Assembly (NCBI GenBank): GCA_049281335.1
Contig: JBAPRX010000684.1
Coordinates: 1 to 43,235 of the forward strand
Direction of reading: 5' to 3'
Length of the DNA: 43,235 nucleotides
Source: Candidatus Promineifilaceae bacterium
GTDB lineage: Bacteria; Chloroflexota; Anaerolineae; Promineifilales; Promineifilaceae
How positions within the stretch are numbered: position 1 is the first letter of the stretch; each line of letters opens with the position of its first letter. The position numbers and the translations under genes were made by a program. The notes under the pieces were generated by a model. That model was given only the letters and a program-made list of their open reading frames with translations. It was not told the origin of the DNA and ran no database searches. Positions 1 through 43,235 of the stretch are shown one piece after another.

Positions 1-1581
1 GGTTATGTTATCGCCGTCGGCAGCGCCGTCAATACCGTAGTTGGTTGTCCAACCACCATCGAGGGCAACTTTGACTTCATAGTCGCCAGCGGGAACATCA
101 AAGGTAGCGGAGTAGGTTCCGTCGCCATTGTCTGTCAAAGCAGACGCTTCACAGGCCGGGTCCCAGTCGCCTTCGCAGAGACCGGAAGCAGCTTGCCAGG
201 AGCCAGGAACGTTGACCATGCCAGTGGCCGAACCACCGATTAGATCGCGGATTTGGGTGGCAGCGTTGTCAAGCGCATCAGCCGGGTCTTGTTCGCCGTT
301 CAGGATCAGGGTAAAGGCATCGCCCCAACTACCCCAAACAGAACCCATTTCAGGGATGGCGGGCATGTTTTCGGCCGTTGCACCAACCTCACCGAAAGAA
401 GCCAGGTCAGGATCAGTGCTAACAATATCGAGCCAGGCAGAGGGACGATTACTTCCATCGGCTAAGACTTGCATTGCTTCCGGGGTTGCCAGAACTTCGG
501 TCAAAAAGGTCTGGGCAAGGAGAACGTTGTCGCCTAAGGCGTTAACAGCAAAGCCCCAGACACCGCGGAAAGGTACACCCGCCTGAGTCTCGGAGGGGAA
601 GCTGGTGATGGCGTAAGGAACGCCGGAGGTACGAATGCGATCCAATGCCCAGGGACCAGCCATCAGGAAAGGTACTTCGCCGGTTTCAAACTGAAGGTGA
701 GCGGTGTCCCAATCAGCGCTGCTGCTGATGTAGCCAGCTTCAACGTTTTCCTGGATAAAGTTACCGGCAGCAATCATGCCTTCGCTATCAATACCAACAT
801 CATTGGGGTTGTAAGTTCCGTCATCGTTGAGGCCGAAGACGTAACCACCAAAAGCCGTTTGAAGCGGGAAGGCATCATAGGTCGTACCGGACAGGGCTAG
901 AGCGTAGGTTGCATCGCCGCTGTCAACCAGGGCGGAACCCATCTCGATTAGTTCATCCCACGTTTGTGGCGGGGTAGCAATCATGTCAGTGTTGTAGAAG
1001 AAGGCCATATTTTCAACGGTGTAGGGTAAGGCGTACAGTTGGCCGTCGAAGGTCATGGCCTGAAGAGCATCAGGAGCGAATTGATCGGCCTTGTCACCAA
1101 GATCAATTGGGGCTAACAAACCACTTTCCACAAAACCACCCAGGCGGTCATGGGGGAACATGGCGATGTCAGGGCCTTCACCGGCAGGTACAGCGATGGG
1201 GAACTGGTCATTGCGGTCTGGTACGTTTTCGACGACGAGGCCAATGCCATATTCTTCCTCGAATGGGCCAATGAGTTCACTTAGAACTGGGGTAAGCAGA
1301 TCGTCGGACCAGATGGTGATGACGGTGTCGAATTCGGAGGCCGCTGCTTCGGTTGGCTCTGCCATCACTTCTTCAGTTGGCTCTGCCATTGGTTCTTCAG
1401 TTGGCTCCATCATCTCTTCAGTTGGCTCTACCATGACCTCTTCGGTCGGTGCTTCGGTGGGTTCGGCCGCCGGTGCTTCGGTTGGGGCTGTGGTTGGTTC
1501 GGCTTCATTGCCACCACAAGCGGTTAAAATAAGTGCTCCGATTAACATCAGAGCAAGTAAGACGGAAAGTTTTTTAAACAT
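1..1581 (-). CDS. MalE-like maltose/maltodextrin ABC transporter substrate-binding lipoprotein with an extra C-terminal carbohydrate-binding-like domain; the 3' end runs off the window
   Basis: Absent from the ORF track because it has no in-window stop. ATG at 1581..1579 follows GGAGGAG. The N-terminus MFKKLSVLLALMLIGALILTACGG is a signal peptide plus lipobox. The body reads FPHDRLGGFVESGLLAPI, YALPYTVENMAFFYNTDMI, FLMAGPWALDRI and ENMPAIPEMGSVWGSWGDAF, colinear with the MalE family. My hand translation stays open down to base 1. Confidence 0.85.
   Translation of the reverse strand, partial: MFKKLSVLLALMLIGALILTACGGNEAEPTTAPTEAPAAEPTEAPTEEVMVEPTEEMMEPTEEPMAEPTEEVMAEPTEAAASEFDTVITIWSDDLLTPVLSELIGPFEEEYGIGLVVENVPDRNDQFPIAVPAGEGPDIAMFPHDRLGGFVESGLLAPIDLGDKADQFAPDALQAMTFDGQLYALPYTVENMAFFYNTDMIATPPQTWDELIEMGSALVDSGDATYALALSGTTYDAFPLQTAFGGYVFGLNDDGTYNPNDVGIDSEGMIAAGNFIQENVEAGYISSSADWDTAHLQFETGEVPFLMAGPWALDRIRTSGVPYAITSFPSETQAGVPFRGVWGFAVNALGDNVLLAQTFLTEVLATPEAMQVLADGSNRPSAWLDIVSTDPDLASFGEVGATAENMPAIPEMGSVWGSWGDAFTLILNGEQDPADALDNAATQIRDLIGGSATGMVNVPGSWQAASGLCEGDWDPACEASALTDNGDGTYSATFDVPAGDYEVKVALDGGWTTNYGIDGAADGDNIT
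1351..1506 (-). repeat. Imperfect tandem repeats encoding the Pro/Thr/Glu-rich linker after the lipobox
   Basis: The plus strand shows gttggctctgccatcacttcttca / gttggctctgccattggttcttca / gttggctccatcatctcttca / gttggctctaccatgacctcttc, then shorter ggt..gcttc units. Translated, these are EPTEE(V/M)M(A/V) repeats. Confidence 0.6.
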
Positions 1582-1704
1582 TGCTGTATTCTCCTCCACT
1601 AGAGTTTTATTAGCATATTCATTATTATTGAGGGAAGACTACCCTGGTGAATACGGTTTAACGACCATCGGTGATAGGGACATCACCTCCTTTCAATAGG
1701 ATAT

Positions 1705-2145
1705 TTATAAGTCTACATCGAGCCTTGAACGCAGGCTGCTTTTCAACTGCTGTAACCCTTCTAGCAGGTTATCTTTTTTAATATCTTCCAGGTCGCTAAA
1801 ACGCTCCTGGTTGTAGTCGCGGTGGGCAACCATAGCTTTTTTGCAAAGCATTTTGCCTTTTTCGCTTAGAAAGAGCCGTAATGTTCGGCCGTCTGTCTCG
1901 TGCGGCCGTCGAACTACCAGTTCGTCAGACTCCAACCCCTTGATAATCCGTGTGATGTTGCTTTTGTCACAGAGCATTAGATTGCTCAGTTCGCTAAACG
2001 AGATGCCGGGTTGTTCTAACAGGTGGAACAACGCATAGTATCGGGAGGGAGATAATTCATAATTGCTAAAAAAACGACGATCTCCATCATCGAGAATAAG
2101 GAAAATTTCGTTTAGGGTATTGTAAAGCATATGTGGATCGGACAT
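1705..2145 (-). CDS. MarR family transcriptional regulator
   Basis: The ORF-track protein contains a MarR winged-helix region (LMLCDKSNITRIIKGLESDELVVRRPHETDGRTLRLFLSEKG). The track start at 2205 is a TTG inside a palindrome, so I prefer the ATG at 2145 (MSDPHMLY). Confidence 0.85.
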   Translation of the reverse strand: MSDPHMLYNTLNEIFLILDDGDRRFFSNYELSPSRYYALFHLLEQPGISFSELSNLMLCDKSNITRIIKGLESDELVVRRPHETDGRTLRLFLSEKGKMLCKKAMVAHRDYNQERFSDLEDIKKDNLLEGLQQLKSSLRSRLDVDL

Positions 2146-2174
2146 AGTTAGGAACAAACTTAGTTGATAGCACA

Positions 2175-2209
2175 ATAGTTGACGTATCAACTGTTGATAC
2201 GTCAACTAT
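2175..2209. promoter_or_regulatory. Perfect 35-bp palindrome, candidate MarR operator
   Basis: ATAGTTGACGTATCAAC-T-GTTGATACGTCAACTAT (17+1+17, no mismatch) lies 30 nt upstream of the preferred MarR ATG. A related half-site, TAGTTGATA, is at 2161. Confidence 0.6.
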
Positions 2210-2292
2210 ATCATTTGCTAATTGAAGTGTCAAGTAGTTTACAGTTGAATTTTAACCGAATATTGAGATGTGACGAATGGTTTATAAGAATC

Positions 2293-2329
2293 GTAATTGG
2301 GTAATTACAAGTAGTAATTACCCAATTAC
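2293..2329 (-). repeat. 16-bp perfect-stem hairpin of the AATTGGGTAATT family, immediately 3' of pheT (possible terminator without a clean U-tract)
   Basis: gtaattgggtaattac (2293..2308), loop aagta, gtaattacccaattac (2314..2329). The pheT stop is at 2335..2337. Confidence 0.55.
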
Positions 2330-2334
2330 CTCTT

Positions 2335-4866
2335 CTACGCATCGCGGAGTTTGGCTCCTAACTGCCGTTCTAACTGTTGGACAAGGCGCTGGCGGTTTTT
2401 GCGGATTTCTTTGTCGGTCAGCGTTTTGTTGGGGGATTGGAAGGTCAGGTGATAGGCCAAACTCTTCTTACCCTCCGGGATCGATTTGCCTTCGTAGACG
2501 TCAAACAGGGCGACTTCTTTGAGCAGGTATCCCCCTGCTCTCTCAATGGTGGCCTGGACGTCAACGGCCGAAACGGACTTGTCCAAAATTAGCGCGATGT
2601 CTTCATGCACAGCCGGGAAGACCGGAATTGGTTCAATCCGGTGACGGTCGGGGATATGGTTCAAGACGAGTTCCAGATCAATCTCAGCCGCGATCACAGG
2701 CCACTCGCCGCGAATGTCGAATCCTTCAACGACGGCGGGATGAAGACGGCCGAGCCAGCCAATCTGCTCTTCGCCTAACAACAGGCGGGCGGTCTGGCCG
2801 GGTCGGAAGGTGGGGTGCTGGCCGGGTGTGACAGATAAGTCGTCCATGTGAAGGGCGTCAAAGAGGGACTCCAACACCCCTTTCATATCGTAGAAGTCTA
2901 TTTCTTCGGGGGTGTCGTCATCCTGCCAGTGGTTCTGTCCGCGGCGGCCCATCATAAGCAGGGCCAGACGGCGCAGTTCGTCTGGCAAAATGCCTTCTTC
3001 GCTGGCAAGGTAAATGAGGCCCAACTCGAAGATGGCAATACGATCACGATAGCGACTGTTGGCGGCGGCGACTTCCAGAACGGAGGCCAGGAGGCTGTGG
3101 CGCATGGCAACCCGGTCTACAGTGATGGGGTTGGTCAGGGTGACATAGGGGCGGTCGTCTGGGGAAACAATCCCATTGGGGAGGAGTTTGGCTTCACGTT
3201 CGGCCGTTGTCAGCCGGTAGGTGATGATCTCCTGCAAACCGAGTTCGGTCAGAATGTCCTTGATATGTTCCTCGCGGGTCAGGTCAAGATTGTTGCGCTG
3301 GGGCGGCAGGCTGTCGGCCATCTCCGTTGTGGGAATGCGATCATAGCCGTAGACACGGCAGACTTCTTCTACCAGGTCGTGTGTCCCTTCGATGTCCATG
3401 CGGTGATCAGGGGCCGTAACCAGCAGGTGGTCGCCCTGCTCCTCTACAGTGAACTCCAGCGATTCGAGCATGGTTTTGATTTCAGACTGGCTGGGGTGGA
3501 TGCCACCAATGCGAGCCACTTCTGCGGCCGTTAATTGGATGGCTTTGAGTTCCGGGGGATTGGGGTAGTAGTCCACAATTCCCTGGCGGACGGTTCCACC
3601 GGCATGGCGGCGCAGGAGTTCGGCCGCTCGTTTTGCACCCAACAATGCCTGGCTGGGGTGAACGCCCCGGCTGAACCGGAAACCGGCTTCGCTGGTGATT
3701 TTCAATGCGTTGGTGCTGCGGCGAATGTTGATGAAATTCCAGGCAGCCGCTTCCAGCAGAACATTGGTGGTCGTGTCGCTGATTTCGCTGTCGAGGCCAC
3801 CCATAATGCCGCCTAAACTGAGGGAACCGACCGGGTCGGTGACAAGGATGTTGAACGGCAGCAGGGTGTGTTCTTCGCCGTCCAGGGTGGTCAGGGTTTC
3901 GCCTTCGTAGGGCAGGCGGGTGTGAATATGAATGGGGCCGCCAGGATTGTATTCGTCGGCACGGCGGCGGAGGAAGTCGTAATCGAAGGTGTGGTTGGGC
4001 TGGCCCATTTCGAGCATGACGTAGTTGCTGATGTCCACTACGACGTTGATCGGCCGTTGGCCAGCCAATCGGAGGCGGCGCTGCATCCAGGCGGGGCTTG
4101 GTTTTTGCTCGACCCCTTCTATGACCATTGCCACAAAGCGGGGGTTCAGGTCGGGGCGGTCAGTGGTCAGCTTGATCTGCCCTTCGACCGGCGAGCCATC
4201 CATTTCAACAGTGTAGTCGGGTTCTCGAAGCGTCTGGCCGGTCAGGGCAGCTACTTCGCGGGCGACACCGACAATGGAGGCACAGCGAGCGATGTTGGGG
4301 ATGACTTCGATGTCCAGAACGGCGTCGCCCAGGAGGTCTTGGAGCGGCGTTCCGGCAGTGTAGTCGCCTTCCATAATCAGGATGCCTTCGTGTTCGGCGC
4401 TGATGCCCAGTTCTTTTTCGGAACAGAGCATACAGTGGTTGTAGATGCCGCGCAGACTGCGGCCTTTGAGGGTCATTTTGACCTGGCCTTCTTTGTGGCC
4501 GTCGTACAGGACAGCGCCTTCGAAGGCGAAGGGGGAGTAGAGGTTTTGGTCGGCCAGATTGTCTTGTCCCAGGTAGGGGAAGAGGTTGGGGGCGCCGGTT
4601 ACGACAACTTCTGGTTCATCACCACCATAGTCTACCATTGCCAGCACCAGACGGTCGGCATCGGGGTGAGGATTGACGTCTAAAATTCGGCCGAGAACGA
4701 GCTTTTCACGATCCCAGACAAGGCGGTTGAGATCGTTGCCGCCGGGGATGCCGATGTATTCGATGTTGGCAACCTCCAACCCGGCGATTGTGAGTCGCTC
4801 GGCCAGTTCTTCAACGGGCAGAACGACGTCAACGTATTCTTTTAACCAGCTTATGGGTACTTTCAT
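2335..4866 (-). CDS. pheT: Phenylalanine--tRNA ligase beta subunit
   Basis: 843 aa. The N-terminus MKVPISWLKEYVD with a tRNA-binding domain, followed by B3/4, B5 and an FDX-ACB-like C-terminus, is typical of PheT. GTGGAG lies 8 nt before the ATG. Confidence 0.97.
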   Translation of the reverse strand: MKVPISWLKEYVDVVLPVEELAERLTIAGLEVANIEYIGIPGGNDLNRLVWDREKLVLGRILDVNPHPDADRLVLAMVDYGGDEPEVVVTGAPNLFPYLGQDNLADQNLYSPFAFEGAVLYDGHKEGQVKMTLKGRSLRGIYNHCMLCSEKELGISAEHEGILIMEGDYTAGTPLQDLLGDAVLDIEVIPNIARCASIVGVAREVAALTGQTLREPDYTVEMDGSPVEGQIKLTTDRPDLNPRFVAMVIEGVEQKPSPAWMQRRLRLAGQRPINVVVDISNYVMLEMGQPNHTFDYDFLRRRADEYNPGGPIHIHTRLPYEGETLTTLDGEEHTLLPFNILVTDPVGSLSLGGIMGGLDSEISDTTTNVLLEAAAWNFINIRRSTNALKITSEAGFRFSRGVHPSQALLGAKRAAELLRRHAGGTVRQGIVDYYPNPPELKAIQLTAAEVARIGGIHPSQSEIKTMLESLEFTVEEQGDHLLVTAPDHRMDIEGTHDLVEEVCRVYGYDRIPTTEMADSLPPQRNNLDLTREEHIKDILTELGLQEIITYRLTTAEREAKLLPNGIVSPDDRPYVTLTNPITVDRVAMRHSLLASVLEVAAANSRYRDRIAIFELGLIYLASEEGILPDELRRLALLMMGRRGQNHWQDDDTPEEIDFYDMKGVLESLFDALHMDDLSVTPGQHPTFRPGQTARLLLGEEQIGWLGRLHPAVVEGFDIRGEWPVIAAEIDLELVLNHIPDRHRIEPIPVFPAVHEDIALILDKSVSAVDVQATIERAGGYLLKEVALFDVYEGKSIPEGKKSLAYHLTFQSPNKTLTDKEIRKNRQRLVQQLERQLGAKLRDA

Positions 4867-4885
4867 TAATTAAACTCCACTGTAA

Positions 4886-4904
4886 ATCGAATTGGTAATT
4901 CGAT
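4886..4904 (-). repeat. Short hairpin containing AATTGGTAATT between pheS and pheT
   Basis: atcgaatt-ggt-aattcgat: 8-bp stem, 3-nt loop. Confidence 0.4.
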
Positions 4905-4931
4905 ACGCGATTTAACAAATCACGCTACTAT

Positions 4932-5957
4932 TTAGAACTGTTCGAGGAAGCGCAGGTCGTTGCCCCAGAAATAGCGAATGTCTTCGATGCCATATTTGAG
5001 CATGGCGATGCGTTCCGGCCCCATGCCGAAGGCGAAGCCGGAGTATTTTTTCGGGTCATAACCACCGTTGCGAAGAACGGTGGGGTGGACCATGCCGCAG
5101 CCCAAGATTTCCAGCCAGCCGCTGTATTTGCAAACCTGACAGCCGGAACCACCGCAGAGGATACATTCGACGTCCATCTCGGCGCTGGGTTCGGTGAAGG
5201 GGAAGTAGTTGGCTCGGAAACGGACGCTGCGATCCGCACCAAACATGCGCCGGGCGAAGTCGGTCAGGGTTCCTTTAAGGTCGGCCAGGGTGATATGTTT
5301 GCCGACAGCCAGCCCTTCGACCTGATGAAATTGTATTTCGCTGCGGGCGGTTATCTGTTCGTAGCGGTAGCACATCCCAGGCAGGATGACGCGGATGGGT
5401 TCGGGATAATAGGAGTGCATGGCGTGAATCTGGCCGGGGCTGGTGTGGGTCCGGAGGATGACGCCGGGCGTGACGGTATGAAAGGTGTCCCAAAGGTCGC
5501 GGGCCGGATGGTGCTGGGGAATGTTTAATAATTCGAAGTTGTATTCGTCGGTTTCAACATCGCGGCTGCGGTAAATCTGGAAGCCCATGTCGCCCCAGAT
5601 ACGGTAGATTTCCCGCAGGGTTTGGGTGGCGGGGTGGAGACGGCCGCGATACTGTTTCCGACCTGGTAAGGTGACGTCTATTCTTTCGGCCGTCATCTGG
5701 TCTTGCAGCTCTTTGGCGCGTACCTGGGCTAGTTGCCTGTCATAAGCGGCCTGTAGTTTTTGCTTGACTTCGTTGACGCGCTTGCCAAAGAGCGGCCGTT
5801 CTTCCGGGGTCAGTTTGCCAATCTGGCGGGTCATGAGAGTCACCTGGCCCTTGGGGCCGAGGGTTTCCCGGTACCAGCCTTCGAGGGCGGCGGAAGATGC
5901 AGCCGTTTGTAGGGCGGCTTGTTGGGTGTTTAGGATGGTTTCTAGTTGGTCTAACAT
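4932..5957 (-). CDS. pheS: Phenylalanine--tRNA ligase alpha subunit
   Basis: 341 aa with class II aaRS motifs (HPARDLWDTF, GMVHPTVL, AFGMGPERIAMLKYGI). AAGGA lies before the ATG. Confidence 0.97.
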   Translation of the reverse strand: MLDQLETILNTQQAALQTAASSAALEGWYRETLGPKGQVTLMTRQIGKLTPEERPLFGKRVNEVKQKLQAAYDRQLAQVRAKELQDQMTAERIDVTLPGRKQYRGRLHPATQTLREIYRIWGDMGFQIYRSRDVETDEYNFELLNIPQHHPARDLWDTFHTVTPGVILRTHTSPGQIHAMHSYYPEPIRVILPGMCYRYEQITARSEIQFHQVEGLAVGKHITLADLKGTLTDFARRMFGADRSVRFRANYFPFTEPSAEMDVECILCGGSGCQVCKYSGWLEILGCGMVHPTVLRNGGYDPKKYSGFAFGMGPERIAMLKYGIEDIRYFWGNDLRFLEQF

Positions 5958-6100
5958 GCGTCTGTCCTTGGTGTGAATTTTTTACAAACTTTTGTTTTCA
6001 TAGATTTTGGTGCACGTGACTATCTGGAAATGCCAGAAAACAAAAGTAGTCTTTTAGTTGTAAATCTTCGGTGCAGGCGGGAAGGATACCATAGCCTACC

Positions 6101-6132
6101 AAAAACAAAAAACGCGGCCCTGGGGCCGCGTT
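6101..6132 (-). terminator. Intrinsic terminator in the pheS leader (candidate attenuator)
   Basis: Minus strand reads AACGCGGCC-CCAG-GGCCGCGTT followed by TTTTGTTTTT. It is a 9-bp GC-rich stem about 145 nt upstream of the pheS ATG and 33 nt after the leader-ORF stop. Confidence 0.75.
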
Positions 6133-6164
6133 CTGCTCAATTTATTCTGGTTGCTTGCTGCTTC

Positions 6165-6254
6165 TCAGCCGAAACAACCCTCCTTCGCAAACACGGCGTT
6201 GGTGGTGTTCATAAAGCTAAAAAAGAAGCCAAAAGCCAAGCGTTTTTCATTCAT
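6165..6254 (-). CDS. Candidate Phe-rich leader peptide of the pheST operon (29 aa)
   Basis: Hand translation: ATG AAT GAA AAA CGC TTG GCT TTT GGC TTC TTT TTT AGC TTT ATG ... TGA = MNEKRLAFGFFFSFMNTTNAVFAKEGCFG*. Five Phe fall within 7 codons. It sits between a promoter and a terminator. It is below the 60-aa cutoff of the ORF track. Confidence 0.5.
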   Translation of the reverse strand: MNEKRLAFGFFFSFMNTTNAVFAKEGCFG

Positions 6255-6263
6255 CGTGTGGGC

Positions 6264-6292
6264 ATCATATCAGTTTGACCAGTAGATGTCAA
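6264..6292 (-). promoter_or_regulatory. Sigma-70-type promoter for the pheST leader
   Basis: Minus strand reads TTGACA (6292..6287), a 17-nt spacer, then TATGAT (6269..6264). The leader ATG follows 9 nt after the -10, giving a very short or absent 5' UTR. Confidence 0.6.
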
Positions 6293-6425
6293 GACCTGAA
6301 GAGAGCGGATTGGAGGAGCAATTTTATACTACTTTTTTCCTTGTTGCTCTTCACATTAAGACAGGTGTATAATTGATACGCAATAATTTTGATAAACCTA
6401 AAATAGTATTTTGAGGAATGTTATT

Positions 6426-7787
6426 ATGGATTCTACAGCAAACAACATGACCTTTGAAGATCGCCTGAAGCAGCTTCAGGATGCTTTGGAAGCGAACAAT
6501 ATAGAAGCGGCGCTGGCGGTTCTGGCGGAGATACAGGTTCCAGATCAGGCTGAACTGGTTGACGAGTTGGACCCTGAGGCACAAGTGCTGTTACTGCCGG
6601 AATTACAACCGGCAGATTCGGCCGATATTCTGGAAGAAATGGATGAGACGCGGGCGGCCGAACTGGTCGCCTCCCTACCCCATGCAGCAGCCGTTCGGAT
6701 TTTGGATGAGATGGAACCAGATGAAGCGGCCGATCTGTTGGGTGACCTGGAACCGGATCAGGCCCGTACCTTTCTGGCCCGGTTGGAAGATGCAGCAGAG
6801 ATTCGGCCGCTTTTGCTGCACCCTGACGACAGCGCCGGTGGTCTGATGACCTCTGAATATCTGGCGCTGCGACGACGGACGACTGCGGCCGACGCCCTGG
6901 CGGCGGTACGGGATTGGCAGCCTAAGACGAACAGATTGTCTGACCTCTTTGTGATTGATCGGGACGGGCTTTTATGCGGCGTGGTGTCGCTGCTGCAACT
7001 GGTGATGGCAAAACCGGCCGATCTGGTGATGGATTTGATGGACCCGGAGCCGACCTGGGCGGCTGTTGGCAGCGACCAGGAAACGGTTGCGAGGTTGTTC
7101 ACCCGTTATGATCTGCTGGCGCTGCCGGTTGTCAATGATGCCCACAAGCTGGTGGGTGTTATTACGATTGACGACGTGATTGACGTGTTGGAAGATGAGG
7201 CGACGGAAGACATCCAACGGTTGGGCGGCGCGGAGCCATTGGAACGGCCGTATCTGGATACGCCGGTCTTCAGCATTGCCCGAAAGCGGGTCGGCTGGCT
7301 GCTGCTGCTCTTTCTGACAGAAAGTCTGACCGGAAGCGTCCTGCGCCTGTTTGAAGGCGAACTGCAAGCGGTGGTGGCGCTCTCATTCTTTATTCCGCTG
7401 CTCATCGGCACGGGCGGGAATGCCGGTTCCCAGACGACCAGCACCATTATCCGGGCGCTGGCAGTGGGAGACATCCGGCTGCGGGATGCGGTGGCCTCTT
7501 TTTGGCACGAACTGCGGATTGGGCTGCTGCTGGCGGTTATTATGGCCGGGATTGCCTATGGACGGGCGCTGTTGTGGGGAACGACTCCGGCGCTGGCGAT
7601 GGCCGTTGCTATTTCTATTCTTACGATTATACTTTGGGCAAATAGTCTTGGTGCGCTGCTGCCTTTAGGCGCTGCCGCCCTAAAACTGGACCCAACTGTC
7701 GTTTCTGGCCCGGCGATGAGCACCCTGGTAGATGCGACCGGTTTGTTTATCTATTTCACCGTTGCACGGATAATAATTGGTCTGTAA
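6426..7787 (+). CDS. mgtE: Magnesium transporter MgtE
   Basis: MgtE N-domain, tandem CBS region and a C-terminal TM domain with IGTGGNAGSQTTSTIIRAL. GAGGAA lies 7 nt upstream of the ATG at 6426. The track start at 6411 is a TTG. Confidence 0.93.
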   Translation: MDSTANNMTFEDRLKQLQDALEANNIEAALAVLAEIQVPDQAELVDELDPEAQVLLLPELQPADSADILEEMDETRAAELVASLPHAAAVRILDEMEPDEAADLLGDLEPDQARTFLARLEDAAEIRPLLLHPDDSAGGLMTSEYLALRRRTTAADALAAVRDWQPKTNRLSDLFVIDRDGLLCGVVSLLQLVMAKPADLVMDLMDPEPTWAAVGSDQETVARLFTRYDLLALPVVNDAHKLVGVITIDDVIDVLEDEATEDIQRLGGAEPLERPYLDTPVFSIARKRVGWLLLLFLTESLTGSVLRLFEGELQAVVALSFFIPLLIGTGGNAGSQTTSTIIRALAVGDIRLRDAVASFWHELRIGLLLAVIMAGIAYGRALLWGTTPALAMAVAISILTIILWANSLGALLPLGAAALKLDPTVVSGPAMSTLVDATGLFIYFTVARIIIGL

Positions 7788-7827
7788 ATAACGGCCGATC
7801 CTGGCATTCTTGAAGCGAATAAGACAA

Positions 7828-7865
7828 CAGCCGAACGACGGTCAATCGTTCGGCTGTATTATTAT
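7828..7865 (+). terminator. Probable mgtE terminator
   Basis: CAGCCGAACG-acggtcaat-CGTTCGGCTG (10-bp stem) followed by the T-rich run TATTATTAT. Confidence 0.5.
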
Positions 7866-7879
7866 AAGGATATCGTATC

Positions 7880-9778
7880 ATGGCGAATCCACGCCTTCCA
7901 TTTTCTCAAATATTGCTGGGTCGGCCTTTGGAAACGGCCGCTGCCCCGCATCAGGCCATCGGCAAGATTCCGGCACTGGCGGTTTTTGCTTCTGATGCCC
8001 TTTCTTCGGTTGCCTATGCGACGGAGGAAATTCTGGTCATTCTGGCGCTGGGTGGGGCAGCCTACTTCTCACTATCCATTCCAATCGCCCTTGCCATTGC
8101 CGTGCTGCTGATTGTGCTAACCATCTCTTACCGACAAACGATTTTTGCTTATCCGGGCGGAGGTGGGGCTTATATCGTGGCCCGTGACAATTTGGGCGAA
8201 TTACCAGCCCAAACGGCGGGGGCAGCATTACTCACTGATTATATTTTAACCGTCGCAGTTTCTATCTCCTCAGGAGTCGCTCAAATTACCTCGGCTTTTC
8301 CAACGCTTTATTCTTACCGGGTGGAGATAGCGGTGGCGTTGATCATCTTCATGACGGTGGTGAATCTGCGGGGGGTCAAGGAATCAAGCAATGCCTTTGC
8401 CGTGCCAACTTACTTTTTCCTGACCATGGCATTTTTGCTGTTGGGAGTTGGAGCCTTTCGCTGGGCGACCGGTTCGTTGGGGCAGGTGACGGGGGTTGAG
8501 GTGATTGCGGATTCGATCCAACCACTGACGCTGTTCCTGATTTTGCGGGCTTTTAGCAGCGGATGTACGGCTTTGACCGGGGTGGAAGCGATTTCCAACG
8601 GTATCACGGCTTTCAAAGAGCCGCGTTCCCGGAATGCGGCCAATACACTGCTGGCAATGAGCGCGATTTTGATGACGATGTTTGTCGGCATTACCCTGCT
8701 GGCACATGGAATCCAGGCCCAGCCCAGCGAATCGGAGACGATTATTTCGCAAATTGCCCGGACGGTCTATGGGGATGGCCTGTTTTACCTGCTGACGTTG
8801 GTCAGCACAACGGTCATTCTCATTATGGCGGCGAACACCAGCTTCGCTGACTTTCCCCGGCTGGCGGCGCTGGCTGCTGCCGATGGTTTTTTGCCGCGCC
8901 AACTTACTTTTCGAGGCGGCCGTCTGGTCTTTTCGTGGGGTATTTTTTCGCTGGCGGGAGTGGCTTCTTTGCTGGTGATTATTTTCCAGGCTTCTGTTTC
9001 GGCGCTGATTCCACTGTATGCCATTGGGGTTTTTCTGAGCTTTACGCTGTCGCAGTCGGGGATGGTGGTGCGGTGGCGGCGGGTTTCCAAGATGGCACCG
9101 GAAGAAGAGGTGATGGTGCATGGGGCGGTGATGCGCTATGATCCACGATGGCGGGTGAAGCAGATAATCAATGGGATTGGGGCAGTCATGACTTTTATCG
9201 TCATGGTGGTCTTTGCGGTTACGAAGTTTCACGTTGGGGCCTGGATTGTGATTGTGCTGACGCCGTCACTAGTGTGGGTTTTCTTTCGGATTCACAATCA
9301 TTATAAGACGGTTGCTTCCGATTTGAGTCTGGCGGGGGAGAATCGCATTATTGGCGCCCGACCACTGCGGACGATTGTTCTGGTTGATAATTTACACGCA
9401 GCTTCTATTCGGGCGATTAACTTTGCATTATCTATGAACCAGGATTGGACAGCCGTTCATGTCAGCATTGACCCGGATAGAACGGCCGATTTGGAGCAGA
9501 AATGGAAAGCTCGAATGGGAGATAAGCCGTTGGTGGTGCTGCCGTCGCCGTATCGCAGCCTGACAGAGCCGCTGCTGCAGTATGTACAGCAAATTCGCCG
9601 TGAAGAGCAGGATGCTTATATTCATCTTGTTATGGGCAGTCTGACGACGGAGAGCTTTTGGGAACAGGGGCTGCACCGCAACAGTACGCTGGCCTTTCGG
9701 ATGACTTTTCGTAATTTTGAGGGGATTGCAATAACAATTGTGCCTTACCAGTTACACCATGTCGAAGAGGAGATGTGA
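7880..9778 (+). CDS. APC-superfamily permease, KimA/YdaO-like (putative K+/H+ symporter) with a C-terminal cytoplasmic domain
   Basis: 632 aa. The N-terminal region (LGRPLET...ALAVFASDALSSVAYATEEILVIL...SYRQTIFAYPGGGGAYIVARDNLGE...LLTDYILTVAVSISSG) matches my recollection of the KimA family. It has about 12 TM segments plus a soluble tail of about 170 aa. Confidence 0.7.
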   Translation: MANPRLPFSQILLGRPLETAAAPHQAIGKIPALAVFASDALSSVAYATEEILVILALGGAAYFSLSIPIALAIAVLLIVLTISYRQTIFAYPGGGGAYIVARDNLGELPAQTAGAALLTDYILTVAVSISSGVAQITSAFPTLYSYRVEIAVALIIFMTVVNLRGVKESSNAFAVPTYFFLTMAFLLLGVGAFRWATGSLGQVTGVEVIADSIQPLTLFLILRAFSSGCTALTGVEAISNGITAFKEPRSRNAANTLLAMSAILMTMFVGITLLAHGIQAQPSESETIISQIARTVYGDGLFYLLTLVSTTVILIMAANTSFADFPRLAALAAADGFLPRQLTFRGGRLVFSWGIFSLAGVASLLVIIFQASVSALIPLYAIGVFLSFTLSQSGMVVRWRRVSKMAPEEEVMVHGAVMRYDPRWRVKQIINGIGAVMTFIVMVVFAVTKFHVGAWIVIVLTPSLVWVFFRIHNHYKTVASDLSLAGENRIIGARPLRTIVLVDNLHAASIRAINFALSMNQDWTAVHVSIDPDRTADLEQKWKARMGDKPLVVLPSPYRSLTEPLLQYVQQIRREEQDAYIHLVMGSLTTESFWEQGLHRNSTLAFRMTFRNFEGIAITIVPYQLHHVEEEM

Positions 9779-10233
9779 TGAAACGATTAACTTTTCCCAA
9801 CCCTTTTCCCCACAGCCATCCTCCGGTTGAGGATGTCAATGCCCTTATTGAAGAACAGTCCACACGCGGTGAAAGAGCGGCCGATGTTGTTGCCAGAATT
9901 GTCGGCTCCTGGCATTTCATCGTTGGTCAAAGCATTCTGCTGGTGTTCTGGGTGATTTTGAATGTAACAGCCTGGATTCAGCATTGGGACCCCTACCCCT
10001 TTATCTTGATGAATCTGTTTATGTCTTTGCAGGCGGCTTTTACGGCTCCGGTGATTATGATGAGCCAGAACCGACAGACTTTCCGCGACCGGTTGGAGGC
10101 ACACCAGGATTATGAGGTGAATGAGAAGGCGGAGGTGGAGATTCGGGCTGTATTAGACCATCTTGAGGCCCAGAATGTGGCGCTGGCGGAGATTCACCGG
10201 CTGCTGGCGGAGCGGGAGGGAAAGGAGTCGTAA
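9775..10233 (+). CDS. DUF1003 family membrane protein
   Basis: WDPYPFILMNLFMSLQAAFTAPVIMMSQNRQTFRDR...NEKAEVEI is the characteristic DUF1003 core. Its ATG overlaps the upstream stop (ATGA). Confidence 0.8.
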   Translation: MMKRLTFPNPFPHSHPPVEDVNALIEEQSTRGERAADVVARIVGSWHFIVGQSILLVFWVILNVTAWIQHWDPYPFILMNLFMSLQAAFTAPVIMMSQNRQTFRDRLEAHQDYEVNEKAEVEIRAVLDHLEAQNVALAEIHRLLAEREGKES

Positions 10234-10258
10234 TTGGGTAATTGGGCAATTGGGTAAC
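10231..10258. repeat. Three tandem 8-mers, (T/C)AATTGGG, of the AATTGGGTAATT word family
   Basis: taattggg taattggg caattggg taac starts at the DUF1003 stop codon, in the convergent gap with the Nudix-like gene. Confidence 0.6.
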
Positions 10259-10314
10259 TACCTAAGGCAAAGGTGGTTGGTTAATTAATTGATGGGAAAG
10301 GATACCGGTGTTAT

Positions 10315-10785
10315 TTAAGCGGGGGTAAGTTCGGCTCTGACACGGCCGGCTTCAACGGCATCGAAACCGAGCAGCATTTTGTCTCTGGTGAGGTTTTCCA
10401 GGGGGAACCACTCCGGGCGGGCAGGGTTGTCGAAGTCTATCATTCCGGCAACACCGGCTGTTGAGCGTTTGAGGGCGTAGTAGAGGACTTCTAGCTGCCA
10501 GAGCTTGCCGTCATCGTCCAGCCAGTAGCCATCTTCTGCCAGGAGCAGGCCGGTGATGATGGGCAGTATTCCGGCTGCACCCTGGAAACAGTGCAAGACG
10601 GCCGCAGTGGGCGTTTCCCCAACATTAAGGACTTTGCCCGGCGGCTGCCAGAGGTCGCTGTTGTCATACGGCCGTAACAGAACCTGGTCATTCTCGATCA
10701 GAATACCATAAGCAGCGGGACGGATTCCCACCGGCGGCCCCGGAATGTCTATTGGCTGTCCATCTTTATCAAAACAAAGCACCAC
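10315..10785 (-). CDS. Nudix-fold protein with a degenerate Nudix box
   Basis: PPGKVLNVGETPTAAVLHCFQGAAGI aligns to the Nudix box GX5EX7REUXEEXGU, but RE and EE are replaced by HC and GA. GTG start after GAGGAA. Confidence 0.5.
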   Translation of the reverse strand: MVLCFDKDGQPIDIPGPPVGIRPAAYGILIENDQVLLRPYDNSDLWQPPGKVLNVGETPTAAVLHCFQGAAGILPIITGLLLAEDGYWLDDDGKLWQLEVLYYALKRSTAGVAGMIDFDNPARPEWFPLENLTRDKMLLGFDAVEAGRVRAELTPA

Positions 10786-10819
10786 AATTCCTCACGCAAG
10801 GTGCAAAAGGCGCAACAGG

Positions 10820-11569
10820 CTAAAGCTCTTCCTCTAAAGCAACGGTTTTGTTGAATTGGCGACTGCCGACAGCAGCCAGGATGATGCTCATTCCGTAAAG
10901 GATGAGAAGAGGGATCATGGTTAAGAGCATCGTTACCGGATCGATGGAGGGGGTGATGGCTGCGGCTAGAACGGCAATGCCGACAATGGCAAAGCGCCAT
11001 TGTTCGCGCAGTGTTTTCGGCCCAACGATCCCAAACCGGGCCAGGAAATAGATGATCAGGGGCATTTCAAAGCTGACCCCAATCCATAATAAAAAGGTGG
11101 TTGCAAAGGTGATATATTCCCGGCTGATCCAGCGGGCTTCGAAAATCTCAGCCATGAAGGTTGAAAGGAAAGAGATGGCGGCGGGAAGAAGCACCAACCA
11201 GGCGAAAGCGACGCCTGTCAGGAACAACAGAGTTGCACTTGGGATAAAGACATAGACGTATCGTTTTTCGCTGGCTTTCAGGCCGGGAGAGATGAAGCGC
11301 CATAACTGGAAAAGAATCCAGGGCATGGAGAGGATGACACCGCAAACCAGGGCGACCTTGAAATAGGTCTCAATACCCTCGGTGGGGCTAATGACGTCCA
11401 GAAGATCCCCGTAGGGCTTAATGAGGAATTCGAGTACCCGTTCGGCGAAGGCAAAACTCACGACTGTTGCCAACACCAGACCTATAAGGGCGCGGGTCAG
11501 ATGAATTCGAAGGTCGTTGAGATGTTCCAGGATAGTCTGGCCCTCGAACTGGGCCGAATGTTGACTCAC
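10820..11569 (-). CDS. tatC: Twin-arginine translocase subunit TatC
   Basis: 249 aa and six TM segments. The N-terminus has LEHLNDLRIHLTR, typical of TatC. The GTG start overlaps the upstream stop (GTGA). Confidence 0.93.
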   Translation of the reverse strand: MSQHSAQFEGQTILEHLNDLRIHLTRALIGLVLATVVSFAFAERVLEFLIKPYGDLLDVISPTEGIETYFKVALVCGVILSMPWILFQLWRFISPGLKASEKRYVYVFIPSATLLFLTGVAFAWLVLLPAAISFLSTFMAEIFEARWISREYITFATTFLLWIGVSFEMPLIIYFLARFGIVGPKTLREQWRFAIVGIAVLAAAITPSIDPVTMLLTMIPLLILYGMSIILAAVGSRQFNKTVALEEEL

Positions 11570-11997
11570 TCCTGATCCTCCGGTACGTCAATGGCTTTGG
11601 GCAGGTCAGGAACGGCTCCATTTTCTTGTTCCTCTTTCGGCCGTGATACGGGTTTGTAGCTTCTCTTACCTTCTACCAATGCCCGCCCTTCTTCAGCAGC
11701 ATCTTTCGTCTCCTGAATAAAAGCTCTTGGAACCTGATTTAGCTCCTTGCGAAGACTTTGGACTTCTTTTTGCAGTTCTCGGACTTCTTGCATGGTGGAT
11801 TTCATCTGGCCGTCGTCCAGAGAGTCCAGTTCGGCATTTAGTTGACGGGCAAATTCGCGGGAGATCGTCTGTAACTTTGCTGTCCAGTAGCCCAGAGTGC
11901 GGGCAACCTGCCGGATGCGGTGCGGCCCCATCACCAGTCCAGCAAGCACTAAAATAACGATCAGCTCCGAAAAACCGATACCAAAAAAGCTGTCCAT
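11566..11997 (-). CDS. TatA/TatB/TatE family translocase subunit (TatB-like length)
   Basis: MDSFFGIGFSELIVILVLAGLVMGPHRIRQVARTLG is a Tat TM segment plus amphipathic helix, followed by a charged tail. Confidence 0.85.
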   Translation of the reverse strand: MDSFFGIGFSELIVILVLAGLVMGPHRIRQVARTLGYWTAKLQTISREFARQLNAELDSLDDGQMKSTMQEVRELQKEVQSLRKELNQVPRAFIQETKDAAEEGRALVEGKRSYKPVSRPKEEQENGAVPDLPKAIDVPEDQE

Positions 11998-12009
11998 TAG
12001 TCTATTTCG

Positions 12010-12459
12010 TCAGGGGGTGGGTTCGGCCGTTGCTTCAAACAACTTTTGCCGAAGTATAGAGGTTTGGTCCGCCAGGGAACCAAGAACGCCATTAATAAAA
12101 CGGGGGGCGCTGTCAGCTCCATATAATTTTGCTAACTCTACCGCTTCGTTAATAGCTACTTTAACTGGCGTACCAGAATCAATTAGAAATTCAAAGATAG
12201 CGATTCGGAGGATGTTCCTGTCAATAACGGCCATCTGATCCAGGGGCCACTCGGGGGCAAATTCAGATATTAACTTATCCATTTCCCCTTTATGTTGGAT
12301 AACACCGTAAACCAGCTTTTCGGTGAAGTTGACGCCGGTACTTTCCATGGGCTGCTCTTGCAGCCGACGCCCGATGACATCCTCCGGTACATGTTCGGCA
12401 ATGTCAACTTCGTATAAAATTTCTAAGGTCACTCGACGCGCTCGTCGTCTTGTTTTCAT
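12010..12459 (-). CDS. nusB: Transcription antitermination factor NusB
   Basis: [16 protein letters not shown] ... [25 protein letters not shown]. The ATG at 12459 (MKTRRR) is preferred over the track's upstream alternative start. Confidence 0.9.
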
Positions 12460-12485
12460 GGTCCTTACGCTGTGTCCACCGGCAT

Positions 12486-12523
12486 AAAAACAGTCCACAT
12501 CATTTTATGTGTCTACTGTTTTT
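12486..12523 (-). terminator. Terminator-like hairpin between asp23 and nusB
   Basis: Minus strand reads ACAGT-AGA-CACAT aaaatg ATGTG-G-ACTGT then TTTTTAT. A-run/T-run symmetry makes it look bidirectional. A second 7-bp hairpin (GTTGTCT...AGACAAC) is at about 12534..12559. Confidence 0.4.
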
Positions 12524-12561
12524 GTACCGTTTGTGTTGTCTCAACCGGAATCAAGACAACC

Positions 12562-12969
12562 TTACGCCGCTTCACCAACATCATAGACAACATCTTCGAC
12601 GTGAATATTGACTTTGTCTACAGGAACGCCGACCATTTTATCAATCGCTTCAATGATGGCTGTTTGCAATCGCTGGCTCGTTTCTCGTACATTAACATGA
12701 GGGTCCATGAGAACATAAATGTCGAAATTGAGATTGCCTTCTGAATAGTCCAGAATAACACCTTCATTCCGGGCTACATGGCGGCGGAATAATTGTCCCA
12801 CATCAGCGGGTGTGGGCGCCATCCTATTTATCCCATCCACATTAAGTGTAACATAGTATGCGATAGTTGTTAAGACACCGGGCGCAACTTCGATTCGGCC
12901 GATACTTTCGTGCGGACCGTCGTTCACATATTCGGTATCTGGCTCGCTTGTTTGTGTTACTTCATCCAT
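12562..12969 (-). CDS. Asp23/Gls24 family envelope stress protein
   Basis: IEVAPGVLTTIAYYVTLNVDGINRM ... VNIHVEDV is the typical Asp23 pattern. Confidence 0.85.
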   Translation of the reverse strand: MDEVTQTSEPDTEYVNDGPHESIGRIEVAPGVLTTIAYYVTLNVDGINRMAPTPADVGQLFRRHVARNEGVILDYSEGNLNFDIYVLMDPHVNVRETSQRLQTAIIEAIDKMVGVPVDKVNIHVEDVVYDVGEAA

Positions 12970-12972
12970 TAT

Positions 12973-13716
12973 TTACATTGCCATTCCGCCGTCTACCCGA
13001 ATGACTTCTCCAGTGATATAAGAGGCTTTGTCTGAAGCCAGAAAAGCGACCAGGTGGGCCACTTCGTCTAATTCACCCAGACGGCCGAGGGGAATTAATT
13101 CCAATGCTTTCTGAACCATATCATCAGGCAGCACATCCGTCAATGCTGTTGGGAAGAAACCGGGGGCAATGGCGTTTACTGTAATATTTCTGGAGCCAAC
13201 TTCTTTGGCGAGGGATTTGGTGAAGCCGATGATGCCTGCTTTGGAAGCAGCGTAATTGGTCTGGCCGCCCTGCCCTGCCAGGCCAACAATAGAGGAGATG
13301 TTAATAATACGGCCGCCGTTCTTTTTGCGAATCATCGGCCGTAAAACGGCTTTACAACAGTTGAACATACTCTTCAGATTGGTGTCTATAACAACGTCCC
13401 AATCATCCTCTTTCATCATCATCAAGAGCGTGTCCCGTGTTGTTCCGGCGTTGTTAACCAAAATATCAACCTGACCGTAGGTATCCAGGGCGATTTTAAC
13501 GAGTGATTGAGTATCTTCAAAACTGCCTACGTTGGCCTGGACGGCGATAGCCTGACCACCGGCGGCCTCAATTGCAGTGACAACTTCTTCGGCCGCTTCG
13601 CTGCTGCTGTTGTAGTTGACAACGATTTTCGCGCCTTCTGCGGCCAACACTTGGGCAATGGCACGGCCGATTCCGCGAGAGGCTCCGGTTACTATGGCTA
13701 CTTTTCCGTCTAACAT
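12973..13716 (-). CDS. fabG: 3-oxoacyl-[ACP] reductase FabG
   Basis: TGASRGIG cofactor motif, NNAG, and the YAASKAG catalytic motif. 247 aa, adjacent to fabD. Confidence 0.93.
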   Translation of the reverse strand: MLDGKVAIVTGASRGIGRAIAQVLAAEGAKIVVNYNSSSEAAEEVVTAIEAAGGQAIAVQANVGSFEDTQSLVKIALDTYGQVDILVNNAGTTRDTLLMMMKEDDWDVVIDTNLKSMFNCCKAVLRPMIRKKNGGRIINISSIVGLAGQGGQTNYAASKAGIIGFTKSLAKEVGSRNITVNAIAPGFFPTALTDVLPDDMVQKALELIPLGRLGELDEVAHLVAFLASDKASYITGEVIRVDGGMAM

Positions 13717-13755
13717 TTTTTCTTACTCGTTAATTAAGGAGGCGTGATGCGTTTA

Positions 13756-14664
13756 TTACGCCTCTGACTCGGATTTCTTACGATTTACGGAACGGTCAAT
13801 GCGTTTCATCAGGCCAAGCAAAACATCGCCGGGACCGACTTCGTAAACGGTGTCTACGCCTTGTTGGGTCAGGTGAGTCATGGAGTCCGTCCAACGAACG
13901 GAGGAGGTTAGCTGGGCTTTTAGCTCAGCCCGAATCGCTTCCGGGGTGGTCAGGGGTTGGGCGCTGACGTTGCCGATGATGGGCATACGTGGCGGCGCAA
14001 GGGGGGTGTCGTCTACGGCACGAGCAAAACCATCGGCAGCAGAACGCATTAGTTCGGAATGGGCAGCAATGGAGATTGGGAGCTTGACAACTTTGCGTGC
14101 TCCGGCGGCCTGGGCCAGTTCCATTGCTTCGGCCAGCGCGGTTTCGTCGCCTGAAATGACCAGTTGGCCTGGGCAGTTATCATTGGCGAGTTGAACCGGC
14201 TGTCCTGTTTTCTGAGCGGCCTCGTCACAAATGGCTTCGACCTTGTTGGTTTCGAGGGCGAGGATGGCGGCCATTGCACCCGGCCGTTTTTCTCCGGCCT
14301 CTTTCATGAGTTCGCCGCGCTTGCGAACGAGAGCCAGCCCGTCTGTGAAAGTAAGGCTGCCTGCTGCGACCAGGGCGGAGAATTCTCCCATGCTGTGACC
14401 GGCGACGAATTCAGGATCGGCCGAACCGGCTGCCTGCATGGCCCGTAATATAGCGATGCTGGTAACGAGCAGCGCTGGCTGCTGGTTGACTGTATCTACC
14501 AGTTCCTCTTCAGGGCCGTTAAAGCACAAGTCTGAAAGGGAGAAGCCGAGTTGTTGGTCTGCCAGATCAAAAACAGCACGGGAAACAGGTTGAGTCTGAT
14601 AGAGATCAAATCCCATACCCACGTGCTGCGACCCCTGGCCGGGGAACAAAAAAGCAACGCTCAT
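13756..14664 (-). CDS. fabD: Malonyl-CoA:ACP transacylase FabD
   Basis: FLFPGQGSQ and the GHSMGE active-site motif. 302 aa. Confidence 0.93.
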   Translation of the reverse strand: MSVAFLFPGQGSQHVGMGFDLYQTQPVSRAVFDLADQQLGFSLSDLCFNGPEEELVDTVNQQPALLVTSIAILRAMQAAGSADPEFVAGHSMGEFSALVAAGSLTFTDGLALVRKRGELMKEAGEKRPGAMAAILALETNKVEAICDEAAQKTGQPVQLANDNCPGQLVISGDETALAEAMELAQAAGARKVVKLPISIAAHSELMRSAADGFARAVDDTPLAPPRMPIIGNVSAQPLTTPEAIRAELKAQLTSSVRWTDSMTHLTQQGVDTVYEVGPGDVLLGLMKRIDRSVNRKKSESEA

Positions 14665-14754
14665 TGCTTTTTGCCTCTAAAGACCTTTGCCGCTTCTCTG
14701 CCAGTCATTATGTCTGTGGTGGTTTGCAAAACAACAAAAGCCTGATCGCCAACT

Positions 14755-14940
14755 CTATTCTTCAAATTCAGGAAGAATCTGCCGTCCTTTATAGGTACGG
14801 CAGTTGGGACACATATAGTGCGGCCGTTTTAACTGTCCGCAGTTGTCACAGGCAACCAGATGTGGGGTTGTTAAAGCATCGTGTGTCCGACGCTTGAGGC
14901 GGCGGGTCTTGGAAATTCGTTTCTTAGGTACAGCACCCAT
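14755..14940 (-). CDS. rpmF: 50S ribosomal protein L32
   Basis: MGAVPKKRISKTRRLKRRTH ... CDNCG ... CPNC. 61 aa. GAGAGGA lies before the ATG. Confidence 0.93.
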   Translation of the reverse strand: MGAVPKKRISKTRRLKRRTHDALTTPHLVACDNCGQLKRPHYMCPNCRTYKGRQILPEFEE

Positions 14941-15052
14941 TGTGATATCCTCTCTAAAGTATTGCGTAAATCTGTAATCGGTACTCAGTAATTAGGTATA
15001 AAAGCATCAGTTGCAGATCGCTAATTACTAACTACTTTATTTGTAAGCAAGC

Positions 15053-15076
15053 AAAAAAAAGCGGCACGGATGCCAC
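15053..15076 (-). terminator. Hairpin plus U8, immediately downstream of the rpmF promoter
   Basis: Minus strand reads GTGGCA-TCCG-TGCCGC (6 bp including one G-U) followed by TTTTTTTT. It begins about 3 nt after the predicted start site. Confidence 0.6.
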
Positions 15077-15084
15077 AATGTATT

Positions 15085-15112
15085 ATTATAGTCACCCCCC
15101 TGGTTGTGTCAA
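15085..15112 (-). promoter_or_regulatory. Consensus sigma-70 promoter upstream of rpmF
   Basis: Minus strand reads TTGACA (15112..15107), a 16-nt spacer, then TATAAT (15090..15085). Both hexamers match the consensus perfectly. Confidence 0.65.
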
Positions 15113-15167
15113 GGTGATTTTGGTTGAAACACCTGGGCAGGTCAAGACCTGCCCCGACGATAAGCTG

Positions 15168-15674
15168 TTATTGGCTGACCGGTTGGGTTGGCTGAGTCGA
15201 CTGAGGTTCCTGGGGAGCAGCGACGGCTTCGTGTTCGACCTGTATTTTCCGCATACCGTTACGGATGACGGAGAGAGAACGAAGCAGGTCTTCCTCTAGT
15301 TTTGAGAGGACTTCCATAACATAGACGTCTGAATCGTGCCGGAGAATGTCAGCTTCCCGACGGGCGCGTTCCAGAATGGTGTCTGCGCGTTGTTGGGCAG
15401 CCATCATGATGGCGTCTCGTCGGACTAATTCGGCCGCTTCTTGCTTGGCAAGTTCTCGAATCCGTTCGGCTTCTTCCTGGGCCTGGGCCAGAATTCTGTC
15501 TTTTTCCGCTTCAACACGGCTGGCCTTTTTCACCTCTTCCGGCAATGTTACCCGAAGCTGGTCAATGATATTGAAGACACGATCTTCGTCCACAATCAAG
15601 TTGGCCGTCAGGGGTATACGCCGACTTTCTGCCAATGTTTGTTCTAACCGATCAATAAGATGTTGAATATCCAT
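15168..15674 (-). CDS. Coiled-coil protein of unknown function (resembles proteins often annotated as ATP synthase b/H-like)
   Basis: 168 aa with a long Glu/Arg/Ala heptad-like helix (EAEKDRILAQAQEEAERIRELAKQEAAELVRRDA...). I recognise no catalytic motif. Coding is supported by length and position. Confidence 0.55.
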   Translation of the reverse strand: MDIQHLIDRLEQTLAESRRIPLTANLIVDEDRVFNIIDQLRVTLPEEVKKASRVEAEKDRILAQAQEEAERIRELAKQEAAELVRRDAIMMAAQQRADTILERARREADILRHDSDVYVMEVLSKLEEDLLRSLSVIRNGMRKIQVEHEAVAAPQEPQSTQPTQPVSQ

Positions 15675-15848
15675 CTTCCATCCCCATTGTTGAGCGGGTT
15701 TGCCTTATAAAAGCATATCCTAATAACTTACTGCGTTCAGTGGTGAAGGGCACTGCCCGGTAAGTTTTGGTTCGTGAAAGTTCGGGTGGATAGTGCAATG
15801 CACCTACCCGATAGTTTACATATAACTAGCATTATACCTGCCAGATGG

Positions 15849-16382
15849 TTAGTCGCGCAACGAAACCGGTACTGTATACCCATCGGCGTTGTCGCCATTA
15901 AAGCGTTCGAGTAGGGTCTTCTGGACGTTGGGGGGAACCATGCTGCTAATGTCCCCCTGAAATGAGGCGATTTCCCGAATGATGGTACTGCTTAGAAAGC
16001 TGTGTTCCTCGCGGGTCATAAAACTGAGCATTTCGATGCCAGGTTTGAGGCGCTGGTTGGCAAGAGCCATCCGAAATTCAAATTCGAAGTCGGAAAAGAC
16101 GCGCAAACCACGAACGATCACTTTGGCACCAACCTGGTCGGCGAAATCTACCAGCAGCCCGCTAAACGGCCGAATCAGGATGTTCTTTGGCTTGTCGTCC
16201 AACGCCTCGTGAATCATGTTGACCCGTTCCTCGACGGAAAAGAGGACGGATTTTGAGGGACGGCCGTGATCAAAGACGCCAACAACGAGGGTGTCAAAGA
16301 TAGCTGCCGCCCGGTACATCAAATCCAGATGACCGTAATGAACCGGATCGAAGGTGCCGGGGTAAATTGCCCGAATATTCAA
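15849..16382 (-). CDS. coaD: Phosphopantetheine adenylyltransferase
   Basis: YPGTFDPVHYGHLD (HxGH nucleotidyltransferase motif) and SSTIIREI. TTG start after AGGAGGA. Confidence 0.93.
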   Translation of the reverse strand: MNIRAIYPGTFDPVHYGHLDLMYRAAAIFDTLVVGVFDHGRPSKSVLFSVEERVNMIHEALDDKPKNILIRPFSGLLVDFADQVGAKVIVRGLRVFSDFEFEFRMALANQRLKPGIEMLSFMTREEHSFLSSTIIREIASFQGDISSMVPPNVQKTLLERFNGDNADGYTVPVSLRD

Positions 16383-16405
16383 GATGTCCTCCTAGACCAA
16401 TGATT

Positions 16406-16485
16406 AGTGAACAGTGAAAAGTAAACAGTAGACGGTAAGTGGTTTTAGTTCCAGACTGTTCACTGTTGACTGTTAACCGTTCACT
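16406..16485. repeat. Two opposed arrays of tandem heptamers (AGTRAAC x5, then its reverse complement GTTNACT x4)
   Basis: Left array: agtgaac agtgaaa agtaaac agtagac ggtaagt (16406..16440). Spacer of 17 nt. Right array: gttcact gttgact gttaacc gttcact (16458..16485). The element lies between the recG stop and the coaD start. Confidence 0.65.
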
Positions 16486-16487
16486 GC

Positions 16488-18974
16488 CTAACTAATATCA
16501 GCGGCTTGTTCCCAGAATTGGGCGACCTTTTCGTGTAATTGGGCGTTTTCCGGCCGGTCCAACATGGGGTCAAGTTCAAATAAGGCCTGGGCTTCTTCTC
16601 TGGCAATCTCCAACATATTCATGTCCAGCAGAGAGGCCAGTTGAAGCTCCGGCAGGCCGCTTTGACGCTGGCCGAAGAATTCGCCAGGGCCGCGAATTTC
16701 CAGGTCTTTCTCGGCCAACATGAAACCATCGTTTGTTTTTTCAAGGGCGGAGAGCCGTTCTTCGGCGTCGCCGGTGACGCTCTCGGCCAGCAAGAGACAA
16801 TAGGATTGGTGTTCGCCTCGACCGACCCGGCCCCGGAACTGGTGTAGTTGGGCCAGACCGAAACGGTTGGCCCCTTCGATGACCATGACGGTGCTGTTTG
16901 GCACGTCAATGCCAACTTCAATGACCGAAGTTGAGACGAGAATGTCAATTTCGCCTGCGTAAAAGCTGCGCATAACGGCCTCTTTTTCGTCGGCTTTCAA
17001 TCGGCCGTGCAGCAGGCCGAGCTTCAGGTCGGGGAAGATCTCTTTCTGGAGCCGTTCATACTCGGCAACGGCCGCTTTGGCGTCTACCTTGTCTGATTCT
17101 TCAACCAAGGGACAGATAACGAAAGCCTGACGGCCGCTTTCAATCTGGCTTCGGACAAAGGAATAAGCGCGTTCGCGCTCACTCGGCCGCAGCCACCGAG
17201 TCTTAATCTCCTGACGTCCCGGCGGCATCTCATCCAAAATGGACAAATCCAGGTCGCCGTACATGGAGAGAGCCAGACTTCGAGGAATGGGGGTGGCGCT
17301 CATCACCAGGAGATGAGGGTTCGGTTCGGCCTGCCCGTTGCCATTGGAAGAAACAGCCCCCTTGTCGCGGAGCGCCTTTCGCTGCTCAACCCCAAAACGG
17401 TGCTGTTCATCAATGACGACCAGCCCCAAATTCTTGAAATTGACTTTGTCCTGAATCAAAGCCTGGGTTCCGATAACGACCTGGGCCGTGCCGTTGGTGA
17501 TTTCTTCGTAGAGGATGTTCCTTTCACTGGCAGCGGTGCTGCCGGTCAGGAGGGAGACACGGATGTCTAGCTGCTCCAGCAGGCTGCTCAAGCCTTGATA
17601 GTGCTGTTCGGCCAGGATTTCGGTGGGGGCCATGAGCGCGGCTTGCAGCCCGCCCTGAACGGCCGCGACCATTGCAGCGGCGGCGATGATGGTTTTGCCC
17701 GCGCCGACGTCGCCTTGTAACAGGCGGTTCATGGGGACATTGCGGGCCATATCGGTCAGAATCTCATCAATGACGCGCTTCTGAGCGCCGGTCAGGTCAA
17801 AGGACAGCATACTGGTAAAGGCGGCTAATGCCTCTTCGTTGTATGGTACCGGAATGCCGGGGGCGCTCTGCCAGTCGCGCCGCAGCCCTAACATGCCCAA
17901 CTGGAGCAGGAATAGTTCATCAAAGACAAGGCGTTGGCGGGCATGGTGCAGCGTCTCCTGACTGTCGGGAAAGTGTACTTGTTGTAAGGTGTAGGGCAGG
18001 GTGTAAAAGCCCCGACGCTGGCGAATGGAAACAGGCAGGGGGTCGGGTACTTTACCGACCCAATCGTTGACGGCCTGTTTCTGAATGTCGCGCATCTTGT
18101 GGCTGCTCAGGCCGTGTGTCAGGGGGTAAATAGGGACTATGCGCCGGGTTCGCAGCGGTTCTATTTCCACCGGCTCCCATTCGGGATTCTCGAAGATCGG
18201 CCGTCCCAGGTATTGATCTACACTGCCGCTCAGAACGACCTGCATCCCGGTTCTGAGCTTATCGGTCAGCCAGGGCTGGTTGAACCAGGTGGCCTGTATT
18301 TTTGCGGTTCCATCGCTGATAACTGCTTGAACGAGTTTGTGGTTGCGTGCCTGCCGCGCACGAACCTCCCAGATGGTTCCGATGACGGTTACGGTCTCGC
18401 CGTATTGAAGGCGGTTAATAGGCTTCATCAGAGAATAATCGTCGTAGCGGCGGGGGAAGATGTAAAGGAGATCCCAGACGGTTTCCGCACCCAACCGCTC
18501 CAGAGTTTTGGAGATTTTTGGGCCGACGCCATGCAGAATCGAAGTGGACTGCTGCAAGGCCTCAGGGTCCGGAGCAACGTCAAATTGTGGTTCTGGCTTG
18601 GCCTTGGTCGAGGGTGGAGGCGTCTTTTCAGACGGTCTGGCGGCCGTTCTTTTAGGTGATGATTGAGCAGGAGGAGCAGGAGCGGCCGTGTTGACAATAC
18701 TTCCGACCCGTTCTTCGCGTACATTCAGGCGCGACATCAAGGAATCAATGGCGTTTGCCCGCGCTTCCGTGCCGGGCAGTTTGCCATAATTCGCCAGGAC
18801 ATCCGCGATCTGTTCGATCAGACCCCTGTCTGCTTCATCTACTGCTTCTTCGCGGGCTTGACCGACCCAAAAGGCAGCGAACTGCCCAATGCCCCCGACG
18901 ACTGCTTTGTTTTGAAAACCCTGGTCAGCTTCTAGTTTTAAGACTCGTTTTAGTCTTTTGAATGCTTTTGACAT
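16488..18974 (-). CDS. recG: ATP-dependent DNA helicase RecG (with an N-terminal extension of about 140 aa)
   Basis: Wedge domain followed by SF2 helicase motifs GDVGAGKT, DEQHRFG, SATPIPR and QFRGRVGRG. 828 aa. Confidence 0.93.
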   Translation of the reverse strand: MSKAFKRLKRVLKLEADQGFQNKAVVGGIGQFAAFWVGQAREEAVDEADRGLIEQIADVLANYGKLPGTEARANAIDSLMSRLNVREERVGSIVNTAAPAPPAQSSPKRTAARPSEKTPPPSTKAKPEPQFDVAPDPEALQQSTSILHGVGPKISKTLERLGAETVWDLLYIFPRRYDDYSLMKPINRLQYGETVTVIGTIWEVRARQARNHKLVQAVISDGTAKIQATWFNQPWLTDKLRTGMQVVLSGSVDQYLGRPIFENPEWEPVEIEPLRTRRIVPIYPLTHGLSSHKMRDIQKQAVNDWVGKVPDPLPVSIRQRRGFYTLPYTLQQVHFPDSQETLHHARQRLVFDELFLLQLGMLGLRRDWQSAPGIPVPYNEEALAAFTSMLSFDLTGAQKRVIDEILTDMARNVPMNRLLQGDVGAGKTIIAAAAMVAAVQGGLQAALMAPTEILAEQHYQGLSSLLEQLDIRVSLLTGSTAASERNILYEEITNGTAQVVIGTQALIQDKVNFKNLGLVVIDEQHRFGVEQRKALRDKGAVSSNGNGQAEPNPHLLVMSATPIPRSLALSMYGDLDLSILDEMPPGRQEIKTRWLRPSERERAYSFVRSQIESGRQAFVICPLVEESDKVDAKAAVAEYERLQKEIFPDLKLGLLHGRLKADEKEAVMRSFYAGEIDILVSTSVIEVGIDVPNSTVMVIEGANRFGLAQLHQFRGRVGRGEHQSYCLLLAESVTGDAEERLSALEKTNDGFMLAEKDLEIRGPGEFFGQRQSGLPELQLASLLDMNMLEIAREEAQALFELDPMLDRPENAQLHEKVAQFWEQAADIS

Positions 18975-19092
18975 AGATTAATTTCTTCCATGATTCTAAA
19001 AAAGGACTTGCAACGAATTTCACGAATTATTATAGGCTAAAGATTCGTGTAACTTGTGTTCTTCGCTGCTATCGTGCCTGGTACTACTCAAG

Positions 19093-19935
19093 TCAGGCGG
19101 TGATGCAGGCAATGCCCAGGCCGCCAGGGCCAACGTGCGCCCCAATGGCCGGGGTGACTTCAACGGCCAGCAGCTCTTCACCGGATGGATATAGATGTTG
19201 AGTCTGCTGTCTGAACATCTCTAATTTATCAGTTGCATGGGTATGCAGCAGAGCAATGCTTTCTAATGTGCCTAACGCGGCCACGTACTGAAGCATTTGA
19301 GCCAATGCCCGCTTGCTGGTGCGGATTTTATCTCGCATCTCAACTTCCCCATTATATACGTGAACGAGCGGTTTAATTTGTAATAAGGTTCCAATTCCAA
19401 ATTCGGCCCAATTTACCCGACCGCTGCGGCGTAGGTACGTCAGAGTATCCAATTGGGCAAAGACGTGCGTACGGCCGCGTCGCTCTTCCAATATCTCAAT
19501 GATTTCGGCCGTTGATTTGCCTTCGGCAGCGGCTTTGGCGGCGGCCATTGCCAGCAGTCCCAGCCCCATCGAAATCTGCATGGAGTCGAACATGGTTACG
19601 GAAATGCGTTCTTTCACCATCTCTGCGCCAAGCCGAGCAGCATTGAGAACACCACTGAGGCTGGTTGCCACATGAATGGAGATGATCTCGGTCACCCCTG
19701 CTTCGGCCAGCTTTTTGTATGCCTCGGCGAAGGCACCGGTGGCAGGAGCGGCCGTTGTGGGTGGGGTTTGGTAGCTGGGTAGTTGCTCATAAAATTGTGT
19801 CCGGCTTAACTCTACCCCATCCAGGTAACTTTCGTCACCTATATTAATGTAAGCGGGGATAATAACAATGCCATATTGCTCGGCCGTTTCTGGAGGAATG
19901 TCACAGGTGCTGTCTGTTACGACACGAATGGTCAT
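19093..19935 (-). CDS. DegV family fatty-acid-binding protein
   Basis: MTIRVVTDSTCDIP ... typical DegV N-terminus and length (280 aa). Confidence 0.9.
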   Translation of the reverse strand: MTIRVVTDSTCDIPPETAEQYGIVIIPAYINIGDESYLDGVELSRTQFYEQLPSYQTPPTTAAPATGAFAEAYKKLAEAGVTEIISIHVATSLSGVLNAARLGAEMVKERISVTMFDSMQISMGLGLLAMAAAKAAAEGKSTAEIIEILEERRGRTHVFAQLDTLTYLRRSGRVNWAEFGIGTLLQIKPLVHVYNGEVEMRDKIRTSKRALAQMLQYVAALGTLESIALLHTHATDKLEMFRQQTQHLYPSGEELLAVEVTPAIGAHVGPGGLGIACITA

Positions 19936-19939
19936 GTTC

Positions 19940-21634
19940 TCATTCAGCCCCTAGAATGTAATGATAAATGGCCTGACCGCCGAACAGTACCTCGACTTCC
20001 AGGTCTGGATAGAGGGATCCTATTTGTTCTGCCAGGTTTTCGGCGGCCGTCTGGTCAACATCGGCTCCGTAATAAATGGAAAGCAGTTCCCGATCATCCA
20101 TGGACATGGCTTCCAAGACCAGGGGAAGAACACCGTCAATCTCCTGTCCAGAGGCACATAAACGGCCGTCGGCAATACCAATGTATTCACCCTCATGCAC
20201 AGCGACGCCATTCAAATCAACGGAGCGGGTCGCCAGCGTGATCTCGCCGCTGGTGACGTGGCCGCAAGCGACTTTCATTGATTCCGACACGTCTTCCAAC
20301 GAGCCATTGGGATTCAGAGAAAGGAGGGCGCTGACTCCCTGCGGGAATGTGCGAGATGGGATGACAACGACCTCTTTAGTGCTTAGATCTCTGGCTGCTT
20401 CGGCAGCCAGGATGATATTCTTGTTGTTGGGCAAGATGACGACTTTATTGGTCGGCACGTCTTGAACGGCTTCAAATATCTCTTCGGTGCTGGGGTTGTT
20501 GCTCTGCCCGCCATTGACGATTCCGGCAGCGCCGAGGCTGCGGAAGATGTCGGCCAGCCCTTTCCCGGCGGCGACGGCAACGACGCCAACCTGCCCCGGT
20601 TCAAGGGAAACAACGGGCATGCCCAATTGGGACGGTTCCTCATTAACTGCCGTCGTGCCGCCCTGGCTGATAATCTCTTCCATCTGGAGCTGCATATTTT
20701 CAACCACGACGTCGGTAATACGGCCGAGGCGAATACCATAGCTGATCGGTTCTCCGGGGTCTTTAACGTGAACGTGGACTTTGATCATCTTTTCGTCGCC
20801 AACGATAACAGTGGAGTCGCCCATTGCGTCAATATCGGTCCGAACTTTCAAGACATCCATATCATCACCCAGCAGAATGAATTGAACGTCATAGGGATTT
20901 TCTATCCCTTCTTCGGGAGCAGCTTTGGCCTGGGCGGGGAGGTCATCTTCGATAACAAGCTGAGATTCCAGCACTTTCCCATAAACACGGTGGAGCATTC
21001 CTTCCAATAGGTAGACCAGTCCTTGCCCCCCGGCGTCCACAACACCGGCCTGTTTCAGGACCGGCAGCATTTCCGGGGTCTGGGCCAGAACTTGCTGGCA
21101 CCGTTCCAAGACCCGCTCCAACACAAAGCGCAGGTCGTTGCTCTTACCAACGGCATTTCCAGCCTCTTCGGCCGCTTCCCGAATAACGGTCAGGATGGTT
21201 CCTTCAACGGGGCGCATGACCCCTTTGTAAGCTGTGTCGGAGGCTTCCTGAAAGGCCGCAGCCAGGTCGTTAGCATCAAACTGCTGTTTGTCTTTCAAGG
21301 AGGCAGCCAGACCTCGCAATATCTGGCTTAAGATAACGCCTGAATTACCACGCGCCCCCATGAGCGCACCTTGAGAGATTTCCTGGGCAACACGGCCGAC
21401 ATGGGTATCTTCGTTGTTCCGAATACGCTTGTATGCCGCCCGCATGGTGAGCAGCATATTGGTTCCTGTATCACCATCAGGCACGGGGAAAACATTCAGA
21501 GCATTGACCTTTGGGTGGTTGTTCTCCAAGCTGTTTAACCCGGCTAATGCCAGTTTTTTCAATTGTCGGCCGTTACAGGTCAGCCACTTTTCTCCTGTCC
21601 TCATCACTGGCTCCGCCGGATGATTCCTCGTCAC
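19940..21634 (-). CDS. DAK2-domain fusion protein (YloV family)
   Basis: An N-terminal Dak2/DhaL-like domain (VFPVPDGDTGTNM) is followed by a C-terminal DegV-like/YloV domain. 564 aa. GTG start after AGGAGGA. It follows an Asp23 gene, as in the yloU-yloV arrangement. Confidence 0.88.
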   Translation of the reverse strand: MTRNHPAEPVMRTGEKWLTCNGRQLKKLALAGLNSLENNHPKVNALNVFPVPDGDTGTNMLLTMRAAYKRIRNNEDTHVGRVAQEISQGALMGARGNSGVILSQILRGLAASLKDKQQFDANDLAAAFQEASDTAYKGVMRPVEGTILTVIREAAEEAGNAVGKSNDLRFVLERVLERCQQVLAQTPEMLPVLKQAGVVDAGGQGLVYLLEGMLHRVYGKVLESQLVIEDDLPAQAKAAPEEGIENPYDVQFILLGDDMDVLKVRTDIDAMGDSTVIVGDEKMIKVHVHVKDPGEPISYGIRLGRITDVVVENMQLQMEEIISQGGTTAVNEEPSQLGMPVVSLEPGQVGVVAVAAGKGLADIFRSLGAAGIVNGGQSNNPSTEEIFEAVQDVPTNKVVILPNNKNIILAAEAARDLSTKEVVVIPSRTFPQGVSALLSLNPNGSLEDVSESMKVACGHVTSGEITLATRSVDLNGVAVHEGEYIGIADGRLCASGQEIDGVLPLVLEAMSMDDRELLSIYYGADVDQTAAENLAEQIGSLYPDLEVEVLFGGQAIYHYILGAE

Positions 21635-21661
21635 ATTCTTCCTCCTGACCAGGGGGTGGTT

Positions 21662-22021
21662 TTACATATTAAGGTTGCTGAGTCTTAGGCCATGAATGTA
21701 GACATTCACCGCTTTTACCGGAAAACCCATCGCCTTTTCCACGTGAAATTTAACTGTGTTCTGTATGCTTTCAGCGACTATTCGAATTCGTGTACCATAT
21801 TCGACAATGACGTAAACGTCAATCACAATACCGTCTTCTTCCACTGTTACCTCGATTCCCCGACGGCTGTCGCGGGAGAGAAGGTTGGCAATGCCGTTGA
21901 CTAGATTTTTATTTGCCATTCCGACGACACCGTAGCATTGGTTGACGGCCTGATTGGCAATTGTTGATATTGCCGCTTTGGAAATGTCAATATTTCCAAC
22001 ATTCTGGTCTTCTTGGGACAT
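21662..22021 (-). CDS. Asp23/Gls24 family protein (YloU-like)
   Basis: ISKAAISTIANQAVNQCYGVVGM ... VNVYIHGL. 119 aa, divergent from rpmB. Confidence 0.85.
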   Translation of the reverse strand: MSQEDQNVGNIDISKAAISTIANQAVNQCYGVVGMANKNLVNGIANLLSRDSRRGIEVTVEEDGIVIDVYVIVEYGTRIRIVAESIQNTVKFHVEKAMGFPVKAVNVYIHGLRLSNLNM

Positions 22022-22055
22022 TCATTTCTCCTTGCTCTGGTACAATTTCTTGTCC

Positions 22056-22084
22056 TTGCAAAAAATGACCGACCTCTTTATAAT
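22056..22084 (+). promoter_or_regulatory. Candidate rpmB promoter
   Basis: TTGCAA (22056..22061), a 17-nt spacer, then TATAAT (22079..22084). Confidence 0.55.
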
Positions 22085-22110
22085 ATCTCAACTTGTTCTT
22101 TTTGAAATGG

Positions 22111-22140
22111 AGCGACCATCCTTATGGTCGCTTTTAATTT
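22111..22140 (+). terminator. Terminator-like hairpin within the rpmB 5' leader (possible attenuator or L28 leader structure)
   Basis: AGCGACCAT-cctt-ATGGTCGCT (9-bp stem) followed by TTTAATTT. It lies about 20 nt downstream of the predicted start site and 8 nt upstream of the GAGGTG Shine-Dalgarno. Confidence 0.45.
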
Positions 22141-22159
22141 GTCAGGTTGAGGTGAAATT

Positions 22160-22345
22160 ATGGCTAAATGCGAAATATGTGGCAAGGGGCCACAATTCGG
22201 GCATAACGTCAGCTTCTCGATGAAGCATACAAATCGTCAGTTCAAGCCAAATATTCAGAGAGCGACATTTTTTGAAAACGGCCGAAAGGTTCGTAAATAT
22301 GTCTGCACTCGGTGCTTGAAAACATATAGCAAAGCTGCTATCTAA
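22160..22345 (+). CDS. rpmB: 50S ribosomal protein L28
   Basis: MAKCEICGKGPQFGHNVSFSMKHTNRQFKPNIQ ... CTRCLK. 61 aa. Confidence 0.93.
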   Translation: MAKCEICGKGPQFGHNVSFSMKHTNRQFKPNIQRATFFENGRKVRKYVCTRCLKTYSKAAI

Positions 22346-22356
22346 AAGGGTTGATG

Positions 22357-22383
22357 GCTCACCTGCGGTGAGCTTTGTTGATT
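22357..22383 (+). terminator. rpmB terminator
   Basis: GCTCACC-tgc-GGTGAGC followed by TTTGTTGATT. Confidence 0.6.
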
Positions 22384-22437
22384 AAAAAATCAACTTGATA
22401 AACTCAATCAACCAAATAAACCCGTTTTTGTACATTG

Positions 22438-22459
22438 CCGGCCGCAAGGCCGGTTTTTT
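22438..22459 (+). terminator. Second hairpin plus T6 in the convergent gap with mvk
   Basis: CCGGCC-gcaa-GGCCGG followed by TTTTTT. The T-tract abuts the mvk stop codon (22459..22461). Confidence 0.5.
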
Positions 22460-23406
22460 CATGTTAAGCTGCTGCTAAACACTTGTTTGGCTCCGGCGGC
22501 AAGACAAGCCTGACGCACAATACGCTCGTTGTCCTCCGTCACCAGGGCAATGATATTACCACCCCGCCCCGCACCGCTCATTTTCGCACCCAACGCTCCG
22601 GCTAATTCGGCCGCACCGACCAATTTATCCAGTTCGGGGGAGGAGACGGCCATTTCACGCAGGTAGGTGTGGTTTTCGTACATCAGATCGCCGAGCGTTT
22701 CAATCTTTCCCGTCACAATTGCCTGACGGGCCGATTCGGCAATCTGGCCGCATTTGTCGAACAATAACTCAAATCGGGCGCGGTCTGCCTCCCACATACG
22801 GCGGACATCGCCTACTACCTCTCTGGTGGAACTGGTGAAACCGGTGTCGGCAATGAGGAATCGCAACGGCCGAGCCACGATAAAGGTTTCCATCACGTTT
22901 GACGGCTCTCGTCTGATAAAGTAAAGGGGCATTTCGTAGCTAACGACGGTGTTATCAATGCCGCTGGGTGTTCCGTGCAGCAGCTTTTCAACCTCATAGG
23001 TCTGGTTGGAAACCCATTCGTCGGTCGCCAGATAGTCAATGCCCAGGTGGTTTGCCAGGGCGCGAATAACGGCCGAAGCCATTGCCGCCCCGCTCCCTAA
23101 ACCGCTGGCAATGGGAATGGCACTGCGAACGGTGATGATAAGATCGGGCATACGAAAGGTTCCGGCAGCGGCGATGACAAGGTGTATGGCTCTGGCAAAT
23201 GGATCGTTTTCGGCCGCTTCCTGCAAATCATAGGAACGACCCAGGTCGGGAGCCTGGAGGATGACACCAGGCACGGGGCTGTCTTCTACGACGGCCCTGG
23301 CTCGCACTTCAGATACCGGTGCAGCAATGGCGGGACGGCCGTATACCACCGCATGTTCTCCAAAAAGGATTACTTTTCCTGGAGCCGAGGCTTCGGTTGT
23401 TTTCAT
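22459..23406 (-). CDS. mvk: Mevalonate kinase (GHMP family)
   Basis: APGKVILFGEHAVVYG (motif I), IPIASGLGSGAAMASA (motif II) and KMSGAGRGGNIIAL (motif III). The ATG at 23406 after GAGGTG is preferred over the track start at 23427. Confidence 0.8.
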   Translation of the reverse strand: MKTTEASAPGKVILFGEHAVVYGRPAIAAPVSEVRARAVVEDSPVPGVILQAPDLGRSYDLQEAAENDPFARAIHLVIAAAGTFRMPDLIITVRSAIPIASGLGSGAAMASAVIRALANHLGIDYLATDEWVSNQTYEVEKLLHGTPSGIDNTVVSYEMPLYFIRREPSNVMETFIVARPLRFLIADTGFTSSTREVVGDVRRMWEADRARFELLFDKCGQIAESARQAIVTGKIETLGDLMYENHTYLREMAVSSPELDKLVGAAELAGALGAKMSGAGRGGNIIALVTEDNERIVRQACLAAGAKQVFSSSLT

Positions 23407-23413
23407 ATCCACC

Positions 23414-24286
23414 TCACGAGAATACATATAGGGCCAGAAAGGTCACAGTTCCCCACAAAACCAATGTCACCTGAAGCGGCCGATCTCGCAGCAAAATCTC
23501 CTCCGGTGCACCCCCCTCGTGGCGAATGTGGATAAGATACAATAGCCTGAAGAGAGTGTAAACCGCGAACGGAATCGTCAGCATCATCAGGTGGTTGGGA
23601 GGCAACCCTTCTGACAGAAACGTATAAAGGCTATAGGAAACGAGACAACTGGTGGAAACGATACCCATGAGCCGGTCAATTAGATCAAGGTTATATTCCT
23701 GAAGAATGGCCCGATGGTTGCCTGCCCCCGATCCCAGCAGAACCAGTTCGTGACGGCGCTTGCCAAGCACCAAAAAGAGAGCAAGAAAGCCAGTACAGAC
23801 GTACAACCAGGGGGAGAATCGTTCGACCTGGATAACGGCAACGCCAGCACCTACCCGCAAAATAAAACCGGTGGCTACAGCGCTAACATCGAGCAAAACC
23901 ATATGTTTCAACTGCCAGGTATAGGCGATTTGCAATAAGAAGTATCCCAATAATACCAGGCCGTAGACCCGCGAGAGGGCAAAGCCTGCCACCAAACCGA
24001 TGACGACCAGCAAAACGAGGGCAACCCTGGCTACATTAGGACTCAACTGGCCGGATGGCAGCGGGCGATTACGTTTGATCGGATGCTCTCGATCAGTCTC
24101 GATGTCGGCCAGGTCGTTCATAATATAAACGGCGCTGGAGATAAAACAGAGGAAGACAAAGGCCAGAAACGCCCGTAAGATGCTGGTTGGTTCCATTACC
24201 TGACGGTCAAAAAATAAGGCAGCAAAGACAAATCCATTTTTGGGCCATTGTCTCGGCCGCATTGTTCTCAGCAGACTCGAAATCAA
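23414..24286 (-). CDS. UbiA-family prenyltransferase, decaprenyl-phosphate phosphoribosyltransferase-like
   Basis: MRPRQWPKNGFVF near the N-terminus and MNDLADIETDREHPIKRNRPLPSGQLS (NDxxDxxxD). It has about 8-9 TM segments. TTG start after GGGAGA, with an alternative ATG at 24262. Confidence 0.8.
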   Translation of the reverse strand: MISSLLRTMRPRQWPKNGFVFAALFFDRQVMEPTSILRAFLAFVFLCFISSAVYIMNDLADIETDREHPIKRNRPLPSGQLSPNVARVALVLLVVIGLVAGFALSRVYGLVLLGYFLLQIAYTWQLKHMVLLDVSAVATGFILRVGAGVAVIQVERFSPWLYVCTGFLALFLVLGKRRHELVLLGSGAGNHRAILQEYNLDLIDRLMGIVSTSCLVSYSLYTFLSEGLPPNHLMMLTIPFAVYTLFRLLYLIHIRHEGGAPEEILLRDRPLQVTLVLWGTVTFLALYVFS

Positions 24287-24491
24287 AAGGTAAATCTCCC
24301 TGGGCAGAATTCAACAATCAGCGGGAGAATTATACCTGGAGAAGCTGGTATTTACGATTTCTTTGCGGCCGACCTATTGATAATTAACATAAATCTATGC
24401 TATATTATGGTAACTTCTACTCTGGTAAGTCGCAGCCGGATTGGTGTAGAAAGCTATTTCACTTAATCCTGTTAGGAGGGATGTAATAAGT

Positions 24492-24929
24492 ATGAACAGT
24501 TCAATTGCTAAAAAATTCAAGTTACGCTTTATTCTTCTGCCGCTGGTTATCATTCTCCTGCTGGTTGTATTTGTACCGGGAGCACAGGCAAGTGGTGAGG
24601 CTAATAATGGCTATTACCATGTTGTTCAATATGGCGAGACGCTCTCTCAGATTGCCTATAATTATGGAACAACGGTTTATGCTATCGCCTATGCCAACGG
24701 TATCGTGAATCCTAATTGGATTTATGCTGGCATGGTTCTTTATGTTCCCTACGGCTATGACTATGGCTATGGCTATGGTTACTGTCGCTTTTACCACACA
24801 GTCGGGTATGGGGATACATTAACCAAGTTAGGAGCCTGGTATGGCACCTCGCCCTGGGCCATTGCCTCGGCTAATAACATTTACAATTTGAATCTGATCT
24901 ACAGTGGGCAAGTATTGTGTATACCCTAA
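24492..24929 (+). CDS. Secreted protein with two LysM domains
   Basis: Signal peptide, then two LysM repeats (YHVVQYGETLSQIAYNYGTTVYAIAYANGI... and YHTVGYGDTLTKLGAWYGTSPWAIASANNI...) joined by YGYDYGYGYGY. AGGAGGG lies before the ATG. Confidence 0.9.
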   Translation: MNSSIAKKFKLRFILLPLVIILLLVVFVPGAQASGEANNGYYHVVQYGETLSQIAYNYGTTVYAIAYANGIVNPNWIYAGMVLYVPYGYDYGYGYGYCRFYHTVGYGDTLTKLGAWYGTSPWAIASANNIYNLNLIYSGQVLCIP

Positions 24930-25042
24930 AAGGTTGTTGTTCTTAGCTTTCCTTTTTCATGCAGAGGAAAGGCCCTACATTGCGACATCTTTTGCGGGGC
25001 TAACGGGAAAGCGAGGAATAACCTGAAGATGAAAGGTAAATG

Positions 25043-35203: not shown

Positions 35204-37159
35204 TCAGGCTGGTAGTGCGTAGAAATTGTGGTCGGTAGAGCCAAAGTAGACAATACCCTCGTTAACGATGGGGGAGGAAAGCACCATGCCCTGTGTTTTG
35301 AATTTCCATCTCAATTTTCCTCGTTTGCTTTCAACACTATATAGATAGCCGTCTGTTGAACCAAAGTATACGGCATCTTCCCAAACAGCGGGAGAGCAGT
35401 TGATCTGTCCCTCGGATTCAAAGGTCCAGGCTTTACGTCCGGAGTGGAGATCGATGGCATAAAGGTCGCCATCTGAGGAACCAATAAAGACAACACCATT
35501 GGAAATAATGGGGGAGGAAACAATGGAACGGCGTGCCCGCAGACGCCAGATAGCCCAGCCAGAACTCGCATCCAGGGCGTAGACAGTGGAGTCCATTGAG
35601 CCAACAAGAACCATGTCTTCCTCAAAAGTGGGGGAGGAGGTCACAGAACGTTTAGCCTGGAACTGCCATTTTACTTCACCAGCCAGATCGACACAGAAAA
35701 CGTAGCCGCCTTCTGTTCCGAAATAAATGCGCTCACCGGTGATACAAGGGGAAGAACGCACCATACCATGAGCCTTTGCCTTCCAGGCCATGCGGCCAGT
35801 TGAAACATTTACCGCATAGAGAAAGCCATCGTCTGAACCAAAAAACACATGGTCAAAATCTGCTCGTGGTGATGAATGAACCGGTGCGCCAGTTTCAAAT
35901 TTCCAGTTGAGTCGGCCGTTTTGCCGCCGCAAACTGTATAGATGATTGTCAGAAGAGCCGATGAAGACAGAATCTTCATAGACGTAAGGAGAGGAAGCAA
36001 TGCCATCGGAGGAAGGGTATTTCCACAGAAACTGGCCGTTGTCAGACCGCAGCGCGTATAGATTGTTGTCGTAAGCGCCAACGTAAATGATGCCTCCAGC
36101 CAGAGCAGCCGTTGAGCGAATTTCATCTTCGCATTTAAAAGACCAGATGGGTGTTATCTTACCTCCGATCTCCGCGATTGACTCTTGATCGCCCTCTGCT
36201 GGAACCAGAGCGATGCCAGCACCTTCATTGGTGTGCTGCATCAGCTTTTCACTCAGCGTCAACTTTCCTGTTCCGGGCCGGGCCAGCATCCTTAAAGCCG
36301 CCAACAACACACTGGCATTCTCAAAACGATCAGCAACGTTATATGAAAGACAGCGGTTGATAATGGCTTCAAAAGAAGTGGAAACAGAGGGGTTTTGGGC
36401 GCTAATCGGCCGTTCGCTAAATGAGAAAGGCGGTTCCATGCGGGGGTCTTGGCCGGTCAACAAGTGATGGACGGTAGCTCCCAAAGCATAGACGTCTCCG
36501 GCAGGGCTGGATTCACCCCGATATTGTTCGGGGGGTGAATAACCCTCGGTACCAATCATGGTTCCTTTTTCACCAACTTCAAAGACTTTGGCAATATTGA
36601 AGTCAATGAGACGAATACGGCCGTGAGGGTCCAACATGATGTTGGACGGTTTCAGGTCACGGAAGATAACGGGCTGCGGTTTGTGTTCGTGCAAATGGGC
36701 CAGCACCTCACACAGTTGAAGCATCCAGTCAAAAACAGTTTCCTGGGGGAATTTCTCGTTTTGTTCGATTGTCAGGGCTTCCAGATCGTGGCCGCGAATA
36801 AATTCCATGACCAGATAGCTGCGACTCTCCTCAGTGAAAAAATCATAGACATCGGGAATGGCAGGATGGTCGAGCGTCGCCAGGATACTGGCTTCCCGTT
36901 CAAAGGATTTAACTGCCATTTCATGCACGCGGGGATCAGTCGCCAGGTTGACCATTTCCTTAACGGCACAAAGGCGCGTGACTGTTGGGAAATGTAAGTC
37001 CCTTGCCTGGTAGACAGAGCTAAATCCACCTACGCCGAGCATACCAACGATCTTGTACCGATCTTGGAGCATCGTGCCAGGTTGAAGTTGCTCTCGTTGA
37101 CTGGTTTTGCGAAAGCGAGTTTGCTTTCGTGCTAGCTGTCTAGTTGTTAATCCGCCCAT
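35204..37159 (-). CDS. Hanks-type Ser/Thr protein kinase fused to an eight-repeat PQQ-like beta-propeller; no TM segment apparent
   Basis: GVGGFSSVY (G-loop), CAVKEM (Lys), IFRDLKPSN (catalytic loop), IDFNIAKV and GTEGYSPPE. Eight repeats of the type YVGAYDNNLYALRSDNGQFLWKY follow. Confidence 0.92.
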   Translation of the reverse strand: MGGLTTRQLARKQTRFRKTSQREQLQPGTMLQDRYKIVGMLGVGGFSSVYQARDLHFPTVTRLCAVKEMVNLATDPRVHEMAVKSFEREASILATLDHPAIPDVYDFFTEESRSYLVMEFIRGHDLEALTIEQNEKFPQETVFDWMLQLCEVLAHLHEHKPQPVIFRDLKPSNIMLDPHGRIRLIDFNIAKVFEVGEKGTMIGTEGYSPPEQYRGESSPAGDVYALGATVHHLLTGQDPRMEPPFSFSERPISAQNPSVSTSFEAIINRCLSYNVADRFENASVLLAALRMLARPGTGKLTLSEKLMQHTNEGAGIALVPAEGDQESIAEIGGKITPIWSFKCEDEIRSTAALAGGIIYVGAYDNNLYALRSDNGQFLWKYPSSDGIASSPYVYEDSVFIGSSDNHLYSLRRQNGRLNWKFETGAPVHSSPRADFDHVFFGSDDGFLYAVNVSTGRMAWKAKAHGMVRSSPCITGERIYFGTEGGYVFCVDLAGEVKWQFQAKRSVTSSPTFEEDMVLVGSMDSTVYALDASSGWAIWRLRARRSIVSSPIISNGVVFIGSSDGDLYAIDLHSGRKAWTFESEGQINCSPAVWEDAVYFGSTDGYLYSVESKRGKLRWKFKTQGMVLSSPIVNEGIVYFGSTDHNFYALPA

Positions 37160-37167
37160 AACTTCCT

Positions 37168-37196
37168 ATTATATGTTCACCCAATTGATCAAGCAA
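37168..37196 (-). promoter_or_regulatory. Candidate promoter of the kinase cluster
   Basis: Minus strand reads TTGCTT (37196..37191), a 17-nt spacer, then TATAAT (37173..37168). The ATG follows 8 nt after the -10. Confidence 0.45.
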
Positions 37197-37203
37197 TCCA
37201 CCT

Positions 37204-37962
37204 TTAATCCTGTATGACCGACCATAACCTCTCTCCGCCTACCGCATTAATATAGGCTCGAACCTGGGATGCCAACGCCTGTTGATCCTCAAAAAAGGTG
37301 CTAATTTGGGACTTGAAGCATTGGATAGCGTTAATTCTGGTGGTGATGGCTTTTTCGGTCAGTTCTACAACCCTGGCTACCCATCGGCCGTCTTCCTGGG
37401 CTATCTGTTGTTCGGCCGAGAAGGTGTCAGCATAGGGGTAATCTTCGTAGTAAAGCAAGTTGGCGGTTGAAAAACAGCATTCCGCTGCCTGCCGGGTTAG
37501 CTGGTGGTCGACATGGTGGCCGAGTGTCAGCGGCAAGAAAAGTTGCTCGCAGGATGGGAGCTGGGCCATTCTTTTGGAGAGCTTCTCTACCAGGGCGTTT
37601 TCGGCCGGATCAATTTCTCCAAAGATATCCTGGTTGGAGGTGTAATACGGCCGTTGTGTCACAGAGTCAACGCGGTAAATACAGTCCAAAAAGTCCCAGT
37701 GCTGCCAATCTGCACCCATGACATGGCAGGCAGCCACATCTTCCGTCCGTCTTGACTGTACAACCTCGTCTAGCAACTGCCATCGTTGGTGCAGGGATTG
37801 AGCATATTCAGAAGGAGTCCTGCCAACCGGATTGCCCGCCATAATAGTGACAACGAGAGCGGTTTCTCCCTTCTCCGTCAACTCGGAAATCTGGCCGCCA
37901 CAAGAAAGGGCAGCATCATCTAAATGAGGGGAAAGGTAAATAGCCTGGTAATGGTCTTTCAT
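37204..37962 (-). CDS. PIG-L/LmbE family deacetylase
   Basis: IYLSPHLDDAALSCGG (PIG-L signature) and LGHHVDHQ. ATG at 37962 (MKDHYQ), with an alternative TTG at 37995. Confidence 0.8.
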   Translation of the reverse strand: MKDHYQAIYLSPHLDDAALSCGGQISELTEKGETALVVTIMAGNPVGRTPSEYAQSLHQRWQLLDEVVQSRRTEDVAACHVMGADWQHWDFLDCIYRVDSVTQRPYYTSNQDIFGEIDPAENALVEKLSKRMAQLPSCEQLFLPLTLGHHVDHQLTRQAAECCFSTANLLYYEDYPYADTFSAEQQIAQEDGRWVARVVELTEKAITTRINAIQCFKSQISTFFEDQQALASQVRAYINAVGGERLWSVIQD

Positions 37963-38115
37963 TTTATATTCAAGCGCAGGGGCTTTATATAACAAGAAAC
38001 ATTGTAGAACCGGATGGATACCGGATAAGTCGTCAACTACCTGACACTAAGTATAAACATAGGGTTAACTGAATGATAGTCAATTGCCTGACACTTGCGA
38101 CTGGCACTTTTGTAC

Positions 38116-38144
38116 TGGCTTAGGTCTTATTTGGTAACTATAAT
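38116..38144 (+). promoter_or_regulatory. Candidate moaC promoter giving a leaderless or near-leaderless mRNA
   Basis: TATAAT at 38139..38144 lies only 8 nt before the moaC ATG, with no Shine-Dalgarno between. The -35 (TGGCTT) is poor. Confidence 0.35.
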
Positions 38145-38152
38145 AAGCGCTT

Positions 38153-38632
38153 ATGTCTAAACAACTCACACATATTGATGAAGCTGGTCAGGCCAGGATG
38201 GTGGATGTCGGTTACAAGCCGGACACTGAACGGGTTGCGGTTGCACGTGGGGCAGTTTCTATGAAGCCGGATACTTTGCAGCTTATTATAGAAGGAAATA
38301 TGAAAAAAGGGGATGTTTTGACCGTTGCCCAACTGGCAGGTGTGATGGCAGCAAAGAAAACCAGTGATCTCATTCCCCTTTGCCACCCATTGTTGTTAAG
38401 TCACATTGACGTGAGATGCGAACCAAACACGGCCGAAAGCCGGGTTGATATTGAAGCCACCGTTCGCCTGCGAGGAAAGACAGGAGTAGAGATGGAAGCG
38501 TTGACGGCCGTTACCGTTGCCGGGCTGACAATTTACGATATGGCAAAAGCTGTAGATAGAACTATGCAGATTACAGAAGTTCGGCTGGTTCACAAATCAG
38601 GCGGCAAAAGCGGCACCTTCACGGCAACTTGA
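38153..38632 (+). CDS. moaC: Cyclic pyranopterin monophosphate synthase MoaC
   Basis: [15 protein letters not shown] ... [13 protein letters not shown] ... GVEMEALTA. 159 aa. Confidence 0.95.
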
Positions 38633-38724
38633 AAGTAGATTTTTCTCACGCAAAGCCACAAAGGGCGCAAAGAAGAAGCTCTTGGCCGCATTACGTGAGC
38701 TTCTTGTTCGAGGATAAGAAAACA

Positions 38725-39441
38725 TTGAATTTCCAGATTCGATTGTTCGCAACATTGAAAGATCGGGCCGGGCAGGGACAGATTCAAGTATCAGTTCCCG
38801 CCCCAGCGACTGTTGAGGCATTGTTGCGGGAAACGGCCGAACAGTTTCCCCAACTGGCCTCCGCTTTGCCAACTGTTTTGGTTTCAGTCAATAAAGCCTA
38901 TGCTGGGAAAGAGACGCCTTTACAGTCCGGTGACGAGGTGGCCTTGTTTCCACCGGTCAGCGGTGGTGCAGAAGCGCCCCATCCGACTTTCTTTGCCATT
39001 ACTCATGAAGAAATGGACCTAAACGCCATCCGGGCCAGCATTGGCGGGCCGGATATTGGGGCGGTTGTCACCTTCTCCGGGTCCGTTCGAGGGGAAACGG
39101 AACGAGAAGGACTCCCCCCTGAGACGCTCTATCTGGAATATGAAGCCTATGAGGAAATGGCAACGGTAAAGATGGCCCAGGTTGCCCGCGAGATATGGCA
39201 GCAGTGGCCGCTGGTAAAAGGTGTTGCCATTGTCCAACGGATTGGTAAACTGGACATAGGTGAAATAACGACGATCGTCGCCTGCGCTTCTGCCCATCGA
39301 GATCAGGGAGTGTTCGAGGCGGCTCGTTATGGCATTGACCGTTTGAAGCAAATTGTGCCGGTGTGGAAAAAGGAAGTTGGCCGGGACAACAGCTTGTGGG
39401 TTGAAGGCGATTATCGGCCGACAGAGGCTGATAATGCCTGA
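38725..39441 (+). CDS. Fused molybdopterin synthase MoaD-MoaE
   Basis: The MoaD part runs from (M)NFQIRLFATLKDRAG to GDEVALFPPVSGG. It is followed directly by a MoaE part (VVTFSGSVRGE...YEAYEEMA...IVACASAHRD...IVPVWKKE). The TTG start at 38725 after GAGGAT is preferred; the track start at 38629 would add 32 non-descript residues. Confidence 0.82.
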   Translation: MNFQIRLFATLKDRAGQGQIQVSVPAPATVEALLRETAEQFPQLASALPTVLVSVNKAYAGKETPLQSGDEVALFPPVSGGAEAPHPTFFAITHEEMDLNAIRASIGGPDIGAVVTFSGSVRGETEREGLPPETLYLEYEAYEEMATVKMAQVAREIWQQWPLVKGVAIVQRIGKLDIGEITTIVACASAHRDQGVFEAARYGIDRLKQIVPVWKKEVGRDNSLWVEGDYRPTEADNA

Positions 39442-39608
39442 TCGGCCGCAAAACCAATTAGTGGCCGTCCGCAAATAAGGGCGTATTCATGTGGTGCGGA
39501 ATTGCGCGGACGGTTTAGGAGTAAGCGGCCTCCTGATTAGATATTTTATTGCCGGTCGCTTACTTAATTAAAAAAGCACAACTGATCACACCTTTAAGGT
39601 GTTCAAAG

Positions 39609-40250
39609 ATGTACGTGGAAAATACCTTTAGGAGGGATTACGAAATTATGAAACGGAACAAGCTTATCATGGGATTAGCGCTCTTCTTACTGGCTCCTCC
39701 CATGCAAGAAAGCACCGGGTTCCTGGGCTTTGACTGGTGGATTTGGATACTCGCTGGTGTCCTCTTATTACTTCTGCTTTTGATTATTGGCTACGTGCTT
39801 CAAAATGAACCAGGCCCGCCGATACCTGAACGCGAGTCAAGGATGTACATAACGCCTTCAACAGCCGCCAGAACCCAGGTGGAAGAACTTGAGAAACCAG
39901 AAGCACCAGCGCAACCAGAACCTGCTCCCCAACCAGCGGAAGAGTCGGAAGTGGAAGAGCCAGCAGCGGAGCCGGTTCCTGGTAAGCCAGCGCCGAAACC
40001 GGAGAATTTAACCCGAATTGAAGGTATTGGGCCGAAGGTTGCCGGACTGCTCAATGAAGCTGGCATTACTACTTTTACTGCCCTCGCTGAAACGGATGTC
40101 ACACGGCTGAAAGAGATTTTAGAGAAAGCCGAGCTTCAATTCATGGACCCCGGAAGCTGGCCCGAACAGGCGGCGTTGGCTTCCAAAGGCGATTGGGAAG
40201 CCTTTGAAAAACTGACGGACGAATTAAAAGGCGGCCGTCAGACTAGCTGA
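39609..40250 (+). CDS. Membrane-anchored protein with a Pro/Glu-rich linker and a C-terminal helix-hairpin-helix domain
   Basis: KRNKLIMGLALFLLAPP plus a second TM (WWIWILAGVLLLLLLLIIGYVL), a PEAPAQPEPAPQPAEE linker, then NLTRIEGIGPKVAGLLNEAGITTF (HhH). The ATG at 39609 follows AAGGTG. An alternative ATG is at 39648. Confidence 0.6.
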   Translation: MYVENTFRRDYEIMKRNKLIMGLALFLLAPPMQESTGFLGFDWWIWILAGVLLLLLLLIIGYVLQNEPGPPIPERESRMYITPSTAARTQVEELEKPEAPAQPEPAPQPAEESEVEEPAAEPVPGKPAPKPENLTRIEGIGPKVAGLLNEAGITTFTALAETDVTRLKEILEKAELQFMDPGSWPEQAALASKGDWEAFEKLTDELKGGRQTS

Positions 40251-40267
40251 TTGGAGAATGGAAAAAG

Positions 40268-41521
40268 ATGGATAGAAATAATGGATACCACTCTCACCGG
40301 GTTGTCATAACCGGCACAGGCGTTATCACACCGGTCGGCAATAATGTGCCTGATACATGGGCAGCTATCTTGGCCGGTAAATCTGGGTTTGGAGATTTCA
40401 CCTTTACCAATCGAGGCGAACATACCTCCGGGGGCGTTTGCGAAATCAAAGATTTTGATCCGGCAGAGGTAATCGGCCGTCGAGATGCTCGCCGACGGGA
40501 TCGTTACCAACAATTGGCAACGGTGGCCGCCGGTGAGGCCATGACCCAATCTGGCCTGAAAATCACTGACGAGAACCGCGAACGGATCGGAATTTACCTG
40601 GGAACCGGTGTTGGCGGTATTCAAACTCTCGTCGAACAAGAACATGTCGTGATGGAGAGCGGCTTGCGACGTCTCAGCCCGTTTGGTATTACGATGATTA
40701 TGCCCAACGGGGCCGGTGGGATGCTGGCAATTGACTACGGCATTCACGGCCCCAGCCCGACGATCACAACGGCTTGTGCTGCTGGCGTAGACGCCATCGG
40801 CCATGCTTTCCGGGCGGTACGGCGCGGAGAGTTGGACGCCGTTCTGACCGGCGGAGCGGAATGTGTGCTGACCTCTGTCGCCATCGGCGGCTTTGAACGA
40901 GCCGGGGCAACTTCCTCCAAGCGTTCCAACACGCCCCAACCCTTTGACAAGAACCGGGATGGTTTAATTGTCGGGGAAGGGGCAGGAATGCTGATCATTG
41001 AAACGCTGGAACACGCCCAGGCTCGCGGCGCGACGATTCTAGGCGAGATCGTGGGCTATGGTCAGACAACAGATGCTTATCATATTACCGCCCCGGCAGA
41101 AGGGGGCGAAGGGGCTGCCCGTGCTATCCGGCAAGCATTGCAAGACGCCAATCTGGAAGCGGCCGATGTGGATTACGTCAGCGCTCATGGAACAGCCACC
41201 CCCTTGAATGACCAGTATGAGACGATGGCGATTAAAGCCGCGCTGGGGGAACATGCTTATGATGTCGCCGTCAGCTCTACCAAGTCCATGACCGGCCACA
41301 TTATGGGTGCGACCGGGGCCATCGAGAGTGTCTTCTGCACATTGGCAATCCAGCAAAATATCGCCCCGCCAACCATTAATTACGAAACAGCCGATCCTGA
41401 ATGTGACCTGGATTATGTCCCCAACCATTCACGGCAGATGCCGATCCGAGTCGCGATCAACAATGCCTTTGGTTTTGGCGGACATAATGCGGTGTTGGTG
41501 TTTAAGGAGTTTGTGCCGTAG
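40268..41521 (+). CDS. fabF: 3-oxoacyl-[ACP] synthase II
   Basis: HRVVITGTGVITPVG, active-site ITTACAAG, and SAHGTATPLND plus GHIMGATG (His-His). The C-terminus is FGFGGHNAVLVF. Confidence 0.95.
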   Translation: MDRNNGYHSHRVVITGTGVITPVGNNVPDTWAAILAGKSGFGDFTFTNRGEHTSGGVCEIKDFDPAEVIGRRDARRRDRYQQLATVAAGEAMTQSGLKITDENRERIGIYLGTGVGGIQTLVEQEHVVMESGLRRLSPFGITMIMPNGAGGMLAIDYGIHGPSPTITTACAAGVDAIGHAFRAVRRGELDAVLTGGAECVLTSVAIGGFERAGATSSKRSNTPQPFDKNRDGLIVGEGAGMLIIETLEHAQARGATILGEIVGYGQTTDAYHITAPAEGGEGAARAIRQALQDANLEAADVDYVSAHGTATPLNDQYETMAIKAALGEHAYDVAVSSTKSMTGHIMGATGAIESVFCTLAIQQNIAPPTINYETADPECDLDYVPNHSRQMPIRVAINNAFGFGGHNAVLVFKEFVP

Positions 41522-41547
41522 CAATTGACCGGAAAAAATTGTAATTG

Positions 41548-41594
41548 GTAATTGGGTAATTATCTCACCTGAAGTGCGCCAATTACCCAATTGC
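41548..41594 (+). repeat. AATTGGGTAATT-family hairpin in the fabF-rnc spacer
   Basis: aattgggtaatt (41550..41561) and aattacccaatt (41581..41592) form a 12-bp perfect stem, extendable to 14 bp, with a 19-nt loop. It ends 16 nt before the rnc ATG. Confidence 0.55.
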
Positions 41595-41610
41595 TCAATA
41601 AATTAACTTG

Positions 41611-42357
41611 ATGGACGATTTGAAAGAACTGGAAGTACGGTTGGGGGTGCAGTTTAACGACTATTCGTTGTTGACACGGGCTGTGACCCACCGTTCTTAC
41701 CTGAACGAAAATCTGGAACAATCTCTGGAAGACAATGAGCGCCTTGAGTTTTTGGGCGATGCCGTTCTGGATTTTGTCGTTGGCGCATATCTGTACCATC
41801 GTTACCCGGAAATGAAAGAGGGGGAGTTAACGATGCTGCGGGCGGCATTAGTGCGGACGGAGACGCTGGCGGAGTTTGCCCGCGAGGTGTCGCTGGGAGA
41901 GTATCTGCGCCTGGGATATGGGGAAGCGGAAAGCGGCGGCCGAGATCGTCCGGCAATTCTGTGCGGCGCTTTCGAAGCCACCATAGGCGCTATCTTTCTG
42001 GACAAAGGTCTGCCCGTTGTGGAGGAGTTGGTAACTTCCCTCATTGAGCCAGCATTAACGGAGATATTGGCAGAAGCAGCCCACAAAGATGCCAAAAGTG
42101 GCTTCCAAATTTGGGCGCAGGGTCGTTATAACATTACCCCCCGATATAAAGTCATTGCGGCCGAAGGGCCGGATCATGCCAAAGTCTTTACTGTTGCTGT
42201 GATGCTAGGGGACGAGATTTGGGGGGAAGGAACCGGACGCAGTAAACAGAATGCGGCTCAGGAAGCGGCGGCGGTCGCTCTGGAAAAAGCTGAAACGATT
42301 TTGGACGACGAGGAATTGGAAACGGCCGATGAAGTTGAGGGTATGTTTCCTTCTTGA
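41611..42357 (+). CDS. rnc: Ribonuclease III
   Basis: NERLEFLGDAVLDF is the RNase III signature. It is followed by a C-terminal dsRBD (PDHAKVFTVAVMLGDEIWGEGTGRSKQNAAQEAA). Confidence 0.93.
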   Translation: MDDLKELEVRLGVQFNDYSLLTRAVTHRSYLNENLEQSLEDNERLEFLGDAVLDFVVGAYLYHRYPEMKEGELTMLRAALVRTETLAEFAREVSLGEYLRLGYGEAESGGRDRPAILCGAFEATIGAIFLDKGLPVVEELVTSLIEPALTEILAEAAHKDAKSGFQIWAQGRYNITPRYKVIAAEGPDHAKVFTVAVMLGDEIWGEGTGRSKQNAAQEAAAVALEKAETILDDEELETADEVEGMFPS

Positions 42358-42359
42358 CC

Positions 42360-43199
42360 ATGCCCAAACGCATCTTAATCACCGGTGGCAGCAGCTATCT
42401 CGGTCAGCATTTACTCCCCCTTGCCTGCAAACAATATCAGGTTCTTTATACCTACTTTCACCACAAGCCACCCACAGCGCCGACTGACGGCCGTCCATTA
42501 GACCTCCGCGATTTTGAGGCTGTTGGTCGACTGGTATCGGCCTGGCAGCCAGAGGCGATTATTCATCTGGCCGGTTCCGACCGTTCGGAAGATATGTCGG
42601 CCGTTATCTGTCAGGGCGCGGAAAACATCGTTCAGGCAGCCCAGGGGGTCAATGCTCGCCTCATCCATCTCTCAACCGATGTGCTATTTGACGGCCGTCA
42701 TGGGCCGTATACCGAATCATCCCCGCCCAGCCCCATCCACCCATACGGAGAAGCGAAAGCAGCGGCCGAATCTATCGTCGCCGCCTATGCCAACCACGTC
42801 ATTGTTCGCACCTCGCTCATTTACAGCCTGACCGTCATGGACTATGCCACCAGATGGCTGGTATCGGCGCTGGAATCAGGGAAAGCCGTTACCCTGTTTG
42901 ACGATCAGTTTCGCAATCCCGTCTGGACGGATACACTGTCATGGGCCTGCCTGGAACTGGTGGAACTGGATTTTCGTGGCATTTTGAATGTCGCTGGAAG
43001 CCAGGTTTTGAATCGGGCTGAATTTGGAATGCGAATGCTTGATTGGTGGAATGTTCAGGAACGGGCAACGCTCTCTACCGGCCCCTCTCCGGCCACCTGG
43101 CCCAAAGACTGCCGCCTGGATGTCTCGCTGGCAGGGCAGGTGTTGTTGACCAATATGGCCGGGGTGGACACTGTTCTGGCTGCCCATAATTCATCATGA
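42360..43199 (+). CDS. RmlD-like NAD(P)-dependent sugar-nucleotide reductase (dTDP-4-dehydrorhamnose reductase family)
   Basis: ILITGGSSYLGQHL (Rossmann fold), LIHLSTDVLFDG and HPYGEAKAAAE (YxxxK). An alternative TTG start at 42354 overlaps the rnc stop. Confidence 0.72.
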   Translation: MPKRILITGGSSYLGQHLLPLACKQYQVLYTYFHHKPPTAPTDGRPLDLRDFEAVGRLVSAWQPEAIIHLAGSDRSEDMSAVICQGAENIVQAAQGVNARLIHLSTDVLFDGRHGPYTESSPPSPIHPYGEAKAAAESIVAAYANHVIVRTSLIYSLTVMDYATRWLVSALESGKAVTLFDDQFRNPVWTDTLSWACLELVELDFRGILNVAGSQVLNRAEFGMRMLDWWNVQERATLSTGPSPATWPKDCRLDVSLAGQVLLTNMAGVDTVLAAHNSS

Positions 43200-43235
43200 G
43201 AGCGCGGTTACAATCTTTTCCCTTCCTCTTTCCGG

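Follow-up and report, generated by a model that had tools for sequence, protein, structure and literature searches.

Why does a single six-base word recur so often in this stretch of DNA, and does its abundance belong to the DNA itself or to the proteins encoded in it? The window (the whole stretch analyzed, 43,235 bp) comes from an uncultured Anaerolineae (Chloroflexota) bacterium, and the word, CGGCCG, is a 6-base palindrome. A preliminary description had estimated by eye about 120 copies, roughly one per 360 bp, and the exact count gave the same figures, 120 copies and 1/360 bp. The 26 example coordinates offered at that time were all found within 10 nt of an actual copy, 11 of them exactly. 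The copies are listed below by position with the gene or region in which they lie; all are exact matches and the strand is given as '.' throughout. Codon frames are abbreviated as a (CGG CCG), b (nCG GCC Gnn) and c (nnC GGC CGn). For positions 25984 to 37653, the sampled relatives that have CGGCCG at the same site are identified by L-numbers, and "none" stands for 0 sampled relatives.

372..377, sugar-binding protein gene, b
1464..1469, sugar-binding protein gene, b
1886..1891, marR, c
1903..1908, marR, a
2565..2570, pheT, b
2747..2752, pheT, c
3201..3206, pheT, b
3525..3530, pheT, b
3621..3626, pheT, b
4051..4056, pheT, a
4688..4693, pheT, c
5641..5646, pheS, c
5687..5692, pheS, b
5793..5798, pheS, a
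6619..6624, mgtE, b
6655..6660, mgtE, b
6727..6732, mgtE, b
6804..6809, mgtE, a
6886..6891, mgtE, b
7015..7020, mgtE, b
7245..7250, mgtE, a
7792..7797, non-coding, directly past mgtE
7935..7940, permease gene, b
8917..8922, permease gene, c
9483..9488, permease gene, b
9878..9883, DUF1003 gene, b
10343..10348, hypothetical gene, c
10599..10604, hypothetical gene, b
10669..10674, hypothetical gene, a
11638..11643, hypothetical gene, a
12024..12029, nusB, b
12896..12901, asp23-like gene, c
13082..13087, fabG, c
13310..13315, fabG, c
13336..13341, fabG, a
13590..13595, fabG, b
13664..13669, fabG, c
14281..14286, fabD, a
14418..14423, fabD, b
14821..14826, rpmF (L32), a
15431..15436, hypothetical gene, b
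16167..16172, coaD, a
16261..16266, coaD, c
16551..16556, recG, a
17002..17007, recG, c
17069..17074, recG, b
17131..17136, recG, c
17184..17189, recG, a
17660..17665, recG, b
18198..18203, recG, a
18641..18646, recG, b
18683..18688, recG, b
19472..19477, degV, c
19506..19511, degV, b
19749..19754, degV, b
19881..19886, degV, b
20044..20049, fakA-like gene, b
20163..20168, fakA-like gene, c
20721..20726, fakA-like gene, c
21169..21174, fakA-like gene, b
21393..21398, fakA-like gene, c
21567..21572, fakA-like gene, c
22279..22284, rpmB (L28), c
22439..22444, non-coding, within CCGGCCGcaagGCCGG, a terminator-like hairpin with a T-run after it
22608..22613, GHMP kinase gene, b
22867..22872, GHMP kinase gene, a
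23070..23075, GHMP kinase gene, b
23211..23216, GHMP kinase gene, b
23336..23341, GHMP kinase gene, c
23477..23482, ubiA-like gene, a
24254..24259, ubiA-like gene, a
24366..24371, non-coding
25199..25204, non-coding
25984..25989, uvrA, c; L086, L081, L093, L094, L095
26011..26016, uvrA, c; L086, L081, L093, L094, L095
26116..26121, uvrA, c; L086, L081, L094, L095, L001
26410..26415, uvrA, c; L086, L081, L094
26741..26746, uvrA, b; L086, L081, L093
26907..26912, uvrA, a; L086, L081, L095
27236..27241, uvrA, b; L086, L081, L093, L001
27854..27859, uvrA, b; L086, L081, L094, L001
27877..27882, uvrA, c; L086, L081, L094, L095, L001
28004..28009, uvrA, b; L086, L081, L093, L094, L001
29151..29156, relA/spoT, c; L086
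29339..29344, relA/spoT, a; L086, L081
29508..29513, relA/spoT, c; none
29589..29594, relA/spoT, c; L093, L094
29725..29730, relA/spoT, b; none
30543..30548, relA/spoT, c; L086
30883..30888, relA/spoT, b; L086, L093, L094
31513..31518, response regulator gene, a; L086, L081, L094
32307..32312, FHA gene, c; L086, L081
32526..32531, FHA gene, c; L086, L081
33181..33186, VWA gene, c; L081, L094
33706..33711, VWA gene, c; none
33917..33922, VWA gene, b
34497..34502, PP2C gene, c; L086, L081, L094
34513..34518, PP2C gene, b; L094
35913..35918, Ser/Thr kinase gene, c; L086, L094
36407..36412, Ser/Thr kinase gene, a; L086, L081, L094
36618..36623, Ser/Thr kinase gene, c; L086, L081
37385..37390, PIG-L gene, c; none
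37413..37418, PIG-L gene, b; L086
37602..37607, PIG-L gene, b; L086, L081, L094
37648..37653, PIG-L gene, a; L086
38430..38435, moaC, b
38505..38510, moaC, b
38834..38839, moaD-moaE, b
39415..39420, moaD-moaE, a
39443..39448, non-coding, directly past moaD-moaE
40232..40237, HhH protein gene, c
40474..40479, fabF, c
41160..41165, fabF, b
41937..41942, rnc, c
42158..42163, rnc, b
42323..42328, rnc, b
42488..42493, rmlD-like gene, c
42598..42603, rmlD-like gene, b
42692..42697, rmlD-like gene, c
42763..42768, rmlD-like gene, b

Base composition does not account for this density: at the 51.7% GC of the window, 13.0 copies were expected from an order 0 model and 15.3 from an order 1 model, within the range of 10 to 20 initially proposed for a sequence of about 50–55% GC. 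CGGCCG is the commonest hexamer in the window, and its excess, about eight-fold over chance, is present in all reading frames and in intergenic DNA. The Markov expectation rose with the order of the model, to 31.7 copies at order 2, 47.8 at order 3 and 98.9 at order 4. A comparison at orders 3 and 4 had been put forward at the outset as a decisive one; the order 3 figure leaves an excess, and the order 4 figure is no refutation because CGGCCG itself inflates high-order expectations. It comes close to the observed count because the pentamers on which it is built mostly belong to the hexamer. The same point was apparent when the 120 copies were excluded and the shorter words were counted in what remained: GGCC was found 226 times (240 expected), CGGCC 60 times (60.6 expected) and GGCCG 70 times (60.6 expected). 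Since these sub-words are at expectation outside the 120 copies, the enriched unit is the hexamer. The bias in its flanks, earlier written as DCGGCCGH, is real, with C at position −1 in 7/120 copies and G at position +1 in 7/120.

Most copies are located within genes. The use of codons and amino acids was examined as an explanation by permuting synonymous codons while keeping every protein unchanged (500 shuffles). The genes contained 113 copies compared to 24.2 ± 4.6 in the shuffled sequences, among which the maximum was 37. All three codon frames were enriched, with 22/50/41 copies observed compared to 3.1/11.7/9.4 under the shuffle, and the word is actually present at 46% of the positions where the protein sequence permits it. 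An enrichment confined to one frame and driven by amino acids, the outcome that would have favored this explanation, was therefore absent, and the two fabF copies at 40474 and 41160 do lie in different frames, as had been pointed out. Four small genes were then added to the annotation, two of which (rpmF and rpmB) contain one copy each, and the final division was 115 coding and 5 non-coding copies. The non-coding copies, at 7792, 22439, 24366, 25199 and 39443, compare to an expectation of 0.36 (order 1, in DNA of 41% GC; Poisson P = 4e-5). Four of them had already been recognized and 25199 is the fifth. The placement of the copy at 22439 in a terminator stem was also confirmed, since the hairpin there resembles a terminator and has a T-run behind it; this structure was not found at the other four non-coding copies. 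These results support the view that CGGCCG is spread over coding and non-coding DNA beyond what codon or dipeptide usage explains.

Loci of 13–23 kb from relatives were compared with the window. The CGGCCG excess was common to every sampled relative with a UvrA at least 79% identical, in independent assemblies, while Anaerolineae more distant than that were without the excess and some had zero copies. Four-fold synonymous sites within CGGCCG were 89–93% identical between species, compared to a background of 38–50%. Related lineages also contain the variant words ACGGCCGT, CCCGGCCGGG and YGGCCR. In the relatives, CGGCCG is conserved either as such or in a longer form. Three features strengthen the case for an iterated palindrome: its synonymous sites are conserved, its excess is limited to a single clade, and its longer variants are specific to particular lineages. 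The element had originally been called genome-wide; this description stands for the 43-kb contig and the 13–23 kb loci of the relatives, and it is shown only there.

How the word is maintained is a separate matter. A link to a candidate CGGCCG-specific methyltransferase or to biased repair is plausible. The preliminary description had also proposed that the word may act as a recognition sequence in uptake or recombination. No methyltransferase, Vsr or restriction gene was found in the 43,235 bp window. The words expected as deamination neighbors, CGGTCG and CGACCG, were weakly low (20 observed compared to 29.1 expected, z = −1.8). At orthologous sites of the relatives the variants of CGGCCG had changes at all six positions, not at one methylated C, and a C-to-T signature at a single position was absent.

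CGGCCG is a HIP-like iterated palindrome that is maintained at the DNA level. The core of the preliminary reading, an iterated palindrome similar to HIP1 in coding and non-coding DNA, is supported by both the counts and the relatives. To our knowledge, the HIP1 repeat of cyanobacteria has long been without explanation. The word found in this Anaerolineae contig resembles HIP1, itself an iterated repeat, and because its excess extends to all frames and to intergenic DNA and it is conserved in relatives, CGGCCG is a non-cyanobacterial counterpart of HIP1.

CGGCCG occurred exactly 120 times in the window, or once per 360 bp, and topped the list of all hexamers; those ranked next were its own overlapping neighbours. 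The preliminary description had estimated about 120 copies by eye, which the exact count bears out, against 13 to 15 expected from composition, and each of the coordinates listed there fell within 10 nt of a true copy. Markov models of order 0, 1, 2, 3 and 4 gave expectations of 13.0, 15.3, 31.7, 47.8 and 98.9 copies, respectively. The same description had regarded an expectation close to the count at orders 3 to 4 as a ground for refutation. The values obtained were 48 and 99, but the closeness of the second is circular and the excess stands. At order 4 the expectation is calculated as N(CGGCC) x N(GGCCG) / N(GGCC), i.e., 180 x 190 / 346, and the hexamer itself makes up two-thirds of the CGGCC and GGCCG pentamers. 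The figure comes near 120 because these pentamers are mostly copies of the hexamer, so that models of high order absorb the word that they are meant to predict. When the 120 copies were set aside, GGCC was found 226 times (240 expected), CGGCC 60 times (60.6 expected) and GGCCG 70 times (60.6 expected). Since the sub-words are at expectation outside the copies, the hexamer is the enriched unit. The proposed flank bias, DCGGCCGH, also held, with C at position -1 in 7 of 120 copies and G at position +1 in 7 of 120. The flanks were otherwise varied and nothing was conserved past one base on either side.

CGGCCG was the only over-represented 6-base palindrome in the window. Most others were avoided, some of them wholly: TGGCCA, CTGCAG and CGATCG were found once each, GGCGCC three times and GCCGGC four times, and CAGCTG, GGGCCC, CCCGGG and GCGCGC were missing, where about 9 to 25 copies were expected. 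Three of the four palindromic NGGCCN words were avoided and the fourth, CGGCCG, was hyper-abundant. Avoidance of palindromes is the usual footprint of past restriction pressure. At least one copy of CGGCCG was present in 36 of the 41 genes. The coefficient of variation of the spacing was 0.85 and the variance/mean ratio in 2-kb bins was 0.59, a slightly even distribution over these 43 kb that is without significance and without clusters. The even spread was seen on the 43-kb contig and in the non-syntenic flanks of the relatives' loci.

The window is an entire metagenomic contig of 43,235 bp with a GC content of 51.7% and about 41 housekeeping genes. Its UvrA relatives place it in the class Anaerolineae (Chloroflexota), and the nearest named ones include 'Anaerolineae bacterium SG8_19' and Candidatus Promineifilaceae and Ardenticatenaceae MAGs. 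The protein collection lists the UvrA of the window together with five close members of its cluster; an exact-sequence look-up returned no record for PheT (2335-4866) or RecG (16488-18974). Searches for tRNA genes and Rfam families found none in the window. The features that the analysis refers to are the following.

1-1581, minus strand: gene of an SBP_bac_8 sugar-binding lipoprotein, open at the contig start
28985-37995: cluster of genes in the order PIG-L deacetylase, Ser/Thr kinase with PQQ beta-propeller, PP2C phosphatase, VWA protein, FHA protein, 80-aa protein, response regulator, RelA/SpoT
39549-40250, plus strand: protein that begins with a hydrophobic segment, followed by a Pro/Glu/Ala linker of low complexity and, at the C-terminus, an HHH_5 domain
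Other named genes of the window: pheST, mgtE, tatC, nusB, fabG, fabD, rpmF, coaD, recG, degV, fakA-like, rpmB, uvrA, relA/spoT, moaC, moaD-moaE, fabF, rnc
Genes named as one cluster of the window: Ser/Thr kinase, PP2C, VWA, FHA, response regulator

The product of the gene at 1-1581 has a Thr/Glu/Pro/Ala-rich linker near its N-terminus and a pullulanase X25 domain at its C-terminus, and the ORFs 128-586 and 1091-1699, located opposite this gene, were discarded as spurious shadows of it. Two small conserved ORFs, 32019-32261 and 28452-28754 (minus strand), encode 80 and 100 amino acids without a Pfam match. They share 89% and 82% identity, respectively, with their counterparts in L086, one of the UvrA-bearing loci of relatives that were compared with the window, and the relatives' versions of the 100-aa ORF give weak CBM48/AMPK1_CBM matches. 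The predicted architecture of the 39549-40250 protein, a membrane-anchored helix-hairpin-helix protein, is reminiscent of ComEA-type DNA receptors.

The word was then set against codon usage. In the window, Ala and Gly are preferentially encoded by GCC and GGC, and the preliminary description had claimed that codon or dipeptide bias alone does not explain the excess. Permutation of synonymous codons, with the proteins and the overall codon usage held constant, yielded 24.2 ± 4.6 copies, and the highest of 500 shuffles reached 37; the number observed was 113. All three frames were enriched, 4- to 7-fold each, with 22, 50 and 41 copies observed and 3.1, 11.7 and 9.4 under the shuffle, so the claim is upheld. 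Nine relatives gave the same result. The word was written at 22 of 42 Arg-Pro pairs (CGG CCG), at 41 of 63 x-Gly-Arg sites (nnC GGC CGn) and at 50 of 139 [SPTA]-Ala-[VADEG] sites (nCG GCC G). Taken together, 113 of the 244 places where the proteins permit the word hold it (46%). Composition and codon, amino-acid and dipeptide usage were ruled out as explanations by the synonymous and codon-order shuffles. In the window proteins, Gly-Arg was found 72 times (55.7 expected, z = 2.4) and Arg-Gly 40 times (z = -2.2), and there were 43 Arg-Pro and 30 Pro-Arg pairs. This asymmetry toward the order that permits the word is a weak hint that the proteins themselves were nudged.

The other claim concerning placement, that copies are also found in non-coding DNA, was sustained as well. 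The vast majority of copies (96%) lie within genes, and five were found in the 3,698 non-coding bases (41% GC), counted after rpmF and rpmB had been recognised as genes, where 0.36 were expected (P = 4e-5). One of the five is part of a terminator-like structure.

22431-22460: terminator-like hairpin between rpmB and the GHMP kinase gene, CCGGCCGcaagGCCGG followed by TTTTTT

This hairpin has the palindrome itself, the copy at 22439, as its foundation. A general role in hairpins was considered for the non-coding copies and rejected, as 22439 alone sits in a terminator-like stem.

To follow the fate of individual copies, ten syntenic genes (window 25,365-37,995) were aligned by codon with those of two relatives' loci, L086 and L081, at nucleotide identities of about 80% and about 68%, respectively. 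Among the 31 window copies in this region, 24 recurred at an identical place in L086 and 19 did so in L081. The ten copies in uvrA were all common to the window, L086 and L081, at 77-83% nucleotide identity. Two of the uvrA copies, those at 27236 (Thr-Ala-Asp) and 26907 (Arg-Pro), lie in amino-acid contexts absent from the 78 outgroup UvrA genes; where these outgroup genes had matching contexts, CGGCCG was used in 69 of 292 cases. Conservation was measured at four-fold degenerate third positions within the word, with the amino acids unchanged. Between the window and L086, 39 of 42 such positions were identical, with a background of 50% and a codon-matched expectation of 28.4 (Fisher P 4e-9); between the window and L081, the corresponding values were 31 of 35, 38% and 21.0 (Fisher P 1e-9). 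Positions 2 to 6 of the word, each of which falls on the last base of a codon in one frame or another, were each conserved, and position 1 lies outside the four-fold test.

Turnover was also visible. Each lineage had private copies, which are likely gains, and lacked copies that its relatives have, i.e., losses, and both the polarised and the one-off variants at orthologous sites were spread over all its positions. The picture is one of balance, with ordinary mutation on one side and, on the other, a force by which the word arises and is retained. The aligned copies in housekeeping genes showed no indels and no longer repeat around them. A mobile or repeated element was accordingly rejected: there is no extended repeat, the flanks are varied and the copies are aligned in conserved genes without indels. 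Strain-level polymorphism among the loci L086 to L092 placed none of 45 variable columns in the word, a comparison without power because only 0.8 were expected.

The distribution of the trait was delimited through UvrA. Comparison of the UvrA loci of 80 GTDB species representatives showed an excess in the closest one only (L001, 79% identity), and none of the 79 more distant loci came near the excess of the window. Four loci from other Anaerolineae, L003, L005, L009 and L010, had 0-1 copies of CGGCCG with 11-22 expected. Near-absence of a site is the usual signature of restriction avoidance, and restriction specific for CGGCCG seems to be active elsewhere in Anaerolineae. Closer relatives were obtained by a protein search followed by contig look-ups in NCBI, ENA and JGI assemblies. 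All ten species-level lineages sampled (UvrA 79-92% identity; NCBI, ENA, JGI and GTDB assemblies) had an excess under the codon-aware null, and the counts of five of their loci are shown below.

CGGCCG in UvrA-bearing loci of close relatives (locus; copies observed; copies under the codon-aware null)
L086; 42; 9.0 ± 2.5
L081; 88; 32 ± 4.2
L094; 94; 26.9 ± 4.7
L093; 28; 8.5 ± 2.8
L097; 47; 19.4 ± 3.9

As the relatives taken from the NCBI, ENA and JGI assemblies all show the excess, it is a trait of the clade and not an assembly artefact. The clade to which the trait belongs has UvrA at least about 79% identical and a GC content of 50 to 61%. The gene cluster adjoining uvrA (window 28985-37995) is also kept across the clade and was found in L081, L086, L093, L094 and L097.

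The lineages of the clade differ in the form of the word. The bare hexamer is the form present in the window, L086 and L094, and L081 prefers C-rich flanks around it. Two loci of about 22 kb each are rich in the octamer palindrome ACGGCCGT, which occurred 35 times in L001 (0.38 expected; 32 vs 3.4 under the codon-aware null) and 50 times in L096 (0.68 expected; codon-aware, 43 vs 4.9). In L095, an Ardenticatenaceae MAG scaffold, CCGGCCGG was found 53 times with 1.85 expected, mostly as the decamer CCCGGCCGGG; C preceded CCGGCCGG in 39 of its 53 copies and G followed it in 38 of 53. The word enriched in this locus is a decamer or dodecamer, and the extension CCCCGGCCGGGG occurred ten times in the 22.9 kb, which include a run of N. 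In L093 and L097 both CGGCCG and TGGCCA were enriched and the mixed forms TGGCCG/CGGCCA were raised with respect to the order-1 expectation; together, the enriched words are the degenerate palindrome YGGCCR. TGGCCA was enriched in L093 (32 vs 7 expected), L097 (36 vs 8) and L095 (41 vs 13), and nearly absent from the window (1 vs 16) and L086 (1 vs 5). The dialects of the CGGCCG core are CGGCCG, YGGCCR, ACGGCCGT and CCCGGCCGGG. Short or degenerate palindromes and symmetric extensions resemble the specificities of dimeric type-II-like DNA enzymes. A second iterated palindrome was considered in L096, ATAGCTAT, and turned out to be part of a tandem array of 23-bp units.

L096, 16035-16250: tandem array of ten 23-bp units with core ATAGCTAT, in an intergenic gap

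The CGGCCG feature is real, statistically overwhelming, clade-wide and conserved, and we class it as a HIP-type palindrome outside cyanobacteria, HIP1 being the highly iterated palindrome of that phylum. The force responsible acts on duplex DNA, is blind to frame, symmetric with respect to the strands and specific to the clade, and both makes and preserves CGGCCG. That the word is HIP-like and maintained at the DNA level is, in our judgement, highly probable. The best explanation as a whole, a HIP-type palindrome under a directional force at the DNA level with a methyltransferase as the most likely agent, is one that we favour with slightly better than even confidence.

The mechanism proposed would start with a directional force on double-stranded DNA, blind to the reading frame, that creates CGGCCG and keeps it. 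Selection for site density, a repair bias specific to the sequence, or the two combined could supply this force, which would oppose mutational decay to the point where nearly half of the places tolerated by the proteins carry the word. A sequence-specific protein that the clade encodes would read the word. As a target, the word resembles what a dimeric protein of type-II-like character that binds or modifies DNA would recognise, being a short palindrome, degenerate (YGGCCR) in some relatives and symmetrically extended in others. The most likely agent would be a chromosomal cytosine methyltransferase of EagI/CfrI-type specificity, and mismatch correction or selection would be coupled to the methylated sites, in the way suggested for HIP1 and for the cyanobacterial 'alternate HIPs'. 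We infer that the word may be methylated and its repair biased.

Each cyanobacterial genome in which a palindrome is highly over-represented has a methyltransferase capable of modifying that palindrome, and in sister genomes with enzymes of this kind the site is usually depleted (PMC4390886). A methyltransferase is a candidate here because the same contrast between rich and depleted genomes recurs between the clade and its Anaerolineae sisters, because CGGCCG has the G-C step needed by Elhai's 'GmeC' ratchet model, and because the dialects look like changed enzyme specificity. The link of CGGCCG to a methyltransferase is a tentative one, to which we give somewhat less than an even chance. No methyltransferase, Vsr or restriction genes were found in the 43-kb window, and the genes called in the loci fetched from relatives included only one of this kind, a type I system in L081.

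Simple patch repair of the Dcm/Vsr type predicts a strong loss of one T-containing neighbour of the site. Under the codon-aware null, CGGTCG/CGACCG was found 20 times with 29.1 expected (a ratio of 0.69, z = -1.8); counts of the remaining neighbours agreed with expectation (CGGCTG/CAGCCG, 40 vs 35.4; TGGCCG/CGGCCA, 62 vs 56.3). The Vsr-like signal is thus a weak dip at the central positions alone, and the variants point to no single methylated position. Since positions 2 to 6 are conserved and variants are found at every position, protection of a single methylated C does not explain the pattern.

Other readings of the same data were weighed. CGGCCG could be a signal for DNA uptake or transfer, similar to the DUS of Neisseriaceae and the USS of Pasteurellaceae, such that DNA with the word would be taken up and recombined by preference and the word spread and kept by molecular drive, while lineages drifted into 'dialects'. 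The density of about one per 0.4 kb in coding and non-coding DNA, the sites kept between species and the lineage variants around a common core all agree with this possibility, and dialects with a shared core have been reported for DUS. The window also encodes the putative membrane-anchored helix-hairpin-helix protein at 39549-40250; an N-terminal membrane anchor followed by helix-hairpin-helix is seen in ComEA-type DNA receptors too. However, known uptake sequences are non-palindromic 9-12-mers and a 6-mer discriminates little, and a terminator-type inverted repeat holds only one of the five non-coding copies. An uptake role has been proposed for HIP1 in a 2026 preprint, which cites enhancement of transformation that depends on methylation (10.64898/2026.06.24.733823). 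Overall, we consider an uptake signal unlikely.

The word could also be the site of a protein that organises the nucleoid or maintains the chromosome, kept by pure architectural selection without methylation or repair bias. Synonymous conservation at word positions 2 to 6 and the even spread without clusters (variance/mean 0.59, CV 0.85) are as this proposal would have them, and the symmetric extensions in relatives fit a dimeric binding protein. We know of no candidate architectural protein for CGGCCG. The conservation and periodicity of HIP1 have been read in architectural terms (PMC5861425). Nonetheless, one site per 360 bp exceeds the density of known architectural sites, and the continual appearance of new sites in each lineage requires either a generating force or positive selection on each of them. 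Purely architectural selection is quite improbable.

A role in RNA, as a site for a protein or RNase or through self-complementary pairing between copies, has very little probability. It draws on the strand symmetry of the palindrome, which cannot tell a function in DNA from one in RNA: because CGGCCG is a palindrome it reads alike in every mRNA, from either strand, and any two copies can pair. Yet copies are also found in intergenic DNA, including that between divergent or convergent genes, all frames are enriched, and no Rfam family or structured RNA was found in the window. In the case of HIP1, no evidence emerged for RNA or peptide roles (PMC5861425). Finally, a by-product of composition, of codon, amino-acid or dipeptide usage or of REP/MITE-type repeats can be practically dismissed despite the preferred codons GCC and GGC and an order-4 expectation of 98.9 against 120, since the shuffles reached at most 37 copies against 113, all frames and the non-coding DNA are enriched and the sub-words are at expectation.

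What HIP1 does and how it arose has been a matter of debate for about thirty years, with a ratchet of methylation-coupled repair, selection on chromosome structure and a DNA uptake signal as the main proposals, and to our knowledge all the evidence on HIP1 comes from one phylum. For the mechanism behind CGGCCG, the clade offers a clean comparative test. It is about an even bet that HIP-type palindromes are not peculiar to cyanobacteria and that this Anaerolineae clade has its own CGGCCG-core system, with dialects and a recognition protein that co-evolves with them; if so, such a protein is implied by the lineage dialects. The clade would then provide an independent second system in which to find the genes linked to the palindrome, be they a methyltransferase, a repair nuclease or uptake machinery. 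A second, unrelated clade would permit the genes of palindrome-rich genomes to be compared with those of palindrome-poor sisters. The dialects carry a test within them: wherever the word differs, the responsible protein should differ in its specificity domain. At a practical level, the word marks contigs of the clade and could help in binning, and its local absence could flag recently acquired DNA.

The literature searched, the coverage of which is incomplete, contained no report on the abundance of CGGCCG, ACGGCCGT or CCGGCCGG in Chloroflexi. EagI, Eco52I and XmaIII recognise CGGCCG, and CfrI and EaeI recognise YGGCCR, which are identical to the enriched words. Restriction systems differ in that their own site is usually avoided, as is the case with many other palindromes in the window. 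In E. coli, Dcm/Vsr keeps or enriches its site (CCWGG) as T:G mismatches are corrected to C:G; no simpler way is known for methylation to result in over-representation. The E. coli effect is modest with a strongly depleted T-containing neighbour, whereas CGGCCG is 5- to 8-fold in excess and its neighbour weakly low. DUS and USS occur about once per kb in genes and intergenic DNA, are kept by drive and form dialects round a conserved core; they are 9-12-mers that are not palindromes, many of them stand as inverted pairs in terminators, and their receptor is known. CGGCCG is in contrast a 6-base palindrome with varied flanks and a single copy in a terminator-like hairpin. An element of the DUS/USS type was rejected on this form, a palindromic 6-mer with one of five non-coding copies in a terminator-like hairpin. 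REP/BIME or MITE elements were rejected as well: they would be extragenic, imperfect palindromes or elements 20-40 nt or longer, and 96% of the CGGCCG copies are genic, without indels.

The 'alternate HIPs' come closer. These are GGCGCC in Calothrix PCC 7103, rCCGGy in Oscillatoria PCC 10802 and GCsGC in Cyanothece PCC 7822, 5-6-base words like type II specificities, some of them degenerate, of which one lineage has a huge excess and the enzyme-bearing relatives are depleted (PMC4390886). In the same manner, the clade has an excess of CGGCCG/YGGCCR, and the word is as good as missing from some other Anaerolineae (0-1 copies where 11-22 would be expected). Alternate HIPs are found in sporadic single strains, whereas CGGCCG is common to many species (UvrA at least 79% identical) and conserved in position.

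CGGCCG resembles HIP1 itself (GCGATCGC) in that the latter is palindromic and rich in GC and is present in every frame, and outside coding DNA too, about once per 0.4-3 kb (PMC4390886, PMC5861425). The two also share conservation of orthologous and synonymous positions beyond the neutral level, confinement to a clade and variants that swap between lineages (PMC4390886, PMC5861425); HIP1 in particular is conserved at orthologous sites (PMC5861425). They differ in sequence and in phylum, the window being from Chloroflexota. HIP1 proper was rejected as the word of the window: its core CGATCG is present once, with 10-13 expected, so at most one HIP1 copy is possible. The HIP1 octamer is 15- to 300-fold over-represented, compared with 8-fold for the hexamer in the window and about 30- to 90-fold for the octamer and decamer variants in relatives. 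HIP1 has known cognate methyltransferases, whereas for CGGCCG no such gene was found in the window or the fetched loci. The spacing of HIP1 is periodic on a scale of 10-90 kb (Xu 2018), and the window spans 43 kb. The features of the HIP class that lend themselves to testing, namely excess, independence from codons, presence in non-coding DNA and conservation at synonymous sites, were all found in CGGCCG.

What the first reader, a model, noticed from the sequence alone, without database searches (positions are those of the whole stretch)
6101..6292. Phe-rich leader ORF plus intrinsic terminator upstream of pheST: candidate ribosome-mediated attenuator outside the enterobacteria
Seen on the minus strand, in order: a TTGACA-17-TATGAT promoter (6292..6264); 9 nt later an ATG opening MNEKRLAFGFFFSFMNTTNAVFAKEGCFG* (6254..6165; TTT GGC TTC TTT TTT AGC TTT gives 5 Phe in 7 codons); 33 nt later a 9-bp GC stem plus TTTTGTTTTT (6132..6101); then about 145 nt to the pheS ATG. 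By eye, GCCGUGUU (6197..6190) can pair with AACGCGGC (6132..6125), the 5' arm of the terminator, which gives a possible antiterminator. There is no Shine-Dalgarno, but the ATG sits at or within a few nt of the predicted start site, so translation may be leaderless. Established: E. coli pheST is controlled by attenuation through the Phe-rich leader peptide PheM. Firmicutes and many other Gram-positive-type lineages use T-box leaders for pheS. Inference: this is an independently evolved or unreported Phe-codon attenuator in a lineage where a T-box would be expected.
Basis: partly seen in the sequence, partly recalled or inferred. Interest (0 to 1): 0.65.

Follow-up and report, generated by a model that had tools for sequence, protein, structure and literature searches.

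The report
Phenylalanine-sensing leader-peptide attenuator of pheST
Upstream of the phenylalanyl-tRNA synthetase genes of this uncultured Chloroflexota bacterium sits a textbook-style "leader peptide" switch, conserved in dozens of relatives, that should raise pheST transcription when ribosomes stall for lack of charged tRNA-Phe; I found no earlier report of this mechanism in this phylum, whose more distant relatives use T-box RNAs at the same gene.

Summary
On the minus strand there is a strong promoter, a 29-codon ORF with 5 Phe in 7 codons, an intrinsic terminator, then pheS and pheT.

The interpretation, a ribosome-mediated Phe attenuator, is strongly supported by comparison, but nothing was measured.

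- The element precedes pheS in 28 related Chloroflexota genomes (Ardenticatenales/Promineifilales-like). These share the promoter, the Phe run and a near-invariant terminator core.
- In 29 of 29 loci, a ribosome modelled as stalled on the Phe run leaves a ~70-nt antiterminator hairpin free to capture the terminator's 5' arm. This hairpin starts 13-22 nt after the last Phe codon; in the E. coli pheM control the gap is 14 nt.
- In 22 of 29 loci the ribosome-free ground state pairs the Phe codons with the antiterminator's 3' half and forms the terminator.
- The antiterminator strands co-vary (0 of 20,000 permutations reach the observed value).
- The same chassis in metagenomes carries Phe/Tyr codons before chorismate mutase and DAHP synthase, and Tyr codons before tyrS.
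- More distant Anaerolineae have T-boxes before pheS.
- The leader mRNA probably has a 3-nt 5' UTR, so it is near-leaderless.

Verdict: a real, independently evolved member of a known kind of regulator. Interest is moderate.

The parts
6287..6292 (-). -35 hexamer TTGACA of the leader promoter P1
   Evidence: the promoter matches 11 of 12 consensus positions. TTGAC(A/G/C/T) or TTGCnn sits 16-17 nt (17 in 25 loci) upstream of TAnnnT in 26 of 29 related loci.
6264..6272 (-). Extended -10 element TGATATGAT (TGn + TATGAT)
   Evidence: TGnTAnnnT is conserved in relatives and is followed by 7-10 nt (most often 9) before the leader ATG.
6257..6257 (-). Predicted transcription start (A), 3 nt before the leader AUG. 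Inferred, not mapped.
   Evidence: in 18 loci with a 9-nt gap, position 7 after the -10 hexamer is a purine in 17 (94%). Positions 6 and 8 are mostly pyrimidines.
6165..6254 (-). Leader ORF, 29 codons plus stop: MNEKRLAFGFFFSFMNTTNAVFAKEGCFG*
   Evidence: Homologous short ORFs of 18-35 aa lie at the same place in 28 related genomes.
6213..6233 (-). Regulatory Phe codons, TTT GGC TTC TTT TTT AGC TTT (5 Phe in 7 codons)
   Evidence: Phe makes up 18.8% of residues in the 29 leaders against 3.4% in long ORFs. There are 145 in-frame Phe codons against 59 and 63 in the other two frames.
6215..6241 (-). Segment 1: 5' strand of the anti-antiterminator, which covers the Phe codons
   Evidence: in the ribosome-free MFE, 6241..6215 pairs with 6170..6153. 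An equivalent pairing occurs in 22 of 29 loci.
6153..6170 (-). Segment 2: 3' strand of the anti-antiterminator. It shares nucleotides with the antiterminator's inner helix and contains the stop codon.
   Evidence: Phe-region and post-stop segments from the same locus (cognate) pair more stably than segments from different loci (non-cognate): -11.5 vs -9.7 kcal/mol, and 5 of 10,000 permutations reach this.
6125..6197 (-). Antiterminator hairpin (73 nt). The outer helix is 6197..6190 with 6132..6125. The inner helices are 6179..6166 with 6160..6149. The stop codon lies in the apical part.
   Evidence: -27.3 kcal/mol, z = -3.96. It forms in 29 of 29 loci when a ribosome is masked on the Phe run. 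The strands co-vary.
6099..6134 (-). Intrinsic terminator: stem 6134..6124 with 6119..6109, loop 6123..6120, U-tract 6108..6099
   Evidence: The core CGCGGC...GCCGCG is almost invariant in 29 loci, and 4 of 9 consensus pairs show compensatory changes.
6083..6093 (-). Conserved motif TATGGTATCCT after the terminator. It looks like an extended -10 promoter (possible P2). Its function is unproven.
   Evidence: The motif, with at most 2 mismatches, lies 14-32 nt after the terminator in 17 of 29 loci. Across whole loci it occurs about once per 8 kb.
4932..5957 (-). pheS, phenylalanine--tRNA ligase alpha subunit (341 aa): the regulated gene
   Evidence: Pfam PF02912 and PF01409.
2335..4866 (-). pheT, phenylalanine--tRNA ligase beta subunit (843 aa), co-transcribed with pheS
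   Evidence: pheT follows pheS in most related loci.

Best explanation
This is a classical ribosome-mediated transcription attenuator that senses charged tRNA-Phe and controls pheST.

Proposed sequence of events:
1. Transcription starts at a strong extended -10 promoter about 3 nt before an AUG. A ribosome can therefore load on the 5' end with no Shine-Dalgarno sequence and follow RNA polymerase closely.
2. When Phe-tRNA is scarce, the ribosome stalls on the Phe run (6233..6213). This covers segment 1 but leaves GCCGUGUU (6197..6190) free; in WIN the gap from the last Phe codon to this strand is 15 nt.
3. The downstream RNA then folds into a 73-nt hairpin (6197..6125). Its outer helix sequesters the terminator's 5' arm before the 3' arm is made, so polymerase reads through into pheS and pheT.
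4. When Phe-tRNA is plentiful, the ribosome runs on to the stop codon. The stop codon lies in the apical part of that hairpin, so the ribosome occupies the hairpin's 5' strand.
5. After release, the Phe-codon strand (6241..6215) pairs with 6170..6153. The terminator (6134..6109 plus U-tract) then forms and the roughly 155-nt leader transcript ends.

Shown: the sequence features, their conservation, their geometry and the strand covariation.
Inferred: the start site, translation of the ORF, coupling of ribosome to polymerase, termination, and the Phe response.
For: 1. Conservation with the gene. A Phe-rich short ORF plus terminator lies upstream of pheS in 28 related genomes. The upstream neighbour differs: mgtE is found only in the window.

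2. Geometry. With a ribosome masked on the last Phe codon and the RNA cut before the terminator's 3' arm, the 5' arm pairs with a GCCGYG strand in 29 of 29 loci. That strand starts 13-22 nt (most often 15-16) after the last Phe codon, and the hairpins are 68-83 nt long. The same holds in 27 further metagenome loci. The experimentally established E. coli pheM attenuator behaves the same way in this pipeline, with a 14-nt gap.

3. RNA-level constraint. GCCGCG is kept in different reading frames: GCC GCG; CTG CCG CGT in L023 and L031; ACG CCG TGT in L008 and L014. Variation there is mostly C/U, which preserves pairing. 84.8% of cells pair, against 27-51% when the partner columns are slid.

4. Covariation. 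Inner antiterminator strands taken from the same locus (cognate) give -15.4 kcal/mol against -11.8 for strands from different loci (non-cognate); 0 of 10,000 permutations reach this. With 56 hairpins the values are -15.7 vs -12.2, 0 of 20,000, and a reversed-strand control shows no advantage. Mean hairpin z is -2.7, and 20 of 29 fall below -2. Four of 9 terminator pairs are compensatory.

5. Off state. In 22 of 29 loci the ribosome-free MFE pairs the Phe-codon region with the antiterminator's 3' half and forms the terminator. This is the layout of Rfam Phe_leader, which gives a full-length sub-threshold match at 6105..6255.

6. Codon identity tracks the downstream gene on the same chassis. FYFYF leaders precede chorismate mutase and DAHP synthase, and Tyr-run leaders precede tyrS.

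7. In L012 the terminator ends 17 nt before the pheS ATG. There, pheS can only be transcribed by read-through.

8. Phe enrichment is codon-level: 145 in-frame Phe codons against 59 and 63 out of frame.
Against: - No experimental data exist: no start-site map, no terminated transcript, no Phe response.
- Pair-level covariation of the outer antiterminator helix is weak because its core is nearly invariant (34 of 500 shuffles reach its covariation score).
- RNAalifold found no consensus antiterminator on MAFFT alignments, because the helices shift register between loci.
- At equilibrium the terminator is favoured even in the stalled state. Read-through therefore has to be kinetic, as in other attenuators.
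- A ribosome at the stop codon does not physically cover the outer strand 6197..6190 in the main group. The off switch thus relies on loss of the inner helix (inference).
- In 17 of 29 loci the ribosome-free truncated RNA still folds the antiterminator.
- A conserved promoter-like motif lies after the terminator in 17 of 29 loci, including the window. It could supply attenuator-independent pheST transcription.
- Some leaders have weak runs, with only 2-3 Phe in 7 residues.
- Transcription-translation coupling has not been studied in this lineage, as far as I know.
Confidence: 0.85

Rival explanations
1. The short ORF with its promoter and terminator is a separate small gene (a hydrophobic micro-protein or a small RNA). 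pheST is transcribed from its own promoter after the terminator, and there is no regulatory link.
For: A conserved extended -10-like motif, TATGGTATGCT, lies 14-32 nt after the terminator in 17 of 29 loci, at 6093..6083 in the window. In L021 the terminator is kept but the leader ORF is gone, and a TGCTAAAAT promoter-like site follows it.
Against: The peptide is not conserved outside the Phe run, and the conserved nucleotides shift reading frame. The codons match the downstream gene in three different operon types. A conserved, co-varying antiterminator overlaps the terminator. Twelve of 29 loci lack the motif, and L012 has no room for a promoter.
Confidence: 0.05
2. The terminator/antiterminator switch is set by a trans-acting factor rather than by ribosome stalling. 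The factor could be an RNA-binding protein, an uncharged tRNA, or PheRS itself. The Phe-rich ORF would then be incidental or only auxiliary.
For: The terminator core CGCGGC and its mimic GCCGCG are unusually invariant across genera. A conserved GGAGG lies inside the hairpin. Both could be read as binding sites. The thermodynamic models do not give a clean off state with a ribosome at the stop codon.
Against: There is no match to T-box or any other Rfam family. The only feature that changes with the regulated gene is the identity of the codon run. The 13-22 nt spacing between the run and the antiterminator equals a ribosome footprint and matches E. coli pheM. Three-way pairing plus coding constraint explains the invariance.
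Confidence: 0.05
3. Stalling on the leader ORF regulates translation or mRNA stability of pheS rather than transcription termination, as the leaderless poly-Cys sORFs of mycobacteria do.
For: Leaderless sORF attenuators that act on translation exist (bioRxiv 10.1101/834739). The 5' UTR between terminator and pheS is long in the window, about 140 nt.
Against: A canonical terminator (11-bp stem plus U-tract, -19.4 kcal/mol) is the conserved partner of the alternative hairpin. The pheS ribosome-binding site is not involved in the conserved pairings, and its distance from the element varies from 17 to 204 nt.
Confidence: 0.03

Closest known systems
E. coli pheM-pheST attenuator (leader peptide [14 protein letters not shown]; Springer et al. 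1985, as cited in PMC11802643)
   Same: It regulates the same operon with the same logic. It has a run of Phe codons, and a strand that mimics the terminator's 3' arm begins 14 nt after the last Phe codon (13-22 nt here). The Phe codons pair with a downstream segment in the off state, and an intrinsic terminator precedes pheS. It behaves identically in my folding pipeline.
   Different: There is no sequence similarity beyond the Phe codons. The E. coli ORF has 14 codons and stops 5 nt before the antiterminator strand, whereas here the ORF has 29 codons and runs through that strand to a stop in the hairpin's apical part. E. coli pheM has a normal 5' UTR with a Shine-Dalgarno sequence and lies behind thrS-infC-rpmI-rplT. 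Here the gap from the -10 hexamer to the AUG is 9 nt, the neighbour is a divergent mgtE, and neighbours vary in relatives.
Rfam RF01859 Phe_leader (pheL-pheA leader of Gammaproteobacteria)
   Same: The overall layout is the same: the Phe-codon strand pairs downstream, followed by a terminator. The model aligns end to end with 6105..6255.
   Different: The score is 23.6 bits against a gathering threshold of 55 (E = 0.14), so this is not a family member. The regulated gene is an aminoacyl-tRNA synthetase, not pheA.
Corynebacterium glutamicum aroR-aroF attenuator, and leaderless attenuator transcripts of Actinobacteria (Neshat et al. 2014, as summarised in PMC11802643; PMC11857589)
   Same: A Phe-Tyr-Phe leader peptide controls a DAHP synthase operon, like the FYFYF leaders found here before aroH and aroF. 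Leader ORFs are translated from leaderless mRNAs.
   Different: The phylum and the sequence differ. Here one chassis (promoter, spacing, terminator core) is reused for pheST, tyrS and aroH-aroF.
T-box leaders of pheS in other Anaerolineae (Rfam RF00230)
   Same: They sit at the same position, precede the same gene, end in a terminator read-out, and respond to the same physiological signal (tRNA-Phe charging). They are present in 24 of the more distant loci.
   Different: They sense uncharged tRNA directly, with no ORF. The window has no T-box.
Leaderless poly-Cys sORF attenuators of mycobacteria (bioRxiv 10.1101/834739)
   Same: A 5'-terminal short ORF with a run of one codon acts as a ribosome-stalling sensor, and several operons share the design (a 'ribulon').
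   Different: Those act on downstream translation by unmasking a ribosome-binding site. This element is built around an intrinsic terminator.

Membership tests
Ribosome-mediated (leader-peptide) transcription attenuator | Short translatable ORF in the 5' leader, co-oriented with the regulated gene | tested here: met
   A 29-codon ORF lies at 6254..6165, and ORFs of 18-35 aa lie at the same place in 28 relatives. Translation itself was not tested.
Ribosome-mediated (leader-peptide) transcription attenuator | Cluster of codons for the amino acid relevant to the regulated gene | tested here: met
   There are 5 Phe in 7 codons. Phe is 18.8% of residues against 3.4% background, and the Phe codons are in frame. 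The codon type tracks pheST, aroH-aroF and tyrS.
Ribosome-mediated (leader-peptide) transcription attenuator | Intrinsic terminator between the ORF and the regulated gene | tested here: met
   The stem is 6134..6109, followed by a U-tract, at -19.4 kcal/mol. It is conserved and has compensatory pairs.
Ribosome-mediated (leader-peptide) transcription attenuator | Antiterminator that uses the terminator's 5' arm, placed so that a ribosome stalled on the regulatory codons allows it | tested here: met
   It forms in 29 of 29 loci, and in 27 of 27 further loci, in masked folds. The gap is 12-23 nt and the strands co-vary. This is in silico only.
Ribosome-mediated (leader-peptide) transcription attenuator | Anti-antiterminator (1:2) pairing that involves the regulatory-codon region | tested here: met
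   6241..6215 pairs with 6170..6153 in the window. At least 6 such pairs occur in 22 of 29 loci. The covariation signal is weaker.
Ribosome-mediated (leader-peptide) transcription attenuator | Read-through that increases when the cognate charged tRNA is limiting | not testable with these tools
   This needs RNA measurements or reporter assays.
Rfam RF01859 Phe_leader | Covariance-model score at or above the gathering threshold (55 bits) | tested here: not met
   23.6 bits, E = 0.14, full-length alignment at 6105..6255 on the minus strand.
T-box leader (RF00230) | T-box covariance-model match, or the conserved GGGUGGUACCGCG motif | tested here: not met
   There is no Rfam hit in the window at the gathering threshold or at E <= 10 in 5900..6450. 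There is no motif in the window or in the 28 related leader loci.
Leaderless mRNA | Transcription start at, or within a few nt of, the start codon | tested here: inconclusive
   The spacing from the -10 hexamer to the ATG is conserved at 7-10 nt, most often 9. A purine at position 7 in 17 of 18 loci predicts a 3-nt 5' UTR. Typical leaderless genes have TANNNT about 12 nt before the start (PMC3160421). No start-site data exist.

The most novel reading that the evidence does not exclude
A clade of Chloroflexota (Ardenticatenales/Promineifilales-like) replaced T-box control with a reusable, near-leaderless attenuator cassette. The cassette has a fixed promoter, a fixed distance of about 115-130 nt from ATG to terminator, and an invariant CGCGGC terminator/antiterminator core. 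It was duplicated and reprogrammed simply by swapping the codon run: Phe for pheST, Tyr for tyrS, Phe/Tyr for aroH-aroF. The result would be an aromatic amino-acid 'ribulon'. Its existence would also be genomic evidence that transcription and translation are tightly coupled in this poorly studied phylum.
Probability: 0.45. Interest if true: 0.65.

Novelty: new member of a known kind. Interest (0 to 1): 0.5.

Why it matters
- It extends classical leader-peptide attenuation, so far described in the literature I could check for Proteobacteria, Actinobacteria and some Firmicutes, to Chloroflexota. I found no report of it there.
- Sister lineages use T-boxes, leader peptides of two designs, or neither at the same gene. 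This is a natural experiment in regulator turnover.
- Leader-peptide attenuation needs a ribosome to follow RNA polymerase closely. These elements therefore predict transcription-translation coupling in this lineage, and the near-leaderless start suggests how loading is made fast.
- The short ORFs should be annotated as leader peptides, not as hypothetical proteins.
- The shared chassis with exchangeable codon runs is a compact amino-acid sensor that could be reused in synthetic biology.

Tried and rejected
- Rfam at the gathering threshold over the whole window found nothing. In E-value mode it gave only a sub-threshold Phe_leader match plus chance sRNA hits on the terminator.
- RNAalifold on MAFFT alignments found the terminator but no antiterminator, either on all 29 hairpins (A2) or on a 14-sequence subset (A3). 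The inner helices shift register between loci (for example by 3 columns between the window and L004). Pair-by-pair counting on these alignments would therefore be meaningless, so I used alignment-free tests that compare same-locus with different-locus strand pairs.
- mafft-qinsi is not usable in the sandbox. I did not build a covariance model.
- Looking up the exact PheS protein to name the source organism returned only a 1.25-kb Logan contig.
- I tested whether the post-terminator motif sits in the loop of a conserved hairpin. The flanking stems are strong in a few loci (L007, L016, the window) but inconsistent overall, so I dropped the idea.
- A scan of the 43-kb window for other pairs of terminator and codon-run ORF found none.
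- Full-length equilibrium folds with ribosome masks do not separate the on and off states, because the terminator is always more stable. Folds truncated before the 3' arm are the relevant kinetic proxy.
Full report
1. THE OBSERVATION

Reading the minus strand confirms every coordinate in the finding.
- Promoter: TTGACA (6292..6287), 17 nt, TATGAT (6269..6264), preceded by TG. It matches 11 of 12 consensus positions and is the best promoter-like site in 5500..7000.
- ORF: 9 nt later, ATG at 6254 opens MNEKRLAFGFFFSFMNTTNAVFAKEGCFG*, with the stop at 6167..6165. There are five Phe in seven codons at 6233..6213.
- Terminator: an 11-bp hairpin with 7 G-C pairs at 6134..6109, at -19.4 kcal/mol, followed by a U-tract.
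- Genes: pheS starts at 5957 and pheT follows.
- The Phe run is not a by-product of base composition. None of 20,000 shuffles of the ORF reach it, and Phe is 3.4% of residues in the window's long ORFs.
- The simple terminator scan is not significant on its own (1 found, 1.9 expected).
- Rfam finds no T-box or any other family at curated thresholds. In permissive mode the gammaproteobacterial Phe_leader model aligns end to end with 6105..6255 but scores only 23.6 bits (threshold 55).

2. WHERE THE WINDOW COMES FROM, AND WHAT RELATIVES SHOW

PheS finds 80 loci in species-representative genomes, all Chloroflexota. The nearest (up to 81% identity) are labelled Ardenticatenaceae, Promineifilaceae or Anaerolineae.

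In 28 of these loci a short ORF with a Phe run precedes pheS, for example MNAEAQARFFSFFFFTNT... and MKRIRFFFFSF.... Each is followed by a terminator whose core, CGCGGC...GCCGCG, is almost invariant, while outer pairs change in a compensatory way.

The distance from ATG to the end of the terminator stays between 143 and 169 nt. The upstream neighbour is not conserved: mgtE occurs only in the window. The element therefore travels with pheS.

Across the 29 leaders, Phe is 18.8% of residues. Phe codons are in frame 145 times, against 59 and 63 in the other frames.

3. PROMOTER AND START OF TRANSLATION

Of the 29 loci, 26 have TTGACn or TTGCnn, a 16-17 nt spacer (17 nt in 25 of them), and TAnnnT, usually with the TG of an extended -10. 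The leader ATG follows 7-10 nt later, most often 9 nt.

In the 18 loci with a 9-nt gap, position 7 is a purine in 17, flanked by pyrimidine-rich positions. This fits a start site 7 nt after the -10 hexamer. I therefore infer a 3-nt 5' UTR. There is no room for a Shine-Dalgarno sequence, so translation must start in the leaderless manner.

Surveys place TANNNT about 12 nt before the start codon of leaderless genes and detect such signals in Chloroflexi (PMC3160421). Here the hexamer's first T is 15 nt before the ATG, so "near-leaderless" is the accurate term.

Two relatives, L010 and L026, instead have longer 5' UTRs with AAGGA or GAGGA before the ORF.

4. ALTERNATIVE RNA STRUCTURES

I folded each leader cut just before the terminator's 3' arm, which is the RNA that exists when the decision is made. 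I masked a ribosome on the last Phe codon plus 12 nt.

- On state. In 29 of 29 loci the terminator's 5' arm then pairs with a GCCGYG strand that begins 13-22 nt (most often 15-16) after the last Phe codon. This closes a hairpin of 68-83 nt. In the window it is 6197..6125, at -27.3 kcal/mol with z = -3.96.
- Position of the stop codon. It lies in the apical part of the hairpin in 24 loci and directly at the GCCGYG strand in 5 (L008, L014, L023, L027, L031).
- Off state. Without a ribosome, the full-length minimum-energy fold of the window pairs the Phe-codon strand 6241..6215 with 6170..6153 and forms the terminator. Because 6170..6153 overlaps both strands of the antiterminator's apical and inner helices (6170..6166 and 6160..6153), this is a true anti-antiterminator. 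Twenty-two of 29 loci do the same.
- Positive control. I ran the E. coli pheM-pheST leader, taken from NC_000913, through the same script. The stalled state gives the GGAGGCU:AGCCUCC antiterminator 14 nt after the last Phe codon. The naked and at-stop states give the 1:2 helix.

5. IS THE STRUCTURE SELECTED?

- Reading frame. The GCCGCG strand is kept although its reading frame differs between loci: GCC GCG in most, CTG CCG CGT in L023 and L031, ACG CCG TGT in L008 and L014. Ala/Val changes (GCG/GUG) keep the pair. This argues for an RNA-level constraint, not a peptide-level one.
- Outer helix. On alignment A1 it is paired in 84.8% of cells, against 27-51% when partners are slid. Its core hardly varies, so covariation is weak (34 of 500 shuffles reach its score).
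- Inner helices. These vary a lot and shift register, which defeats RNAalifold on MAFFT alignments. I therefore asked whether the two halves of each hairpin fit their own partner better than the partners from other loci. I split each hairpin at its midpoint and removed the conserved 8-nt ends.
  - Result: -15.4 vs -11.8 kcal/mol, with 0 of 10,000 permutations as good.
  - With 56 hairpins: -15.7 vs -12.2, 0 of 20,000. A reversed-strand control shows no such advantage.
- Stability. Hairpin stability exceeds dinucleotide shuffles, with mean z = -2.7 and 20 of 29 below -2.
- Anti-antiterminator. Its strands show a smaller same-locus advantage, -11.5 vs -9.7, with 5 of 10,000 permutations as good.

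6. THE STRONGEST FUNCTIONAL ARGUMENT: CODONS FOLLOW THE GENE

A metagenome scan for the terminator core recovered more Phe-leader/pheS loci. It also recovered the same chassis (TTGACn, 17 nt, TAnnnT, 6-10 nt, ATG, with the terminator 113-132 nt after the ATG) in front of other genes:
- Leaders such as MLTKPVYFYFYFFS... and MTEHVRFFAFYFYFTG... precede chorismate mutase (Pfam CM_1) and/or DAHP synthase (DAHP_synth_1 plus its ferredoxin-like domain).
- Leaders such as ...QFAYYYRQ... and MLRLTYAYAYC... precede tyrosyl-tRNA synthetase.

All of them form the equivalent antiterminator 12-23 nt after the last regulatory codon, and the stop codon lies about 30 nt into the hairpin. The terminator core in this set is fixed by the search pattern, so its invariance there is not evidence. 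In the genome set found through PheS, it is.

7. DISTRIBUTION

- T-boxes. Twenty-four of the more distant Anaerolineae loci carry the T-box motif before pheS. Two pass Rfam's gathering score and one more. In one search, all ten loci tested give full-length T-box matches, with E from 1e-11 to 2e-20.
- A second leader design. Six loci, three labelled Caldilineaceae and three Anaerolineales or Anaerolineae, have a different Phe leader. It is an SD-led ORF of 46-62 aa with an FFF(F) run, a different terminator core (GGGCGCGAC or GGGCGCAGCC), and the same antiterminator logic.
- About twenty loci show neither.

Leader-peptide and T-box control thus alternate within one phylum. Such switches are known between Firmicutes and Proteobacteria (PMC2965389).

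8. CAVEATS

- A conserved motif, TATGGTATGCT, which looks like an extended -10, lies 14-32 nt after the terminator in 17 of 29 loci (window 6093..6083). If it is a promoter, it gives pheST a basal, attenuator-independent transcript, which would be sensible for an essential gene. It does not refute attenuation: 12 loci lack it, and in L012 the terminator ends 17 nt before the pheS ATG.
- At equilibrium the terminator wins even in the stalled state, so read-through must be kinetic.
- A ribosome at the stop codon covers the inner 5' strand but not 6197..6190. The remaining 8-bp helix would have to close a loop of more than 50 nt around a ribosome, and I infer that the terminator's 3' arm displaces it.
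- Nothing here measures transcription, translation or the Phe response.

9. COMPARISON AND NOVELTY

- Mechanism. This works like E. coli pheM-pheST and pheL-pheA. It is not a member of Rfam Phe_leader, shares no synteny or sequence with them, and is best seen as convergent.
- Precedents. Leaderless leader ORFs and a Phe-Tyr-Phe leader before aroF are known in Corynebacterium (PMC11802643, PMC11857589). Leaderless codon-run sensors are known in mycobacteria.
- Literature. Full-text searches found no report of classical attenuation in Chloroflexi or Anaerolineae. One survey explicitly treated Chloroflexi as too sparsely sampled (PMC4833913). A 2010 comparative paper (Lopatovskaya et al.) is not in the library, so priority cannot be excluded.

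I class this as a new member of a known kind. It is of moderate interest, chiefly for three reasons: the modular multi-operon family, the T-box replacement, and what it implies about transcription-translation coupling in this phylum.

Noticed in passing
window 6083-6093 (minus strand); also L001-L022, 14-32 nt after the terminator: A conserved 11-nt motif, TATGGTATGCT (window: TATGGTATCCT), resembles an extended -10 promoter. It is present in 17 of 29 leader loci. In a few loci (L007, L016, the window) it sits between inverted repeats, but not consistently.
   Followed up: partly
L099, L106, L111, L114, L120, L128, L129, L132, L153, L156, L157, L163 (metagenome loci): The same promoter/ORF/terminator chassis carries alternating Phe/Tyr codons (FYFYF). 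Wherever enough downstream sequence is available it sits upstream of chorismate mutase (AroH type) and/or DAHP synthase. No hit to either was obtained downstream for L163, and L128, L129 and L153 are too short to tell.
   Followed up: partly
L112, L115, L138, L173, L187 (metagenome loci): The same chassis carries Tyr-rich leaders (FAYYYRQ, TYAYAYC, IYYG, FSYYAYG) upstream of tyrS.
   Followed up: partly
L040, L045, L062, L064, L072, L076 (upstream of pheS at about 3001 in each): A second, sequence-unrelated Phe leader occurs in loci labelled Caldilineaceae, Anaerolineales or Anaerolineae. It has an SD-led ORF of 46-62 aa with a hydrophobic, TM-like segment ending in an FFF(F) run. It also has its own terminator core and a matching antiterminator.
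   Followed up: partly
L021:2600-3000 (Candidatus Hadersleviella danica): The conserved terminator (GAAACGCGGC...GCCGCGTTTT) is kept, but the leader ORF and its promoter are absent. An upstream gene ends just before the terminator, and a TGCTAAAAT promoter-like site follows it. The attenuator has apparently been lost.
   Followed up: no
window 6178-6182 (GGAGG, minus strand) and the same place in most leaders: An SD-like GGAGG lies inside the leader ORF, most often 11 nt before the stop codon. It is part of the antiterminator's 5' strand. It might also hold the terminating ribosome through anti-SD pairing, but this is unexplained.
   Followed up: no
L085, L097, L164 (metagenome loci): The same terminator core precedes a conserved ABC-transporter ATPase-like gene. 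L097 has the promoter-plus-ATG chassis with a leader that lacks any obvious codon run (MNRQQKWMHNSPYTVIFGATAERLGRFVP).
   Followed up: no
L010 and L026, upstream of pheS: Two Phe leaders have longer 5' UTRs with AAGGA or GAGGA 7-8 nt before the ORF's AUG, in place of the near-leaderless arrangement. The mode of initiation is therefore interchangeable.
   Followed up: no
window 6411/6426-7787 (plus strand): A divergent mgtE (magnesium transporter) starts about 130 nt from the leader promoter. No M-box or other Rfam element was found in the shared intergenic region.
   Followed up: no
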